Assembly: GCA_052327205.1 (NCBI GenBank)
Contig: JBMRGM010000043.1
Coordinates: 31,744,001 to 31,808,000 of the forward strand
Source of the DNA: Somniosus microcephalus
Lineage: Eukaryota
Length of the DNA: 64,000 nt
Reading direction: 5' to 3'
Part shown: positions 1-64,000 of the stretch, in pieces
How positions within the stretch are numbered: position 1 is the first letter of the stretch
Layout of the letters: the number at the start of each line of letters is the position of its first letter
The notes under the pieces: model-generated
What the model saw: the letters and a program-made list of their open reading frames with translations, nothing else
Database searches by the model: none
Told to the model about the DNA's origin: nothing
Position numbers and translations under genes: made by a program

Positions 1-519
1 AAAACCTGTAGCAATTTCCAGGGTCAATTTTTTCTTTAATAATGTTGTAAAATGAATGCTATCAAATTGACCGCTTGTATAACCCCACGGCCTATTTACT
101 TTTCCATTATTTTGAATAAAGGAAAAGCGGGCATGATGTACAATGGGAGCCTTGATTGATATCATACATTTCCCATCCTCGCCCAAATTCCAATCTATCT
201 GAATGCCACAAATAAACTGTGTATAGAGTAACTGGTTACTGCTTAATCTTCATCACCTTGGGGTTTAGCATTCGAGGGGCAGAGCGCAGGATAATACATC
301 TGGCGGGGAGGATGGCTTGTTACTTGCAAAACCCATCGAATTTTGCTTTCTTTCAGCCTTTAAACATCAGGCCATTCCGTTACCGGTATCCCTCTTGCCA
401 AATCTTCCATCCACATTCTGGCGGTAAAGTCTGAACTCTACCTCACCATATATTAGTGCCAAATGCATAAGACATAGCGTTTTGTATTGCTACATGATAT
501 GATGGGATTTTAAAAATTA

Positions 520-1750
520 CACAGAATTTAAAGCACAGTAACCGGCCATTCTGACCAACAGGTCTGTGCTTGTGTTTATGATGCACACGAGACTCTTCTC
601 ACCTTCTTTCGTCTAATCCTATCAATATCTCCTTTAATTCCTTTCTCTCATATGTACTTATCTAGATTACCCTTTAAGATATCTGTGTTGTTAGCCTCCA
701 CCACCTAAACTTCTGGAATTTCTATAAGTGGACTCCTCTTCTCTATGCCTACCCTATCAAACCCCTTCATAATTTAAAATAACTCTACTCGTTCTCCCCT
801 CAGACCTCTGTTTTCTACAGAAAAGAATCCCGATCTATTAGTTATATCTTGAGAGTTAAGACGTTTCATTTCTGGTACAATGCTCCTCAATACGTTTTAC
901 CGTCTCTTTTTCCTCTATGCATTTTGTAATATATAACAATAAAGAACATAAGAAGTAGGAGCAGGAGTAGACCATATGGAGCCTCGAGGCTGCTCTTGCA
1001 TTCAATAAGATCATGGCTGATCTTCAAACTTAACTGCACTTGTTTGCACTAGAATCCAAAAATCAATCTTATCTCAGCCTTGAATGTACTGAACGATTCT
1101 GCATGCACAGCTAATTGGGAAAGAGAATTCCAAAGAGTAACTAACCTCTGAGTGAAGACATTTCTCCTCATCGCTGACCCATATCTTGAGACTATGCCCC
1201 CTAGTTATAGACTCTCCAGCCAGGGGATACAGCCTGTCAGCATATAACCTGCAAATCCCCCTCTGAATCTTATGTTTCAATGAGCTCACCCCTCATTCTT
1301 CTAAAATCCAGTGCTTATGGTCTCAATCTACTCAATCTCTCCTCATCGGACAACCCTCTCATCCCGGGAATCAATCTAGTGGAGCTGCATTGAACCGCCT
1401 CTAAAATGGAGACCACAAGTGTACACAATACTTTAATGTGGCCCAACTACGTTTCTATACAAATTTAACATGGCTTCTCTGCTTTTCAATGCATTTCCTC
1501 TAGAAATGCACTCCAATACTTTGGTAGCATTTTTCGGGCCTTGTCAAATTGCGTTACTAATTTTAATGATTTGTGAATGTGTACCCCTGGATACCTTTGC
1601 TCCTCTGCCACATTTAGATTCTTATTTTGCGAGGATAAAGTGCTTCCTCATTCCTTCTACCAAAATTCACAAACTAACTATGTTAAAATTCGCTTGCCAT
1701 GTAGATGCCCATTCATCATGATTATTACCGTCTTTTTATATTTTATCGTG
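520..1750 (-). mobile_element. Nested degenerate CR1 LINE 3' fragments (younger piece ~940-1403 inside an older one)
   Basis: Minus-strand remnant DRLYPLAGESITRGHSLKI (ORF 1074-1289) matches the CR1 ORF2 C-terminus; typical 3' end aagaacataagaagtaggagcaggagtagaccat. Paralogous copy at ~34980-35920. Confidence 0.8.
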
Positions 1751-2380
1751 CTTCGACAATAATTTTTTATCGCTGAATAATAAATATAATGTTAAGAAAT
1801 ATTCCCTGTTGTTCACAGATTGAGACATAAGTGTAAGTCTATTCACTAGGATTTCAACCAAACCTTCTGCTAATTCAATGCACAAATAAAGTGGCTTTAG
1901 TTTGAAACTGGGCAATGACCATGCCTTTCTGCCGGTGTTTCACTGGAGACTCTCTCCCAATGATTGGGTAGGACAGGGGAGGAAAAATGTATTTCTGGTG
2001 TCTTTCACTCATATTCCGGTGCATATTTAAAATATATATATTTATTTTAATCAATAAGTATTCTTGGATGCAGCACAATATGAATATGGTAACAATTAAT
2101 TCTGAAGATGGCTCCAAAATGATTAATTACTTTTTCGGAAAATTAGAGAATGTAATAACAAAAAATTTGTTAGTTTCTTATGGGCATTCCATATATTTAT
2201 ATAGCGCATTCTCAGTCTGCTTTAATCTACCTATCGAACTAACTCTCTGTGTTTGACTTACGACCTATCTAAATATCTGTCTGTTTCTTCATCCTCAGTC
2301 TAACAAATAATCAAAGGCATGCATCAATAGGACAGTTTTAGTTCCAATGATAGATTTTATCAGTAGAATCGTACAGGTAC

Positions 2381-3335
2381 TGTGCTGCCTCTCCCTCTAA
2401 CTTAACCTCACTGTATGTATTTAACTTACTTATATATGTATAACCTACCTGTTGGGGCCGTTGCCCCTTTAACTTACCTTTTAGGGCCATTGCCCCTTTA
2501 AGACGCGCCTTAGCGTGCTGACGTCACGTACAACGTAGCGTGCTGACGTCACGGCACGTACGACGTGACGTGCGTGAGGCGGCTGCCGGCCCGACTCGGC
2601 CTTCCAGAAAGGCTGCCGGCACAGCCCGGCCTAGCGTCTTTGGCCGCATCCACCAGCCGCCGGGAGCGACGCGATCTTCCGCTCCCGCGGCAAGCATCGG
2701 CTCAGCCTGGCCTCCAGCTCCCGCTCCCGACTTCGGCCTCCACGGCCAGAAACGCGACCACGCGCATCACGTGACGCCCCAAGCGCGGACAACGCTACCG
2801 AGCGTGATGAGGTCATCACGCTCCCCACAGGACTGCTACGTAGTCCTCGTGGAATCCTCGCTGGGACACAGACCTACACCACGGTGCTCCTACAGCAGCA
2901 CAGGCTCCGGGCAGTTGTATTGTCCCCATGCTTGAGTCTTGGAAATTGTTTGTCTGTAAGTATTTTAGAATGCTATGGATGATTAATGTGCACTGTATGT
3001 TGTAGAAAATGTTTAGTTGTAACTTTTCTCTGCCTAGCTGATTAACTAGTAGCTGTATTTTCATACACTATGTACAGGGCTAATTTAAAGAGAATGCCTC
3101 CCAGTTTACTAAATGTACTGTGTTGCTCAGGCGTACCTAAATCTGTGTATACATATCAGTTATGCGCCTGTATACTAATGTGTGCTTCCATTTCTGTGTT
3201 GTATTTCAGTTTTACAATTAGAATCGTTCAGTAAAGTGTTACAAGAAAAGTCAAGCCTTGTGATTTTATTGGAAGATATCGAGTTGTTCGCTATCTGTCT
3301 AGCTCTGCATAGAATCGCGTTGCGAGGGCAGAACA
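2381..3335 (+). repeat. 5' LTR (955 bp)
   Basis: tgtgctgcct...gggcagaaca; CpG-rich core with TGACGTCA at 2519-2526 and 2544-2551. Confidence 0.97.
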
Positions 3336-3390
3336 GTAAAAAGACAACAGCACAGCGGGCTCAAGCGCAGGAAGATACCACTCAGCTACC

Positions 3391-5634
3391 ATGAGTCTAC
3401 GCTCAGGAAAACAATATACCCTAGAGGACGTCGACCAGTCAAGCGAGAAGCATGAGCCTCTCCTAGCAAACGATGCCAAGTCACAGCCCTCTAAAGTATC
3501 CCCTAGGTCATCTCGGCGGTCCAGCAGACCGTCGTCATCGACAGCTTCTGCAGCCGCCAAAGCACGTGCCAACGCAAAAGCTGCCCAGGCTCAATTGTCC
3601 TTCGCTGAAAAAGAAGCTGACCTTATGAAGCAGAGAGCCGACCTCGAAGCTAGTATGATGAAGCAGAAAGCTGACCTTATGAAGCAGAGAGCCGACCTCG
3701 ACGCTAGTGTGATGAAGCAGAGAGCTGACCTCGACGCTAGTGTGATGAAGCAGACAGCACAGTCCTCTAAAGTATCCACTAGATCATCTCGGCAGTCCAG
3801 CAGACCGTCGTCATCGACAGCTTCTGCAGCCGCCAAAGCACGTGCCAAGGCAAAAGCTGCCCAGGCTCAATTGGCCCTTGCTGAAAAAGAAGCTAGGGTT
3901 ATGAAGCAGAGAGCTGACCTCGCTGCCAGTCTCCACATTCTCCAAAGCCAGAGAGCTGCCGCTGCCGCTAAAGCTAAAGCCGCAGCTTATGAAGAAGGTG
4001 AGGAGAACGAAGGCGGGGAGCCCAGCCAGGAAACATATGTTCTGGGACAGCCCCTCAGTCCAGTGCAACGTACAAGTGAGTGTGTCCAACAACACTCCAA
4101 ATTGTTCTCCAAGGAAACATCCAACTATCTCAACGCAGAACCAGCTACTCAACACAGTAGCAAACAGCCTGTTTTTGGAGACACTGAGCTTAAAGGAGAA
4201 GAAACAAGCAAGACTTACCTACAGAGACCTCCACAGCACTCGGCCAATCCAGCCAAGCAGTCCTCACCCGAGCCACAAGGTACACAGGACCTCGCTGGGT
4301 GCCTTATCCGCCGAGAGTTGTTGAGTTCGGGCCTTCTGGAGTTAGATGGCCGTCCTGAAAGTTGTTGGTCATGGAAAGAGCCCAACCTGAGACTACACAA
4401 GGTAGCATCGAACAGTGGACAGGTGATGGAAGCCTTCCCTGCAGAGGACCGTGCCAAGGATCTGAAGGATTTGCACCTTGGAGTGGATCCTCCCCCCCTT
4501 CAACGGAGCCTGGGGCTCTCCTGGAACCTGGAAACAGACAGCGTCACATTCCTGGTGTCCCGTGAAGAAAGGCCATTCACACGGAGAGACATCCTGTCCA
4601 CAGTCAACAGTTTGTACAACCCTTTGGGGTTCGTAGCTCCCATAACAATGCAAGGAAAAGCATTTGTACGGGAACTCTCATCGGATCAGAGTGAGTGGGA
4701 TGCTCCACTCCTCCCTGAAAAAGAAGCAAAATGGAACCTACAGTTGATCAGAGACAAGATTGACATCGATGTGGGCGCCGTCAAGTTCTTCACGGACAGC
4801 AAGATTGTACTTGGTTACATCCACAACTCCACAAGAAGGTTTTACGTGTATGTTTCCAACTGGGTGACTCGTATCAGACGATCCACTCACCCTGACCAGT
4901 GGTGCTATGTCCCCACGGACCTGAACCCTGCAGACCATGCTACCAGGTCTATACCAGCAGCACACCTACAGCAAAGCAGTTGGTTCTCGGGCCCCTCTTT
5001 CCTGTCTAATGTCAACACAGAGGAGACTCCTGAGTCCAATCCCTTCACCCTTGTGGAGCCTGAAGCTGATACCGAGATTCGGCCTGAAGTTACGACCCTG
5101 GTCACCAAAGCCTCAGAATCTCAGTTGGGCTCACAAAGCTTCGAGCGATTCTCAAGCTGGAGAACACTCTGCCGAACCACAGCTCGACTCATTCATGTAG
5201 CAGCATCCTTCAAGGGGAATTCGGACAACATAGAACGCAAAGGATGGAAATGTTCTAAAGAAGTATCCAGCACAAGTGAGCCATCACAAGCCAAAGGTGT
5301 GATCATTCGCTCTGTCCAGCATGATGTCTTCAAGGAGGAATTCAAATGTCTTGAAGAGGGACAGACATTCCCCAAGCAAAGAGGAGAGTATTTGTCCACC
5401 CTACAGAGCCGTAGGAAATGGACAGAAGACAAGCCAAACGTCAAAGTGAGAGACGTTGTCTTGCTGAAAGACAGCCAAGCACGCAGAAATGAATGGCCAG
5501 TGGGCCTGGTTGTCAAAACTCTGCCGACCAGGGACAAGAGGGTCCGCAAGGTGGAGGTGAAGATTGTCAAGGAGGGGCCTATCAAAGTGTTTCTGAGGCC
5601 AGTCTCAGAGATCCTCCTTTCTGAAGTAACCTAG
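3391..5634 (+). CDS. Internally deleted BEL/Pao Gag-Pol fusion ORF (747 aa)
   Basis: Gag N-terminus with duplicated coiled repeats; Gag start DLAGCLIRRELLSSGLL..WSWK; RT tail NLRLHKVASN and RSLGLSWN; Pao RNaseH-region motifs TRRDILSTVNSLYNPLGF, FFTDSKIVLGYI and NPADHATR; BEL C-terminal EYLSTLQSRRKW..VVLLKD..RNEWPVG. Protease, RT catalytic core and integrase core are absent. Confidence 0.9.
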   Translation: MSLRSGKQYTLEDVDQSSEKHEPLLANDAKSQPSKVSPRSSRRSSRPSSSTASAAAKARANAKAAQAQLSFAEKEADLMKQRADLEASMMKQKADLMKQRADLDASVMKQRADLDASVMKQTAQSSKVSTRSSRQSSRPSSSTASAAAKARAKAKAAQAQLALAEKEARVMKQRADLAASLHILQSQRAAAAAKAKAAAYEEGEENEGGEPSQETYVLGQPLSPVQRTSECVQQHSKLFSKETSNYLNAEPATQHSSKQPVFGDTELKGEETSKTYLQRPPQHSANPAKQSSPEPQGTQDLAGCLIRRELLSSGLLELDGRPESCWSWKEPNLRLHKVASNSGQVMEAFPAEDRAKDLKDLHLGVDPPPLQRSLGLSWNLETDSVTFLVSREERPFTRRDILSTVNSLYNPLGFVAPITMQGKAFVRELSSDQSEWDAPLLPEKEAKWNLQLIRDKIDIDVGAVKFFTDSKIVLGYIHNSTRRFYVYVSNWVTRIRRSTHPDQWCYVPTDLNPADHATRSIPAAHLQQSSWFSGPSFLSNVNTEETPESNPFTLVEPEADTEIRPEVTTLVTKASESQLGSQSFERFSSWRTLCRTTARLIHVAASFKGNSDNIERKGWKCSKEVSSTSEPSQAKGVIIRSVQHDVFKEEFKCLEEGQTFPKQRGEYLSTLQSRRKWTEDKPNVKVRDVVLLKDSQARRNEWPVGLVVKTLPTRDKRVRKVEVKIVKEGPIKVFLRPVSEILLSEVT

Positions 5635-5728
5635 AGAACGAACTCTGAGTATGTTGCAGCCAAAGGACGTTTTCTTCAGGTTTATTTTGTATCTGTAGTG
5701 GTACAATGGAATTGTACCAAGCGGGGAG

Positions 5729-6688
5729 TGTGCTGCCTCTCCCTCTAACTTAACCTCACTGTATGTATTTAACTTACTTATATATGTATAACCTACCTGT
5801 TGGGGCCGTTGCCCCTTTAACTTACCTTTTAGGGCCATTGCCCCTTTAAGACGCGCCTTAGCGTGCTGACGTCACGTCACGTACAACGTAGCGTGCTGAC
5901 GTCACGGCACGTACGACGTGACGTGCGTGAGGCGGCTGCCGGCCCGACTCGGCCTTCCAGAAAGGCTGCCAGCACAGCCCGGCCTAGCGTCTTTGGCCGC
6001 ATCTACCAGCCGCCGGGAGCGACGCGATCTTCCGCTCCCGCGGCAAGCATCGGCTCAGCCTGGCCTCCAGCTCCCGCTCCCGACTTCGGCCTCCACGGCC
6101 AGAAACGCGACCACGCGCATCACGTGACGCCCCAAGCGCGGACAACGCTACCGAGCGTGATGAGGTCATCACGCTCCCCACAGGACTGCTACGTAGTCCT
6201 CGTGGAGTCCTCGCTGGGACACAGACCTACACCACGGTGCTCCTACAGCAGCACAGGCTCCGGGCAGTTGTATTGTCCCCATGCTTGAGTCTTGGAAATT
6301 GTTTGTCTGTAAGTATTTTAGAATGCTATGGATGATTAATGTGCACTGTATGTTGTAGAAAATGTTTAGTTGTAACTTTTCTCTGCCTAGCTGATTAACT
6401 AGTAGCTGTATTTTCATACACTATGTACAGGGCTAATTTAAAGAGAATGCCTCCCAGTTTACTAAATGTACTGTGTTGCTCAGGCGTACCTAAATCTGTG
6501 TATACATATCAGTTATGCGCCTGTATACTAATGTGTGCTTCCATTTCTGTGTTGTATTTCAGTTTTACAATTAGAATCGTTCAGTAAAGTGTTACAAGAA
6601 AAGTCAAGCCTTGTGATTTTATTGGAAGATATCGAGTTGTTCGCTATCTGTCTAGCTCTGCATAGAATCGCGTTGCGAGGGCAGAACA
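5729..6688 (+). repeat. 3' LTR (960 bp)
   Basis: Same sequence as the 5' LTR except a 5-bp indel in the acgtcacgt repeat and about 3 substitutions seen by eye. Confidence 0.97.
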
Positions 6689-6694
6689 GGTACC

Positions 6695-8000
6695 AACCAT
6701 AGAACTCTTTCAGTCGGCAAGTATATGTCATCAACATAGGCCTGTACGAGTAGGAGTATAAAGTTTGAAAAATGTTCCTGTAACAAAAGGACAGTATACT
6801 CAGTAATCAAAGATCCGCAGCACTAGGACAATATAAACAGTCATTAAAATATCTGAGCCAGTATGACAGTTAAGTTATTAATCAAAGGCCTGTACCAATA
6901 GGACAGTATAGATAATGATTAGAGACCTGCAGCAGTCGGACATTATAGGCACTAGTCATAGACCTGTAGCAAAAGGACGGATATTGGCCCAGAAATTTGG
7001 GTCTCCATGGGTGAGTACGCACGGGGTACTCACCAGTAAGGCCGATGGAAGTGCCGGTTTCCTGCATGCACTGCGCATTCGCGGGAAACCGGCACTTCCT
7101 TTCCACTGAAAGCAGGGGTTCAGAGGTCACGTGCGCGGGGGAGGCTGCGTGTGCGCATCTAACTTACGTTTTTCTTACAGGTTTTTCCGTGAGGGTAAGT
7201 CTGCAGAATTTAGAAATACAAAAAGCAGGCGTAAGGTCTGCTTCTTACAAGGTAAATGGTGAATTAATTAAATTAAAACATTTTTTTCCACAGGTTTATT
7301 ATTTTTAAATACTTTACAGCTAGGTAAGTTGATTATTAGTCCCGTTAGAATAAAAAAATATTTTTTTCAAAAATTTCTATTATTGTTTATAAATAGTTAT
7401 TCCTTGTCATTTATAGTTTGTTTAGTGCTATTTTGGGGCCGTAGCACTTCCTGTCAAGACTTATGAATGGAGCATTCCCTGCTCCGATTGGCTGCTCATG
7501 GCCCACGTAATCCCAGGGGACGCTTCAAATTAACTCTGCCCCTGGGATACGCAAGCACTGTGCGCCGGCAGTTTGACCAGGACCCGGATCGGAATCCCAC
7601 GACTCAACCGCTGGCGCGCTAGGTTAGTGCAGATCAGGGGCTTACACCCGCAGGAAGCAACCGACCTACAATTCTGGGCCAATGTAATGAGCAATGACCG
7701 GCACCTCTAGGGCTATATATGTGCTAATAACGAACGGCACGGTTAGTAAATTACAGGTTGCTTATCCAGTAGCTCTGCATCGGTCCCAGTCATAGACCAA
7801 CACCAATGGAACTGTGCAGATTCTAATTAGAGTTTGCCACAATATTATAGATTGGGTATTTATCGGAGATCTGTGCAAAGAGGACAGTATAGCTACTAAT
7901 AGCTGGCCTGTACTAGAAGTCGTGTCTAAGTACTGATCATATACATTCTGCAGTAGGACAGTCGAGGCAGCAATCATAGACCTGCACCAGTAGGTGATAC
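6695..8000 (+). repeat. Degenerate ~36-38 bp minisatellite (core CCTGYASCARTAGGACAGTAT), interrupted by the BEL element and a MITE
   Basis: Core recurs at ~6741, 6777, 6890, 6926, 6963, 7948 and 7981; also at ~2325-2375 and uninterrupted in paralog B at ~36470-37100. Confidence 0.7.
6986..7680. mobile_element. MITE, PIF/Harbinger-like (non-autonomous DNA transposon)
   Basis: Terminal inverted repeat (att)ggcccagaa / ttctgggcc(aat); absent at the paralogous site (~36775-36785); perfect internal 16-bp inverted repeat at 7047-7062 / 7084-7099. Confidence 0.85.
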
Positions 8001-8439
8001 CTACAGTGAGCCCGAGAGAGGAACAATATTGTGTGGCTCAAGGAGATGCCCCATTTAAGCCTCGTTTTGGGCTTCAGTTATTTGAGAGTCGAATCACCTA
8101 TTTGCTAAACATTATTGACGGAATTAAGCTCTCGGGACTTAAATGGTTAATCGTGCCAGGGTGTAACACCTCCCTTACCCCTCTACCGTTGTACCAGGCC
8201 ACATACACAGAGCGGGAGTTGACCACTTCCCTAAGCCCGTGAAAAAAACAAGCCTTCACCCTGGGGCCACAGACCAGGCCAGTCTCTCTGTTAACGTTAC
8301 AAACTGCGGTTAGAATAAATCATATTTGAAACAGTTTGAACAGATTACTACGGCCTGGATTCCAACTGTTCGCTTCTGATAAGAATTCAGTTTAAAACTG
8401 ACAGGGCTCAGGTAACTTTTCAGCGTTAGGGTGGATTCG

Positions 8440-8590
8440 TCATCGTGTCCGGTTTAATTTCCTCTTGGCTCCAATGTGGTCAGAAGTCACAGTGATCACA
8501 GTGTGCAGTCGGCTGGTGCATGGGCAGTGAGCAATACAGCTGCAGACTGCTCTCGGGGAACTCGCTCCAGCCGCTGTCTCCTCATTCCCC
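8440..8590 (+). promoter_or_regulatory. Putative TATA-less promoter and non-coding first exon of gene A
   Basis: ETS/PU.1-like TTTCCTCTT at 8458-8466, CCAAT at 8471, RUNX TGTGGT at 8475; donor ccc|gtaagt after 8590 and acceptor tttcag| before 8689, both conserved in B (37727, 37824). The TSS cannot be determined. Confidence 0.55.
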
Positions 8591-8772
8591 GTAAGTACCG
8601 ACTCGGGATCTGCGCGTGCGGGCGTTTGGTAATGAAGAAGTCGAACAGTGTCAGCGGCTGAATGTGATTCTATGATATCAGTTTTCAGGTGAACAGAACT
8701 GAAAACAGCTGATCCGAAGCGCGGGTCTTCACAGAGGGAGGTGGACTGCTTCTCGGATCCCCCGCATTCGAA

Positions 8773-8803
8773 ATGATTCACATCTGTCGCCTTCTGACCT
8801 TGT
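8773..8803 (+). CDS. Gene A exon S1 (signal peptide part 1, MIHICRLLTL)
   Basis: 31 coding nt then gtaagt, phase 1; conserved in B. Confidence 0.85.
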
Positions 8804-9374
8804 GTAAGTAAATCTCAAATATTTCCAGTGCCTTTGAAAATCAACGTCACTCACCCCTGACCGTTAACCAGATTAATAAGACTCATTCAGTGAGAGGGTG
8901 CTTCACAGTAAATTAATATTCAGACTTTATTAAGGTCAAACATTCAATTATACTGCATTGAAATGTCATTTCCATGCTTCAGTTTTAATCAGAATTTAGT
9001 GGAACAACAGAAATAAGTTTGATTAGTCAGGCAAACAGGATCTTTCTGCTCATCTAAGGTTGCAGCCGACCTTAGTCACATCTAAACGGTCCAATATTTA
9101 TTATTTCACCAATTATTTAGCCTCACCTGCAGAAACTGCTTGCACGTTTCTTATTGTTGTCGTTTTGTTTATTAGAAAAAAATAAATGTTTTATGCGCTT
9201 CATCTCAAGTATCAGAGTTGGCTCAGTTGACTCACTCTTACAAATTGCTCTTAATACATGCGGTGAGATTTACAGTGCGTGGGTTCTGTGGCTAGATGTT
9301 AAACTTGGTCCATGTCATTGCTTGATGATTTCGTGTGCGGCAGGCACGCTTCTTGTTAACAACTGCCACAGTGC

Positions 9375-9408
<34 letters not shown>

Positions 9409-12400
9409 GGCGGAGCGGGAGAGGGAGTCAGTGCGAAAGACAATCAGATAGGGACAGAGAGAGACAGATAGACAGAGATTGTAAGAAAGTAACAATTAAG
9501 CTGTCCACGAAGGAGAGTGACAGAGAGAGAGAGAGAGAGACGGCAGGAGTTTTTTTTTCAACTCAGTTTTGCAGATTCACGATGAAGGGCTTCTTTTATT
9601 TTCTGTTGTGAGGGAGAAAATAGACATTAACGGGACGACAACACTTGAGTTAACAAAGCTGAGGAGAACATATTTACTATGATTATACTTGACCTAAACT
9701 GACGGCTTAAGGGTGTTTGGCAAGGAAATTTAAAATGCTGCATCTTTAAAATTAATTTCTGATGCTGTTTATTGGAATTTAGACAGAAATGACTCTTTAT
9801 GGCCACAGGACATTGAGGCTGCCTTCCTGTGAGATGCTGACGTCAGCGCTCTATTGGCTTGTTAACCACTGGATCACAAGCCCAGCAAACAGGAACAAAC
9901 AACAGGGTTTGCATCTTTAATGTACCACCGACTCTTTCACCAGAATCTCATCTATTTTAGTAACTTGACATCAGTTGTGGGACCATGTTGGTCACAGCTA
10001 CTTCCACAGATTAATGAGGTAGAGCTTAAAATATGTGAAGTTAACCTCAAGTTGTTCATTCTTGAGCATATAATAGGCCCCATGATTTATTTGTTGCACA
10101 GCACATGAAACCCACTTTTTGGAAATATTGGCCTAACTGAATGCTTGAAACATTCACCCTATTGAATCCTAGCTGGACAAAAGTCCCAGGTTCTACATGT
10201 TGAACAATGAAATACAGACACATCTGCATTGACCATTGACCCTTTTGCAATTATATTTGCAAGGTTTGCAGCAGCAGGCATTGCCTTAGTAGTCTGATTC
10301 CTGTGGCCTGAGGCGCGACAAAAGCTTCCTGCTGCTTTCTGCTGCTAGCGGCTGGGTCATGTATTGTCTTCACGAGTATCAGTTGCAACCCAGGTAATAC
10401 TTGTGATTCTGAATCGATTAAAGATGAGTTAACTGATGATAGGAACATACCAACAGGAGTAGGCCATTCAGCCCTTCGACGCTGCTCTGTCATTCAATTA
10501 TATGATGGTTAATCTGTACCTCCACTCCAATTACCCCACTTTGCTCAACATCCATTGTTACGCTTACTCAACTCGTGTCAGCCGTGGCTCAGTGTATAGC
10601 ATTCTCGCCTCTGAGTCAGAAGGTTCGTGTGATTCCGGTCCCACTACAGGGACTTGAGCACAATCAACTAAGCTGATACTCCAGTGCAGTGCTGAGGGAG
10701 TGCCGCACTGTCGGATTGGCCGTTTTTTATAATAGACGTTAAAGTGAGACCCCTTCCAGGGTGTTTATCCCTGGTGCCCTGGGCAATATTTGTCCCTCAA
10801 TCAACATGACAAAAACAGATAATCTGGTCATTATCAACATCATTGTGTGAACATTGGCTGCCACATTTCCTACACTGACTAAACTTTAAATGTCCTTCAT
10901 TGGTTTTAAAACGCTTTGGGAAGTTCGGAGGTCTTGAAAGGCGCTATAGGAAGGCAAATATTTCTTTCATTTTTTAACGAAGATCTATCGATCTCCGTCT
11001 TGGAAGTACCAATTTACCCGCAAAATCCACAGCGGTTTTTGTAAAGAGCGTTGAAATTTCTCACTACACATTGTGTGAAAAAGTGCTTCCTGATTTCCAT
11101 CCTAAATGGCCTATAAACAATTTTAATGAAATATTCCCTTCTCCTTGACAGAACAATCACACTCATTGGCTCTCAGAACAATGATACATTTCAATATTTG
11201 TCAGTTTCCTTTCATCCGGCAGCAACTTTTCCATATAGTCCTCAGACCATGGGGAACTTCCACAAAATAACAATTTATCTTTGTCTGTGAGAGGGACAAT
11301 TGGCATCATTCGATATATTAATATTTTACATTTACTTCAACTGAACTGAATACCTCGTGGCATGTATGGACTGGCAGCAAATGTGTTTCCGCCTGTTTTG
11401 TGTCCCTGCCGAAGTCAAATTTCAACCCCTGGGTGTTTCCTCTATTCAGCTGCCTTACAGCTGAGCAGCTGAGGTCAAACTTGAAGATGGTCTCAGATAA
11501 TGAAACATATTTTACATTGTCTTCTCTCTTGCAGTGCAAATTACTCATCAGGCGACCACACAAGGTATGATGACAATAATGTCCTTTATTGATAATAATC
11601 CAGTTGTGGAATGAACGCTTCCAATTTATATCTATAGGACAACAACAATCCAGCAATGGAGTAATTATCAGCTGTTCGCCCGTGCGTAAAACTGTGGTTC
11701 TGGACTCGCCACCTATGAGAAACTTTCGGTCATCATTTTCATTGATTCGGTGGGAATGTAAAGTGGGCGGTTTCTCTCACGGTCGGCCAATCAGAACCCC
11801 AGTTTTAAGCCTCGGCGCCAAGTTTAATGTCTACCACAATATATTAAAGAAAAAGCGACCTAGAAATTTGTCTGTGTAACTGCTAGATCATTTAACTGTG
11901 GGTTGGCAGCGAGTAATCATAACTGAGTAAATAAATGGATGGATAGATAGACAGTTCTTTGTTGAAGTAACAGGGAATGCTAATCAAATTAGTGCAGTTC
12001 ACTGTCGTGTATATAGACTTTCAAAAAATGCCTAATGAAGTACCACACAACTGATTTGTTCGCAAAAATCGTATTGTTATCATTGCGATTAAGGGGTACG
12101 GACAGCGTGGATAAGAAATTGTCTGAGACAAGGAAGCAGAGAATAGTTTTCAATTTTCGTTTTCTGTGATTGGAAGGGAATATTCAGTGTTATTCATAGT
12201 CATAGAGTTATACAGCACAGAAAGAGGCCCTTCGGCCCATCGTGTACACGCCAGCCATCAAGCCCTATCTATTCTAATCCCATTTTCGAGCTCTTGGTCC
12301 GTAGCCTTGTATGCTGTTGCGTTTCAAGTGCTCATCTGAATGCTTCTTGAATGTTGTGAGGGTTCCTGCATCTACCATTTCATGATGATATGGAAATATA

Positions 12401-15400
12401 TGGAAAGCGTACTTATTCTGTGTCGCTTTTATGCTTTCGCTAGTAAATCTGATGGGAGAGTGCATGGAGCACACTCCGACCATTCTGTTCTGCAATGACA
12501 TACGGGGTGGGAGGCGGTGACTAGTGGTGTTTTGCAAGGATCAGTGCTTGGGCACCAGCTATTCACAATAAATATCAATGATTTGGATGAGGGAACCAAA
12601 TATAATATTTCCAAGTTTGCTGATGAAATGACACGAGGTGGGATCGTGAGTTGTTATTAGGAGGCAAAGTGTCTTCAAGGAGATTTAGACAAGTTGAGTG
12701 AGTGGGCAAAACCATTGCAGATGCAGCATAACGTGGATAAATGTGAAGTTATCCACTTCGGTTGGAAAAACAGAAAGGCAGAGTACTAAATAAATGGTGA
12801 TAGATTGGGAAATGTTCATGTATAAAGGGACCTGTGTGTCCTTGTACCCCAAACACTGAAAGCAAATATGCAGGTACAGCAAGCAGTTAGGAAGGCAAGT
12901 GGTATGTTGATATTCATTGCAAGAGGATTTGAGTACAGGAGCAAGGATGTCTTTCTACAGTTATAGAGGGCCTTGGTGAGACAACACCTGGAGTACTGTG
13001 TGCAGTTTTGGTCTCCTTACCTAAGAAAGGATGTACTTGACATAGAGGGAGTGCAGCGAAAGTTCACCAGACTGGTTGCCGGGATGGCAGGACTGTCGTA
13101 TGAGGACAGATTGGGTCGACTAGGCCTGTGTTCACTACAGTTTAGAAGAATGTGTGGATCTCATTGAAACGGTTAAAATTCTGGCAGGGCTACGCAGACT
13201 GGATGCAGGGAGGATGTTTCCCCTGGCTGGCGTGTCTAGAACGAGGGGTCACAGTCTCAGGATACGGGGTAGGAAGTTTAGGACTGAGACGAGGAGAAAC
13301 GTCTTCACTCATAGGGTGGTGAACCTGTGGAATTCTCTACCACAGAAGGCTGTGGAGGGCGAGTCACTGAATATATTTAAGAAGGGGATAGATAGATTTC
13401 TAGACACAAAAGGCATCAAGGGGCATGGGGAGAGAGCTGGAATATGTTTGTGAGACGTAGGATCTGCCATGATCATATTGAATGGCAGAGCATGCTCGAA
13501 GGGCTGAATGGCCTACTCCTTCTCCTATTTTTCCATGTTTCTGTGTTTCTAAGCTGGGTCCGGTGTAAATCACAAAATCCTGATTTGCATGGTGACAGAG
13601 GAGTACCGCCAGGAAAAGGCAGGTGCTTCTGCCGCCCAAAGGTCGGCCATTCTAAAAGTTTAAGCAGCCAGGGAGTTTCCGTTTACAACGTGCTGAGGTC
13701 GATATCAACGATGTAAAGTCATCACCAACTCAAAAGATCGATCCATGGGCACCCGATAGGTAGCGCCCATTTTGGACAGCGACTAGAAATTCTCTGTAGT
13801 GGATATTGCACAGATTAGTTTCAACAATTCTAATCAGAACATTATTTTATTTTCATTCTACAGCCCATGTCCCAGAAGTAGTCCTTAGCAATCCGAGCGA
13901 TGGAATCGTGAAAGAAGGGGAGACATTTTACCTGCATTGTCGATACAGAGGCATGAATCAATGGGCTTATTGGTATAAAGATGAGACTTATATTCATTAT
14001 AAATATATGTTCTTTGAAAGATATGCAGATAGTCGCAGTGGAGCGTCTTACCAGTGTTCAGTGCCGCTGCTTTGGTCCTCCTCTGAGAAGAGTAAACCTC
14101 TGGATTTAGTCACCATTGGTAGGTAAACTTCGACACCAATGATCATAGCACAGTTTTAGTCGAGAAATGTGTCGCTTATAAAGGGGCCTCACAGTCAAAT
14201 ATAGTACAGGATATCAAGCACATGCAATACTGGGATAAAATTGGACCACTGGGCAGAAGTGTATCTTCATCCCTCCTCCTAACAGGGGGACCTCTCGGTT
14301 TCCCCAGAGTTGAAATATATGCCGCTATTTTGTGCGGTAGTATCAGCCAGTTTCACCTCCCATTTATATCACATTAACTTCAATTGAAATATCGCACAGA
14401 GTCTAAATCTACCCAAATTCTTACATGTTGTTAGGTCAATCAAATGTTATTTATTTCAAGAGAGACCTTAAACCGCTAATTGTGCATGGAACAGCGGCTC
14501 TCTAAAACAGCAGATACGAGAAAGCCACCGTTAATATCTCCTAGAGTAATTTTAAGACTGTGTTGAAAGCTTAAATTCTATTTCCAAAGTTCAAACTACA
14601 AAATCTGTGATCTGCAAACTAGTTTATATTAATAATAATGACATCTGAGAATTGCTGTGTCGCTGGTCTGATATGCAATGACTTCTCCATTTAAACATTA
14701 CTTCATCCTCTGCGAAGTAGGTTGTAGGGTGACCCATCACAGGTTTAAAATCCAACTTTGGTGGAAGCACGTAATGGGCTCTACTCTCTCCAACCCTGTT
14801 ACAAATCAAATGTAAAAGTCATAAAACCGACTGCTGTTTCGTATTCGCTCATTTGCCGCCAATGTGTATTACAAATTTATACCGGAGTGGGAATAACTTT
14901 ACCTTTCATCGCAGGGTGAAATAAACAGGCGAGGTCCAATCAATCGCCATGTTTTAGATTCAGGTGGAGTCGCATTTCTATTTACTTCAGTGTTAAATAA
15001 ATCGAGAGTGGTTTGAAACTTATGGCTGCTCCATTACTGCCCTTTGGCCTCTTGGCGGTAAAAGTGAAAAGTAGCTCAAGTGTATCCTCCCGGCGCTCCC
15101 CTGGGATCAGGATTGGTTGGAAGTGCATCTGCAGACCCGAGGCATGGTGAGAAGTGGAGTGTACATTTATCTTGTGTCTCTCAGAAAACAAATTATTATG
15201 AGGTGCAACGAATGCTTTTATCTAGGTAATAAGCAATGCTAGAAAAATTGTTGATAGGTGACTAACTAGGGGCGCTCCTTGAGCACTGCCACAAGTTTAT
15301 TGTATGTGCAGTGCAAAAACCCTTTACATACATAAATGGGGTTCCCTTCCGCACACCTGGCGAAGTTACAGCGGAGGAGCGAAGGCAGGAAATTGCCCTG

Positions 15401-18400
15401 TGTTTCCACAAAAGTTAATGGGACAATGAGCAGCTAATTTGTTTGGTCTTGCTGGACGAACGAGCAATACCCCAGGACACTGGAACGACTTCTTCGTCTT
15501 GGCGTCGTTCAATGGGATTTTTAACTGATATCAGAAGCACCTGAACAGGTGAAAGCGGCCACGGTTTTAATATCTTGATTCCACAACATTTACAAATACC
15601 AGACGTTTATTTAGAGAGGGCTGGGCATCTGCCTGGCTGTTGAATCGATCCTCGCCATTGAACTTCGTTGATGAAACCTTGAAGGGCAATATGAGCAGTG
15701 ATAGCTCAGCATTAGAAAGGGAACGGTCACTCTCTGAACCAATAAACATTAGTTTGGCTTTTCAGGTCTTAAAATTACTTTTAGTTACTGAGGTGATACC
15801 GATTGCTCTGGATATTGAGCTGCACTTTCAAGCCAATGTTTTTTAACATTGAAGAATGGTGCTTTAACATATTTTAATTTGTATTTCGTTCATATGTTTC
15901 ACTTTTTTTGCAGCTTCTGATATGAATTTAACTCTGGAAGTGAATCCAACATCCGCACTGTCAGGTGACAGTATTATCCTGAAATGTTTGATGCCTTCCT
16001 GGAAATGGAGAGAAGGTTTTCCCTTCCTGTGGTATCGAGATAAACAGTTAATAGCAGAAACTGACGAATCTCAGTACACCATAGAAAACGCAAAAGAGTC
16101 AGATACGGCACCATATCGGTGTGAACTCAAAATACGTTACAGGAAGTGGATCTCCCCGAATGTAACCATCACCATAAAAAGTTGGTCACTGCTTTTCTTT
16201 TTCATTTTCTTTATTTGATCTGGTAATGAGCTGTTGAAGGATGTGAAGTATTCTAAGAATCCTTGGCCTATATATGACTGCACAACCACAGAAATGTGGT
16301 TGACTCTTAATCCCCTCTGAAATGGCCTGGCAAGCTACTAAGTTTTATCAAAGCACGAGAAAAAACTGTAAGATTAAAACTTGGAGGAACACCTGGCATT
16401 GAACTAGGCATCATATTCGGACACAGATAAGACACACAGTCAACCCTGCAAAGCCCTCCTCCCTAACATCTGGGGACTTCTGCAAAAATTGGGACAGCTG
16501 TCCCACAGACCAGTCAAGCAATAGCCTGTCATAGTGATGATCACAGAATCATAACTTCCAGCCAATGTGGTGGCTGGGTGGTGACAGAGTGATGTAACTG
16601 TGAATATTTGCAGAATTCACAGTGATCATAGTAGATGTTGAGACACAGCAGGGAATAGCGAAAAGAGCAAAGTTCTATTGAAGGATTCATACTTGAATAA
16701 GTCTTGCACAGCGTGGAGTTCCTGTATCAGCAGAATATATTAAGCAGATTAAGTTCTCCGCAAACAAAGCAGCGAGTGCAAATCCATAACAATATAGTAA
16801 TGCTGCCTACTGGAGTGTTCCACAATACAGCTGCTGGTTACCATTTAGTACAGTCGCACCTCGTGGTGGTTCTTGGTATATCCTTGCTCTTGTTATCAAT
16901 AATCTCTGCTATTTGTTTAACTATATGAGATGAATTCTTACCTCCCAATCCATATTCTGTTTTCACCGAACTCTTCTCCAAACCTAAACTGAGGACTGAG
17001 CCTGCAGTTAAAATATTTGAGGTAGACCAGTTAAAATTCATTTTTTTTATTGAAACAATGCTGTTCAATATTAGGCTTCAATACACATTTCACAAAAATG
17101 GCAAAGCTCTGCAGTTGAATTCATACATCAACTCTAAGCACATGGGGGCAGCTTCTTTGAAGGGCTCGGTGACTTAGCCTTGTTGAGCAAATGCTTTCTA
17201 CCACCGTGATAACAACAGAGTGATGAGGTTTCCATTACGGTAGAAGGTAAATAGAACCAGCTGTAATTACTGTTCATCTTTCATTTAAAGAATTCTTCAG
17301 GGGATTATAGATAAATAAATATACGGGAGGGATCCAATGTGGAAAAAGATTTACTCCCAGCTTTATCACATAATAAATCAATTTTGGATGTGATCTGTTT
17401 AAATCAAAGCGCCACCTGGTTCTATAAAAAATCCATACATTTACTGAAACCCACACTTGTAATAGCTGCAACGTTTGAAGACCAGTGTCCACTCCCAGTG
17501 GCTAATATTAGCTTCCTGCAATAGTGTCGAATGGGCGATACTGAATTTGCCTCCCATTATATGTCCCTCCCGTGTTTGCATCGCATCATTATCATTGGAC
17601 AGGAACATCGTGCGTGGTGTACAATTGGTGCAAGATTCGATACCACGCGTTTTACACCATGGATCCAAGGTCAAGTTACCTCCTCTGTTTCTGTCTGACT
17701 GAATCAGCAACGAGCAGAACCTGGTCAGGAACAGCACGGTGTTTAATCAGACAGTGCCTTACCACTTACTAGTCCCGGCAATCGTTGCTAGCTGAAATCT
17801 CGGTGCTAAAATTTAACTTGGAGAGTGCAGTAGATAATTGGCAGACAAGGAAATCGAATTTCACCTGTGTGTAGATAGTATGGCCAATGAGCTACTACCG
17901 GTTTTGCACCCCAGACAAACTTGAATTTCCACCCCTCCAATTTCAGTAGAGGGGGATGACGGGGTGGCAAAACGCCGGAGGCTATTGAAGGCTGAGCCTC
18001 TGATGTCCGGCCTCTCGATTGCATTCAGTTAGAATCTGCCAATCATAACTCTATCTTTACATTTTAAAAGGAGCAGGCAATCAGAACACCAAGTGGGTGT
18101 TATCGATCCTGTGTCATCAGTGGATTTTCAAAGAATTGCATTGTCCATAGCTGAGCGTTTAACATGAATGTCCTAAAATGTGAAGGTGCTGCAACAATGA
18201 CCAATGAGGTTTCAGTATTTAAGACTTGGGCATAAAGCATCGCCTGGGCGGAGAGCAGAGTCCAAAATCTGAGTGGGGGGAATGGGGTGGGCTGAAGAGG
18301 GATAATCTCACAGGACCCGCAGGATGTTTCCTCCATTCATTTTAACGGAAGGGTTAACTTCTCCCCAAATCTAGCCACGAGAGTATGTTCAGATGTCGGT

Positions 18401-21400
18401 GTTCCAAAATGCATCTTTCTATAAACCGAGTGCAATCAAGGATTATTGAACGGCTCTTTCTTTGAACCGCTGTCAGCATTTCATTGCTCTGATCATTAAC
18501 TTGTGTTATCCAAACAAATACTTTCATAAATCTTTGAGAGATGCTTCAGCTGGTAAATCTATTTTTTACTCTTTTATAGAGCTCTTCTCCAAACCTACAT
18601 TGAGGGCTGATTCTGAAGCTCAAATATTTGAGGGCCAACAGTTAAATCTCGCATGTTCGGCTGAAATATTTCGCTCCAGTTCGTCTTTGAGATATGTATT
18701 TTTCAAAGATGAACAAGCTCTCAATTCAGCGGCAGACCACAACTATTACATCAAGGAGACATCACTGCTGGACGATTCGGGGATTTACCAGTGTGAAGCA
18801 AGTACTTTGAACAGTGAGGTGAAGAAACTGAGTAATCAGGTTTCTGTTTCAGTCAGACGTGAGTACAATTTACTGTTAGAATTTAGCATCTTTCATCCAC
18901 AAAATTCCCAGCAGGTTCGCACACGGGGATTGATCCGTGAAGAAAGGGCCTTACCTATATGTTCAACATGCACTGAATACATAAATAACTAAATTATTGT
19001 CGCATAGACAACAGGGGAAAGGAAATAATAGCATGTTTATACAACACATTCGTGAGGCCACAGATACTGTGTCCAATGTCCTGCCTTCCATTTTAAAGAG
19101 AACAGTAAAATCACAGAAAACGGGAAGCGTTGATTCACCAGATGACGCCAGGGATGGAAAACTTTATTCACCAGAATAGACTTGAGCTACTGGCACGAAC
19201 ACTACCGGAGTAGCCATGGCTAAGAGTTATTTCATTACTGTTTATTACATGATAAGACCGAGATAGGGTGATAAGGGAATGGTATTTACTCTGATTGCGA
19301 AGACAGGAAGGAGGGATCATTGATGTATAATTATCAATATAAGCGGGAGGATAGCTTAGAAGAACGTTCTTTATTCGAGGATTGCTGGAACAAAGAATGA
19401 TTGGCCAAGTGGAGCAGTGGAGTTAGATGCAATTGCATTTAGGTAGATAGTGTTTATGGTACTGGAATAGTGCAGAGTTAGTAGGAATCAGTACCAGGCC
19501 AGAGATAGTAGGGTGGCCACTAGTGGATTGCAATAGGAATCATTGCAGTTCCAGAATCAGTTTTTCCTCTATTAATTCCACTGACTGCTGAAGTAGGAGA
19601 GGGGCACGGGCGCCCAAGATTGGAGTGGTAACCTAAATGACGAGGCTCTTTATTTTGATGAGAGCCCTATTTCACTTTGAAAGTAATACTACAAATTCCA
19701 CAAAAGCAATGTAATTAACAAATGGTTATATTTACAGGAATCCCAGTGTCCAAACCAGAACTGGCAATCAGCCCTGGTAAAGAGTTACTGGAAGGCGACA
19801 CAGCATCGTTAACCTGCTCAGTGTTCAACGGTTCTACCCCGATTACCTACATATTCTACAAAGGCCCGAATAAAGAACTCTTCCGAGAGGAGTCCAACCT
19901 AACCGAAATTACTTACCAAATCGGTAAAGTCAACCAAAGCACCCAAGGGGATTATATTTGTGGTGTTTCAAATGAAGCGACCAGACGTCCTCTACACAGC
20001 GATTTTGTTACGGTTGCAGTGCTAGGTGAGTTATTATAAATACCTCTGAGGCAGAACGAAACTAGTGACTCAAAGTGAGAACAGTCCGGGAATCATTGCT
20101 TTTGCCAATAGCTTGGACGTTGTAACATCTTCTTTGACATTCTTCTGTGTGAAGTGAGGCACTGCGCCATTTACATTAAACAGGTGAATGCCTAAAAAGA
20201 ACAAGAATGTCATCTGATTGCATCAAATATTGGTCTACAAACTGCAACTGTTAGTTGTAGATTTAAAACGGCCGATCAGTCTGTTTAATTGACAAATTGA
20301 GAGAAGTTATACGGAGAGGTTAATGACGACTCAAATCTTAATACCATCGGCAGTAATTTTTGGGCTATAAATTTTAGAACATCATCTCTTAACCGTAGCT
20401 GCTAATACTTTTGTATTTGTATATGGGATTGGGAGTCGCTGGCAACATTTGCTTTAATTGGCCATCCCTAATTGCCCTTGAGAAGGTAGTGGTGAGCCAC
20501 CTTCTTGAACCGCTGCAGTCCACGTGGTGAAGGTACTCCCACAGTGCTGTGAGGGAGGGAGTTCCAGGATATTGACGCAGGAGCGATGAAGGATCGGCGA
20601 TATACTTCTAAATCAGGGCAGTGTGTGGCTTGGAGGGAACCTTGGAGGTGATGGTGTTTCCATGCCCCTGCGGCCCTTGTCCTTCTTGGGGGAAGAGGTC
20701 GCGGGTTTGGGAGGTGCTGCCGAAGAAGCCTTGGCGAGTTGCTGCAGTGCATCTTGTAGATGGTGCACACTGCAGCCACGGTGTGCCAGTGGTGGAGGGA
20801 GTGAATGTTTAAGGTGGTGGATGGGGTGACAATCAAGGGGGCTGCATTGTCCTGATGGTGTTAAGATTCTTTAGTGTTGTTGGAGCTGCACTCAATAGAA
20901 AAGTGGAGAGTATTCCATCACTCCTTAATTGTGCCTTGTAGATGGTGGAAAGTCTTTGTGGAGTCAGGAGGTGAGACACGCGCCAGAGATTACCTAGACT
21001 CTGACCTGCTCGTGCTGATAATATATTTCAAGCTCAGTTGGACAATATAGGTTCCATCCCTATATTGGAAGATGGGCAACAGTGGAGCCCTCAGGCTTTC
21101 GGCCCGAATTAAGCTTTGCTCTGAAGCGGGCCATTGTAACTTTAGCCGAAGGTGAAACATGGGTCATATCGTAGAGTTCGCCCATTATAATCAACGTCAT
21201 ATATTTCCTTCCATTGCCTGGTGGATTCCCCCCGCATTGTTCTGTATGTAACTCAGCGCAAGTTGTACTGATGGCTCATTGTCACCACCACATTGAGGCC
21301 GGTGACAAAGGAAATCTGCACATGTTTCAGTGCATTAACGAACCTACCTGAAAACAATCATCTTGTTTGTCCACTCGCTATATTTCCCGTTTCATATACA

Positions 21401-24400
21401 GTCCTGTTGAAAACTTTCAATTTTGGAAGAAAACCTACTATTTGGTGTTATGTGCAGAAACATTAGTTAGAACTAATATTCAATATCACTAATGGAACAG
21501 CGCAAGGACAATTCTGAACTAAATATTTTCGCCAATGCATTTACACCTGATCAACAATTCTTGCACCAGTCTGATTTATTTATCTGATTTAATCTAAGTG
21601 AGTACTCAAAATAGGTTTCAATTTTGAATTGTAACTTGCAGAATTAATTCTCTACATCTTTAATCTTATCTGCTTTCCACTAGTTCCTGCAGCTGGTGCT
21701 TCTCTCACTTCCAATGCCAACAAAACTGAGATTTCAGCGGGGGACCGTCTCTTTCTCCAGTGCCTGGTGAAGAGAGGCACTGCACTGCTTTTCCGCTGGT
21801 ACCTGAACAACCAACAGTTAGGAAACAACAGCGAATCTTATCACTTAAGCAGGGACGGGAGTGAACTCATTATCAATTCATTCCAGACAGGCCATGGAGG
21901 TCGATATCACTGTGTAGCGACCAACAGAGGGAGCTTTGAAGGAATAGTAATGACAACCAGCAATTATATCGATGTCACGGTACCATGTAACAGAACATTG
22001 TGCTTGATCTAATTTTATGAAATACTTTTCTTCCGTCAAAGTAAACAGTATATTGAATTTGCATGACTTATATCTCATAAAGAAAACATTGCAGCTCAGG
22101 TGGAAATTTATAAGTATAGTTTCTGATTAAGAAATTGAACTTAACTAGGTGAAAACCGTGCTGAAATAAACTAGCAAATTTTCACAAGGGTGCTTTTGAA
22201 GTTGAAATTGATAAGGATACAAAGCAGAGCCATGGTCATAAAGTGACAGAGAGGGGAAGTTTGGGAGGGGTGAGCAAAAACCTGGCTGCAAATATGGTTC
22301 CTGTGAGGATGTTTGAAGCAGGCTGTAGTAGAGGTGGTTTAGGAGAGTAGAGCCAAAGCACTTTCACTAATGGTGTGACACAGGAAGCGCGTGAGCCCAA
22401 TAGGCCACAAATTAACTGACTGAGGGCTGTAAGGATGGAGATATAATTGGAGGATATATGTAAGAAATATAGTGAACACGACGACCAGGTGTTTAAAATT
22501 GTTACATTCGAGGACAGGAAGCTAGATTGGAAAAGTGGCGAGTAGGAATTGGTGTGGGACAGGGATGTCTTGTTTAGTTGTAGTTTGTGGATGGCGGCGT
22601 TGGGAGCTCAGCAAGGAAGGCATGGTAATAATCGACCCTAGAGCTGACAAATCCATGGACCAATGTTCCAGGTTCGTGGGTCTCAGGTGGGTAGAAAGGG
22701 AATCCATTCAGTGCAGATTTTAAAAACAATTTTAATTCGGTGTATGGTGCGGTGTTGGATTTGTAATGCTTGGAATGGTTTTATGCTATTCATGTAATAA
22801 GTTTGTTTGATTCCAGCACAAAGTCACACAACCGCGATCACAGCAACAGTTCTTCCACTTTTTCTGATCGCTGCCCTGATTGCACTGGTTTTCTTCAAAC
22901 TTCGGAAGCAGAAACAAGGTGAGCAGTGTCTTCCGGGCAGGTGATTGGCTCGACAGACACGGGATGGGATTCATTACCCAACATATTCAGTTGCATCATT
23001 CGAAATGTAACAGACTGATTTGAGAGGGAGAGGCACAGTTTGGGCAGGAGTGCAAAGAGTTATTTACATGGATGAATTCGGTTGATGAACTCACCTTGCT
23101 TAGTTGAGGATATGTTTCCGCTTCTACCATTCTCAAAAGGAATAAATCTGTGCCAGGGGGAGAATAATAACTGGCACGTGGTTAGGAAGAGAATGTGAAA
23201 TCTGCTTGATGATTTGTAATGATTGGTGATATCTTAAATTTTTCCAGAAGTTCTTTGTGCATTCGTGCTCTGTTTTATTTAATTATTGATATAAATGCAC
23301 GTGTGTAACAGTTTTTAATTATTAACAATGAAAATGCTTACTGTCTGACGATTATTTCAGGAAACCAAAACCATCTCTAGGCAGTAGAAGTGCCATATTT
23401 ATTGCACAACTTGCTGAAATATGTCTCTTTCTATTTTATCCAGACAATTCCTCAAGTGTTTCACAGCCGCAGGGGTAAGTCTGCAAAATCTTTATATTAG
23501 TCCATCGTAACTATATCCATGATTATACTGAAAGCTGAAAATCCTCTTTGGCCCGGGTGCAAATTATACGCCCCCAATTGGAACCGAATATTGGACTCGA
23601 CCTAGACGGTCGCTAGTTGCGCCTTTTATGCCTCCACGTACAAATGGAATTACACCCCATAGTCTCTGATATAGCTCCGATGGAGACGGTTGGAATGTTT
23701 AAGTGCTAAATACTCTCTTTTTTTGTTCTTGCTTTTTAGTTTATCAACAGGTCAGTCAGCCTAACATAGTTATTGGAAACCATTATTAGGGAAAAAATAA
23801 ACATTAATTTGTAAAGACATTGTTTAATCAAGGAGATGCAACATGGATTTGTTAAAGGAAATCATGTGTGACTAACTTGATTGAATATTTGATGAGTTAA
23901 CAGAGACTTTTGATCAAGATGGTGTAGTAGATGTTGCATATATTGACTTGCAGAAGGCAGTCATCCGAGGCTTGTTAAAAAAGATGTAAACCCATGGGAT
24001 TAAGGGAAAGTGGCGTTATGGATACAGAATGGGCTCGGTGACAGGAAGCAGAGAGTGGTGGTGGATGGATATTTCTCAGACGGGGAGGTGGTTTTGCAGT
24101 GGTGTTCCCCAACAGTCATTTTGGGGTCCAGTACTCTTTGAATTTTAATGACTGACCTAGACAAAGGTGTAAGGAGCAACATTGTAAATCTGCAGATGAT
24201 ACATAACTTGGCCAGGTAGTAGATTGTGATGAGGATAGTTGTAGTCTTCAGGGTGACATAGACAGGAATGGTTAAATGGGCAGAAGCATGGCAGATGGAG
24301 TTCAACCTGGAACTGTGAAGTGATGTACTTTTGGAGAACTAATCTGGAAAGACAATATACAACAAAAGCCACGATTTTGAAAAGTGTAGATGAGCAGAAA

Positions 24401-27400
24401 TCCTTTGGTGTGCATATACACAAATCCTTAAATATGACATGGCAAGTAGATAAGTTGGTTAAAGAAGCATATGGATCATTTGTTTTTTTAAAATAGCGGC
24501 TTATAATGTAAAAGCAAAGAGAACAAGCTAGAACTTTATGAATCAATGTTTAGGTCTCAGCTGGACAATTCATGGTAGCAACTCATCAAGGCTTCTTCGG
24601 CAGCAGCTCCAAAACACGCAAACTCTTCCAACTAGAAGGACAAGGGCAGCAGGCGCATGGGAACACCACCACCTCCAAGTTCCCCTCCAAGTCACACACC
24701 ATCCTGACTTAGAAGTATATCGCCGATCCTTCATCGCCGCTGGGTCAAAATCCTGGAACTCCCTCCCTAACAGCACTGTGGGAGTACCTTCACCACACGG
24801 ACTGCAGCGGTTCAAGGAGGCAGCTCACCACCACCTTCTCAAGGGGCAACTAGGGATGGGCAATAAATGCTGACCTTGCCAGCGACACCCACATCCAAAA
24901 TACGAATAAAACCACACTTCAGGAAACATAGTAAGAGGCAAAGAAAGGTTACAGCGGAGGTTTACAGGATATTGCAAGGGATGAGGGACTTTATTTACGA
25001 GCAGTGGTTGGATAATTAGGACATGGAATAGAGAAGGTTAAGAGGTGAGCCATTAGAGATTTTCAAGGGGATGAGAAGCTTTGTTAGAGTAGATAGAGAA
25101 ACAATATTCCCTCTTGGTCAATAACTAGAGGTCATAGATTTAACATCATTGTATAAAGATCTTGAGGGGAGATGTGGAGAAATATTTTTCAATGAGAGAG
25201 TTGTCGGGATGTAGAATGCTCTACCTGAAAATTTGGTGGAAGCTATTTCCATCAATAACTTTAGCAGTGAGTTGGACGGATCGTTGACGATGAGGACCAT
25301 TTAGGGCTGCGGACAACAGCCAGGGATATGGGACTAAGTACGATTGCTCCTTCAAGGCATTCTATGTTCTGTATATCTACTTCTGAATTCTATGATTCTG
25401 TAACATTTCGTTAAAAGTTAACTTTGCGTTGTTGATGCATGAATCCTAAATATCTGAGAACATTTTCGTGCACAGTGTGGCAACTGAAAATAAATCTCTA
25501 ACCCCGAGTGAAGAAACATCTGCGAACAATTTCGAGTATGCAGTTGTGGGATCAGCCCGAAATACCGGTAAGCGTGAACTGACACATGTGAAAAATATGG
25601 TAGATTGTTCATGGTAACATTGGTTCTGCCGGTAACCCATCGTATCTTCGGTGGAATATCGGTAAATATTCAGGGAAACGGCCATATATGCATGGCTTGC
25701 GGCAATATTCCACTGACGTTGTGACAGGACATGGTGGAAATCACCCATGGACATTGGAGTTCTTCATCTGCAAGCATTCAGAATACCCTCGTGTTAGATT
25801 CCCATCTTATTGTCTGGGTATTAAGCATCGCATGGGTCGAGCATACTCAGGGAAATAGTTGAGGCACTTGGCACGGTTCAATTGAACCATGTTAGTGGAA
25901 AGAAAAGCTGGTTGGTTCCGTAAAGGATGTGCCTGTTGCCCCAGCAGACTGAGCAGTCTGCGCTCTTTGCAGGTGATGCTAACTGTTCCGATGCCAAAAC
26001 AAAAATCTACCCCCTATTCCCTTTTAATTTTGAATTCATTATTTCCTCTACCTCTCATTTTTCTTTTTTCTGATGGTAGTGGTTCTCAATCGGCTGGGAT
26101 TGATAGGTGGACATCTGGGTGCTAGTCCAAAGTTTTAATCTCGGAACCTGATAATCAGACATATTGAACAATATCTTGAGTATTAAATTGATTTGGGGAA
26201 CTGTCTCCTCCCCACCATTACGAATCAACTTTCCAAGCAAAGGATGCTGGAACTGGTCCTCAGCCCGATATCTGGGTGCCTGGAATGGAGTAATCAGAGA
26301 ATATGCTTCTCACCGTCACCCTGTTTACAAGCAAGCGACTCAGCCCAGCCCTATGGCTTGGGACCAAAACACTTCATGAATTTGCTCACGGGACGGTGGA
26401 TCAGCTTGTATTGATCAGGATAATTAGTTGCTTAATTTTAATACCAGTAAACACAGCAGTAAATTTCTAATCATGAATTGTAGGTTGTGTCTGGTATCTA
26501 AATGCTTCCTTAATTAACTATGTCATTGAGCACAGTTTCCATTTATTCTCTCTGCAGCTTCTATTTCCAATCATATAATCTACAGTGTAGTCCAAGGCAC
26601 GAAACCTATGGAAGGTAAGGATTCGCCTTGTTACTTGGCTGGAGGGATTTGTATATCTCATAGGGCTTCATAACTACTGTGAGGGTAGCGACTGTCTTCA
26701 GACTGTGAGAAGTAATCTGGGAAGGGTCTGAATCCATTGATGCATTATAGGACTGGCACCACAATCGCAGTATTTGTAAATGACAAAATCACTATTGGCA
26801 CTTTGTAAGTTCCATCTCTCGGGAGTAGTATCCTTAGAACCTGCACACGAACTCCACTGTTCTGGTTTTTAGATAACTATTGTGTGGAACATCGTAATTG
26901 GCCAGACTCTTAATGTCACCATAACATGCAACGACGATAACAAATCCTTAATATAACTCGATCGATACAGTTGAAGGCAAGTAACGTGTACATTTGGCAA
27001 ACATAATCCATTCTTGGACATTTAAATCAATGCTATGCAATTAATGGTTATATAACTGAGGGGAATGATATGCTCTAATTCCATGCACTATATACATATT
27101 ATGGATACTAATACGATTTTCTCAATTCATTATCGCTGTCAATTAATTTATACCAAGCAATCAGTCAGTCTAGCTCTGTAAATAGGTATCCATGTGTCAA
27201 TCAATATCTTTCTATCTATGACTTTGCTCACGGGCCTGTGGAGCAGCTTTTATTGATCAGGTTAATTAGTTGCTTCATTTTAAAACCAGTGAACACAGCA
27301 GTAAATTTCCAATCATGAATTGTAGGATGGATCTGGTATCTAAGTGCTTCCTTGATTATCATTGATCGCAGTTTCCTCTTTCTCGCTCTACAGCTTCTAG

Positions 27401-30400
27401 TTCTGATCAGATAACCCACAGTTTAGTACAAGGCACGAAGCCCATGGAAGGTAAGGATTCGCTGTGTTACTTTGCTGGAGGGCTTGTTAACTACTGTAAG
27501 GGTAGTGACTGTCTTCAGATTGTGAGACATCATCTGGGAAGAGCCTGAATCGATTGATGCATTATAGGACTGAAACCACAATACCAGTATTTGTAAATGA
27601 AAAAAATCACTATAGGCACTTTGTAAGTTCCATCTCTCGGGAGTAGTATCCTTAGAACCTGCACACAAACTCCCCTGTTCTGATTCTTAGATAACATCAT
27701 AATTGGCCGGACAATTAATGTTGCCATAAACTGCAATGACGATAACAAATGCTTAATATAAGTCGATCAATAAAGTTGAAGGCAAATAATGTGTACTTTT
27801 GGTGGCAAACATCATCCATTCTTGGACATTTAAAACAATGCTATTCAATTAATGGTTATATATCATCCTTATTAAACTTATGGAAATGACATCATCTATT
27901 CCCATGCACTAAATTCATATTATGGATACTAATACGGTTGTCTCAATACATTATCGCTAGCAATTAATTTATATCAAGCAATCAATCAGTCTACCTCTGT
28001 AAATAGCTATCCATGTATCCATCAATATCTTTCTATCTATGTATCTATCTATCTTTATATCTATCTTCCAAATATCTATGTATCTTTCTATCTATCACTC
28101 CATGTCTTCCTCCCTATTTCTCTATATATATCTATCGTCCCTCTATCATCTATATATTAATCCATCTTAATGAAGCCTTATTTTTGTCTTGTTTTCTCTT
28201 TTTGTTTCTGTTTAGATATTACCGGAAATGCTGCCAATTTAGTGTATTCGGAGGTCACGATCAGAAAGTCACGAGGCTGTGGTAATTTCTGTCAATTGTT
28301 CGCAGCTGTTGCTAAGCAAGATGATAATTACAGTTCTACATAATGTTGGGTTATTCCTCTGCTTGATATAGTGGGAATGAGGTACATGGACTGTAAACTA
28401 AATAGTGGGGAGGGGGGAGGGTTCAGTTGAAGGGGAATTTAGAAAGTCAAACAGAAAGGAGGAGGTAACAGTGCAAGGTAGCGATAGGGGTAATGATAAC
28501 CAGAGATTGACAGGAGGAGACAAAGCATACAGACATAAACGTGCACTTGCAAACAGATTCAGAGTAGTTAAAAATGGTATAAAAATAAATAAAAGCTCTT
28601 TAACTGAATGCATGCAGCATTCATAACAGGATAGATGAGTTGCCGGCACAAATCGAAATAAATGGGCATGATCTGATAGTCATTACAGAGACGGGGTTGC
28701 AAGGTGACCAATTCTGGGAACTGAATATTCAAGGGTATTTGATATTTCGGAAGAATAGGCAGAAAGCAAAAGGAGTTGGGTAACTCTTTTAATAAAGGAT
28801 GTGATCAGTGCAGTGGTGAGAAATGATATTGGCTCAGAATATCAAAATATAGAATTTGTTTTAACGGAGATAATAAATAGTAAGGGAAATAAATCATTAG
28901 CGGGAGCAGTCTATAGCACTCCTAACTGTAGCTACACTGTGTAGGACAGTGTATAAATCAAGAACTAATAGGGGCTTGTAAGTAAGGTACTGCGATAATC
29001 ATGGGCGATTTTAATATTCATATAGCTAGAACAAATCTAATTGACAAGGTTAGCCTTGAGGACGAGTTCATAGAATGTATTCGGTATGGTTTCTTAGAAC
29101 AATACGTTGTGGAATCAACCAGGGAGATGGCTATTTTAAATCTGGTAATATGTAATGGGGCAGGATTAATTAATGATCTCATGGTAAAGGATCCTCTTGT
29201 GAAGAGCGATCATAGCATGATGAATTTCTAATTCAGATTCAGGGTGAGAAACTTGGGTCTGAAACTTAAATAAATTCAATTACAAAAGGTATGAAGAAAG
29301 AGTTGGCTAAAGTAGACTGGGAAAATAGATTAAAGTGTAAGACGGTAGATAGGCAGTGACAGATATTTAATGAGATTTTTCATAACTCTCAGCAAAGATT
29401 TATTGCAGTGTGAAAGAAAGACTCTACGAGAAGGATGAACATCCGGGGCTAACTGACGAAGTTTAGGATGGTATCAAATTGAAAGAAAATGCATAATATG
29501 TTGCAAAGATTCGTAGTAGGTGAGAATTGGGAAATTTTTGAAAATCAGCAAAGGATGACTAAAAAATTAATAGAGGTAGAAGATAGATTATGAAAGTAAA
29601 CTAGCAAAGAATATAAAAAAACAGAGACTAAGAGCTTCAACAGGTATATAAATGAAAGATAATAGCTAAAGTAAACGTTGGTCCCTTAGATGATGGGACT
29701 GGGGAATTAGTAATGGGAAACGGGGAAATTGCAGAGACATTTAACAAATATTTTGTATTGGTTTTCACGGTAGAAGACACAAAAAGCATCCCAATGATAA
29801 TTGATAATCAAGGTGCTGTATTCACAATATATATCTAAAATTTGGGTGAGGGTCCCAAATGTAATATTTCCAAGTTTGCTGACATCACAAAACTAGGTGG
29901 GATTGTGAGTTGTGAGGAGGAGGCTAATAGGCTTCAAGCTAATTTAGACAAGTTGATTGAGTGGGCAAATACATGGCAGATGCAGTATAACGTGGATAAA
30001 TCTGAAGTTATCCATTTCAGTACGAAAAACAGAAATGCAGAATATTATTTAAATGTTGATAGATTGGGAAATGTTGATGTACAGACGGACCTGGGCGTCC
30101 CTGTACACCAGTCACTGAAAGCAAACATGCAGGTGCAGCAAGCAGTTAGGAAGGGAAATTGAATGTTGGCCTTCATTGCAAGAGGAGTTGAGTACAGGAG
30201 CGAGGATGTACATTTATACAGGGCCTTGATGAGACCTTGGGAGTACGGTGTACAGTTTTGTTTTCCTTACCTAAGAAAGGATATACTTACGATAGAGGGA
30301 GTGCAGCGAGGGTTCATCAGACTGATTCCTGGGATGGCAGGACTGTCGTCTGAGGAGCGATTGGGCCGACTAAGCTTTATTCACGAGAGTTTAAAAGAAT

Positions 30401-33400
30401 GTGAGTGTATCTCATTCAAACGTATAAAATTCTGACAGGGCTAGACAGACTGGATGCAGGGAGGATGTTTCCCCCGGCTGGTGGATCTAGAAGGATTGGT
30501 TACATTCTCAGGATGGCGTACATTCAAGGTTCTTAAATGAAGTGGCTGCAAAGATAGTCGATGCATTGGTTGTAATCAACCAAATTTCCCTGGATTCTAG
30601 AGAGCTCCCAGCGGCTTGGAAATTCGCAAATTTAACGCTCCAATTGAAGAAAGGAAAGAGGCCAAAAGCAGGAAGCTATTGGCCAGTTAGCCTTACATCT
30701 GTCATTGGGAAAATGATGGAATCCATTATTAAGGAATGAATAGCAGGACATATAGAAAATCATAATGCCATCTACTTGAGTCAACATGGTTTTATGGAAG
30801 GGAAATTGTGCTTGACAAATTTATTGGAGTCCTTTGAGGATGTAACGAGGAGTGTGGATAAAGGGGAACCAGTAGATGTAGTGTATTTGAATTTGCAAAA
30901 GTCATTCGCTAAGGTGCCAGATAAAAGGTTACTGCACAAGATAAGAGCTCTCGGGCTTGGGGGTAATATATTAGCATGGATAGAGGATTGGCTAACTAAC
31001 AGAAAACAAAGAGTCGGGATAAATGGGTCATTTTCCGGTTGGCTAACTGTAACTAGTGGGATGCCACAGGTATCAGTTCTGGGGCCTCCACTATTTACAA
31101 TCTATATTTATGACCTGGCCAAATTTGCTGACGATACAAAGGTACATGAGAAACAAGTTGTGAGGAGGACACAATTAGTTTGCAAAGGGATATAAATATG
31201 TTAAGTGAGTGGGCAGAAATTCGGCACATGCAGTATAATGTGGGAAAATATGAGATTATCCACTTTGGTAAGAAAACTAATGAAACAAATTATTATTTAA
31301 ATGGGGAGAGACTACCTAATGCTGCCATACATAGGGGACTGGGTGTCCTCATACTTGAAACACAAACGGTTAGCATGCAAGTACAGCAAGTAATTAGGAA
31401 GGCAAATGGAATGTTGACCTTTATTGCCAGGGGGTGGAGCATAATAGTAGGGAAGTCTTGCTACAACTGGAGTATTGCGTGTAGTTCTGGTCCCCTTATT
31501 TCAGGCGGGATACACTTGCATTGGAGGCAGTTCAGAGATGGTTCACTAGGTTAATTCCTGAGATGAAGGGGTTGTCTAAAGAAGAAATGTTGAGCAGGGT
31601 GGGCATTTACGCATTGGAGTTTAGAAGAATGAGAGGTGATCTTATTGAAACATATAAGATTCTGAGGGTGCTTGACAGGGTAGATTCAGGGAGGATGTTC
31701 CCCCTCGTGGGGGAATCTAGCAGTAGTGGACAAAGTTACAGGATATGGGATCGCTCTTTTAAAACGATGATGAGGAGGAATTTCTTCTCTGAGGTTGTGA
31801 ATCTTTGGAATTGTCTAACCCAATGAGCTGTGGAGGCAGAGTCATTGAGTATATTCAAGGTGGAGATAGACATATATTTGAGCTACAGGGGAGTTAAGGG
31901 TTTTGAGGAGCGGATGGGAAAGTGGGGATGAGGCCAAGTCAGATCAGTCATGGTCGTATTGAATGGTGGTGCAGGTTCGAGGGGCCGAATGGCCTACTCT
32001 TGCTCCTATTTATGTTTCTCATGAAATATCACGTAGATGTTATTAGCAGGTGTAATTTTAACCTAACTCAGCCTGGTCGAAAAGGGACTGGATCTGGTGA
32101 AATCCCTGTTGTCAATCGCACCCAATTTTACTCTCCTACTACAAGGGAGAGTAAAGTCCATTGGGTGTACACCCACCCTGAAATTGTCCCGATCTCGTCA
32201 GTTTACTGCCAGGGTGGGTGATACTAAAATGACCCCGGATTAGGCTGGATTAATCTGATTCTGTTCATCAACTTCCCCAGATTGTTGCCTTTATAATGCA
32301 TCTGCTTTATTTACAGATAATGATGATGGCGCCTCAGGAAGGAAACAGGTAAGTTTTCTTTAGAGGGGAAAGATGCTGGTGAGAAATATCACGACCAATG
32401 CGGGTAGATTTCTAACTAACCTTCGCAAAGTAAACTGTCGGCCATCAGTTTTAGCAATGGCCCGATTGAAACACACACCCTTATCAATAAGATATTCCTT
32501 TGGACTGTGAAACGAGCAGCACATTCGCTGTCCACCCGTTATGGTCCCACACTGCCCAAAAGCAATTTTAACCCCGATGTCTATTATTCTCTATCATTGG
32601 GACAGATATGCTGCTTGCGACTTGGGCTTAAAGAGGGCGATGACGGTCTTTCACACAGAATAGAAAACACACATTTTTAATTTGCAATGATTTGAATTAA
32701 AAATAGAATCCGGCGGTTCCAGTCGACGCCAGTTTTAAGCCTGGGCCGAATTTGTGAAATCTAAATCATTCTGTCTGCAAAGGTCGCTGCTAAACTTGCT
32801 CCACACCACTAAAGTAGCCCCTGATTAGTAATTTAAATCCCGACCATTATTTTAAAATTCAGTTGCCAGTTGTTTACAGAATAATAAAGAACATTTTAGT
32901 TTCGTTCCACCGAAAGATCATTGCAAACATGGGTGCAGTAGATTATTGGTTACATAACTGGATCAATAATCCAGAGGTCTCGAATAATGGTCCGAAGATA
33001 TGAGTTCAAATCCCAGCACTGGCAGCTGGGGAAAGTAAATTCAGTTAATTAAATACATCTGGAATAAAAAGCTCATAACAGTAATGGTGACCATGACACT
33101 CTCTGGTTGTTGTAAAACCCAACTAATGTCCTCAAGGAAGGAAATTGGCTGTCCTTACCTGGTCTACCCTATATGTGACTCCAGACTCACTAGCAATGAG
33201 GTTGACCCTTAACTGCCCCTAAAATGGCCGAGCATGCCAATCAATTGTACCAAACTGCAAGAAAAGGCATTAACCCTATGGGAACACCTCCCCCTCCAAG
33301 TCACACACCATCCTGACTTGGAAGTATATTGCCATTCCTTCATCGCTGCAGGGTCAAACTCCTGGAACTCCCTCCCTACCAGCACTGTGGGAGCACCTTC

Positions 33401-33949
33401 ACGACACAGACTGCAGCGTTTCAAGAAGGCGGCTCGCCACCATCTTCTCAAGGGCAATTAGGAATGGGCAATAAATGCTGGCCTTGCCAGCGACGCCCAC
33501 ATCCCGTCAATGAATAAAAAATTATCATCGCTTGTTTAAATTTAGTCGGTGGTTTATTCATTGCTCGTTTCAATCCAACCATTTTATTTTGATTTTTAAC
33601 TATAAAAGTAAATTAATAGAGGAATTATAAGTGAAATTGTGTGAGCTCAGCCAGTTAATTGTCAGTAGTTTTGACCATACTGTAAATCGGGCAATATTGA
33701 ATTGGCCATCCATTATCCATCTCTCCCGACTTCCCTTCCACTGAAATCACCACTGATTCTCTCTCGCCAGCTGTGCACCACCACCTGAGACAATTTCAGC
33801 CCCATATTCTTTAATTCCAGGTTAACAAGATTGGTCCCAGCGACTATTGTGTCACGTACGCCACAGTTAACCGCACAAACACTGAAGCTAGTTTGGAAGG
33901 ACGTCCAATGGAAGAAGGCTGTGTCTACGAAAACATTCCACGGAAATAA
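8773..33949 (+). CDS. Gene A: Fc receptor-like (FCRL-type) inhibitory Ig-superfamily receptor, ~672 aa, 15 coding exons (SP-5xIg-TM-ITIM tail)
   Basis: join 8773-8803,11535-11564,13864-14118,15914-16180,18580-18858,19738-20025,21684-21986,22817-22918,23444-23474,25476-25567,26558-26614,27394-27450,28216-28281,32317-32348,33821-33949. All introns GT-AG, phases compatible, 2019 nt with no internal stop. Confidence 0.85.
9374..9540. repeat. (GA)n microsatellite-rich stretch (paralog ~38527-38665)
   Basis: Visible gagagaga runs. Confidence 0.9.
10575..10970 (+). mobile_element. tRNA-derived Deu-domain-like SINE (SacSINE1-like) inserted in a CR1 3' fragment
   Basis: A-box gtggctcagtgtatagc; Deu-like core gcactgtcgga..gagacgttaaa; flanked by minus-strand CR1 tail halves (~10440-10570, ~10980-11150). 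Paralog at ~39697-40080. Confidence 0.7.
11535..11564 (+). CDS. Gene A exon S2 (30-nt signal-peptide mini-exon, LQITHQATTQ)
   Basis: cttctctcttgcag| ... caag|gtatga; phase 1-1; one substitution versus B (40643-40672). Confidence 0.85.
11950..13545 (+). mobile_element. CR1 LINE fragments (RT C-terminus to 3' end), with a small opposite-strand CR1-tail insert at ~12198-12378
   Basis: ORF pieces VRQHLEYCVQFWSPYLRKD and RTRGHSLRIRGRKFRTETRRNVFTHRVVNLWNSLP; 3' tail ttccatgtttctgtgtttct. Confidence 0.9.
13864..14118 (+). CDS. Gene A Ig domain 1 exon
   Basis: AHVPEVV..VKEGETFYLHC..YWYKD..GASYQC..VTI; ctacag| and G|gtaggt; 255 nt. Confidence 0.9.
15914..16180 (+). CDS. Gene A Ig domain 2 exon
   Basis: ASDMNLTLEVNP..SGDSIILKC..FLWYRD..SDTAPYRC..SPNVTITIK; tttgcag| and A|gttggt; 267 nt. 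Confidence 0.9.
16260..16568 (+). mobile_element. 5'/endonuclease fragment of a shark non-LTR retrotransposon
   Basis: Shares gtggttgactcttaa..cctctgaaatggcc with 33195-33235; degenerate APE start (NIWGL..KLGQLSHRPVKQ..VMITES). Lies where A lacks about 4 kb present in B. Confidence 0.6.
16831..16928 (+). CDS. Candidate alternative terminal exon (GPI-signal/TM-like hydrophobic C-terminus), gene A
   Basis: ttccacaatacag| acceptor in phase 1; encodes xAGYHLVQSHLVVVLGISLLLLSIISAICLTI-stop; frame and stop conserved in B. Confidence 0.5.
16969..17246 (+). pseudogene. Inactivated Ig pseudo-exon (FcR D3-type) within gene A
   Basis: Paralog of intact exon 47629-47904; acceptor AG changed to CG (16967-16968), first Cys lost, TAC changed to TAG, frameshifts. 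Confidence 0.9.
18580..18858 (+). CDS. Gene A Ig domain 3 exon (FcR D3-type)
   Basis: LFSKPTL..FEGQQLNLAC..LRYVFFKD..DSGIYQCEA..VKKLSNQVSVSVR; resembles FcgammaRI/FCRL D3; 279 nt. Confidence 0.92.
19738..20025 (+). CDS. Gene A Ig domain 4 exon (FCRL D4/D5-type)
   Basis: IPVSKPEL..EGDTASLTCSVFNGSTPITYIFYK..GDYICGVSN..HSDFVTVAVL; 288 nt. Confidence 0.92.
20430..21015 (-). mobile_element. 3' fragment of an abundant shark non-LTR retrotransposon
   Basis: ORF2 C-terminus LNIHSLHH..CTIYKMHCSNSPRLL..SWNSLP..LQRFKK..LLKGN; same family at 24577-24910 and 33280-33520. Confidence 0.85.
21684..21986 (+). CDS. Gene A Ig domain 5 exon
   Basis: VPAAGASLT..AGDRLFLQCLVKRGT..FRWYLN..GGRYHCVATN..SNYIDVTVP; weak donor T|gtaaca (G|gtaact in B); 303 nt. 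Confidence 0.88.
22817..22918 (+). CDS. Gene A transmembrane exon
   Basis: SQSHTTAITATVLPLFLIAALIALVFFKLRKQKQ; uncharged TM with a basic stop-transfer; ttccag| and G|gtgagc. Confidence 0.9.
23444..23474 (+). CDS. Gene A cytoplasmic exon 1
   Basis: DNSSSVSQPQG; 31 nt, phase 1-2; conserved in B (56792-56822). Confidence 0.85.
23740..25400 (+). mobile_element. Old CR1 LINE (RT to 3' end) with a nested non-LTR 3' fragment at ~24577-24910
   Basis: Degenerate QHGFVKGKSC / YIDLQKA RT motifs; tail ttctatgattct; the insert encodes SSRLLRQQL..LLKG. Confidence 0.8.
25476..25567 (+). CDS. Gene A cytoplasmic exon 2 (ITIM-like FEYAVV)
   Basis: 92 nt, phase 2-1; cacag| and G|gtaagc; conserved in B (58427-58518). 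Confidence 0.85.
26558..26614 (+). CDS. Gene A cytoplasmic exon 3 (ITIM IIYSVV)
   Basis: ASISNHIIYSVVQGTKPME; 57 nt, phase 1-1. Confidence 0.85.
27394..27450 (+). CDS. Gene A duplicated cytoplasmic exon 3' (Tyr-to-His variant, ITHSLV)
   Basis: ASSSDQITHSLVQGTKPME; splice sites intact; 57 nt, symmetric phase so it can be skipped. Confidence 0.7.
28216..28281 (+). CDS. Gene A cytoplasmic exon 4 (ITIM LVYSEV)
   Basis: DITGNAANLVYSEVTIRKSRGC; long pyrimidine tract; 66 nt. Confidence 0.88.
28398..32020 (+). mobile_element. Composite CR1 LINE (endonuclease ~28590-29250, embedded RT C-terminal piece ~29816-30515, RT to 3' end ~30520-32020)
   Basis: MGDFNIH..SDHSM (APE), KFADITKLGG, QHGFMEGKLCLTNLLE, KFADDTKV, VVNLWN; many stops. 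Confidence 0.92.
32317..32348 (+). CDS. Gene A cytoplasmic exon 5
   Basis: DNDDGASGRKQ; ttacag| and CAG|gtaagt; its 1-0 phase bridges exon 4 to the last exon. Confidence 0.8.
32930..33520 (+). mobile_element. Internally deleted non-LTR element with a tRNA-like head and a LINE 3' end
   Basis: B-box-like gagttcaaatccc at ~33002; 3' part encodes EHLPLQVTHHPDLEVY..LLKGN, then aataaa. Confidence 0.7.
33821..33949 (+). CDS. Gene A terminal coding exon (ITIM VTYATV; C-terminal VYENIPRK)
   Basis: ttccag| phase 0; VNKIGPSDYCVTYATV..GCVYENIPRK-stop. The ending resembles the YENVPR of mammalian FCRL3. Confidence 0.88.
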   Translation, partial: VNKIGPSDYCVTYATVNRTNTEASLEGRPMEEGCVYENIPRK

Positions 33950-36900
33950 GAGTGAAGCAGGATTAAAAAGCATGGATAAAACAAGAAAACAGAATGGAGG
34001 CAACGACAATCAACTTGTGCTCTGTGCAAACTACCTGCCCTCAGGGACTTTAGTCTGAAGGCAGGTTAGGCCATTGTTCCTTGTGCAAGGCCTCCTAGGC
34101 ACAGCGTTCCTGCCCGCCAGCCATTCAATTTATACATATGTTTTACTCTGACAGGACTTTATATCTCGAGGGATATCATGTCGCAAGCTTTGCAGCTGAT
34201 ATTTTGCACAGGGAACCTACGTGTGGCTTTGGTGGTGCTACGTGCAAGTCTATACAGTGTGTAAGAATATTGCACCGGAACGTACACCCAGGCTAGCCAT
34301 GTTCTAATGCAATTAGTTAATGGATGCGTTTGGGGCTCTTGCTCTCTTGTTCCGCCAGTGTACTTGCATTCTTCCAAAACTGCAGAGGGAGATCAGTGGA
34401 TCCCCTGGAGAAATTATGCAAATGCCCGAAGATGATGGGAGAAATCCTGTAGCAATTTCTAGGGTCAATTTTATCTTAAGTCATGTTGTAAAATGAATGT
34501 TATCGAACTGACCACCTATGTGACCCCATGACCCCATGACATATTTCCTTTTCCATTAACTTCAATGTAAAGTAAAACCGGGCATGCTGTATAATGGGAG
34601 CCTTGATTGATATCGTCCATTTGCCACTCTCGCCCAATATTCAAATTATTCCAATCTATATGAATGCCACAAAAAAACTGTGTATAGAGTAAGTGGTTAC
34701 TGTTTAATCTTCATCAATTGGGAGTTTAGCATTGCATTGGCAGAGCGCAGGGTAGAATATCTGGTGGGAAGGATGGCCCATTACTTGCCAAGCCCATCGA
34801 ATTTTGCTTTCTTTCAACCTTCAAAAAGCAGGCCGTTCCGTTACCGGCATCCCTTGTGCCAAACTTTCCTTCCACGTTCCGGCAGTACAGACTGAACTTT
34901 ACCTCACCACATATTAGTGCCAGATGCATAAGACATAGCGTTTTGTAATGCTACATGGATGATGGGATTTTTAAAATTTACACGGAATTTAAAGCACAGT
35001 AACTGGCATTCTGCCCAAGTGGCCTGTGCTGGCGTTTATGTTCCACACGAGACTCTTCTCACCTTCCCTCATCTAATCCTATCAACATATCCATTTTGTA
35101 ACATATAACATAAAAACATAAGAATTAGGAGCAGGAGTAGACCATATGGTCCCTCGAGGCTGCTCTGGCGTTCAGTAAGATCGTGGCAGATCTTCGACCT
35201 TAACTCCACTTGCCCGCCCGATTTCCATATCCCTTGTTTGAACTAGAATCCAAAAATCGATTTTATCTCAGCCTTGAATGTACTCAATGATTCTGCATAC
35301 ACACCAAATTGGGGAAGTGCATTACAAAGACTCACAACCCTCTGAGTTAAGAAATTCCACCTCATGGCTGACCCCATAACCTCAGACTATGTCCCCGAGT
35401 TTTAGAATCTCCAGCCAGGGGAAACTGCCTCTCAACATCTATCCTGTAAATCCCCCCAGAATCCTAGATCATCTCTCATTCTTCTAAATCCCAGTGAGTA
35501 TGGTCCCAATCTACTCAATATGTCCTCTTCGGACAACCCTCTCATCCCGGGAATCAATCTAGTGGACCCTCATTGAACCGCCTCTGTGATGGAGACCACA
35601 AAAGGACACAATACTCTAATGTGGTCCAACAACATTTCTATACAAATTTAACACGGCTTCTCTCCTTTTCCATTCATTTCCTCTAGAAATGGACTCCAAT
35701 ACTTCGGTAGCAACTTGTTTTTCTAATTTTAATGATTTGTGAATGTGCACCCCTGGATCCCTTGCTCCTCTACCCCATTTAGATTCTAATTTTTCGAGAA
35801 TAATGTGGCTTCCTCATTCCTCGGACCAAAATTCACAACCTAACTATGTTAAAATTCGCTTGCCATGTACACGCCCATTCAGCATGTTTATTAACGTCTT
35901 TTTGTATTTTATCTTGCTTCAACAATAACTGTTTTAATCGTTGAATAATAAATACAATTTTAAGAAATATTCCCTGTTGTTCACAGATTGACATCAAGTG
36001 TAAGTCTATTCAGAACGATTTCAACCAAACCTTCTGCTAATTCAATGCACAAATACAGTGGCTTTAGTTTGTATTTGGGGAATGACCATACGGTACTGCC
36101 TGGAGACTCCCTCCAAATGAGTGGGTAGGACAGGGGAGGGAAAATATATTTCTGATGTCTTTAACTCATATTCCGCTGCATATTTAAAATATATATATTT
36201 ATTTTAATCACTAAATATTCTGGGATGCGGCACAATACGAAAATGGAAACAATTAATTTTGATGATGGCGCCAAAACGATTAATCTCTTTTTCTAAAAGT
36301 TAGAGAAAGGAATAACAAAAATTCTGTTAGTTCCTTATGGGCATTCCATATATTGTTATAGCGCATTGTCGGTCTGTTTTATCTACCTATCGATCTATCT
36401 TTTTGTGTTAGATTTACTAATTATCTAACTATGTGTCTGTTTATTCATCGTCAGTATCACAAATAATCAAAGGCATGCAACAATAGGACAATTGAAGTTC
36501 CAATTATGGATTGTACCAGTAGAATACTACAGGTACTAACCATAGACTCTGTCAGTGGGACAGTATAATTGACAAACAAAGGCCTGTACGAGTAGGACAA
36601 TAAAGTTTCAAAAAGACCTGCAGCAATAGGACAATTTAAACAGTCATCAAAATATCTGATCTAGTATAGGTACTACTCATAGGCATGCACATATAGGACA
36701 GTATAACAAATGATTAGAGACATGCAACAGTCGGACATTATAGGCACTATTTATAGAGCTGTACCAGAAGGACAGTGAATGTACTGAGCATTGCCCGCCA
36801 CCTGTAGGGCTATATATGTACTGATTACTAACTGCACGAGTAGTAAATTAAAAATTCCTTATCCAGTGTCTCTTTATCGCTCCCAGTCATAGACAGACAC

Positions 36901-37908
36901 CAATTGAACTGCGCAGATTCTAATTAGAGTTCGCCACAATAGTAAAGAATTGGTATTTATTGGAGATCTGGGCAAAGAGGACAGTATCACTACCAATAGC
37001 TGAACTGTACTAGAAGTGCTATCTAAGCACTAATCATATACATTCTGCAGTAGGAGAGTCGAGGCAGCAATCATAGACCTGCACCAGTAGGTGATATCTA
37101 GAGTGAGCCCGAGAGAGGAGCAATACTGTGCGACTCAAGGAGATGCCCCATATAAGCCTGGTATTAGGCTTCAGTAATTTGAGGTTCGAATCACCCATTT
37201 GCTAAACATTAATGACGAGATTGAACTCACGGGATTTAAATGGTTAATTGTGCCAGAGTGTAACAGGTTCAGTGGTCCGATTTTTCGCTGGTATCAGCAC
37301 TTCGCCTCCCTTCCCCCTCTAAAGTTGTACCAGGCCACATACACAGAGCTGGGGTGACCGCTTCCCTAAGCCTGTGGAAAAAAGCAAACCTTCAGCCTGG
37401 GGCCACAGAGCAGGCCAGTCTCTCTGTTAACGGTATAACTGTGGTTAAAATAAATCATATTTAAAACAGTTTGAAGCGGTGTCTCCAGCATGGATGCCAA
37501 CTGTTCGCTTCTGATCAGAATTCATTTTAAAACTGACAAGGCTCAGTTAACTTTTCAGCGTTAGAGTGGACTCGTCATCACGTCCGGTTTGATTTCCTGT
37601 TGTCTCCAATATGGTCAGAAGTCAGACTGATCTCAGTGTGCAGTCGCCTGGTGCATGAACAGTGAGCTCCACAGCTGTAGACTGCTTCTTGGGGAACTCG
37701 CTCCAGCCGCTGTCTCCTCATTCCCCGTAAGTACAGACTCGGGATCTGTGCGAGCGGGCGTCTGGTACTGAAGAATTAGAACAGTGTCAGCGGCTGAATG
37801 TGATTCTATGATTTCACTTTTCAGGTGAACAGAACTGAAAACAGCTGATCCGAAGCGCGCGTCTTCACAGAGGGAGGTGGACTGCTGCTCGGATCCCCCG
37901 CATTCGAA

Positions 37909-37939
37909 ATGAAGCACATCTGTCGCCTTCTGATCTTCA
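37909..37939 (+). CDS. Gene B exon S1 (MKHICRLLIF)
   Basis: 31 nt then gtaagt. Confidence 0.85.
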
Positions 37940-40642
37940 GTAAGTGAATCTCAAATATTTCCAGTGCCTTTGAAAGTCAACGTCACTCACCCCTGACAGT
38001 TAATCAGATTAATAAGACTCATTCTGTGAGAGGGATCATCACGCTATATTAATATTCAGAGATTATTAAGGTCAAACATTCATTTAAAATGCATTGAAAT
38101 GTCATTTCTATGCTTCAGTTTTAATCAAAATTGAATGCAACAACAGAAATATGTTTGCTTAGTCAGGCTAACAGGATCTTTCTGCTCATCTAAGGGGATC
38201 CCTCTTTACTATTAAAGGTTGCAGCCCACTTAAGATTGCTTCTAAACGGTCCAATGTTCATTATTTTACCAATTATTTAGCATCACCTGCAGAATCTGGT
38301 TGGACATTTCTTATTGTTCTAGTTTTGCTTATGAGGAAAAAAAAAATTTATACGCTTCATATCAAGTATCAGCGTTGGCTCAGTTGACTCACTCTTACAA
38401 ATTGCTATTAATACATGCGGTGAGATTTAAAGTGCCTGGCTTCTGTAGCTAGATGTTAAAATTGGTCCGTATCATTGCTTGATGATTCGAGATCCACAGG
38501 CAAGTTTCTTGTTAACATCTGCCACAGAGAGAGAGAGAAAGATAGAGAGCAAGAGAATGGCAGAGCGAGAGAGAGATAGGGACAGAGAGAGACAGATAGA
38601 CAAAGATAGGAAGAAAGTAACAATCTAGATGTGCACGAGGGAGAGTGACAGAGAGAGTGAGAGCGAGGGCAGGAGTGTTTTTCAACTCAGCTTTTCACAT
38701 TCTTTATGAAGGGCTTATTTTATTTTCAGGTGTGAGGGACAAAATATATATTAGCGGGACGACATCCCTTGAGTTAACAAAGCTGAGGAGAACACATTTA
38801 CTATGATTTTACTTGAGCTAAACTGACGGCTTTAGGGTGTTTGGCAGAGAAATTAAAAATGCTGGATCTTTAAAATTAATTTCTGATGCTGTTTACTGGA
38901 ATTTAGAGATAAGTGACTCTTTATGGCCACATGACTTTGAGGCTACCTTTGTGAGATGCTGACGTCAGCGCTCTATTGTCTTGTTACCCACTGGACCACA
39001 AGACCAGCAAACAGGAACAAATAACAGGGTTTGCATCTTTAATGTACCACCGACTCTTTCACCAGAATCTCATCTTTTTCAATAACTTGACATTAGTTGT
39101 GGGACCATGTTGATTAAATCTAGTTCGACAGATTAATGAGGTAGAGCATAAAAGATGTGAAGTTAATCTCAAATTGATCATTCTTAAGCATATAATAGGC
39201 CCCATGATTTATTTGTTGCACAGCGCATGAAACCCACTTTTTGGAAATATTGGCCTAACTGAATGCTTGAAACATTCACCCTATTGAGTCCCAGCTGGAC
39301 GAAAGTCCCAGGGTCTCCATGTTGAACAATGAAATACAGACACATCTGCACTGATCATTGACCCATTTGCAATTATTTTTGCAAAGTTGCAGCGACAGGC
39401 ATTGCCTTAATAGTGTGATTCCTGTGGTCTGAGGCGTGATAAAAGCTTTCTGCTGCTTTCTGCTTCTAGCTGCTGGGTCATGTATTGTCTTCACGAGTAT
39501 CAGTTGCAACCCTGGCAATACTTGTAATTCTGATTAGGTTAAAGATGAGTTAACTGGTAATAGGAACATAACAACAGGAGTAGGCCATTCAGTCCTTCGA
39601 GACAGCTCTGTCATTCAATTATATGATGGTTGATCTGTACCTCCACTCCAGTTAACCTACCTGGCTCAGTATCCATTGTTACCCTTACTCAACTAGTGTC
39701 AGCCGAGGCTCAGTGTATAGCATTCTCGCCTCTGAGTCAGAAGGGTCGTGGATTCCGTTCCTACTACAGGGACCTGAGCACAATCATCTAAGCTGATAGT
39801 GCAGTGCTGAGGGAGTGCTGCACTGTCGGATTGGCTGTCTTTCGGATGAGACGTTAAAGTGACGCCCCTTCCAGGGTGTTTATCCCTGATGCCCTGGGCA
39901 ATATTTGTCCATCAATGACGTAACAAGAACAGATAATCTGCTCATTATCAACATCATTGTGTGAACATTGGCTGCCACATTCCTACAGTCACTTAACTTT
40001 AAAAGTCTTTCATTGGTTTTAAAACGCTTTCGGAAGTACGGAGGTCTTGAAAGGTGCTATAGAAATGCAACTATTTCTTTCATTTTAATAAATAAATGAT
40101 CGATCTCCATCTTTAAAGCACCAATTTACCCCCAGAATCCACAGCGTTTTTTGCAAAGAGCGTTGCAATTTCTCACTGCACATTGTGTGAAAAAGTGCTT
40201 CCTGATTTCCATCCTAAATGGCCTATAAACAATTTTAAAGGAATGCTTCCTTCTCCATGACAGAACAATCACACTCAGTGACTCTCAGAACAATGACCAT
40301 TTCAATCTTTGTCAGTATCCATTCATCTGGCAGCAACTTTTCCGTGTAGTCCTCAGACCATTAGGAACTTAACTAAAAACAATTTATCTTTGTTCGTGAG
40401 AGGGACAACTGGCATCATTCGATGTGTTAATATTTTACATTTACTTTAACTGAAGTGAATACATGTCGCCACGTATAGACTGGTGGCAAATGTGTTACTG
40501 CCTGCTTTGTGTCCCTGCCGAGGTCAAATTTCACCCCTGGGTGTTTCCTCTATTCAGCTGCCTTACAGCTTAGCAGCTTTGGTCAAACATGAAGATGGCC
40601 TTAGATAATGAAACATATTTTACTTTGTCTTCTCTCTTTCAG

Positions 40643-40672
40643 TGCAAGTTACTCATCAGGCGACCACACAAG
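40643..40672 (+). CDS. Gene B exon S2 (30 nt)
   Basis: tttcag|TGCAAGTT..CACAAG|gtatga. Confidence 0.85.
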
Positions 40673-41049
40673 GTATGATGACAATAATGTCCATTATTGA
40701 TAAAAATGCAGTTTGTGGAATGAACGCTTCAAATTTATATCTAGAGGACAGCAGCAATCCAGCAATGGAGTAATTGTCAGCTGTTCACCCGAGTGTAAAA
40801 CTGACCTTCTGGATTCGCGACCTATAAGAGAAACGCTCGATCATCATTTTAATTGATTGAGTGGGAATATAAAGTGGGCGGTTTCTCTAACAGTCAGCCA
40901 ATCAGAACCCCAGTTATAAGCCTCAGCGCCAAGTTTAATGTCCAGCACAATTTATTAAAGACAAAGTGACCTATAAATTGGCCTGGGTAACTGCCAGCTC
41001 AGTCACCTGAGGATTGGAAGCGAGTAATAATAAATGAGTAAATAAATGG

Positions 41050-41650
41050 ATGGATAAATAGACAGTTCTTTGATGAAGTAACAGCGAGTGTTGATGAAAT
41101 TAGTGCGTTAATGTTGGTTATAGACTTTCAAAAAGCGCTTAATGAAGATCAACGTAACAGACTTGTTAGCAAAATTGAAACCAATATGAATAAGGGGAAG
41201 TGGCAGTGTGGTTAAGAAATGGACTGAGACAAAAAGCAGAGACTAGTTGTGAAGTGAATATTCAGCGGTGTCTCGCAGATGTCTGTATTGAGACCTCTGT
41301 TCTGTCTGATATTTATATATCACCTGGATTTGGGTATACATGGGCACAATTACAAGCCTTGCAAAAGTCATGAAGCTCGGAAATGTAGTAAGGAATACGA
41401 AAGGTCGAAGCAGGCTTCAGAATGATAAAGACAGAGGGGCGAAATAGGCAGACACATGGCAGATACAATTTAATGCTGGAAATTGCAAAGGAAAGTTACT
41501 AAAAGTGTACCAGGGACACGGGATTTCAGTTGCATGGAGAAACTAGGGCTGTTCTCCTTTGAGCACAGAAGTTTAAGGTGTGATTTGATAAAGGTGTTCA
41601 AAGTCATGAAAGCTTTTGATACAGTAAATAAGGAGACACTTTTAAAATGT
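41050..41650 (+). mobile_element. Old CR1 fragments
   Basis: IDFQKA and MEKLGLFSFEHRSLRCDLIKVFKVMK remnants. Confidence 0.7.
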
Positions 41651-41976
41651 AAGTTAATTATATTTGAAACGCCTACCACCTGATACAGCGAGGCGATTGT
41701 GCCACAAAACCATTGGTCCTTATGAAAATCATAGCGGGCAGAGATTCGGGCGAAAGGGATGGTAAGTCTACCGATCCCATCTCGAGGTTCTTACCACCCG
41801 ATTTCGGCAAGTTAATGTCACCTCTTAAATAGAAATTTTGGTCAACAGCCCGCCAAAAGTTAGCGCCTGTTTGGGACACTGAGTAGAAATAACCACTGTA
41901 TTTATTACAGTGGATATTTCATAGATTAGAAGTTCAATATTTCTAACAACAAATTCCTTTTAATGTCTTTCTGCAG

Positions 41977-42210
41977 CTTCTGGACCGGAAGTGCTGGTTA
42001 GTTATCCCAGCAGTGGAGTCGTAAAGGAAGGAGATACATTTAAACTGCAGTGCCGATACACTTATTGGTGGAAAAATAATGAAAAGTTACCTGAATCTTA
42101 TGGGGATATTTATGAATCGCTTGTCGACAGTAGCAGTGGCGGCTCTGACCAGTGTGAAATGTTTTCGGTAGAATGGCGGAGGAGTGAGACTTTGGAAGTG
42201 GTCACCATCG
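41977..42210 (+). CDS. Gene B Ig domain 1 exon (open, shortened)
   Basis: ASGPEVLVSYPSSGVVKEGDTFKLQCRYTYWWK..SDQC..VTI; 234 nt. Confidence 0.8.
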
Positions 42211-42922
42211 GTAGGTGAACTTTGACACTTAAAATCTGTATTTATCTACCGTCTTTCACGACCTCCGATAGCACCATAGTGGGCAGCGAGTGAGCCAGGC
42301 CTATTGTTGATTATTGGCTGCTGAGTCAAACCGCTGGAAGTGGCCAGCGTCGGTCGCTGAACTTTGACCCATAGTCAGCTCAGCTCTTGTCCCGAAAGGT
42401 TACGTTTTTAAAGAGGCCTCTCACTAAATCGTAAGACAGTGTAGCAAACATATTATATACTTGAACAAAATTGCCAAATGTTCACCGGGGTGAAGCGTGC
42501 GGCCAGTCCACAAAACTGAAGTCCCTCTTCCCTGATACCATTCTGGTGCAACTCCCTTCAACCAGCTCTGTTCTAAATAGAACAATCCCAGCTCCTTTAG
42601 TCTCACCACACCTGATGAACAAATAAAAGTCGCTCCTTGAGAGAGGGCCGAGTTTGTTGCTCATTTGTAGAATCGGGTTTCTAAGTAAAAGTTATTTGAT
42701 GAACGTTTGCAGGACAACATACGGGGAGTCAGCTGAACATTAGAAGGGACACGTGACTTTATAATGCCACACCTGTCGCTATGGCTTTTCGGGTTATAGA
42801 TGTGTTCATTACTGAAGTGATTAGTATAGCTGCACTTTAAAGGAAATATACTATAGGATGTCATACATGTAATTTAACATATTCCAATTTGTACTTACTT
42901 AATATTTCTTTCATACTGTCAG

Positions 42923-43183
42923 CTTCTGATATGATTATAACTCTTAAAGTAAATCCAAGAGCCGCGCTGTCAGGAGAACCAATTATCCTGAATTGTTTGG
43001 TGTCTGACCAGAAAGGGACAGGATACTTCCTGTGGTATCAGAAAGAAGAGATAATAATTGGAATTTTTCAATCTCAATACATCATAGCTAAAGTGGATAT
43101 TGCAGATGAGGCATCTTATCGGTGCGAACACAGAATATGCTACAGGAAGTGGCTCTCACCGGAAGTTAACCTCACCATAACAG
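42923..43183 (+). CDS. Gene B Ig domain 2 exon
   Basis: ASDMIITLKVNP..ILNC..FLWYQK..ASYRC..SPEVNLTIT; 261 nt. Confidence 0.85.
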
Positions 43184-44742
43184 GTTAATCCCTGGTTTGG
43201 TTGTTTTCCTCCAAAATTTGCTGCTTGGTAATTTGCGGAAAGATGGAAAATGAATCGAAGTGCATTCTTTGACCAGAAAAGTTCTGATGAAATTGGTAAA
43301 TATTTGCAATTACTGGGAAAACATCCCAAGCTGGGCACTTTAGGCAAGTTTCTGGGTCGCATGTGGCAACATAACACACTCTGTTACTGTAAGGGCCCCA
43401 TGAATCCATAGGAGGGGAGGTCTCCTTCTCGGTTGCACCTGAGAACTATTGAGAAATGTCGTGGGGGGTCATTTGCAATTCATTTCCGTGCTCTCAAGCT
43501 GCTGTGCGATTTCATGTGTAACCCCGTGCTCATATCACTGGGACTAGCGTCAGTAATAAGAAGGTGGTTAGAATGTGGAACTCGCTCCCACAGGGAGTAG
43601 TTGATGAAACTGCATTTAATGTGAAGATAGGTAGGCACATGTGGGAGAAAGCAATATATGGATATGTTGCTGGGGTAGATGATGAAAGGTGGCCAAAGAC
43701 ACGTGTTGAGGATAAGCACCTGCATGGACTTATAGGGCCGAATGACTCTCTGCTGTAAATACTGGGAGCAATTTACTATGAGTCTGGTGGTGGTGATCCA
43801 GTTTTCCCCAATAGTTTCCTATCCATTTAGCCATGGCGGGCCCCAAGAAAGGGAGGCTCTTGAACAACACTGGTTGTGGAGCTTTCATCGGTTATAATCT
43901 GCCAAAGAAAGTCTTTGTGAGGATCCAGGGGCATCCTAAAGATATAACAAGGTAGGTAGTTATTTGACTTAAATACTCGCACCTGCCGATCTTAGGTCCT
44001 GGAAGACTTTGAACTGCTAATCTTCGGCTGCAGCCTGAAAGCTCCATTTCAAAGTTAACATGAGTCCATTACCCATGCTCTCGGGCCTACTGTTGTGTTT
44101 GTAACCCAATGTAAGACCATCCCAACATAGCAGGATTTGATGCTAAAGGATGGGAGTTGGTACCTGAGTCAGGCTTATAGCTGAGGCCTAGAAGCATTGG
44201 GGCGCTCCTTTCCTTATGTTCCCAAAGCATTTCTGGCATCCTGATCCGGCTGGGCGTCTCAGAATGCAAATTGAGCTGGAGTCACTCCTTCCAGAATCTG
44301 GTGGGATGGATGGAATGCCCCTCAAAAAATCCGGTGTAATTTCCATCTTTTGAAATCAATGGAATACATATACGACGGGTTCAGTAAGCAATAAGTGATA
44401 CTTTGTGCCGGATTTTCTATTCCCTTTTCTGCTTATGAGTTTCTGAACCGCTGTACACAACATGGATTATTTCAGAGTTCCAACCTAAGAAGAGCTGTGC
44501 CAAATGATGGGGAAGTTCTGCATGAGGAGAGCAAAATCAATAAACAGCAATTGGAACCATCAGTAAATTCAGCACCAACTGACCACTGCTTCCTTTCTGT
44601 TCTGTATTTGCCCCAGCCTGGATTGGAGTTGCGATTGGGATTATATAATGTGTCCAATGTATTCGGGCTGTTGTCAAAGCAGTTCTTAGTTTGATTTACT
44701 CATTTGTTAAACTAAACCACGAAATTCTTCTCCCACCATTAG

Positions 44743-44997
44743 ATCGCAATGTGGCCTTCCAGGTCGACCCATGTTCGGTTTTGGAAGGAGATGTTCTGAA
44801 TTTGAATTGTCGGTACAGGAAGTATTATTTCTGGAAATATGTTGGCTTTTTCAAAGGCAATAGAAGGATCCACTCAATGAAGTTGAATCATTGGAATGCT
44901 CTGCATAGCATTAGGGTGAATAGTTCAAATGACAGCGGATCGTACCATTGTACTAATGACAAAAAGATTTCTCGAAGTGTTCATGTTCACGTTCATG
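44743..44997 (+). CDS. Gene B Ig domain 3 exon (FcR D2-type; absent from gene A)
   Basis: DRNVAFQVDPCSVLEGDVLNLNC..VGFFKG..DSGSYHC..VHVH; ttag| and G|gtatgt; 255 nt. Confidence 0.85.
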
Positions 44998-45428
44998 GTA
45001 TGTATTTCAATTGGTGATATCCCTCTTTAATATTTATAAATATTACAGATCTGAGAAGTTCTGAATCTGTACTAAATTATACATAGTTCTGTGATTCTGG
45101 AATAATGTGCTCACGTTAGATCATATGATGTTTATCTAACAATGTGCTACTTTACTCGATATTTAACCCAGGGTGGGTCTCCTCCCATGCCAGCACCAGC
45201 AGATTTCCTTCTCCTGCCTCCCCACCTCGGAGGTGAATTTGTCGGCTTCTCCCATTACCACCCTGTCACATCTAGAGGCTGACAGAGAGTTTTCTCCCAG
45301 GAAATCGAAATATGAAGCTGCCTCTCTTCCTTAATTACCACGGTGTGGAGATGCCGGTGTTGGACTGGGGTGTACAAATGTAAGAAGTCTCACAACACCA
45401 GGCTATAGTCCAAAAGTTTTATTTGAAA

Positions 45429-45465
45429 CCACAAGCATTCGGAGCGCTGCTCCTTCGTCAGGTGA
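45429..45465 (-). ncRNA. Mutated hammerhead copy in the inverted arm
   Basis: Reverse complement reads tcacctgacgaaggagcagcgctccgaatgcttgtgg (GAAA changed to GAAT). Confidence 0.65.
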
Positions 45466-46838
45466 AGTGGAGAGATGCCTATAGACACAGATTATATAGT
45501 CAGTGAATAATGCCAGATGATTACAGGTAATCTTTCTAACTGCCATTTATCACACCTCGGCAGAGAGATAATCACAGCAATCAAAGGTGTGAATGGTGTC
45601 CAAACAGGTCAGTCAGGAAAACATTACATCGAAGAACAATGAGGTGGGGTCACAAGGGCTAATATGTTGCAGATGCTGGGGTCTGTAAGAAAAACAAAAA
45701 GCAGACAAAAACATTTTCTTTGCTGGAAATCACAGCAGGTCCGGCCGCACCTGTGTAGAGAGAACAAGCCAACGACGACTCGAGTCTGGAAGACCCTACA
45801 TCAGGTGCGGTTACATGTAGCGTGACATGATCCCGAGATCCCGGTTGAGGCCCTACTCATGAGTTAGGAACTTGGCTATCAGTTTCTGCTCTACCATTTT
45901 GCATTGTCGTGTGTCTCGAAGGCCGCCTTGGAGAATGCTTACGTGAAGATCGGAGGCTGAATGTCCTTGAGCACATCGCTAAGTCCATCTCCACGCCTCC
46001 ACTACTCACCTTCTAACAGCTGCCTAACCTCAAACAGACCATTGTTCGCAGCTTTCAGGAGATCAGCGACCATGACACCACACAACTCTGCCATGGCAAC
46101 CTTTCCAACACATGCCAGATCATCAACACAGATACCATCATCACACGTGAGGACACCACCCACCAGGTACATGGTACATACTCATGTGACTCGGCCAACG
46201 TTGTCTACCTCATACGTTGCAGGAAAGGATGCCCCGGAGCATGTTACATTGGCGAGACAATGCAGAAACTGCGACAACGGATGAACGCACACCACGCAAC
46301 AATCGCCAGGCAGGAGTGTTCCCTCCCAGTCAGGGAACACTTCAGCAGTCAAGGACATTCGGCCTCCGATCTTCGGGTAAGCATTCTCCAAGGCGGCCTT
46401 CCAGACACATGACAATGCAAAATCATACAGCAGAAACTGACAGCCAAGTTCCGCACTCATGAGGACGGCCTCAACCGGGATCTTGGGTTCATGTCACGCT
46501 ACATGTAATCCCACCTGACGAAGGGTCATCCAGACTCGAGTCCTCGTTGGCTTGTTCTCTGTACACAGATGCGGCAGGACCTGCTGTGATTTCCAGCAAA
46601 GAAAATGTTTTTTTCTGTTTTTTGTTTTTCATACAGACCCCAGCATCTGCAACATTTTACCCCTTGTGACCCCACCTCATTGTTCTTTGATGTAATGTTT
46701 TCCTGACTGACCTGTTTGGACACCATTCACACCTTTCATTGCTGTGATTATCTCTCTGCCGAGGTGTGATAAATGGCAGTTAGAAAGATTACCTGTAATC
46801 ATCTGGCATCATTCTATGTGTATAGGCATCTCTCCACT

Positions 46839-46875
46839 TCACCTGACGAAGGAGCAGCGCTCCGAAAGCTTGTGA
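46839..46875 (+). ncRNA. Minimal type I hammerhead ribozyme (Penelope-type)
   Basis: TCAC-CTGACGA-A-GGAGC agc GCTCC-GAAA-GC-T-T-GTGA: stem I TCAC/GTGA, 5-bp stem II, palindromic AGCT stem III. Confidence 0.8.
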
Positions 46876-47493
46876 TTTCGAATAAAACTGTTGGACTATA
46901 ACCTGGTGTTGTGTGACTTCCAAATAACCACGATGAGGAGTTAACAAAAAGTACCAGCAGGTCCACGTGAGCCCCTGAAACTTCAGTGGTGGGTCCGCTG
47001 ATGGACTTTGTGGAAGGATAGAATAAGCAGTGAGCTCCTCTCCACTCTGTTTTGCTATTTTCACTTACGTGTTTGACGTAAGCTTAGAGACAGACTCCTA
47101 ATAAACTATGGGAGCAGATTCCCTTGGATGTCCTTGTCATCACAGCGGGTGATTTGTATCATCACTGATCCATCGCCCTGGCCATGAGAATCCAGATTCT
47201 TTGTAATTTCAGATGGTGACAGCTGAGCTGGGGGCTGGCTGGGGACAGAGCGATGTAGCTGTGAACATTTGTGGAGTTCACCCTGGTCATAGTAGATAGT
47301 GAGACACAGCAGGGTATGGCTAAAAGAGAAAAGAACTATGGGAGAATTCCTGCTGAAACATATGTCTTGTCCTGTTTGGGATTCCAGTTTCAGCACAATA
47401 TATTAAGCAGATTAACTTCTCTGCAAACAACGCAGCGAGAGGAATTCCATAACAATATGGTAATGCTTCCTGCTCCATTGTTCCACAATACAG

Positions 47494-47588
47494 CTGCTGG
47501 TTACCATTTATTGCAGACGCCCCTCGTGGCGATTCTCGGTATTGCCTTGCTCCTGGTAATAAGCTCTGCTCTTTGTTCAACTCAGTGA
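47494..47588 (+). CDS. Candidate alternative terminal exon (GPI-signal/TM-like), gene B
   Basis: cttcctgctccattgttccacaatacag| acceptor in phase 1; AAGYHLLQTPLVAILGIALLLVISSALCSTQ-stop. Confidence 0.55.
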
Positions 47589-47628
47589 TCGGAACTGTGA
47601 CCTGTCAATCCAGATTCTGTTTTCACAG

Positions 47629-47904
47629 AACTCTTCTCCAAACCTAAACTGAGGACTGACCCTGCTGGTGAAATATTTGAGGGACACCAGTTAGTATTCA
47701 TCTGTATTATTGAAACAATGCCGGACAGTATTGAGCTTCAATACTCATTTTACAAAAATGGCAAAGCTCTGATATTGACTTCATACAACAACTTTAAGCT
47801 TACAGAGACAGCTTCTTTGAAAGACTCGGGGGCTTACCTGTGTGAAGCAAATGTTTCCTACCACGGTGTGAAAAAGAGTGATGAGGTTTCCATTGAGGTT
47901 AAAG
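47629..47904 (+). CDS. Gene B Ig domain 4 exon (FcR D3-type, intact)
   Basis: ELFSKPKL..FEGHQLVFIC..LQYSFYKNG..DSGAYLCEA..VKKSDEVSIEVK; 276 nt. Confidence 0.88.
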
Positions 47905-49216
47905 GTAATTACAGCCAGCTGTAATTATTGTTCATCTTTGATTTAATGGGGCTTATAGTTAAATAAACATACGGGAGGGATCCAGTCTGGTAAAGGATTT
48001 ACCCACATGTTTATCACGTAATAACTCAATTTTGAATGCAACATGTTTAAATCATAGCGCCATCTGGTTATTAGACTATCCATACATTTGCTGAAAAACG
48101 AATTTGTAAAAGCTGCAACGTTTGAGGACCAGTGCCCACTCCCAGTGGGTAATATAAGCTGCTTGCAATAGTGTGGAATTGGGCGCTATTCAATTTACCT
48201 CCCATTATATGTCCAGTCCGTTTTTGCCTCCATTAATTTTCAATGGACGGGAAAATCATGCGTAGTGTAGAATTGGTGCAAATTCCGGTATCATACGTTT
48301 TAACCCATGGCCCAAAGCTAAAGTTACCACCTCTGTTTCTGTTTGGCAGATTCAGCAGCGGGCAGAACCTGGTCAGGAACAGCAGGGTGATTAACCAGAC
48401 AATGCCTTACCACTTACTAGCCCCGGAAATCTTTTATAGTTGAAAACTCGGGGGTAAAGTTTAACATTGAGAGCGCTAAATTCGATCGGCAGAAAATGGA
48501 ATTGAAATTGGCCTCTGTTTGTAAAGGGTGACCAATCTGCTCCACCGGTTTTGCACCCCAGACAACTTGAATTTTCACCCCCTCCAATTTCAGTAGAGGT
48601 GGCGGCAAAACGCCCGAGGTCACTAAAGTCTGTGCCTCTGATGCCCGGGGATTCCTTCCCACTCCGTTAGATCCGGCCAATCATAACTCTAGCTTCGCAT
48701 TTTCCACGCAGCAGGCAATCTGAACACAAGGTGGGAGTTATCAATCCTGTGTCGGCTGTGTATTTCAGAAATATTGTATTGTCAGTAGCTGAGCGTTTAA
48801 CATGAATGTCCTAAAATTTGCAGGTGCTGCAACAATGATCAAGGTTATTTCAGTATTTAAGACCGGGTAGTAAAGCATCGCCTGGGCGGAGAGCTGTGTT
48901 CAAATGGTGGAGTGGTGGGGGATAATCTCAAAGGACTCGCAGGATGGTTCTTCCATTCATTTCAATGGAAGGGTTAACTGGTTCCCCAATCTAGCCACGA
49001 CAGATTGTTCAGATCTCAGGTGATAACTGTGTCAATGTCCCAAACTGCATATTCCCGTAGCAGAGCGCAATCAAGGATTATTGAAAGCCTCTTTCTCTGA
49101 GCCGCTGTCGGCGTTTCATTGTTCTGCTCATTAACATGAGTTGTCCAAACACATAAATTGTTAAGTCTGTGATGGATGTGGAAACCGGAAAATCCACATG
49201 TCATTCTATTTTATAG

Positions 49217-49495
49217 AGGTCTTCTCCATACCGACAGTGAGGGCTGAGTCTGGAACTCAATTATTTGAGGGCCAACAGTTAAATCTCATCTGTTTTGTTA
49301 AAATATTTCGATCCAATACTTCCTTGAGACTCATATTTTACAAGGATGGACAATCTCTCACTTCAGCGGCAGACCACAACTATTACATCAAGGAAACATC
49401 CCTGCCGGACGATTCGGGGATTTACCAGTGTGAAGCAATTGATTTGAACAGTGCTCAGTTTCTTTAGCTCAATCAGGTTTCCGTTTCAGTCGGAC
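49217..49495 (+). pseudogene. Gene B Ig exon with a premature stop created by an 18-bp inversion
   Basis: Paralog of 18580-18858; TAG at 49465-49467 inside the inverted segment 49453-49470. Confidence 0.9.
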
Positions 49496-49887
49496 GTGAG
49501 TAAAATTTAAGATAATTGTTTATCACTTTTAAAGAGAACATGAACATCATAGAAAACGGGCGGCTCTGATTCAACATATCACCAGGGAAGTAAAATTGTT
49601 TTCTCCAGGATAGACTTGAGGTACTGGGACTAACACTACCGGATTAGCCATGGCTAAGGATTATTTAATTAGTGTTTTTTACATGCCAATTGCGAGATAG
49701 GGCGATTCTGGAAATGTATTCTCTCTGATTGCAAAGACAGGAAGGAGGGATCAGTAATATTTAATTATCATTAAATCGGGAAGGTAGCACTTTGAAGTAC
49801 GTTCTTTACATAGACGAGTGCTGGAACATAGAATGATTTGCCAGGTGGAGCGGTGGAGTTAGTTACCATAGAATTAATGTAGAGTAG

Positions 49888-50113
49888 TGTGGTAAACCAC
49901 TGTTTGTATACTGTTTGCATTCCATTGTGTACATGCCTGGACATGCCTCGGCTGACTCCTCCCACAAGTCCTAGTATAAAGGTGGCTGCTCCCCAGCCCT
50001 TTGTATTTCTGGACCGGTCGACCACTCGAGGCAGACCTCCATTCTTTTGTTAATAAAAGCCTTTAGTTACTCTCCTAACTCTCAGTCTTTTATGAGTAAT
50101 TGATAGCGCATCA
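49888..50113 (+). mobile_element. Solo LTR (226 bp)
   Basis: TG...CA; 5-bp TSD AGTAG (49883-49887, 50114-50118); TATAAA at 49975 and AATAAA at 50052; absent at the paralogous site ~19450. Confidence 0.88.
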
Positions 50114-50721
50114 AGTAGTTTTTATGGTACTGGAATAGTGCATTGCTCCTGCCTTTCAATAGCAATGAGAAGGGAAACTGGGTGTGGTGTATGATGAGCG
50201 GATAATTCCACGCGCTGCATTTCACACCATCTTGTAAAATTCAAAATACCCTCCGAGTTGTTCAGCATGAAACTCAGTGCAAGTTGTACTGTTGGCTCAT
50301 TGTCACCACCACAATGATGCCGGTGACAAAGGAACGCTGCACATGATTGTTTCAGTGCATGAACGAACCTACCAGAAACAATTATCTTGTTTGGTAGCGC
50401 AAAAATATTACCGTCCACTTGCTATATTCCTCGTTTGATATACAGTCCTGTTGAAGACTTTCAATTTTGGAAGAAATCCTACTCTTTGGAGTTATGTGCA
50501 GAAACTTTAGGTAGAACGAATATTCGATATCAGTGACGGTACATCGCAAGGGCAAATCTGAACTAAATATATTCGCCAATGCATTTGCAGCTGATCAGCA
50601 ATTCTTGATTTATTTATTTATCTGATTTAATCTAAGTTAGTACTCAATATAGGCTTCAATTTTGAATTGTAACTTGCAGAATTAATTCTCTACATCTTTA
50701 ATCTTGTTTGCTTTCGTCTAG

Positions 50722-51024
50722 TGCCTGTAGCTTGTGCTTCTCTCACTTCCAATACAAACAAAACGGAGATTTCAGCGGGGGACCGTCTCGTTCTCCAGTG
50801 CCTGGTGATGAGAGGCACTGTACCACTTTTCCGCTGGTACCTGAACAACCAACTGTTAGAAAACACCAGCGATTCTTAACACTTCAACACGGACGGGAGT
50901 GAACTCATCATCAATTCATTCCAGAAAGGGCATGGAGGGCGCTATCACTGTGTAGCGACCAACAGAGGGATGTATGAAAGGATTTTTAATACAACCAGCA
51001 ATTATATCGATGTCACTGCACCAG
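50722..51024 (+). pseudogene. Gene B Ig exon with a nonsense mutation
   Basis: Paralog of 21684-21986; TAT changed to TAA at 50877-50879. Confidence 0.9.
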
Positions 51025-52344
51025 GTAACTGATTCATTGTGCTTGATATGAATATATCAATAACTTTTCTTTCGGCAAAACAAACAGTATATTGAATTCG
51101 CATGATTTATGCCTCAGAGGACACATCACAACGCAGGTGAACATTTATAAGTTGAACTTATAGATAAGAAATTGAATATTATAAGGGAAAATGTCTCTGA
51201 AATAAACTAGCAGCATTTCCCAAGTGCGTTTTATTACTTGAAATGGACAGGGGAACTACAAGAGCCTTGGAGAGAAAGTGAGAGTGTGAGAGATTGGAAG
51301 GGAAAAGAAAGCCCTGTCTGAAAATAATGGTCCTGTGAAGGTCTTTGAAGCAGGATGTAGTAGAGATGGAAAGAGGATTAATGAGGTGGTTTAGGAGCGT
51401 TGAGCCAAAGCACTTTCACTAATGGTGTGACGAAGTAAGCGGATAAGTCGAATCGGCCAGAAACAATTGGCTGAATGGTTTAAAGACAGAGAAAAATGTG
51501 GACGAGATTTGTCTGAACCATGCTGAATATGAGGAGCAGTGGTTTAAATTTGATGCCTTGAAGGACAGGGAGCTCGATGGACAAAATGTCGAGCAGCTTT
51601 TATTGTGGCACAGGAAAGTTTGGATTAGTTGGAGATTGTGGAAGGCCGGGCTTGGAACCGAGAAAGGAACGCATTGAAGTCAATGAGGCGAGAGCTGAAC
51701 AATCCATGGATCAGTGGTTCAGGAGTACTAAATGGGGGAGGGAGGAAATCATTTCTATGCAGCTGTTAATATGTCAGAACCTCCTCTGCAAAGCGAATTC
51801 GTTGCGGTTGCAGTGATAGGCGAGTTATTATAAGTATCCCTGTGGCAGAACGCAACAAGTGACGCAAAGACAGATCACCCTGCTTGTGCCGTAAGCTTGG
51901 ATGGTGTAACATCTTCTTTGACATCCATCTGTGTGAAGGGAGGCCCTGGTGACACAGGTGAATGACAAAAAAGTACAAGGAATGTAATTTTAACGCATCA
52001 AGTTTTTGATTCTGAAAACCAGTACAGTTACTTGTCTGTTTAACTTAATAGAACGCTTTGTATAAATGCCAAATAGGGTGAATTTATGCAGATAGGTTAA
52101 TGCTTCAAATCTTAATACCACAAGCAGTCATTTCTGGGCTATAGATTTTAGACTATAATTTGTCGACAGTCGTTGCTAATGTTCTTCAGCTCAAATAGAA
52201 TATATAGGTTCGAGACAATTAATTTTGTTCGATTGGCATCTGTGGAGCACTCGGTCTGCTGTCTCGAGTTATGTTGAAGGCTTCACCCTGATGGCTAATA
52301 TTAACTTTGGGAGAGGTGTAACATGAGTTATATCGATTTCATAG

Positions 52345-52710
52345 AATCATAGAGACTGACAGCACAGGAGGAGGCCATTCGGCCCGTCGTACCTGTGCTG
52401 GCTCTTACAAAGAGCAGTCGTCGTGCTGAGCCCCACACCCCCCGCATTTTGTCCATTACCCTCTAAATTCCTCATCCTCAAGTAGCTGCCCGAGTCACGT
52501 ATAAAATTATTGATGGAATGGGCTTCAACCACCTTTGCAGGCGGAGCAATCCAGATCCAGACAATGCACTGAGGTAAAAAAAAGATCATCTCATCTCCCC
52601 TCTAAATCGTTTGCCAATGCTTTTGAATCTATGACCTCTGATTATTGACCCACTCGCCAGAGGGAATAGTATTTTTCTATCTACTCGATCAAAACCTCTC
52701 AAAATCTTGC
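52345..52710 (-). mobile_element. CR1 3' fragment
   Basis: FFLPQCIVWIWIAPPAKVVEA remnant; catagaatcataga tail. Confidence 0.75.
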
Positions 52711-53281
52711 AATGGCCTCTCATTGTAAACCCCTCCTGTTATTTCCTTCCTAGTTTATGACTAGCGGATAATTCGACAAGGTGCATTTCCAAACCATCCT
52801 GCCAATTTCACGTTACCCCCTGATGATATAACATGCGCCCAGTGCGATGTCGCCCTTTTATGCTTCCATCCCAGACAGATTTATAAGCTCATGTCCAGAC
52901 ACGTTAGTTAGAACTGATATTCAGAAGGTTAGAACTAACCTATTCAATGGCAACTGGGGATGGGGAACAAATGCTGATCTTGCCAGCGACTCCCAAATCC
53001 TGTGAATGAATAAAAGGTCGACCTCACTGATGGTACGACACAAGGACAATTCGGAATGAACTGTTTTCACCAATGCATTTACAGCTTACCTGAGATTTGA
53101 GTTTGAACCTGAACTTGCTGAATTAATTCCTGGGAACGGAATTAGGGAAGCAGTTTAGGAGAGTAGGGCCAGAGTGGATAACAGATTCATTTGAATCAGT
53201 CGGAGTTTCTCGAGGTTTGGATTGGGGACCCAGAAAGGAAGGAATTCTAAAAATCAAATTTAGAGCTGCAAAATCAAAAAG

Positions 53282-56065
53282 AATATAAGGAATAAGAGCT
53301 GGAGTCGGACATTTGGCCCTTCGAGCCTGCTCCACCATTCAACAAGATCTTGGCAGATATTCTACCTCAACTCCATCTTCCCGCACTATCCCCATTTTTA
53401 GAATTCCCTTAGGCCCAAAAATGTATCGACCTCTGTCTTGAATGTGCTCAACAACTGAGCCTCTACAGCTTTCTGGGGTAGAGAATTCCAAAAGATTCAC
53501 AAACCTTTGAGTGAAGAAATTTCTCCTCCTCTCAGTCCTAAATGGCCGACCCCGTATTCTGAGCCACTGACTCCGTGTTCTAGATTCCCCAGACAGGGGA
53601 AACATTTTATCAACAGTAAACCTGTTAACCCCCTTAAGAATGTTATATGTTTCATTTGGATCTGCTCTCATTCTTCTAAACGCTAGCGAATATATGCCTA
53701 GTCTACTCAATTTCTCCTCATAGGGCAATCCCCTCATCACAGGAACCAGTCCACTGATGCTGCATTGCCCTCTCTTAAGGCAAATATATCCTTCCTTAGA
53801 TAAGGAGACCAAAACTGCACACCGTACTCCAGGTGTGGCCTCACCAATGCCCTGTATAACTGTAGTAACAATTCTTTACTCTTATACACTAATCCCGTTT
53901 TTAACAAAAGGTAACATTCCATTTGCTTTTCTAATTGCTTGCTGTACCTGCATGTTAATTTACTGTGATTCATGTACAGGGAAACTCAGGTTCCTCTGAA
54001 AGCAAATAATTCCTAGAATCTCAACATTAAACAAAAATCTGCTTTTTTTTCCCTACCAAAGTGGATACATTCAGACTTCCCCACACTGTATTGCATTTGC
54101 CATGTGCTTGCCCACTCAATCAATTTGTCTATATCTCTCAGCAGCATCTTTGCGTCTTCATCGCAACTGACTCTCCCACCTAATTTTGTATCATAAGCAA
54201 ACCTGGATAGGATACACTCTGTCCCTTCATCAAAGTGATTAATATAGGTTGTAAATAGCTGCGGCCCAAGCAACTACCCTTGCGATACCCCATTAGTTAC
54301 AGCTTGTCAACCCGAAAAATTCTCATTTTTTCCCACTCACTGTTTCTTTACATTATCCAATCCTCAATCCATGCGAATATATTTCCCACAACGCCATGAG
54401 TCCTAATTTTGTTTAATAACGTCTTGTTTGGCACCTTATCAAATGCTTTTTGTAAATCCAAATACATTGCATCCACTGGTTCCCCCTTATCCATCCTACT
54501 AGTGAGATCTTCAAAAAACTCTGGCAGATTTGTCAAACACGATTTCCCTTTTCTGAACCCATGTTTACTCTGCCTAATCATATTACAATTTTCTAAGTGC
54601 CTTGTTAACACGCCGCAATAACAGATTCTAGCACTTTGCCTACTACTGATGTCAGGCTAACTGGCATATAATTCCCAATCTTTTCTCTTCCTTCTTTCTT
54701 AGGTAGTGGGGTTATGTGTGCTACGTTCCAATCCTTGGGGACTGGTCTAGAATCTAGGGAATTCTGAAAGATCAGTACCAGTACATCCTCTATCTCTGCA
54801 GCTACCTCTATTAAAACCATAGGATGCAGGTTTCAGGTCCTGGGGATTTGTCGCCACTCAGTCCCATTAATTTCTACAGTACTATGTCTTTACATATACT
54901 GACTTCTTTAAGTTCGTCATTCTCTCTAGACCCTTGGTTCCCCATTGCTTTCGGAATTTTTTTCTATCTTCCCTAAAAGCCCCTTTACTACAAGTTTAGT
55001 AATTAACCCTTCCTCATTGCACAATACTAGATCTAAAAAACTCTGTTCTGTAGCGGGTTTCTCCACATTATGATTATAAAACTATCATGAACCTGTCCTC
55101 CATACTTTTACTGCAAACTTGGTTTGCCCCATCTATATGTAGATTAAAGTCCCAGATGATAGCTTTATTATCCTCGTTACATTCGCTTCTAATATCCTAA
55201 CTTATACTCTACCCTACTTTACATCTGCTGTCTGGGGGCCTACAAACAAATCCCACAAATGTCTTCTGCCACTTGTTGTATCTTAGCTCCACCCAAACTG
55301 ATTCTACTTCTTAATTTTCCGTGCTAAGATCCTGTCTCTCCACTGTCTTTTTCCCATCCTTTATTATCAGAGCTACCCTGATAACAAGAGCAGTTAAAGA
55401 GAGTATTAGATCATAGGAAGAGGCTTATAATGTTGCTAAACAGAGTAGTAAGCTTGAGGTTTGGGAGGATTTTAGATTTAAGCAAAGGAGGACCAAGAAA
55501 TTGATAAGTAAAGAGCAAAAAAGAATATGAGAGTAAATTAGCAAGAGATATAAAACAGATTGTAAAAGTTTCTATAGTTAGGCAAATAGGAAGAGATTAG
55601 TGAAAGTTAACGTGGGACCATTAGATTCAGAGATTGGAGAAATTATAAATGGCAATAAGGAAATGACAGACACATTAAGCACATATTTTGTGTCTGTCTT
55701 CACTGTAGAAGACACAAAAAACATTCCGGAAATAATGGGGAACCAAAGATCCAGAGAGAATGAGGGACTTAAAAAAATAATTATCACTTAAGACATAGTT
55801 CTGGAGAAATGAAGGTGGTGTTGAGGTAAAAGATCAGCCAGGATCTTTTTGAATGGCCAAATGGACTGCTCCAGCTCTTATTTCTTACATTATTATGTAC
55901 ACCATCCATGTTGCCCATCTCTTCTGAAAGTTAAGTATCCTGTAATATTTAGTTCCCAACCTTGGTCACTGTGCAACCACGTCTGCATAAGTGCTATTAG
56001 ATCGAAACTATTAACTTATCTGCGCTATTAATTGATCTATTTAGTTGTGAATGGATCAGCGCTGC
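53282..56065 (-). mobile_element. CR1 LINE (EN-RT-3' end, degenerate) with a nested + strand CR1 piece at ~55377-55897
   Basis: Minus-strand ORF pieces KHGFRKGKSCLTNL, RFAYDTKLGG, VRPHLEYGVQFWSP; plus-strand piece KVNVGPL..YFVSVFTVED. Confidence 0.9.
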
Positions 56066-56173
56066 GTTATGGTGGCATTGAGGTGGGGCAGGATGGATTC
56101 AATTAATTGCAGGTCTAATATTCATTTTTAATGATGCACATGACATTCATGGGTTATGTTTATATTATTCCAG

Positions 56174-56275
56174 TGCAGGGTCCCACAACCGCGATCAGAG
56201 CCTCAGTTCTTACACTTTCTCTTGTCGCTGCCCTGATTGCACTGGTTCTCGTCAATCTTCCCAACAAGAAACAAG
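56174..56275 (+). pseudogene. Gene B TM exon, splice donor mutated
   Basis: QGPTTAIRASVLTLSLVAALIALVLVNLPNKKQ; caag|ttgagt versus caag|gtgagc in A. Confidence 0.8.
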
Positions 56276-56791
56276 TTGAGTAATGTTTACAGACTGGTGA
56301 CTGGCTCTACAGTCACGTGAAGGGATTCCGTGTATTCCAAGCACAGTTGCCACCTTCAAAATGTAACCATATGATTTGGGATAGATTCGAGTAGTCTGGG
56401 CTGGAGAAAGAAAAATGTAGTTTGCAATGATGAGATCAGAACAGATATGAGCTTAATTCTGGGGTGAACTTGCTCGGTTAACGAAATTGTTTGCCCCTGT
56501 GTGCTGTTCAGAATAGATACGTATCTGGTCGAGGGGCAGAACAATAAGTGACTGCATCACTCGTGGTTAGTGTGAGGAGATGAATTGGCCTAAAGGATTT
56601 GTAATTCAGTATATGGGAACACCTTAAAAGTTTCTGCACGTCTTTTCTGTATTGATGCTGTATTAATAAATCATTGAATGTACGTTTGTAAATATATAGT
56701 ATTGACATGAATGAATATGTTTGCTGTAAAAACAAACCAACTGTGTTTACTGTACAACTTGCTGAATTAGGTCTCTTCCTATTTTATCCAG

Positions 56792-56822
56792 ACAATTCTT
56801 CAAAATTTTCACAACAGCTGGG
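56792..56822 (+). pseudogene. Gene B cytoplasmic exon 1 remnant
   Basis: DNSSKFSQQLG; splice sites intact. Confidence 0.75.
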
Positions 56823-57394
56823 GTAAGTCCACGAATGTGTTATATCAATAAGGCGTAGTAATATCCCTGAATATATTCAGTCTCTGTATAGCTGAATTAA
56901 ACACTGTTAATGTTTTTGGGGTAGATTTTGAATTTGAATTGAGCTTAAGTCCGCCATTACGGATCAACTGCCTGTTATAGAAATCGTCCCATTTTATTTC
57001 ATTTGAGTTCAATGGGATTGAATAACATTTGCTTTCTACAACTGCTGTCGGTTCCACGATGCCACTTTTAAGCCCGGGCAGCAAGCTGAAAATATGCCCC
57101 TTTGATTATGGGGCTCATCAGTAGCTCGCACTCACGCTATTATACTCTCAGCAGTCTATAAGATTTGATCATTTTCTAATTTATGTCCGTTGTAGCTGGA
57201 CTTCCTAACTTAAATAACGTGAAATTCACCCTGCGTGGTACAGTAAAAGGGATGATTACAAATCGTTTTACAGTCCGCACGATATTAAATTCCACTGACT
57301 TGTAAACGAATTTTGGGTGGATTGTAAAAACCGTCGGATATTCTCTGCGCACTGCTCTCCACCATCGTCCAAGAAGGCTTTAAAAACATGAGAA

Positions 57395-58190
57395 AATAAG
57401 ATCATAAGAAATAGGTGCAGGAGTTGGACATTCGGCCCATCGAGCCTGCTCCGCCATTCAATGAGATCATGGCTGATCTTCTGCCTCATCTCCATTCACT
57501 GGCCCAATCGCCATATCCCTTGATGCCTTTACTAGTCAGAAATCTATCGACTTCTGTTTTGAATATACACAATGAATGAGCCTCCACAGCCCTCTGGCGT
57601 AGAGAATTCCAAAAGATTCACCAACCTCTGTGTGAAGAAATTTCATCTCATCTTAGTCCTGAATGGCCTTTATCCTGAGGCTGTGGCCTCTGGTTCTCGA
57701 CTCCCCAGCCAAGGGAAACATTCTCCCAGTATCCACCCTATCAAGCCCTGTAGTAATTTTGTATGCTACAATGAGATCCCCTCTCATTCTTCTGAATATA
57801 AGAGAATTCCTGCCTAGTTTACTCAATATCTTCCCACACGACAGTCCCCCCATCCCAGGAATCAATCTTCTGAACCTACGTTGCACTCCCTCTATGGCAA
57901 GTATATCCTTCCTTAGGTAAGGAGACCAAAATTGTACACAATACTCCAGGTGTGGTCTCAAAAAGTCCCTCTATAATTGGAGTAGGACTTCTTTACTTCT
58001 GTACTCAAATCCTCTTGTAAAGAAGGTCAGTATAACATTTGCCTTCCTAATGGCTTGCTGCACTTGCACATTCACTTTCACTGACTCATATGCAAGGACA
58101 CCCAGGTCCCTTTGAGCATCTGAATTCCACAATCATTCATCATTTAGGAAATAATCTGACTTTCTGTTTTTTCTACCAAAGTGGATAACT
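57395..58190 (-). mobile_element. CR1 3' fragment
   Basis: RPHLEYCVQFWSPYLRKDILAIEGVQRRF..RTRGHSLRIK. Confidence 0.9.
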
Positions 58191-58426
58191 AACCTTAATT
58201 ACATGCACAATCGCACTGCATATTAAATCTTAGAAAGCGTCAGTTCCCTGAGATTTACATGATGATTAAATTTGAGGATTGAAAAATGACCAAGCTCACT
58301 GAGTGATTGAAGAGTTTGGGGAATTAATTTCAAGAAGACTTTATATTTAATTTTATTTAAAAGCGATATTTCTGTTGTCGGTGATTTTTGTTAAACTTTA
58401 TTCACTGAGAACATTTCTGCACTAAG

Positions 58427-58518
58427 GAAGGCAACTGGAAATAGATCTCGACCCCCGAGTGAAGAGAAGTCTGCAGACAATTCCGAGTATGCAGGTGTGG
58501 TATCTGCCCAAATCACCG
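58427..58518 (+). pseudogene. Gene B cytoplasmic exon 2 remnant (SEYAGV)
   Basis: 92-nt paralog of 25476-25567. Confidence 0.75.
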
Positions 58519-58796
58519 GTAAGCTCGACCTGATCTGCATGTGATGAACTGTAGATAGCTCGGGGTATCATTTCCATTCAGCATCAATATCACTTACACT
58601 TTCTCAATCTCTATGTCTATGTCAAGTCTACTTCTATGACTCTCTCAATCGAACAGCATCTCTCATTCTAAATCTATCTTTCTCTATTGCACTAACTCAC
58701 TATCTCTATGTACCTATCTATCTCTACCTCTCTATCTCTGTATCTCTTTCGGTATCTTTCTATATCCCTTTCTATTTCTGTCTCTCCTATCTCTAT

Positions 58797-59347
58797 TGGA
58801 TGCATTTTCTGATGGGAGCCATCCTGCGGACGGATGCCTCCAATTGGAAAAAAATCTCCGAACATACCAGCTGCCTCCGTCGGTCCCGCGGAAATGCGCA
58901 GAGGCCCAAGTATCCCAGGGGCGCATGCAGTTCGGAAGCATCCCTGGGAAAATTTTAAAAACCATCACGTATATAAAATTAGTTCAAATACTTTAAATTA
59001 AATATTTTAGACGAAATATTAATCTTTTAAAAAATGATTTTTTTAACGGGGCTAAATATAAACTTATATTTTTTAAAGTATTTTTAAATTATAAATGGCA
59101 TTTTATTTTTAATTCTTATGCTGTTACCAGGCATAAGATTATTAAAGGTTTTTAACGGGCGGAAGTTGGGCAGAAAGCGGATCTCCCCAACTGCAGAGGC
59201 CCTTCTCCTGGGCATACGGATTCTTGACAGATCGGTAGTGCCGGGTTTTAGCGCCTGCGCTTGCCATGCCTGAAACCGGCACTTGCGAGGCCACTACGGG
59301 TGCGTACACACCTGGTACGCACACGTGGGCGTCAGATAATCCGGCCG
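58797..59347. mobile_element. MITE (Harbinger-like family)
   Basis: Imperfect TIRs, GC-rich arms around an AT-rich centre; internal gtatcccagggg..agcatccctggga is shared with the MITE at 6986-7680. Confidence 0.65.
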
Positions 59348-59464
59348 AATATATCTAACACTGTCTCAATGACCATGTCTATGTGCAGCCTATTTCTATG
59401 CATTTGTTTATGTCTACGTCTGTGCCTATCTCGAGCTCGATCTCTATGTCCACCTCCATCACCA

Positions 59465-60765
59465 TGTGCCGTACTTTCCAATCAGAGGCTTCCTGCGTGT
59501 GGAGGCCTCCGACCTGGGAAAAATCTACTAACTTACCTGAGAGTTCCCGAGGTCCAGACACTTCCACTCCTGGGCCTCCCAACTCGAAATTTGCAGGGCC
59601 CACGTATCCAAGAGGCAATGGCCTAGAAATTCAGTTTGGGCCTGCCAGCTGGCGTGCGCCCAAAAGTTAGCGCTGCGCGCGGTGCCAGTTGCGCCCGTGA
59701 GATATTTAGTTTCTGCGCCCCAAGTCGGCACCGGGCGCTGTTCCAGGGTATGCCCGCCTCCGCTTGGGGCGCTGAAACTGAATATCAGCGCTCTAGGTGC
59801 CACTGCGCCACCCGATGTGGTGCGGCAGGCTGCGGTACTGCAGGCATCCTCCTTCTCTTAAGGTGGAGGTGCCTGCAACGGGGAGATCGCCGCTGGATTG
59901 TGCCGGCAAATGAGCCCGGCACCACGGAGAAGTGCCGGGCTCACAGAAAGCAGCCAACAATGCCACGGGGGGGGGTGGTGGAGGAGGCCGGGGAAGGAGG
60001 TGCGGGCAGGCGGCCGCCGAAAAAGCGGCCGGCCGCACCTCCACCTTTATGCGCCCCACTAAGGCTGCAGGAAGGCCCTGGTCTCCGGATGTTAGTAGCG
60101 GCCGCCACGGAGGAGGCGGCGGCTACTGAAGATGGGGGTCGGGGCGGTAGCGGGGCGGAACCGGGGCACTGCGCACACCGATGACATCATCGGTGCCGGC
60201 GCAGCGCTACCGGCTACCGCCGCCGTTACGGTGGCACTCAATATCAGCGCTACCACCCCTACTGGCGCAAAAGCCCTCTTTGGGCGAAAACTGGGCGCAA
60301 AGCCAACTGAATTTCCAGCCCAATGTGTTTCACAAGCGTCCTTGGGATCACGTGGGCCATGGGGAGCTAGATAGACCCGTCCAATACAGGAATGTAGATC
60401 ACTCCAAAAACAATGTAAAATATTTTGAAAAAAATTAAAATATCAAATTTTTTACATGAGTTGAAATGACAACAAATTAAATATTTTAAACAAAAATTTA
60501 AATTTTTGGATAAAAAATTAAGATTTTTAAGGGGCTAAAAATAAACTTACTTTCTTAGCGTATTTTGAATTGATAAATGAGTGAATTTTTACTTTTACTT
60601 TTACTCTTTTCAACTCTTATGCTCGTAAAAGCAGGCCTTACGCAGGCATGCGATCAGTCAAGAGAATTCTTGACAGATCAGAAAATACCGGTTTTCAGCG
60701 CATTTCTGATCTCCCTACGTGTGTGTATGCAGTACACCCGCAGCAATCAGAATATCCGGTCCCAT
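59465..60765. mobile_element. MITE of the same family, split by a nested MITE
   Basis: Rejoined core cacgtatccaagaggcaat|gtg..agcgtccttgggatcacgtgggcc resembles the reverse complement of 7500-7555; the 3' end resembles 59200-59345. Confidence 0.65.
59620..60321. mobile_element. Nested GC-rich MITE (PIF/Harbinger-like)
   Basis: TIRs ggcctagaaattcagtttgg / ccaactgaatttccagccc; 3-bp TSD AAT. Confidence 0.82.
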
Positions 60766-61071
60766 CTCTATAACAATCTCCATGTCTATGTCTAGCTCTA
60801 CCTATATATTTCTATCTCTATCTCTAAATTTCCATCTATCTCTCCTATCTATATCTCTCTGTATATAGCAGTCCCTCTCATTCTATCTGTATCTCTCACT
60901 CTAACTCTATCTCTCTCTATTTATCTAACTCTCTACCTCTATGTCCATATCAATCTCCCTCTCTCTATCTGTATCTCTCTGTATCTGTCCATATCCATTT
61001 CTATTTCTATCTCTTCTGTCTCTTTGTATATCCAAGATTCTCTCTATTCATAGAACACATTACATATATGT

Positions 61072-61428
61072 GGGCAGCACGGTGGCATAGTGGTTAGCAC
61101 TGTTGCCTCACAGCGCCAGGGACCCGGGTTCGAATCCGGCCTCGGGCGACTGTCTGTGTGGAGTTTGCACATTCTCCCCGTGTTTGCGTGGGTTTACTCC
61201 GAGTGCTCCGGTTTCCTCCCACAGTCCAAAGATGTGCGGGTTAGGTTGATTGGCTATGATAAATTGACCCTTAGTGTTAGCGGGATTAAATACATGGGGT
61301 TACGGGGATAGGGTGGGATATGTGTTGGTGTAGGGATAACGGGGATCGGGTGGGATATGTGTCGGTGCAGGCTCGATGGGCCGAAATGGCCTCTATCTGC
61401 ACTGTGTGGTTTCTGTGATTTCTGTGAT
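61072..61428 (+). mobile_element. HE1-like V-SINE
   Basis: A-box tggcatagtgg, B-box ggttcgaatcc, V-domain tgtgtggagtttgcacattctcccc..tccggtttcctcccaca, CR1-derived tail ending ttctgtga repeats. Confidence 0.9.
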
Positions 61429-64000
61429 ATGCCTCTATTGGTATCAGTATGCACGTTATTTATTTCTGTCGCTATCTCTAGCTCCAGTACGTTGTCTATG
61501 AGATTCTCCAAATTTGTTTCCATTTCAATACCCTCTCGGCCAACGTGCCTATCTCTATCTATGTCGATTAGTATCTCTATCTCTATCTTCATGGCTATCT
61601 CTAGCTCTTGCTATAACACAACTATCTCTAACTCCATCTCTCCAATGTCAATCGTTATGTGTATCCCAGTCTCTCTCATTGTATCAGCATCTCTCACTCT
61701 ATTTTGATATATCTAATCTCTTTCGCTCTATCTATCTATGTCGCTCTATCTCTATCTCTAGCTATCTACTTGCATCTATCTCTATTGTTCTCTATCTCTC
61801 TCTACCTCCACATCTCACTATCACTATCTCTATCTAGGTCCATTTAGATCTCTACCTCTATCTGCACTATCTCTACGTCAATCCCATACTCTTTCTATAT
61901 ATTTATATAGCTCTATTTGTATCAATTCATTTATCTGTATCTCTCTCTAGCTCTAGTTGATTCTCTACCAGCATGTCCAAATGTATGTTCGTTTCAATCC
62001 TCTCGCTGCCTCTGTGCCTATCACAATCTATGTTGTTTAATATCCCTCTTTCACAGTATTCTATCTCTATCTCTATTTCTAACACTATCTCTGTCTCTAT
62101 CTCTATCTCCATCTATAATCTCTAATCTCTATTTCTGTCCCTAATCTGTCATTAATCTCTGATATTACAATATTACCATTATGCACACCTGTTGATTGCT
62201 AAACTGTGTAAATCCTTAGTAAATGGATCTCGACAGCAAGAAAATGTGCATTACGTAGAGGAAACAGGAAGCTAAATTATGAAAATTTGGCAGTTACTTT
62301 ACTTGGAGACTCTTAAGAGCCGAGATGGTATTACTTAGCCACCAATAGATTGAATAAAATAAAAGTGATCTTACTTTCGTTAGAAATCTCTTTCTTAATC
62401 CTTATATTCGATCTGAAAATTATTTCCTTGTGAGAATATATCAAACGAGTAATGGAAACGGACTGATAATATGCAATACAATTGAGATTGTTGCATTGAT
62501 AGAATGTTAATTTCCTTTCATGGTAAGTTTGAATCTTCTGACTATTACGTGGCTCCTGTGACACGAATCATCAACTGGAAGGGAATCGAGAGCCTGGGCA
62601 CCTAGAAGAAAAATACGGATGATCGGAGTCTACAGGAAACTGCATAACCTTCCAGAGGCATTCATTGAAGCAAGCATGTTATTCTACAATTGGCTAAAGA
62701 AGTTTATTGCAAGGAGAGCACCTCATTTTGAGATGTTCACTCAAAAGAAAAACTGTGGAATCGTCACGTTTTACCCAAGAATAGGATCTTTCTTCACAAG
62801 ATCCTCTATGTACAGAACCTGATTCATCTCTCTGTTGTATACAGCTTTTGATTGATCATCACAGAGAATAAGTAGCCCACCTCGAACAACTTAATCATCT
62901 GTTTGTGGATGTACATGCCGATGGTCAATGATCAATTGAAACCTTTGGTAAACTAGCTTCCCGACTGTGATTGGAATATTTTCATTCGGACCTAAATGAC
63001 TTTCTATCGCTTGGACATTTCTCTTGTATACACCAGATAATTAACTGCTTATCTCCCAGATGTTTCGGGACATCTTCTGATTGACAGATTTCACCTGAAA
63101 TTTTCGTGTTGGTTCTAATTGATTGCTTATAACTTGGGTGTATCATTTCAGCTACTGACTGATTGGATTAAGGTCTGGATATTTTCATGTATAAGCCTTA
63201 TACTTTCTGAAGCTTACTGAATATTTGTTACCCGAAAAATTCTCTGCTGGACAATTTCTTTCAGAGTCATGTTTCCTTGATTATAACATATTGACGTCGG
63301 AGAACACTGGCTGATTTTAACTCGAGTGTATCATTTCAGCTCCTGATCAGTTGGCTTCGGGCCTCGATAGTTTCAGGTAAAAGCAGGTTGGCTGAATGTC
63401 ACCTTGGCACTGTCTTTTGGCAGCTGAATTCATAATTCTAACCGGAATAATTCTCAGCTGGACGCCTTCGTTCACTGACGATATCCAAACATTTCTTCTG
63501 GAATTCGGAAAAAACTGATTGATTGATTGTTTCCACCATAGGCTCTTGAAATTTAACAATAATCGACATTACTATTGCAGGCATCACTTATCATCAGGAG
63601 AATATAACTAACCCGTTGAAGACTGTTCCCTATTACTAAATGAACAACGCAATAATTAGCGCATTCTGCATCTCAATTTCAGGTGGAATCAATGTCTGAG
63701 GAAGGGAAAATTCTGACTGAGCTGTAACATGAATCGTCCTTCTTACACTAGAACTAAGTAGATGAATGATTAACTATTAGAAAGACTAAACATGAAATAG
63801 CGGCATTGGTTATTGTTGAACAGACTGGGGGAAGGTGTCGTTTCTATGGTTGAAATGGTGAAGAAGCACGAAGTTTTGAACTTAAGCATAATGTGGAGAT
63901 GCTGTGTCGGATAGTTTGAACACGAGCATCTGTTCTGATACACTTGTTTAGTAAACCTTCCTGTGTGTACCGTGTCTAGACTCACTGAAAGTGATGGGAA

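Follow-up and report, generated by a model that had tools for sequence, protein, structure and literature searches.

Linkage to SLAM/CD2, IGSF9, TAGLN2 and other 1q21-23 genes is a trait of the Fc receptor and Fc receptor-like (FcR/FCRL) genes, and an origin of the family as sensors of pathogens or of MHC has been proposed for Xenopus (PMC2413239). Three publications from one group describe cartilaginous fish as lacking FcRL genes (PMC4016189, 2014; PMC5742104, 2017; PMC13337447, 2026), and bamboo shark B cells are described in a single-cell study as expressing genes named fcrl3 and fcrl5 (PMC11372145). An earlier note on the locus presented here called the elasmobranch homologs poorly characterised, which is fair, although in 10 or more genera of sharks and rays they already carry automatic Fc receptor-like names; no paper analysing the RefSeq shark and ray FCRL models was found in the literature. 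A 2021 Immunogenetics paper on teleost LITRs reportedly covers the elephant shark as well, with two fcrl genes and one LRC-like gene. Given the database names, that 2021 paper and the 2024 single-cell paper, the bare presence of FCRL-like genes in sharks is not new. The locus described here brings dozens of tandem copies, some of them predicted activating partners, in a group that reviews say lacks the family.

The window, a stretch of 64,000 nucleotides of Somniosus microcephalus DNA, contains at 8773..33949 on the plus strand an intact gene of 15 exons (Table 1). As the earlier note had proposed, these exons join in frame from a signal peptide through five Ig domains and a transmembrane (TM) segment to a tail, the spliced form comprising 2019 nt and encoding 672 amino acids, with a single, terminal stop and GT-AG ends at 14 of 14 introns. 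The product has a leader, five Ig domains, an uncharged TM segment and a tail bearing three canonical ITIMs and a terminal YENI, and the Heptranchias RefSeq model (P0009) aligns with it end to end over residues 1-669 at 50% identity. Each Ig domain lies on its own exon with phase-1 introns, as in FcR/FCRL genes, a layout that is common to many IgSF genes and therefore not diagnostic. The leader is indeed split over two exons (31/30 nt), the ground on which it had been likened to mammalian FCRL leaders, but its second exon departs from the 30/21 nt rule of many FcR/FCRL members, a rule with which only a fraction of XFL genes comply (PMC2413239). An 11-nt micro-exon at 23740-23750 was rejected because its inclusion breaks the frame. 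RNA depth over the exons is near zero in two runs of unknown tissue, and no exon-exon joint was recovered in 15 of 406 RNA joints over 13960-33959, a stretch that left out S1-S2-D1 and in which the alignment was swamped by repeats; no RNA data set was listed as containing the D3-D4 stretch. Three contigs whose RNA origin is a guess overlie the exons of domains 2 and 4 at 12-15 differences, and one of them begins exactly at the acceptor 19738; they offer no more than a hint, from a relative or paralog.

Table 1. Features of the gene and of its tandem paralog, in window coordinates.
Feature	Position	Strand	Remark
Leader exon S1, 31 nt, ATG	8773..8803	+	Similar leaders in P0005, P0009
Leader exon S2, 30 nt	11535..11564	+	
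Ig domain 1 exon, elasmobranch-specific type	13864..14118	+	Variable among close copies
Ig domain 2 exon, elasmobranch-specific type	15914..16180	+	PDB matches weak
Broken D3-type exon, skipped in model	16969..17247 (end approximate)	+	Acceptor CG, first Cys lost, stops
Ig domain 3 exon, FcR/FCRL D3 type	18580..18858	+	
Ig domain 4 exon (IPVSKP)	19738..20025	+	Between PECAM1 D6 and FCRL D4/D5
Ig domain 5 exon, FCRL D6 type (amphibian, reptile, bird)	21684..21986	+	
TM exon	22817..22918	+	Zero charged residues
Tail exon C1	23444..23474	+	
Tail exon C2	25476..25567	+	FEYAVV (ITIM-like)
Tail exon C3	26558..26614	+	ITIM IIYSVV
C3 duplicate, 82.5% identical	27394..27450	+	Tyr to His; frame holds with or without it
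Tail exon C4	28216..28281	+	ITIM LVYSEV
Tail exon C5	32317..32348	+	
Last exon	33821..33949	+	ITIM VTYATV, terminal VYENI, stop
Tandem paralog, probable pseudogene	37909..58518	+	Stops in two Ig exons

All five tyrosine motifs listed in the earlier note are in frame, but only three (IIYSVV, LVYSEV and VTYATV) fit the ITIM consensus [ILVS]xYxx[ILV], against about 0.39 expected by chance in 156 amino acids at the window's own six-frame rate, and FEYAVV and YENIPR are not canonical ITIMs. ITIM/ITSM motifs and a terminal YxN, on separate exons, constitute the FcR/FCRL tail trait and are present here. A terminal Y[EQAG]N ends 15 of 22 elasmobranch and 23 of 52 FCRL-type tails and none of 71 PECAM-type tails, and the window tail scores 19.7 and 17.1 bits against FCRL tail profiles, compared with 5.9 against the PECAM profile. 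Phosphorylated, a terminal YEN is a Grb2-type SH2 site.

Domain trees, whole-protein scores and tail similarity agree with the FcR/FCRL membership and inhibitory design put forward in the earlier note, and the gene most likely belongs to this family. The diagnostic domain is the fifth, of D6 type, which that note had left unassigned: in a careful tree of 64 rows it groups with amphibian, reptile and bird FCRL D6 (99/93), and a clade with PECAM1 D6 is rejected (p-AU 0.013; AU tests on 48 of the 64 rows). A quick tree of 139 rows, limited to eight rows or fewer per reference type and with amphibian D3-D5 rows left out, groups domain 3 with FCRL D3 (SH-aLRT 86) and the D2-type exon of the paralogs with FCRL D2 (92), and places domains 1 and 2 in elasmobranch-only clades; three Condylura domains and one Lipotes domain, mis-cut or mislabelled in this tree and in the domain scoring, were excluded afterwards. 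Per-domain phylogeny, a check that the note had suggested, sides with FCRL for domains 3 and 5 but not for the other three. The D3 assignment of domain 3 holds by its position in the tree, but the ELFSKP...DSG.Y.C motif on which it was based also occurs in human PECAM1 D4, and the spliced form begins with KLFSKP. Domain 4, taken for D4/D5 from its IPVSKP start, scores best against PECAM1 D6 (65 bits versus 46-47 for FCRL D4/D5), as do 12 of 12 elasmobranch copies scored, and the GS.PI.Y.FY pattern regarded as a D4/D5 mark is also found in PECAM1 D6 (P0087). Domain 4 groups with PECAM1 D6 at 93/85, and AU tests reject a clade with FCRL D4 (p-AU 0.028) but not one with PECAM1 D6 (p-AU 0.198) or FCRL D5 (p-AU 0.152).

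Domain scores and tree place no canonical FcR D1 or D2 domain in the gene; a canonical D1 is recognised by PDB matches at the 5' end of the surrounding array. In whole-protein BLASTP comparisons turtle FCRL3 scores 154 bits, a caecilian protein 138 and a tree shrew protein 119, and three PECAM1 proteins 78-83. The N-terminal V-set domain that characterises Siglec, CD22 and CEACAM proteins is absent, with no V-set match above the Pfam cut-off in eight domains scanned, and no domain groups with the single CD22-like protein used (P0070). For P0004, the Heterodontus homolog, an AlphaFold model (pLDDT 61) retrieves generic multi-Ig structures in Foldseek and is not discriminating; among the matches listed PirB comes first by E-value and Fc-gamma-RI has the best target TM-score (0.54-0.62).

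Around the gene lies a 1.6-Mb tandem array with at least 37 TM exons, a context that the earlier note missed. The tandem paralog within the window has an Arg-bearing TM whose donor GT has become TT, lacks exons C3-C6 and carries an extra FCRL D2-type exon near 44743-44997. Arg is present in 8 of 13 translated TM exons and absent from 5, in the context TAIR or TTIR in seven of the eight copies and NTIR in one, which differs from the conserved NxxR; when the array and flank DNA examined were scanned for an NxxR-type TM on an exon of its own, a single genuine case emerged, within an Arg-class TM. Since some copies combine a near-identical ectodomain with Arg at the TM start and no tail tyrosines, they are candidate activating partners, and matching ectodomains joined either to an ITIM tail or to a charged TM, as in paired receptors, can be read from the sequences. 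Numerous Arg-TM copies appear to be broken, and the elasmobranch proteins compared included no Arg-TM form.

Next to the array lie LILR-like genes. No synteny with the human 1q21-23 region, which the earlier note had proposed to examine, was found with the markers tested: NCSTN and an FcR-gamma exon are on contig C40, PRCC is on C41, and the array is on C43, where scans for the Nicastrin, PRCC, Not3, TCR-zeta, Ets, zf-C4 and RGS-like families gave no match. ARHGEF11 was not located by the RGS-like RhoGEF scan; the flanks covered amount to about 0.2 Mb on the downstream side of the array and 0.05 Mb on its upstream side. As a tentative suggestion, a full paired FcR-like system of inhibitory receptors, Arg-TM activating receptors and FcR-gamma, whose array lies directly next to LILR/TARM1-like genes, both sharing one small chromosome in two or more shark lineages, might be a surviving ancestral FcR-LRC complex. 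If so, both families and FcR-gamma signalling would date to the jawed-vertebrate ancestor.

The gene encodes a single-pass surface protein with five Ig domains and three ITIMs, likely the inhibitory partner within a paired Fc-receptor-like (FCRL/XFL) family that has expanded in the shark. That it is instead an elasmobranch-specific branch from the PECAM1/MILR1 lineage, or a mosaic older than the FCRL-PECAM1 split, and not FCRL proper, appears quite improbable. The affinity of domain 4, the automatic PECAM-like names of the Chiloscyllium and Stegostoma homologs and the lack of synteny with the markers tested all suit such an origin, as does the single clade formed by FCRL D5 and PECAM1 D5 (99/94), which indicates that both families share domain types. 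PECAM1 itself, however, has neither a D6-type (FCRL D6) domain nor a terminal YEN, and the shark's own PECAM1 occupies a separate locus on contig C21, where its D1, D2, D3 and D5 group with vertebrate PECAM1; the gene lacks both the D1-D6 series and the orthologous locus of PECAM1, domain 4 alone being PECAM-like, and a canonical FcR D1 stands in the same array. It is also doubtful, if less so, that the family is inhibitory only, with Arg-TM copies that are decoys or pseudogenes and a copy number owed in part to assembly duplication. Several copies do contain stops and broken exons, TM-region DNA is 100% identical at four places, and the 30.3 Mb block recurs near 25.3 Mb, at 100% over two exons. 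Against this, the chain of one Arg-TM gene is open, with GT-AG introns, all the way from domain 1 to C2, has 7 of 7 examined exons in frame and its splice sites intact, and carries no tail tyrosines (the last exon of this gene was not found); clustered amino-acid changes separate close copies, and TAIR also stands at the TM start of an LRC-like protein of Pristiophorus with a short tail (P0270).

The probable paired-family member would be a receptor on leukocytes, probably B cells, with its ligand bound at domains 1-2. In eight close copies domain 1 has 13 non-synonymous and no synonymous variant bases (p 0.042) and is more variable than domains 2-4 (p 0.015), a small signal, uncorrected for several tests, that gene conversion could explain. 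A comparison of domain 1 with introns (p 5e-8) was discarded as invalid, only three of eight intron rows being usable. The concentration of amino-acid changes in domain 1 favours a variable ligand over Ig Fc, and on balance the ligand is expected to be microbial or a polymorphic self molecule such as MHC. The constant region of IgM, IgW or IgNAR is a rather unlikely ligand, given the diversifying domain 1 and the lack of canonical FcR D1/D2 in the gene; of the earlier proposal of an Ig-binding or MHC-binding inhibitory family, the inhibitory design is supported and Ig is the less probable ligand. [quoted passage not shown] For the inhibitory receptor that we favour, ligand binding would place the tail beside an activating receptor, the ITIMs would become substrates of a Src-family kinase, and signalling would be damped through SHP-1/SHP-2, with the terminal pYEN serving as the Grb2-type site; the Arg-TM sisters would recognise the same ligand, or one that overlaps with it, and signal via the FcR-gamma chain. 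The array supplies named, cloneable receptors with which to ask whether any shark FCRL binds IgM, IgW or IgNAR, and lets the pathogen/MHC-sensor origin of the family be tested.

Among known systems, PECAM1 (CD31) resembles the shark gene in its D3/D4-like and D6-like domains, its ITIMs and a tail split over small exons, and differs in its separate locus, the absence of an FCRL-D6 domain and a different tail. The RefSeq shark and ray 'Fc receptor-like protein 2/3/5' models (P0001-P0016, P0135, P0145, P0149) are of the same family and share the tail, with 38-50% identity over most of their length for sharks and 32% for a sawfish; their names are automatic, some being PECAM-like or hemicentin-like, and the numbers imply no orthology. 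Tetrapod FCRL3-type proteins (turtle P0264, caecilian P0189, Xenopus tropicalis P0133), with the layout D1-D2-D3n-D4-D5-D6, give the best non-elasmobranch BLASTP score among those compared and share with the shark gene D3, a membrane-proximal D6, a TM free of charged residues and, in the tail, the succession of the last three tyrosine motifs up to the final YEN. In the shark gene, by contrast, two elasmobranch-specific N-terminal domains replace D1-D2, one D4/PECAM-D6-like domain replaces D4 and D5, the second leader exon is 30 nt, and the locus is off the contigs bearing NCSTN, FcR-gamma and PRCC. The Xenopus XFL genes parallel the shark array in forming a large tandem family whose domains are shuffled, with D3 repeated and a D6 subtype present, and in having uncharged and Arg-bearing TMs intermingled on matching ectodomains (PMC2413239). 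The shark Arg-TM is nevertheless a TAIR-bearing version of the TM exon typical of the family (72-82% DNA identity) and retains two small tail exons, whereas XFL TM1 is an NxxR module of its own that shares an exon with its tail (PMC2413239).

As read from its sequence, the focal gene (window 8773-33949) is a real and intact receptor gene of the inhibitory type. The in-frame chain of 15 exons proposed in an earlier note, running from signal peptide through five Ig domains and a transmembrane (TM) segment to a tail, holds: the joined exons give a 672-aa open frame with GT-AG at 14/14 introns, in the order of a two-exon leader, five phase 1 Ig exons (domains 1-5), a TM exon that encodes no charged residue and, last, seven exons for the tail. 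The tail comprises 156 aa with six tyrosines, three of which match the ITIM consensus against a chance expectation of 0.39 taken from the six-frame rate of the window itself, and the product aligns along its full length, tail included, with RefSeq models from other sharks (P0009 of Heptranchias: 50%, residues 1-669). A tandem duplication of about 830 bp at window 26380-27950 has doubled the small tail exon C3, which encodes the ITIM IIYSVV, and the extra C3 has His replacing Tyr; in each of the three other paralogs examined that have a full tail, C3 occurs once. Other features are collected in the table, among them a retrotransposon-like element that appears BEL/Pao-like by eye.

Features in the window and elsewhere in the assembly (C21, C40 and C43 are contigs; C43 holds the window)
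Feature	Location	Strand	Remarks
Retrotransposon-like element	window 2500-6300		764-aa ORF at 3340-5634, flanked by two several-hundred-bp repeat copies
Broken D3-type exon	window about 16969-17247	+	left out of gene model
Paralog of focal gene	window 37909-58518	+	two in-frame stops, TM donor lost
Divergent array member	C43:30,272,137-30,302,400; copies at 25.27 and 25.66 Mb		canonical FcR D1, D2-like domain, Arg-class TM, if the exons are one gene
Arg-TM gene	C43:31.130-31.147 Mb		domains 1-4 near-identical to those of focal gene; splice sites intact
Histone H3-like ORF, divergent	C43:31,892,591	-	between two Ig-receptor clusters
LRC-like (LILR/TARM1/IGSF1-like) two-Ig genes	C43:31,895,000-32,101,000		directly downstream of FCRL-like array
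7TM receptor ORF, single-exon	C43:31,956,104	+	PF00001, E 3e-21; between two Ig-receptor clusters
PECAM1-like locus	C21:69.78-69.94 Mb		D1 and D2 exons twice, then D3, D6, two D5-type exons after D6
FcR-gamma-like TM exon	C40:10,607,082-10,607,165	-	best PDB match FCER1G, 48 bits vs CD3-zeta 39

Most likely the gene belongs to the FcR/FCRL family, as the earlier note had claimed. Membership with PECAM1 is a real rival, since a profile search with six shark proteins returned elasmobranch homologs first and then FCRL and PECAM1 mixed together. In PDB searches, FCRL5 D3, Fc-gamma-RI D3, FCRL4 and FCRLA ranked first for domain 3, domain 2 matched Fc-gamma-RI and Fc-epsilon-RI-alpha weakly, and the matches of domains 1, 4 and 5 were less clear. 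Reference domains were labelled by position, and domain profiles and trees were then built, the trees resting on fewer than 100 columns. An FCRL identity stood for domain 3, which scored 64 bits with FCRL D3 versus 52 with PECAM1 D4 and grouped with FCRL D3 (SH-aLRT 86), and for domain 5, which scored 53 with FCRL D6 versus 36 with PECAM1 D6 and grouped with the D6 of amphibians, turtle and bird (99/93), a clade with PECAM1 D6 being rejected (p-AU 0.013). It did not stand for domain 4, on which the PECAM1 reading draws: this domain scored best with PECAM1 D6 (65 bits versus 46-47 for FCRL D4/D5) and grouped with it (93/85), and a clade with FCRL D4, itself not a single clade, was rejected (p-AU 0.028), while clades with PECAM1 D6 or FCRL D5 both pass the AU test. 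Against PECAM1 stand also the whole-protein scores (108-154 bits for seven FCRL-named proteins versus 78-83 for three PECAM1), the FCRL-like end of the tail, unlike 71/71 PECAM-type tails scored, and the shark's own PECAM1-like locus on C21. Within the DNA fetched for that locus no D4 exon was seen, and the two D5-type exons after D6 are possibly a MILR1-like neighbour. In a midpoint-rooted tree, FCRL D5 joins PECAM1 D5 in a single clade (99/94), separate from FCRL D4, FCRL D6 and PECAM1 D6, suggesting that PECAM1 and FCRL are paralogous families.

The FCRL-like genes form an array. Throughout the 6.45 Gb genome, every one of 111 domain 3 matches (149/149 candidates scored) and of 40 TM exon DNA matches lies on the 44.2 Mb contig C43, on which the window spans 31,744,001-31,808,000. 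The TM matches fall at 30.30-31.86 Mb (34), near 25.3-25.5 Mb (five) and at 21.5 Mb (one), and three further TM exons found inside the array in fetched DNA bring its count to at least 37 within about 1.6 Mb. The order of domains varies between copies, and many copies are broken; where exons were compared, some blocks proved identical, so part of the copy number may be assembly duplication. The domain 3 match list also outlines a large inverted, mirror-image block centred near 30.67 Mb (30.39-30.64 versus 30.70-30.89 Mb). Members other than the focal gene carry a D2-type exon (SH-aLRT 92 with FCRL D2), and the domain at 30.272 Mb has its best PDB stretches in the D1 domains of FCRL4, Fc-gamma-RIII, Fc-gamma-RI and FCRL5. 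Among eight close copies of the focal subtype (six for domain 3), all 13 variant bases in domain 1 are non-synonymous, where a synonymous share of 0.22 would be expected (p 0.042); they fall at codons 20-35, 45-48, 58 and 68-69, and compare with 17 variant bases in 834 nt of domains 2-4 combined (contrast p 0.015). This is modest evidence that domain 1 may be under diversifying selection at a putative binding face, which would, to the same modest degree, favour a variable ligand over an invariant Fc.

Synteny with the FCRL/SLAM/CD1 region, a check the earlier note had proposed, was not found on C43 for the markers scanned: of the 1q21-23-type markers, NCSTN and an FcR-gamma exon lie on C40 and PRCC on C41; CNOT3 lies on C28, and three more family scans (ETS, nuclear-receptor and RGS-like) gave no match on C43. 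The second Ig domain of the LRC-like genes gives single-stretch matches to LILRB2, LILRB4 and LILRB1 (E 4e-5 to 2e-4), one of these two-Ig genes also includes a TM plus two ITIM exons, and their homologs are auto-named TARM1-like and IGSF1-like. The Heterodontus homolog is on a contig equal in length (27,249,576) to that of the FCRL-like models of the species, and the two are probably one contig.

Alone, the focal gene is a further member of a family already named in databases; worth study are the expanded paired array, its lineage-specific N-terminal domains, the adjoining LRC-like genes and the presence of FcR-gamma in the genome. Literature searches, with subscription journals mostly outside their coverage, turned up no published analysis of an FCRL array in elasmobranchs, of Arg-TM partners or of FCRL-LRC linkage. 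A 2021 Immunogenetics paper reportedly treats elephant shark fcrl and LRC-like genes. Passages of three papers state that FcRL is absent from cartilaginous fish (PMC4016189, PMC5742104, PMC13337447), and a passage of another reports fcgr1a-like, fcrl3 and fcrl5, known by annotation name alone, in bamboo shark B cells (PMC11372145).

The focal gene is likely the inhibitory member of a paired FCRL-like family. Five of 13 translated TM exons resemble that of the focal gene and eight carry an Arg ahead of 18 uncharged, mostly hydrophobic residues; in fetched DNA no more than two tail exons come after a TM exon of this Arg class, and ITIM exons never do, and the Arg-TM gene listed in the table has no tail tyrosines as far as traced. 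The FcR-gamma-like TM exon lies 2 Mb from NCSTN, and a second, CD3-zeta-like exon lies on C14. Xenopus Fc-receptor-like proteins (XFLs) and LRC receptors associate with FcR-gamma via the Arg of NxxR (PMC2413239, PMC6557307), and by analogy the shark Arg-TM copies may do likewise, as candidate activating partners. Their motif is TAIR, in contrast to the NxxR of those receptors, and an LRC-like protein of Pristiophorus with a short tail also has TAIR at the start of its TM.

Follow-up and report, generated by a model that had tools for sequence, protein, structure and literature searches.

We lean to the view that a hydrophobic reading frame lying between Ig exons of two Fc receptor-like (FCRL) shark genes, here called the tail, is likely a dormant cryptic exon normally skipped by the spliceosome, and not an old regulated isoform switch. 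We read it as dormant because the frame is stopped in most of its copies, shows no excess of conservation over the intron around it and is entered by no RNA reads, coverage being thin. The tail segment was duplicated along with the whole intron in the tandem expansion of an FCRL-like cluster. Its two copies in the analyzed stretch of DNA (the window, C43:31744001-31808000, 64 kb) appear, from sequence comparison, to have been opened through separate events or short conversion, and not to have stayed open through shared conservation. Use of the tail in the lineages with an open frame is possible.

Two FCRL-like genes with an open tail

The original prediction assigned the host genes to the FCRL-like receptors, and this identification holds. 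Human FCRL5 was the top PDB match of the D3-type exon (E 3e-17; FcγRI, 1e-11), and shark homologs with names were annotated as Fc receptor-like in several sharks. The FCRL layout was also seen, with two signal-peptide exons, phase-1 Ig exons, a transmembrane (TM) exon and tyrosine motifs; two signal-peptide exons are described for FCRL loci in the relevant part of PMC4950983. Gene A comprises the following features.

8773..8803, + strand: signal peptide exon 1 (MIHICRLLTL, phase-1 donor)
11535..11564, + strand: signal peptide mini-exon 2
13864..14118, + strand: Ig exon D1, intact
15914..16180, + strand: Ig exon D2, intact (donor GTTGGT, phase 1; reads in RNA run X4)
16831..16928, + strand: tail frame, 31 open codons, weak AG acceptor, no RNA reads
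16969..17246, + strand: D3-type Ig exon, dead (CG for AG acceptor, +2 frameshift, stops)
17314..17319, + strand: AATAAA, about 70 nt 3' of the D3 donor
18580..18858, + strand: Ig exon D4, intact, RNA reads
19738..20025, + strand: Ig exon D4b, intact (top PDB match FCRL5, E 6.7e-29)
21684..21986, + strand: Ig exon D5, intact, RNA reads
22817..22918, + strand: true transmembrane exon
28216..28281, + strand: cytoplasmic exon with ITIM-like LVYSEV
Near 25.5 kb, 26558, 27394 and 33.8 kb: further cytoplasmic exons

Another candidate for signal exon 1, at 9582, was rejected for its wrong phase. The frames of gene A were open where checked (two signal exons, D1, D2, D4, D4b, D5, TM and LVYSEV), and the gene is predicted to encode an intact 5-Ig/TM/ITIM receptor. 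Since D3, which starts 40 nt 3' of the tail's stop, is dead, this receptor must skip it. Gene A would then be read as D1-D2-D4-D4b-D5-TM-ITIM, with the tail and the dead D3 both skipped. D3 was dead in all 14 copies of the A clade (acceptor CG in 13 of 14; frameshift in the representatives checked), and Dx, an Ig exon of gene B, was absent from 5 of 5 A-clade copies checked, giving a distinct D1-D2-D4 layout. Two further observations concern gene A and its surroundings. A tyrosine-motif cytoplasmic exon is tandemly duplicated at 26376-28041 (26558 and 27394), the second copy having His for Tyr. An LTR-like insert lies between two genes at 2381-6689, and its direct terminal repeats of 960 bp (2381-3336 and 5729-6689) are 99% identical.

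The signal exons SP1 and SP2 and the Ig exons D2, Dx and D3 are open in gene B, D1 is shortened in frame and D4b is missing. The features of its tail region and 3' part are listed below.

44743..44997, + strand: Ig exon Dx, intact, 5' of the tail, missing from gene A
47494..47588, + strand: tail frame, 30 open codons
47629..47904, + strand: D3-type Ig exon, intact
47962..47967, + strand: AATAAA, 3' of the D3 donor
49217..49495, + strand: D4 exon, in-frame stop
50722..51024, + strand: D5 exon, in-frame stop
56174..56275, + strand: TM exon, donor dead (TT)

No ITIM exon was found behind this TM exon within the window. The original prediction had overlooked the breaks in D4, D5 and the TM donor of gene B as well as the dead D3 of gene A. 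The lesions of gene B and its sister (D4, D5 and TM donor) all lie 3' of the tail, and the sister itself, L026, which is 99% identical, has TAA at tail codon 5. Gene B may be a decaying or truncated copy. Without an intact long form it cannot switch between long and short products, so that the idea of a long/short switch within one gene keeps its long half, the intact 5-Ig ITIM form, in gene A and fails in gene B.

The structure of the tail was confirmed as first described. A phase-1 acceptor, ttccacaatacag, stands ahead of both 16831 and 47494 and agrees in phase with the donors further upstream (16180 and 44997). The frame translates to AGYHLVQSHLVVVLGISLLLLSIISAICLTI and a stop in gene A (16831-16928) and to AGYHLLQTPLVAILGIALLLVISSALCSTQ and a stop in gene B (47494-47588). 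The two copies are separated by a single 3-nt indel, their TGA codons are aligned, and AATAAA is present at 17314 and 47962.

Both tail frames are hydrophobic to the degree of the true TM exons in the same genes. The best 18-residue Kyte-Doolittle mean was 2.91 for gene A and 2.81 for gene B (base-shuffle P of 0.0012 and 0.00015, respectively). Among 4137 YAG sites on both window strands, a mean above 2.5 was reached at five places, namely both tails, both true TM exons and one other. Across 928 kb, both strands included, comparably hydrophobic chance runs (at least 2.8) occurred at five other places, and an open frame with YAG, phase 1, hydrophobic run and stop occurred at only one non-exon place in 928 kb. 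The chance runs favor dormancy; the rarity of the complete frame counts against it.

Two candidate origins of the tail were rejected. Derivation from the family's TM exon left no DNA similarity (0 of 8 comparisons with P <0.05; P 0.18-0.90). As for a transposon piece, 38 of 38 protein-level matches fell within two cluster regions of contig C43, and DNA-run depth there was far under that of repeats. A Pfam search of both tails (2 of 9 queries) returned no family. The hydrophobic run may descend from a much older TM or GPI exon, or a T-rich stretch close to the D3 acceptor may have produced it by chance.

Most copies of the tail are interrupted

The FCRL5-like array on C43 occupies 30.3-31.9 Mb and 25.3-25.5 Mb and contains about 54 D3-type exons; its repeat units measure roughly 70 kb, their domain layouts vary and many copies are broken. 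Searching the genome at the DNA level gave 41 tail matches at 40 places, 38 of them with the acceptor region; L039 and L040, from which this region is missing, were excluded from the 38. The frame was open in 15 of the 38, comprising 14 A-clade copies and gene B, and was stopped at codon 5 and/or codon 7 in the remaining 23, which does not bear out the earlier claim that the frame is conserved across paralogs. An independent protein search again gave 15 open and 23 stopped copies among 38. All five outgroup copies had a GAG acceptor, additional bases or indels, a shifted frame and stops. Internal duplicates were read in 4 of the 11 cases found, and all four had both stops and an inserted repeat. 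The total of stopped or frameshifted copies was therefore 32 of the 47 read, with 15 open.

One internal duplication, of Dx-D3-D4, is found in L057-L058 (C43:31714000-31733999), where an inserted repeat of about 1.1 kb splits the second tail copy. Among the open copies, the hydrophobic run is interrupted in 4 of the 14 from the A clade, by Arg in L013/14 and by Pro in L011/12. L012 and L011 (L041 2444-4993 and L074 5072-7621, respectively) also keep signal exon 1, lack the second signal mini-exon and have GC as TM exon donor. The proposition that upstream exons are intact in all open lineages is weakened by this missing mini-exon.

The tail changes at the rate of its intron

Genes A and B are 79% identical over the 2.3-kb block surrounding the tail. 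Identity is 82% in the tail itself, vs. 80% in the intron upstream and 81% downstream, and codons 8-31 accumulated 1.15 changes per column vs. 0.89-1.05 in the upstream intron (rate profiles calculated without L016 and L033, which have unrelated upstream insertions). The special conservation attributed to the tail thus disappears once the intron is used as the reference. Within the A clade the tail even diverges faster, with identities of 84-89% vs. 91-94% for the upstream intron. The pN/pS of the tail was 0.95 between A and B and 0.73 within the A clade; because real exons of these genes span 0.6-1.8, the test has no power here, and the proposed comparison of dN/dS and frame across paralogs yielded a clear answer for the frame only, which is broken in 32 of 47 copies.

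We then placed the copies on a tree of 15 rows built from the flanks and D3. The open state needs two changes on this tree, and a single open clade was rejected (AU test, p 5e-5). GTAT at codons 6-7 is common to the outgroup and the stopped copies, and codon 7 requires two changes; an old stop at codon 7 is hence the more economical history, as judged from the tips. Because the open copies belong to two unrelated lineages, a double origin from a stopped state is the most likely history of the open frame. Codons 5 and 7 would both have been stops in that older state, to be removed in each open lineage by a point change or a short conversion. Both lineages arrived at the same codons (TTA and CAG). 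Of the 176 informative sites, 147 show the B-type letter in gene B, and on this ground a long conversion tract copied from the A clade was rejected. The TTG between the two repaired codons of gene B is B-type, too; a conversion tract of a few bases is possible.

When neutral evolution was simulated from stopped tip sequences, the frame opened independently at least twice in 0.3-2% of runs; three A lineages remained open in 4-21%. These simulations took real tip sequences as the start, had two branches capped by hand and are post hoc, since the finding had been chosen for the two open copies in the window. The low neutral probability of two openings counts against dormancy and would suit a young exonization, a possible alternative that we entertain tentatively, in which the frame was regained separately by the A clade (14 copies) and by gene B, both of which would now use it as a terminal exon. 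The product would be a 2-Ig (A) or 3-Ig (B) protein, GPI-anchored or a tail-less decoy, made beside the long ITIM form in A and as the sole product in B. Opening in the A clade coincides with the death of the D3 acceptor, which would remove the competing acceptor and make D3 3' UTR, and the position of the gene B lesions downstream of the tail points the same way. Against young exonization stand the post hoc nature of the simulation, with a window selected for both copies being open, the faster divergence of the tail within the A clade, the second leader exon missing in L011/12 and the stop in the sister L026.

A more ancient origin of the short form was also weighed. An ancestor might have spliced to either the tail or D3, with duplicates later splitting the two forms and long-form genes stopping the tail. 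Past the stops, nearly all ingroup copies do keep the hydrophobic run in frame, L016, L017, L028 and L030 are stopped yet keep intact long forms, and stops could spread by gene conversion. We nevertheless consider such an ancient switch highly improbable: stops would have had to arise at the same two codons in the outgroup and in several lineages besides, the tail shows no rate reduction, no annotated shark isoform bearing the tail was found among the homologs, and gene B is B-type at most informative sites, including the codon between the repaired ones. With paralogs stopped, an intronic rate of change and an acceptor unused by reads under thin coverage, the original prediction of an old, selected switch exon is not sustained, and dormancy remains our preferred reading.

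Resemblance to a GPI attachment signal

According to the sections of PMC10491789 that deal with the motif, a GPI signal has a small residue at omega, a non-Pro residue at omega+1 and a small one at omega+2, Thr being a poor omega. An unstructured polar linker precedes omega, a generally hydrophilic spacer of 8-12 residues follows, and the C-terminal 15-20 residues are hydrophobic and free of charge or Pro. The tail as predicted fits this pattern roughly. The omega triplet at the junction is A-A-G in gene B and L013/14 and T-A-G in gene A and L011/12; the spacer has 7 residues, about half of them polar (YHLVQSH, YHLLQTP); and in gene B and L013/14 a hydrophobic end of 18-22 residues follows A-A-G and the 7 residues. 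The C terminus is hydrophobic and free of charge and Pro in A and B, and not in L011/12 (Pro) or L013/14 (Arg). The polar linker is missing, with omega directly after the last Ig strand (VTITIK, VHVHVH). The hydrophobic end of A and B agrees with the pattern and the absent linker departs from it; the omega triplet and the spacer agree in part. For young exonization, the A-A-G, spacer and hydrophobic end of B and L013/14 are favorable, whereas Thr at omega in gene A and L011/12 and Arg or Pro within the run of 4 of 14 A copies are unfavorable.

Splice sites, polyadenylation signals and RNA reads

The pyrimidine fraction of the tail acceptor is 0.47 in A and 0.60 in B, vs. a median of 0.8 for 18 real acceptors, and equals the two lowest values among those 18. 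An equal or higher fraction was found at 64% (A) and 30% (B) of all YAG sites. An alternative upstream acceptor at 16798, present in the A clade only, would add a linker and has a pyrimidine fraction of 0.40. The AATAAA had been offered as support for a terminal exon. It lies behind the D3 donor, occurs also in the stopped lineages L015, L017, L021, L026 and L033 (12 rows compared), is changed in L016, L023, L030, the internal duplicate and the two rows of the outgroup, and has a chance of 0.33 of occurring within 500 nt. No aligned read ends there, and its value as support is not confirmed.

Two raw-read runs were available, from one study with the same species label and tissue not given, and 24% and 31% of their reads were used. 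At 90% likeness, D2, D4 and D5 of gene A reached depths of up to 4.5, and depth was zero across 16824-17107 in both runs, with thin coverage of the gene. With 80% likeness as the threshold and the central copy L013 as the reference, 0 of 20 aligned reads, representing few independent molecules, fell on the tail, and none of these 20 lay at the tail acceptor or from the D3 donor to AATAAA. This setting would accept entry reads from all four open lineages (13 of 13 lengths each), and an outgroup paralog was detected with it, through five reads (13 of 13 variants). That paralog type, at C43:31.384 Mb (L063 9147-9227), is transcribed (5 reads, run X5). Nine partly aligned X4 reads begin two bases into the D3 position, a start expected for A-type D4 (80% alike) and not for D3 itself, and nine molecules terminate at 16063 within D2. 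Read starts of D4 type together with ends in D2 would fit one duplicated molecule spliced from D2 to D4 and skipping the tail and D3, to judge by the depths. The acceptor-entry check thus lent nothing to the use of junctions 16180-16831 and 44997-47494, no read having entered the tail under thin coverage. The RNA result argues weakly against tail use and, with the weak acceptor, against young exonization.

Secreted forms, as opposed to GPI-anchored ones, might instead use the acceptor or the AATAAA. Proteins from stopped copies would end 4-6 residues past the acceptor, and read-through of the D3 donor would meet a nearby TAA before AATAAA. The AG acceptor is retained in 38 of 38 ingroup copies having the region, and two stretches change slowly: the 14 nt before the acceptor (0.43 changes per column; Poisson P of 0.06 for -14..+14) and the 60 nt that follow the D3 donor (0.65). 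Read-through of the D3 donor (window 47905-47970 and homologs) ends in SQL and a stop 5' of AATAAA in most D3-intact copies, and a predicted homolog, P0035, terminates just after D3; the read-through could possibly give a secreted form by intronic polyadenylation. Other slow windows exist in the same intron (10 of 188), the AATAAA is altered in several copies, and the acceptor and the segment from D3 donor to AATAAA are without reads. We regard secreted forms as very unlikely users of these sites.

Related receptors and implications

The tail was found in none of 164 homologous proteins (13 + 1 from searches, cluster members and 135 profile hits, many of them non-shark), nor among 37 candidates scored in a direct, weak tail search. 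In the shark-like homologs inspected, Dx was followed by D3 or by the TM exon. We found no published shark FCRL GPI isoform in a literature search that was thin in subscription journals.

Through alternative splicing, FCRL5 (IRTA2) is made in secreted and in GPI-anchored versions as well as in a TM version (PMC4950983, in the passages on splicing). Human FCRL5 is thus the same type of receptor, with a GPI splice form already known; the shark tail differs in being a putative exon that is stopped in most copies. Rat gp42, an FCRL6 ortholog, and human FcγRIIIB are two-Ig, GPI-anchored members of the FcR/FCRL family, as summarized in parts of PMC4950983 and PMC4016189. A D1-D2-tail product of the shark genes would share their layout, but gp42 and FcγRIIIB are demonstrated proteins, whereas the shark tail is a reading frame inside an intron, flanked by Ig exons, and not the TM exon of its gene. 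Primate CEACAMs offer a further comparison: duplicates in an expanding Ig receptor family swap an ITIM tail for a GPI signal with minimal mutation. According to the excerpted account in PMC5856374, CEACAMs gain a stop in the TM exon, whereas the shark intronic frame would lose stops. In Xenopus, the XFL family numbers at least 75 FcR-like genes, which have phase-1 exons and combine Ig domains in different layouts, and the shark array is likewise varied. XFL belongs to another vertebrate lineage, and the available portion of PMC2413239 describes TM and putative secreted forms, and not a GPI tail.

It is conceivable, though doubtful, that a dead anchor sequence, interrupted by stops within an intron, regained its open frame on two occasions through identical changes at two codons and came into service as a GPI exon. 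Inhibitory FCRL-like receptors of the shark would in this way have become decoys, with D3 (A clade) or the long form (B) decaying meanwhile. If true, this would be a repeated birth of GPI decoys through stop-codon loss. Should the open copies use the tail, they would provide a datable exon gain by stop loss that happened repeatedly within a single cluster, and sharks would have a counterpart of GPI-anchored FCRL5, gp42 and FcγRIIIB. If the tail is dormant, as we favor, it carries a caution: conservation of an exon cannot be demonstrated from two paralogs about 80% identical, and the impression they give is overturned once the whole family is compared. The cluster itself may outweigh the tail. 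Cartilaginous fishes are said to lack FCRL genes in the statements taken from PMC4016189 (2014) and PMC13337447 (2026), and the 1.6-Mb array, FCRL5-like by its sequence, would contrast with that stated absence.

Follow-up and report, generated by a model that had tools for sequence, protein, structure and literature searches.

Two genes, A and B, lie one behind the other in 64,000 nt of Somniosus microcephalus DNA (the window; Table 1) and are, judged by sequence, tandem shark Fc receptor-like (FcR/FCRL) genes. We slightly favour truncation of gene B over its death, because a candidate terminal hydrophobic exon (H) looks real, a candidate poly(A) signal follows D4 in both copies, and the 1182 nt of 5′ exons hold no hard lesion, against three in the 807 nt of 3′ exons. 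That B is a tail-less truncated receptor is given slightly less than an even chance.

Table 1 Features of genes A and B in the window. Positions are those of the 64,000-nt stretch; D, Ig exon; S, signal-peptide exon; TM, transmembrane exon; C, tail exon.
Feature	Positions	Strand	Remarks
Gene A	8773..33949	+	S1, S2, D1, D2, D5, D6, D7, TM and seven tail exons form one open frame
A copy of H	16831..16928	+	Open; stop position same as in B
A D4 pseudo-exon	16969..17246	+	Acceptor AG changed to CG; frameshift and stops; lacks the first Cys
B S1, first signal-peptide exon	37909..37939	+	31 nt; ATG; similar to the N-termini of P0008 and P0006 (shark homologs)
B S2, signal mini-exon	40643..40672	+	30 nt; 1 nt different from A
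B D1	41977..42210	+	Open
B D2	42923..43183	+	Open; FcR D1 type (typed on A copy); 2 aa short relative to A and homologs
B D3	44743..44997	+	FcR D2 type; open; counterpart gone from A
H, candidate last exon encoding a hydrophobic GPI signal or an anchor with no tail	47494..47588	+	Phase-1 acceptor; stop 47586–47588
B D4	47629..47904	+	Open; FcγRI D3 type; 1 aa short relative to homologs; stop at 47922 on donor read-through
AATAAA, candidate intronic poly(A) site for short forms	47962..47967	+	TGTA at 47920; same position in A (17314, 17262)
B D5	49217..49495	+	TAG at 49465; splice sites intact
Solo-LTR-like insertion	49888..50113	+	226 nt; TG...CA; 5-nt target duplication; TATAAA 49975; AATAAA 50052; absent from A
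B D7	50722..51024	+	TAA at 50877; splice sites intact
Displaced D6 remnant, 3′ of D7	51779..52180	+	Last 41 nt of D6 and ~400 nt of following intron; GC donor at 51820
B TM	56174..56275	+	Open; intact acceptor; TT in place of the donor (56276); stop at 56281 on read-through
B C1	56792..56822	+	Intact; canonical sites
B C2	58427..58518	+	Open; canonical sites; acceptor score poor (-7.5)

Gene structure and ancestry

Homologs preserve the ancestral domain order: P0011 (Chiloscyllium) has D1 to D7 and TM in order, and P0001 and P0006 have D3 to D7, TM and tail, which supports a 7-Ig ancestor. On the short-receptor reading, to which the near-even figure above applies as a whole, that ancestor would have combined seven Ig exons with a TM exon and a tail bearing tyrosine motifs, and tandem duplication would have been followed by complementary losses of parts. 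Gene A is also damaged: D3 has left no trace in positions 1–36700, and D4 is dead, with 8 of 21 conserved columns changed against 2 of 26 in D4 of B (Fisher p = 0.028). D3 of B has no remaining counterpart in A, and with A D4 dead the loss is complementary; the FcγRI-type D1-D2-D3 triad is retained in B alone, as its D2-D3-D4. The tail of A carries IIYSVV, LVYSEV and VTYATV behind an uncharged TM, and under the same tentative reading A would be a 5-Ig inhibitory-type receptor.

All Ig exons of B are phase 1-1. The promoter, S1 and S2 regions of the two genes are 86% alike over 4.5 kb. Amino-acid identity is 47% and 51% in the distal domains, 69% in D5 and 79% in D7; nucleotide distance is 0.28 in D1 and 0.24 in D2, the most diverged exons, 0.16 in introns and 0.11–0.14 in D5 and D7. 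Domain trees were mostly without resolution.

Lesions in the 3′ half of gene B

The stops that the earlier note had placed in D5 and D7 are present, and its mutated TM donor reads TT. The D5 stop is the product of a 20-nt micro-inversion (49452–49471), which matches A at 17 of 20 positions as reverse complement and at 5 of 20 forward. Transcripts could end in the solo-LTR-like insertion, after D5. Decay of the 3′ half is, from the residues themselves, recent, because all 41 conserved columns of D7 are unchanged, its stop apart, with 5 B-derived against 13 A-derived residues. The Ig exon reported as deleted, D6 in the present numbering, is indeed gone between D5 and D7, its end having been displaced. 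An internal duplication as the source of the displaced piece had marginal support only (score 40; shuffles reached at most 37).

The ITIM exons had been described as missing; this holds for A's five later tail exons, which are unmatched in 56276–64000, where the window stops (scores 20–29 against 138 for the C2 control), and not for C1 and C2. The latter encodes SEYAGV, the sole tyrosine motif of B, behind the dead donor that uncouples the tail from TM. The hard lesions do lie 3′ of 47904, as claimed, but not all changes there are clearly disabling: loss of D6 is not necessarily so, since intact homologs occur without D6 or D7, nor is the TM-donor change, since read-through from the TM exon meets a stop at 56281.

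Open 5′ exons of gene B

S1, S2 and D1–D4 have AG/GT sites in phase 1, in agreement with the earlier reading of S1, S2 and four Ig exons as open with canonical sites. Where D1, D2 and D4 have changed in net length, the reading frame is preserved throughout, whereas among intron indels 70 of 81 have lengths not divisible by 3. D4 is without an AAG that close paralogs keep. D1 is 21 nt shorter than in A, and both oddities described for it (a deletion of ~6 codons and YQC changed to DQC) were found again, as an in-frame gap of 18 nt that follows the first Cys and a Tyr-to-Asp codon at 42147–42149. Owing to the gap, Cys-to-Trp spacing is 4 residues, an outlier among 233 Ig motif matches (fetched proteins, isoforms included), in which it is 9–14; the residue before x-Cys is Tyr in 230 and Phe in 3 of these matches, and Asp in B D1. 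In the structure prediction that had been suggested as a check, AlphaFold (AF2) folded B D1 as an Ig domain (pLDDT 84.8, against 72.4 for A D1; 6-row alignment), but stability lies outside what AF2 measures, and the result carries little weight in either direction as a test of decay.

Candidate terminal exon H

H resembles a genuine terminal exon encoding a hydrophobic segment. Six frames of the 64 kb contain 11 hydrophobic 19-mers, the top four being A-H, A-TM, B-H and B-TM, and the phase-1 acceptor of B-H ranks among the best 1.4% of AG sites. An 18-residue hydrophobic stretch with a 3-residue end and, by eye rather than by predictor, small residues at the exon start make it a candidate GPI signal; TM and H are both devoid of charged residues. 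At the A–B distance H was still intact in 4–7% of 5000 neutral simulations, and its dN/dS (A vs B) is 1.0. Its end lies 40 nt upstream of the D4 acceptor, where T-rich DNA gives hydrophobic codons. No homolog of H was found among 111 fetched proteins, 2652 candidates, PDB and Atlas, the query being short and representative sets hiding short isoforms.

Two further ideas were rejected. One took H for a duplicated TM exon with its true acceptor mutated in B, but similarity of H to TM is not above shuffles (seven of eight comparisons p > 0.1, one p = 0.04), and the inner AG scores below the outer AG. The other concerned a 75-codon frame upstream of H, common to A and B, which is not significant, with a 72-codon frame occurring in flanking DNA.

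Lesion distribution, selection and transcripts

All three small lesions of B are in the 3′ exons (P = 0.061 under death of the whole gene; 0.17 with D1 counted), and this clustering is weak evidence because the 3′ half decayed only recently. Comparison of dN/dS between 5′ and 3′ exons, proposed earlier as a check, gave 0.80 and 0.86 with no separation, values which pool functional A with B. The predicted short splice products of B are open, and dN/dS is ~0.8–1 everywhere (A again pooled with B). Conserved columns are changed in 18 of 89 cases in the 5′ and 6 of 66 in the 3′ exons of B (p = 0.07), the wrong direction for 5′ constraint. The three small 3′ lesions compare with 8.6 expected on a fully neutral branch, so that ~35% of the branch was relaxed; at that rate 4.6 lesions (0.35 × 13.2) would be expected in the 5′ exons, where 0 are seen.

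Transcripts of B, whose absence the earlier note had named as refuting it, were looked for in two RNA runs (X4 and X5; tissue unstated, no A control, covering 24% and 31% of the respective runs): H, D4, D7 and C1 had no reads, and no spliced joint of B was among the joints listed (15 of 40). Reads in the TM bin (55972–56318) were left out of the counts owing to overlap with a repeat. Among the variants listed for other samples, no row falls on 49465, 50877 or 56276. DNA depth over H–D5 is 43–135, against ~20–35 in unique parts, which points to further copies at least 93% alike; B may therefore be redundant.

Interpretation

On the reading we slightly favour, A would have lost D3 and D4 and stayed a 5-Ig inhibitory-type receptor, and in B the membrane-proximal and signalling half would recently have gone, leaving D1–D4, with three domains matching FcγRI D1-D2-D3 in order. 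We infer that poly(A) addition at ~47962 would yield a non-signalling short receptor, through splicing of D3 to H (301 aa; predicted GPI-type or tail-less anchor) or read-through of the D4 donor (368 aa; predicted secreted); the stops of both forms would lie in the last exon and so allow escape from nonsense-mediated decay. If expressed, short B may bind or buffer a putative ligand that A can no longer reach via D3 and D4, and so would not be its decoy. An exon-by-exon split of labour, A supplying the inhibitory tail and B the FcγRI-type triad as a predicted secreted or GPI-anchored immunoglobulin-binding protein, is considered unlikely.

A young pseudogene, judged about as probable and likewise somewhat under even, would be one of several redundant members of a cluster evolving by birth and death; it would have died some two thirds of the way along the branch, its 5′ exons merely not yet struck by a hard lesion and the D1 loop deletion and Tyr-to-Asp change being the first decay. 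The relaxed fraction of the branch, the clustering probabilities, the recency of decay in D7, the outlying D1, the existence of closer paralogs and the two uncontrolled RNA runs all fit such a gene. It is harder to square with the missing 4.6 lesions, with length changes that are in frame throughout the 5′ exons, with the confinement of D6 loss, inversion, donor change and missing tail exons to the 3′ side, and with the D1 fold; moreover, the RNA blank extends to the 93%-alike paralogs and is thus probably a tissue effect. The earlier preference for a truncated over a dead gene therefore stands in tempered form, with H, the poly(A) signal and the clean 5′ exons for it, and the weak clustering and the pseudogene explanation against it.

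Two membrane or partner relationships fare worse. Skipping of D5 and D7 with read-through of the dead TM donor would give a membrane-bound D1-D4-TM protein of 398 aa with a few-residue tail and no signalling motif; this is improbable, since D5 and D7 keep intact splice sites, so that inclusion and decay would be expected, a transcript would have to get past both exons and two AATAAA sites further upstream, and no such joint was among those listed for X4 and X5, even though the TM exon, its acceptor, the stop at 56281 and an AATAAA at 56665 are in place, homologs join D3, D6 or D7 straight to TM, isoforms P0023/P0122 differ by one whole Ig exon, and for turtle CEACAM-like genes a passage of PMC13278318 predicts loss of the ITIM exons by TM read-through. 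The pairing of B with A as its decoy, binding A's ligand or a pathogen exploiting A without signalling, was advanced earlier and is now very improbable. Adjacency and the similar promoter regions make co-expression plausible, and D1, D2 and H are common to both copies; but D1 and D2 are more diverged than introns, A has no D3 or D4 in its protein, and in known decoy pairs, as described in part of PMC13278318, the binding domain is the most alike. B could instead shadow a closer paralog outside the window.

FcR/FCRL genes are reported absent from cartilaginous fish in passages of PMC13337447, PMC4016189 and PMC7916673, the first of which poses, on that account, the question of how shark antibodies engage effector cells. 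Databases already contain the family, since automatic annotation has picked it up in eight sharks and rays; the literature searches listed no published description of it. If B is expressed, complementary exon loss would have made a ligand binder with no tail out of a receptor gene, and B would be a clonable candidate for the link between shark antibodies and effector cells; if the split of labour were true, a lineage reported without FcR/FCRL would have a soluble or lipid-anchored Fc receptor. A dead B would mean ordinary birth and death of an immune gene cluster.

Family membership and related receptors

Best PDB hits fall in FcγRI order (A D2, 14–71; B D3, 88–151; B D4, 168–260), these being best hits only, with no tree including outgroup families; D6 and D7 hit FCRL5, with whole-chain scores inflated by repeats, and D1 had no PDB hit at E 0.05. 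The genes have C2-type Ig domains with FcR subtypes D1-D2-D3 in order, a signal peptide over two exons and one phase-1 exon per Ig domain, the last two being FcR/FCRL features according to part of PMC2413239. Signal exons of 31 and 30 nt depart from the 30/21-nt rule, which the same part gives for FCRL1-6, FcγRI and only a fraction of Xenopus genes. Tyrosine-based inhibitory motifs are found in A; B has SEYAGV only. Linkage to the CD2/SLAM family, IGSF9, DUSP23 and TAGLN2 is a further FcR/FCRL feature; the 64-kb window showed no gene besides A and B.

Auto-annotated elasmobranch Fc receptor-like or PECAM-like proteins (XP_067878188.1, Heterodontus; XP_043539698.1, Chiloscyllium; P0001, Mustelus; P0002, Pristiophorus) have the same Ig types and order, TM and tail motifs, at no more than 73% identity per domain; they differ in that 0 of 111 fetched proteins have an H-like end, A is without D3 and D4, and B is without working D5–D7 and tail. 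Mammalian FcγRI and FCRL5 share with A and B the ordered FcγRI D1, D2 and D3 best hits, the two-exon signal peptide and phase-1 Ig exons, whereas the shark genes have an extra distal D1, an S2 of 30 rather than 21 nt, an uncharged TM and H, and putative Ig binding. Soluble FcR homologs of teleosts (IpFcRI of catfish, PaFcγRl of ayu), which bind IgM according to a passage of PMC6755117, consist of Ig domains only, with no TM or tail, like the D4 read-through form of B; they are expressed and secreted, whereas the B form, predicted from gene sequence, would come from decay of a receptor gene. The Xenopus XFL cluster is likewise an expanded FcR-like set with varied domains and inhibitory members, including cDNAs for putative secreted forms (part of PMC2413239), but the 64-kb window holds nothing like its activating TM1 members, which carry an NxxR motif. 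CEACAM decoy receptors (ITAM, GPI-linked, predicted TM read-through) resemble B as paralogs of an inhibitory receptor that lost the ITIM tail; they keep a binding domain closest to that of the receptor, whereas in A and B it is the most diverged part.

Gene organization and family assignment

The window contains a tandem duplication of an Fc-receptor-like (FcR/FCRL) gene, with neighbouring copies A and B. All 10 Ig exons match Pfam Ig models at E ≤ 0.1, several of them under the curated cut-off, and every Ig exon is of phase 1-1. Best PDB matches are FcγRI D1, D2, and D3 for exons D2, D3, and D4, in the same order, and FCRL5 for D6 and D7; D1 of B has no PDB match at E 0.05. The nearest named proteins are from shark and ray (top, Pristiophorus, 73% in D5), which points to a shark as the source of the DNA. 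The fetched Chiloscyllium homolog P0011 has D1-D7-TM in order, which is therefore taken as the ancestral plan; domain numbering follows this protein, and the "D4-type exon" of an earlier note on this DNA is D6 here. In its domain types and two-exon signal peptide, the locus agrees with FcR/FCRL genes; the 30-nt and 21-nt signal exons of FCRL1-6, FcγRI, and a fraction of Xenopus genes are not found here. Proteins of FcR-like type that share these domains and carry ITIM-type tails (P0001, P0002, P0005-P0031, P0112-P0122) are present in Pristiophorus and in eight other genera of sharks and rays. Automatic annotations already name FcR-like genes in cartilaginous fish, unlike passages of three papers in which such genes are stated not to be found there (PMC4016189, PMC13337447, PMC7916673). 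No paper on a shark FcR-like family was found in a search of mainly open-access literature.

Features of the locus, with positions in the window
Feature	Position	Strand	Remarks
Flank-like sequence	1-2381		83% like 3' flank of A (34442-36537)
BEL/Pao element	2381-6689		young, internally deleted
Gene A	8773-33949	+	exons set by coordinates
D1, D2 of A	13864-14118
Region of lost D3 and dead D4 of A	16181-17246
LINE-like sequence	~16400-16568		presumed, by eye; in region of lost D3 of A
H, copy of A	16831-16928
Duplicated tail exon of A	26376-28041
TCTA-rich tract	27980-28160		before C4 exon of A
Gene B	37909-58518	+	exons set by coordinates
D1, D2 of B	41977-43183
Penelope-like element	45384-46920		D3-H intron of B
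H, copy of B	47494-47588
D4 of B	47629-47904
Stop TAG of B	49465
Solo-LTR-like insertion	49888-50113		226 nt, after D5 of B; carries sense AATAAA
Stop TAA of B	50877
TM donor of B	56276		TT
TCTA-rich tracts	58600-62160		long, after C2 of B
D1-D7, Ig exons; S1, S2, signal-peptide exons; TM, transmembrane exon; C1 etc., tail exons; H, candidate hydrophobic terminal exon.

Lesions of gene B

The coordinates given for B in the earlier note all hold: six 5' exons are open with canonical sites, both stops and the altered TM donor are present, D6 is missing, and D1 is shortened, with Tyr replaced by Asp. A 20-nt inversion includes the D5 stop, and the end of D6 is still present, displaced to behind D7. 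Of the ITIM exons described as missing, C1 and C2 (SEYAGV) are intact and five later tail exons are absent up to 64000. The tracts behind C2 resemble that before C4 of A; no C4 follows them within the window. Intact homologs without D1, D6, or D7 exist, one with D3 joined directly to TM, and read-through of the B TM exon meets a stop two codons later; with all Ig exons of phase 1-1, the D6 loss and the donor change thus remove parts and need not kill B. By the established rule, transcripts that include D5 and D7 followed by later junctions would be expected to decay because of the two stops.

Introns of A and B differ by 15.8%, with 70 of 81 indels of frameshift length over 6498 aligned columns. 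The neutral prediction over the whole B branch is 13.2 hard lesions in 5' exons (observed, 0) and 8.6 in surviving 3' exons (observed, 3), a 3' deficit which indicates that constraint on this half lasted through most of the branch and was lifted in about its last third, as confirmed by D7 (0 of 41 conserved columns changed).

The proposed 5'-3' comparison, made with dN/dS between A and B, does not discriminate the two sets of exons (S1-D2, 0.80; 3' exons, 0.86; H, 1.0), since A is included and the distal domains evolve fast; changes at conserved columns of B (5', 18/89; 3', 6/66; p = 0.07) run opposite to what the earlier note expected. D1 of B has 4 residues from Cys to Trp and Asp before x-Cys, compared with 9-14 residues and Tyr or Phe when the Ig motif is matched in the fetched proteins (233 matches). 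Despite this outlier motif, AlphaFold gives a full Ig sandwich (pLDDT 84.8; A D1, 72.4), with a TM-score of 0.89 to a RAGE Ig domain; D1 is also a skippable exon. D1 of A is the more derived (18 changes vs 9 in B). In D1 and D2, A and B differ more than in introns and flanks hardly align, a sequence pattern that suggests either positive selection or that other paralogs have exchanged sequence with these genes.

Candidate exon H

Among hydrophobic 19-mers in six frames (n = 11), H of A and of B rank first and third, the rest of the top four being TM exons. The H acceptor is of phase 1 and lies in the top 1.4% (B) and top 7.9% (A) of AG sites; the stop position is identical in both copies, the sole indel is 3 nt, and simulated neutral survival is 4–7%. 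Zero RNA depth, the dN/dS value, and the distance of 40 nt to the D4 acceptor count against H, and no homolog was found in fetched proteins, wider candidates, PDB, or Atlas. On balance, we judge it rather probable that H is or was an exon. AATAAA and TGTA lie behind D4 at the same position in A and B, and a secreted D4 read-through form is independent of H.

Alternative readings of gene B

The earlier note suggested that B may be truncated rather than dead; its observation is largely right, its interpretation half right and unproven. The weights given here to four readings are judgements from the evidence. We tentatively prefer, at somewhat under even chances, a tail-less short receptor that would arise by intronic polyadenylation as D1-D3-H (301 aa) or D1-D4 (368 aa), whose expression, anchoring, and ligand we infer. 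If B works at all, it would resemble the teleost soluble FcR homologs described in part of PMC6755117 or, alternatively, the putative secreted XFL forms of Xenopus in part of PMC2413239. A young pseudogene is a serious rival, credited slightly less. Had the whole gene died at relaxation, the chance of all 3 small lesions landing 3' would be 0.061 (0.17 with D1 counted), under a crude model (equal branch split, single rate) and for a pattern chosen after the fact; structural losses are likewise 3', though the 3' span is larger. Read mapping covered 46950-57350 (H to C1 of B). In the proposed transcript check, none of H, D4, D7, and C1 had any depth in RNA runs X4 and X5 (same species label, unspecified tissue; 24% and 31% of the runs read), and two intronic reads of a single start lay near D5. 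Contig depth indicates further copies at least 93% alike over H-D5 and D7, also without reads in these runs; the sampled RNA therefore probably lacks expression of the subfamily, and the blank counts only weakly against expression of B. Closer paralogs could render B redundant. A membrane-bound B, through exon skipping and TM read-through, is compatible with the homologs lacking single domains and seems improbable to us.

Least probable of all is a decoy for inhibitory A, the pairing that the earlier note proposed from the position of the lesions. A has no trace of D3, and its dead D4 has lost acceptor, first Cys, and frame, the donor being intact; conserved D4 columns are changed in 8/21 cases in A and 2/26 in B (p = 0.028), and the D2 donor of A (GTTGGT) is weak. 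Such damage shows exon death to be routine at this locus. A and B together add up to one ancestral gene, and B alone of the pair keeps the FcγRI-type triad. In mammalian FcγRs, the site for Ig lies on the D2-type domain of the triad. With the triad left only in B, and D1 and D2 the least similar A-B exons, the pairing is argued against; CEACAM decoy pairs, as described in part of PMC13278318, have the reverse similarity pattern.

Further copies and mobile elements

The flank-like sequence at the window start suggests that a third unit copy probably ends just before position 1. The 57-nt tail exon of A is present as two tandem copies that are 82% alike over 860 nt, and in the second copy the motif Tyr is His. 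In sequencing run X1, a form of the solo-LTR-like site without insertion, which may be an allele or a paralog, has roughly the depth of a single copy. The BEL/Pao element has 961-nt LTRs (99.2% identical), a Pao peptidase A17 match (E 3.6e-13), and GTAC on either side, and is absent upstream of B. The Penelope-like element has 587-nt inverted arms, ~91% alike, with a GIY-YIG fragment between them whose match (E 2e-4) narrowly misses the Pfam cut-off.
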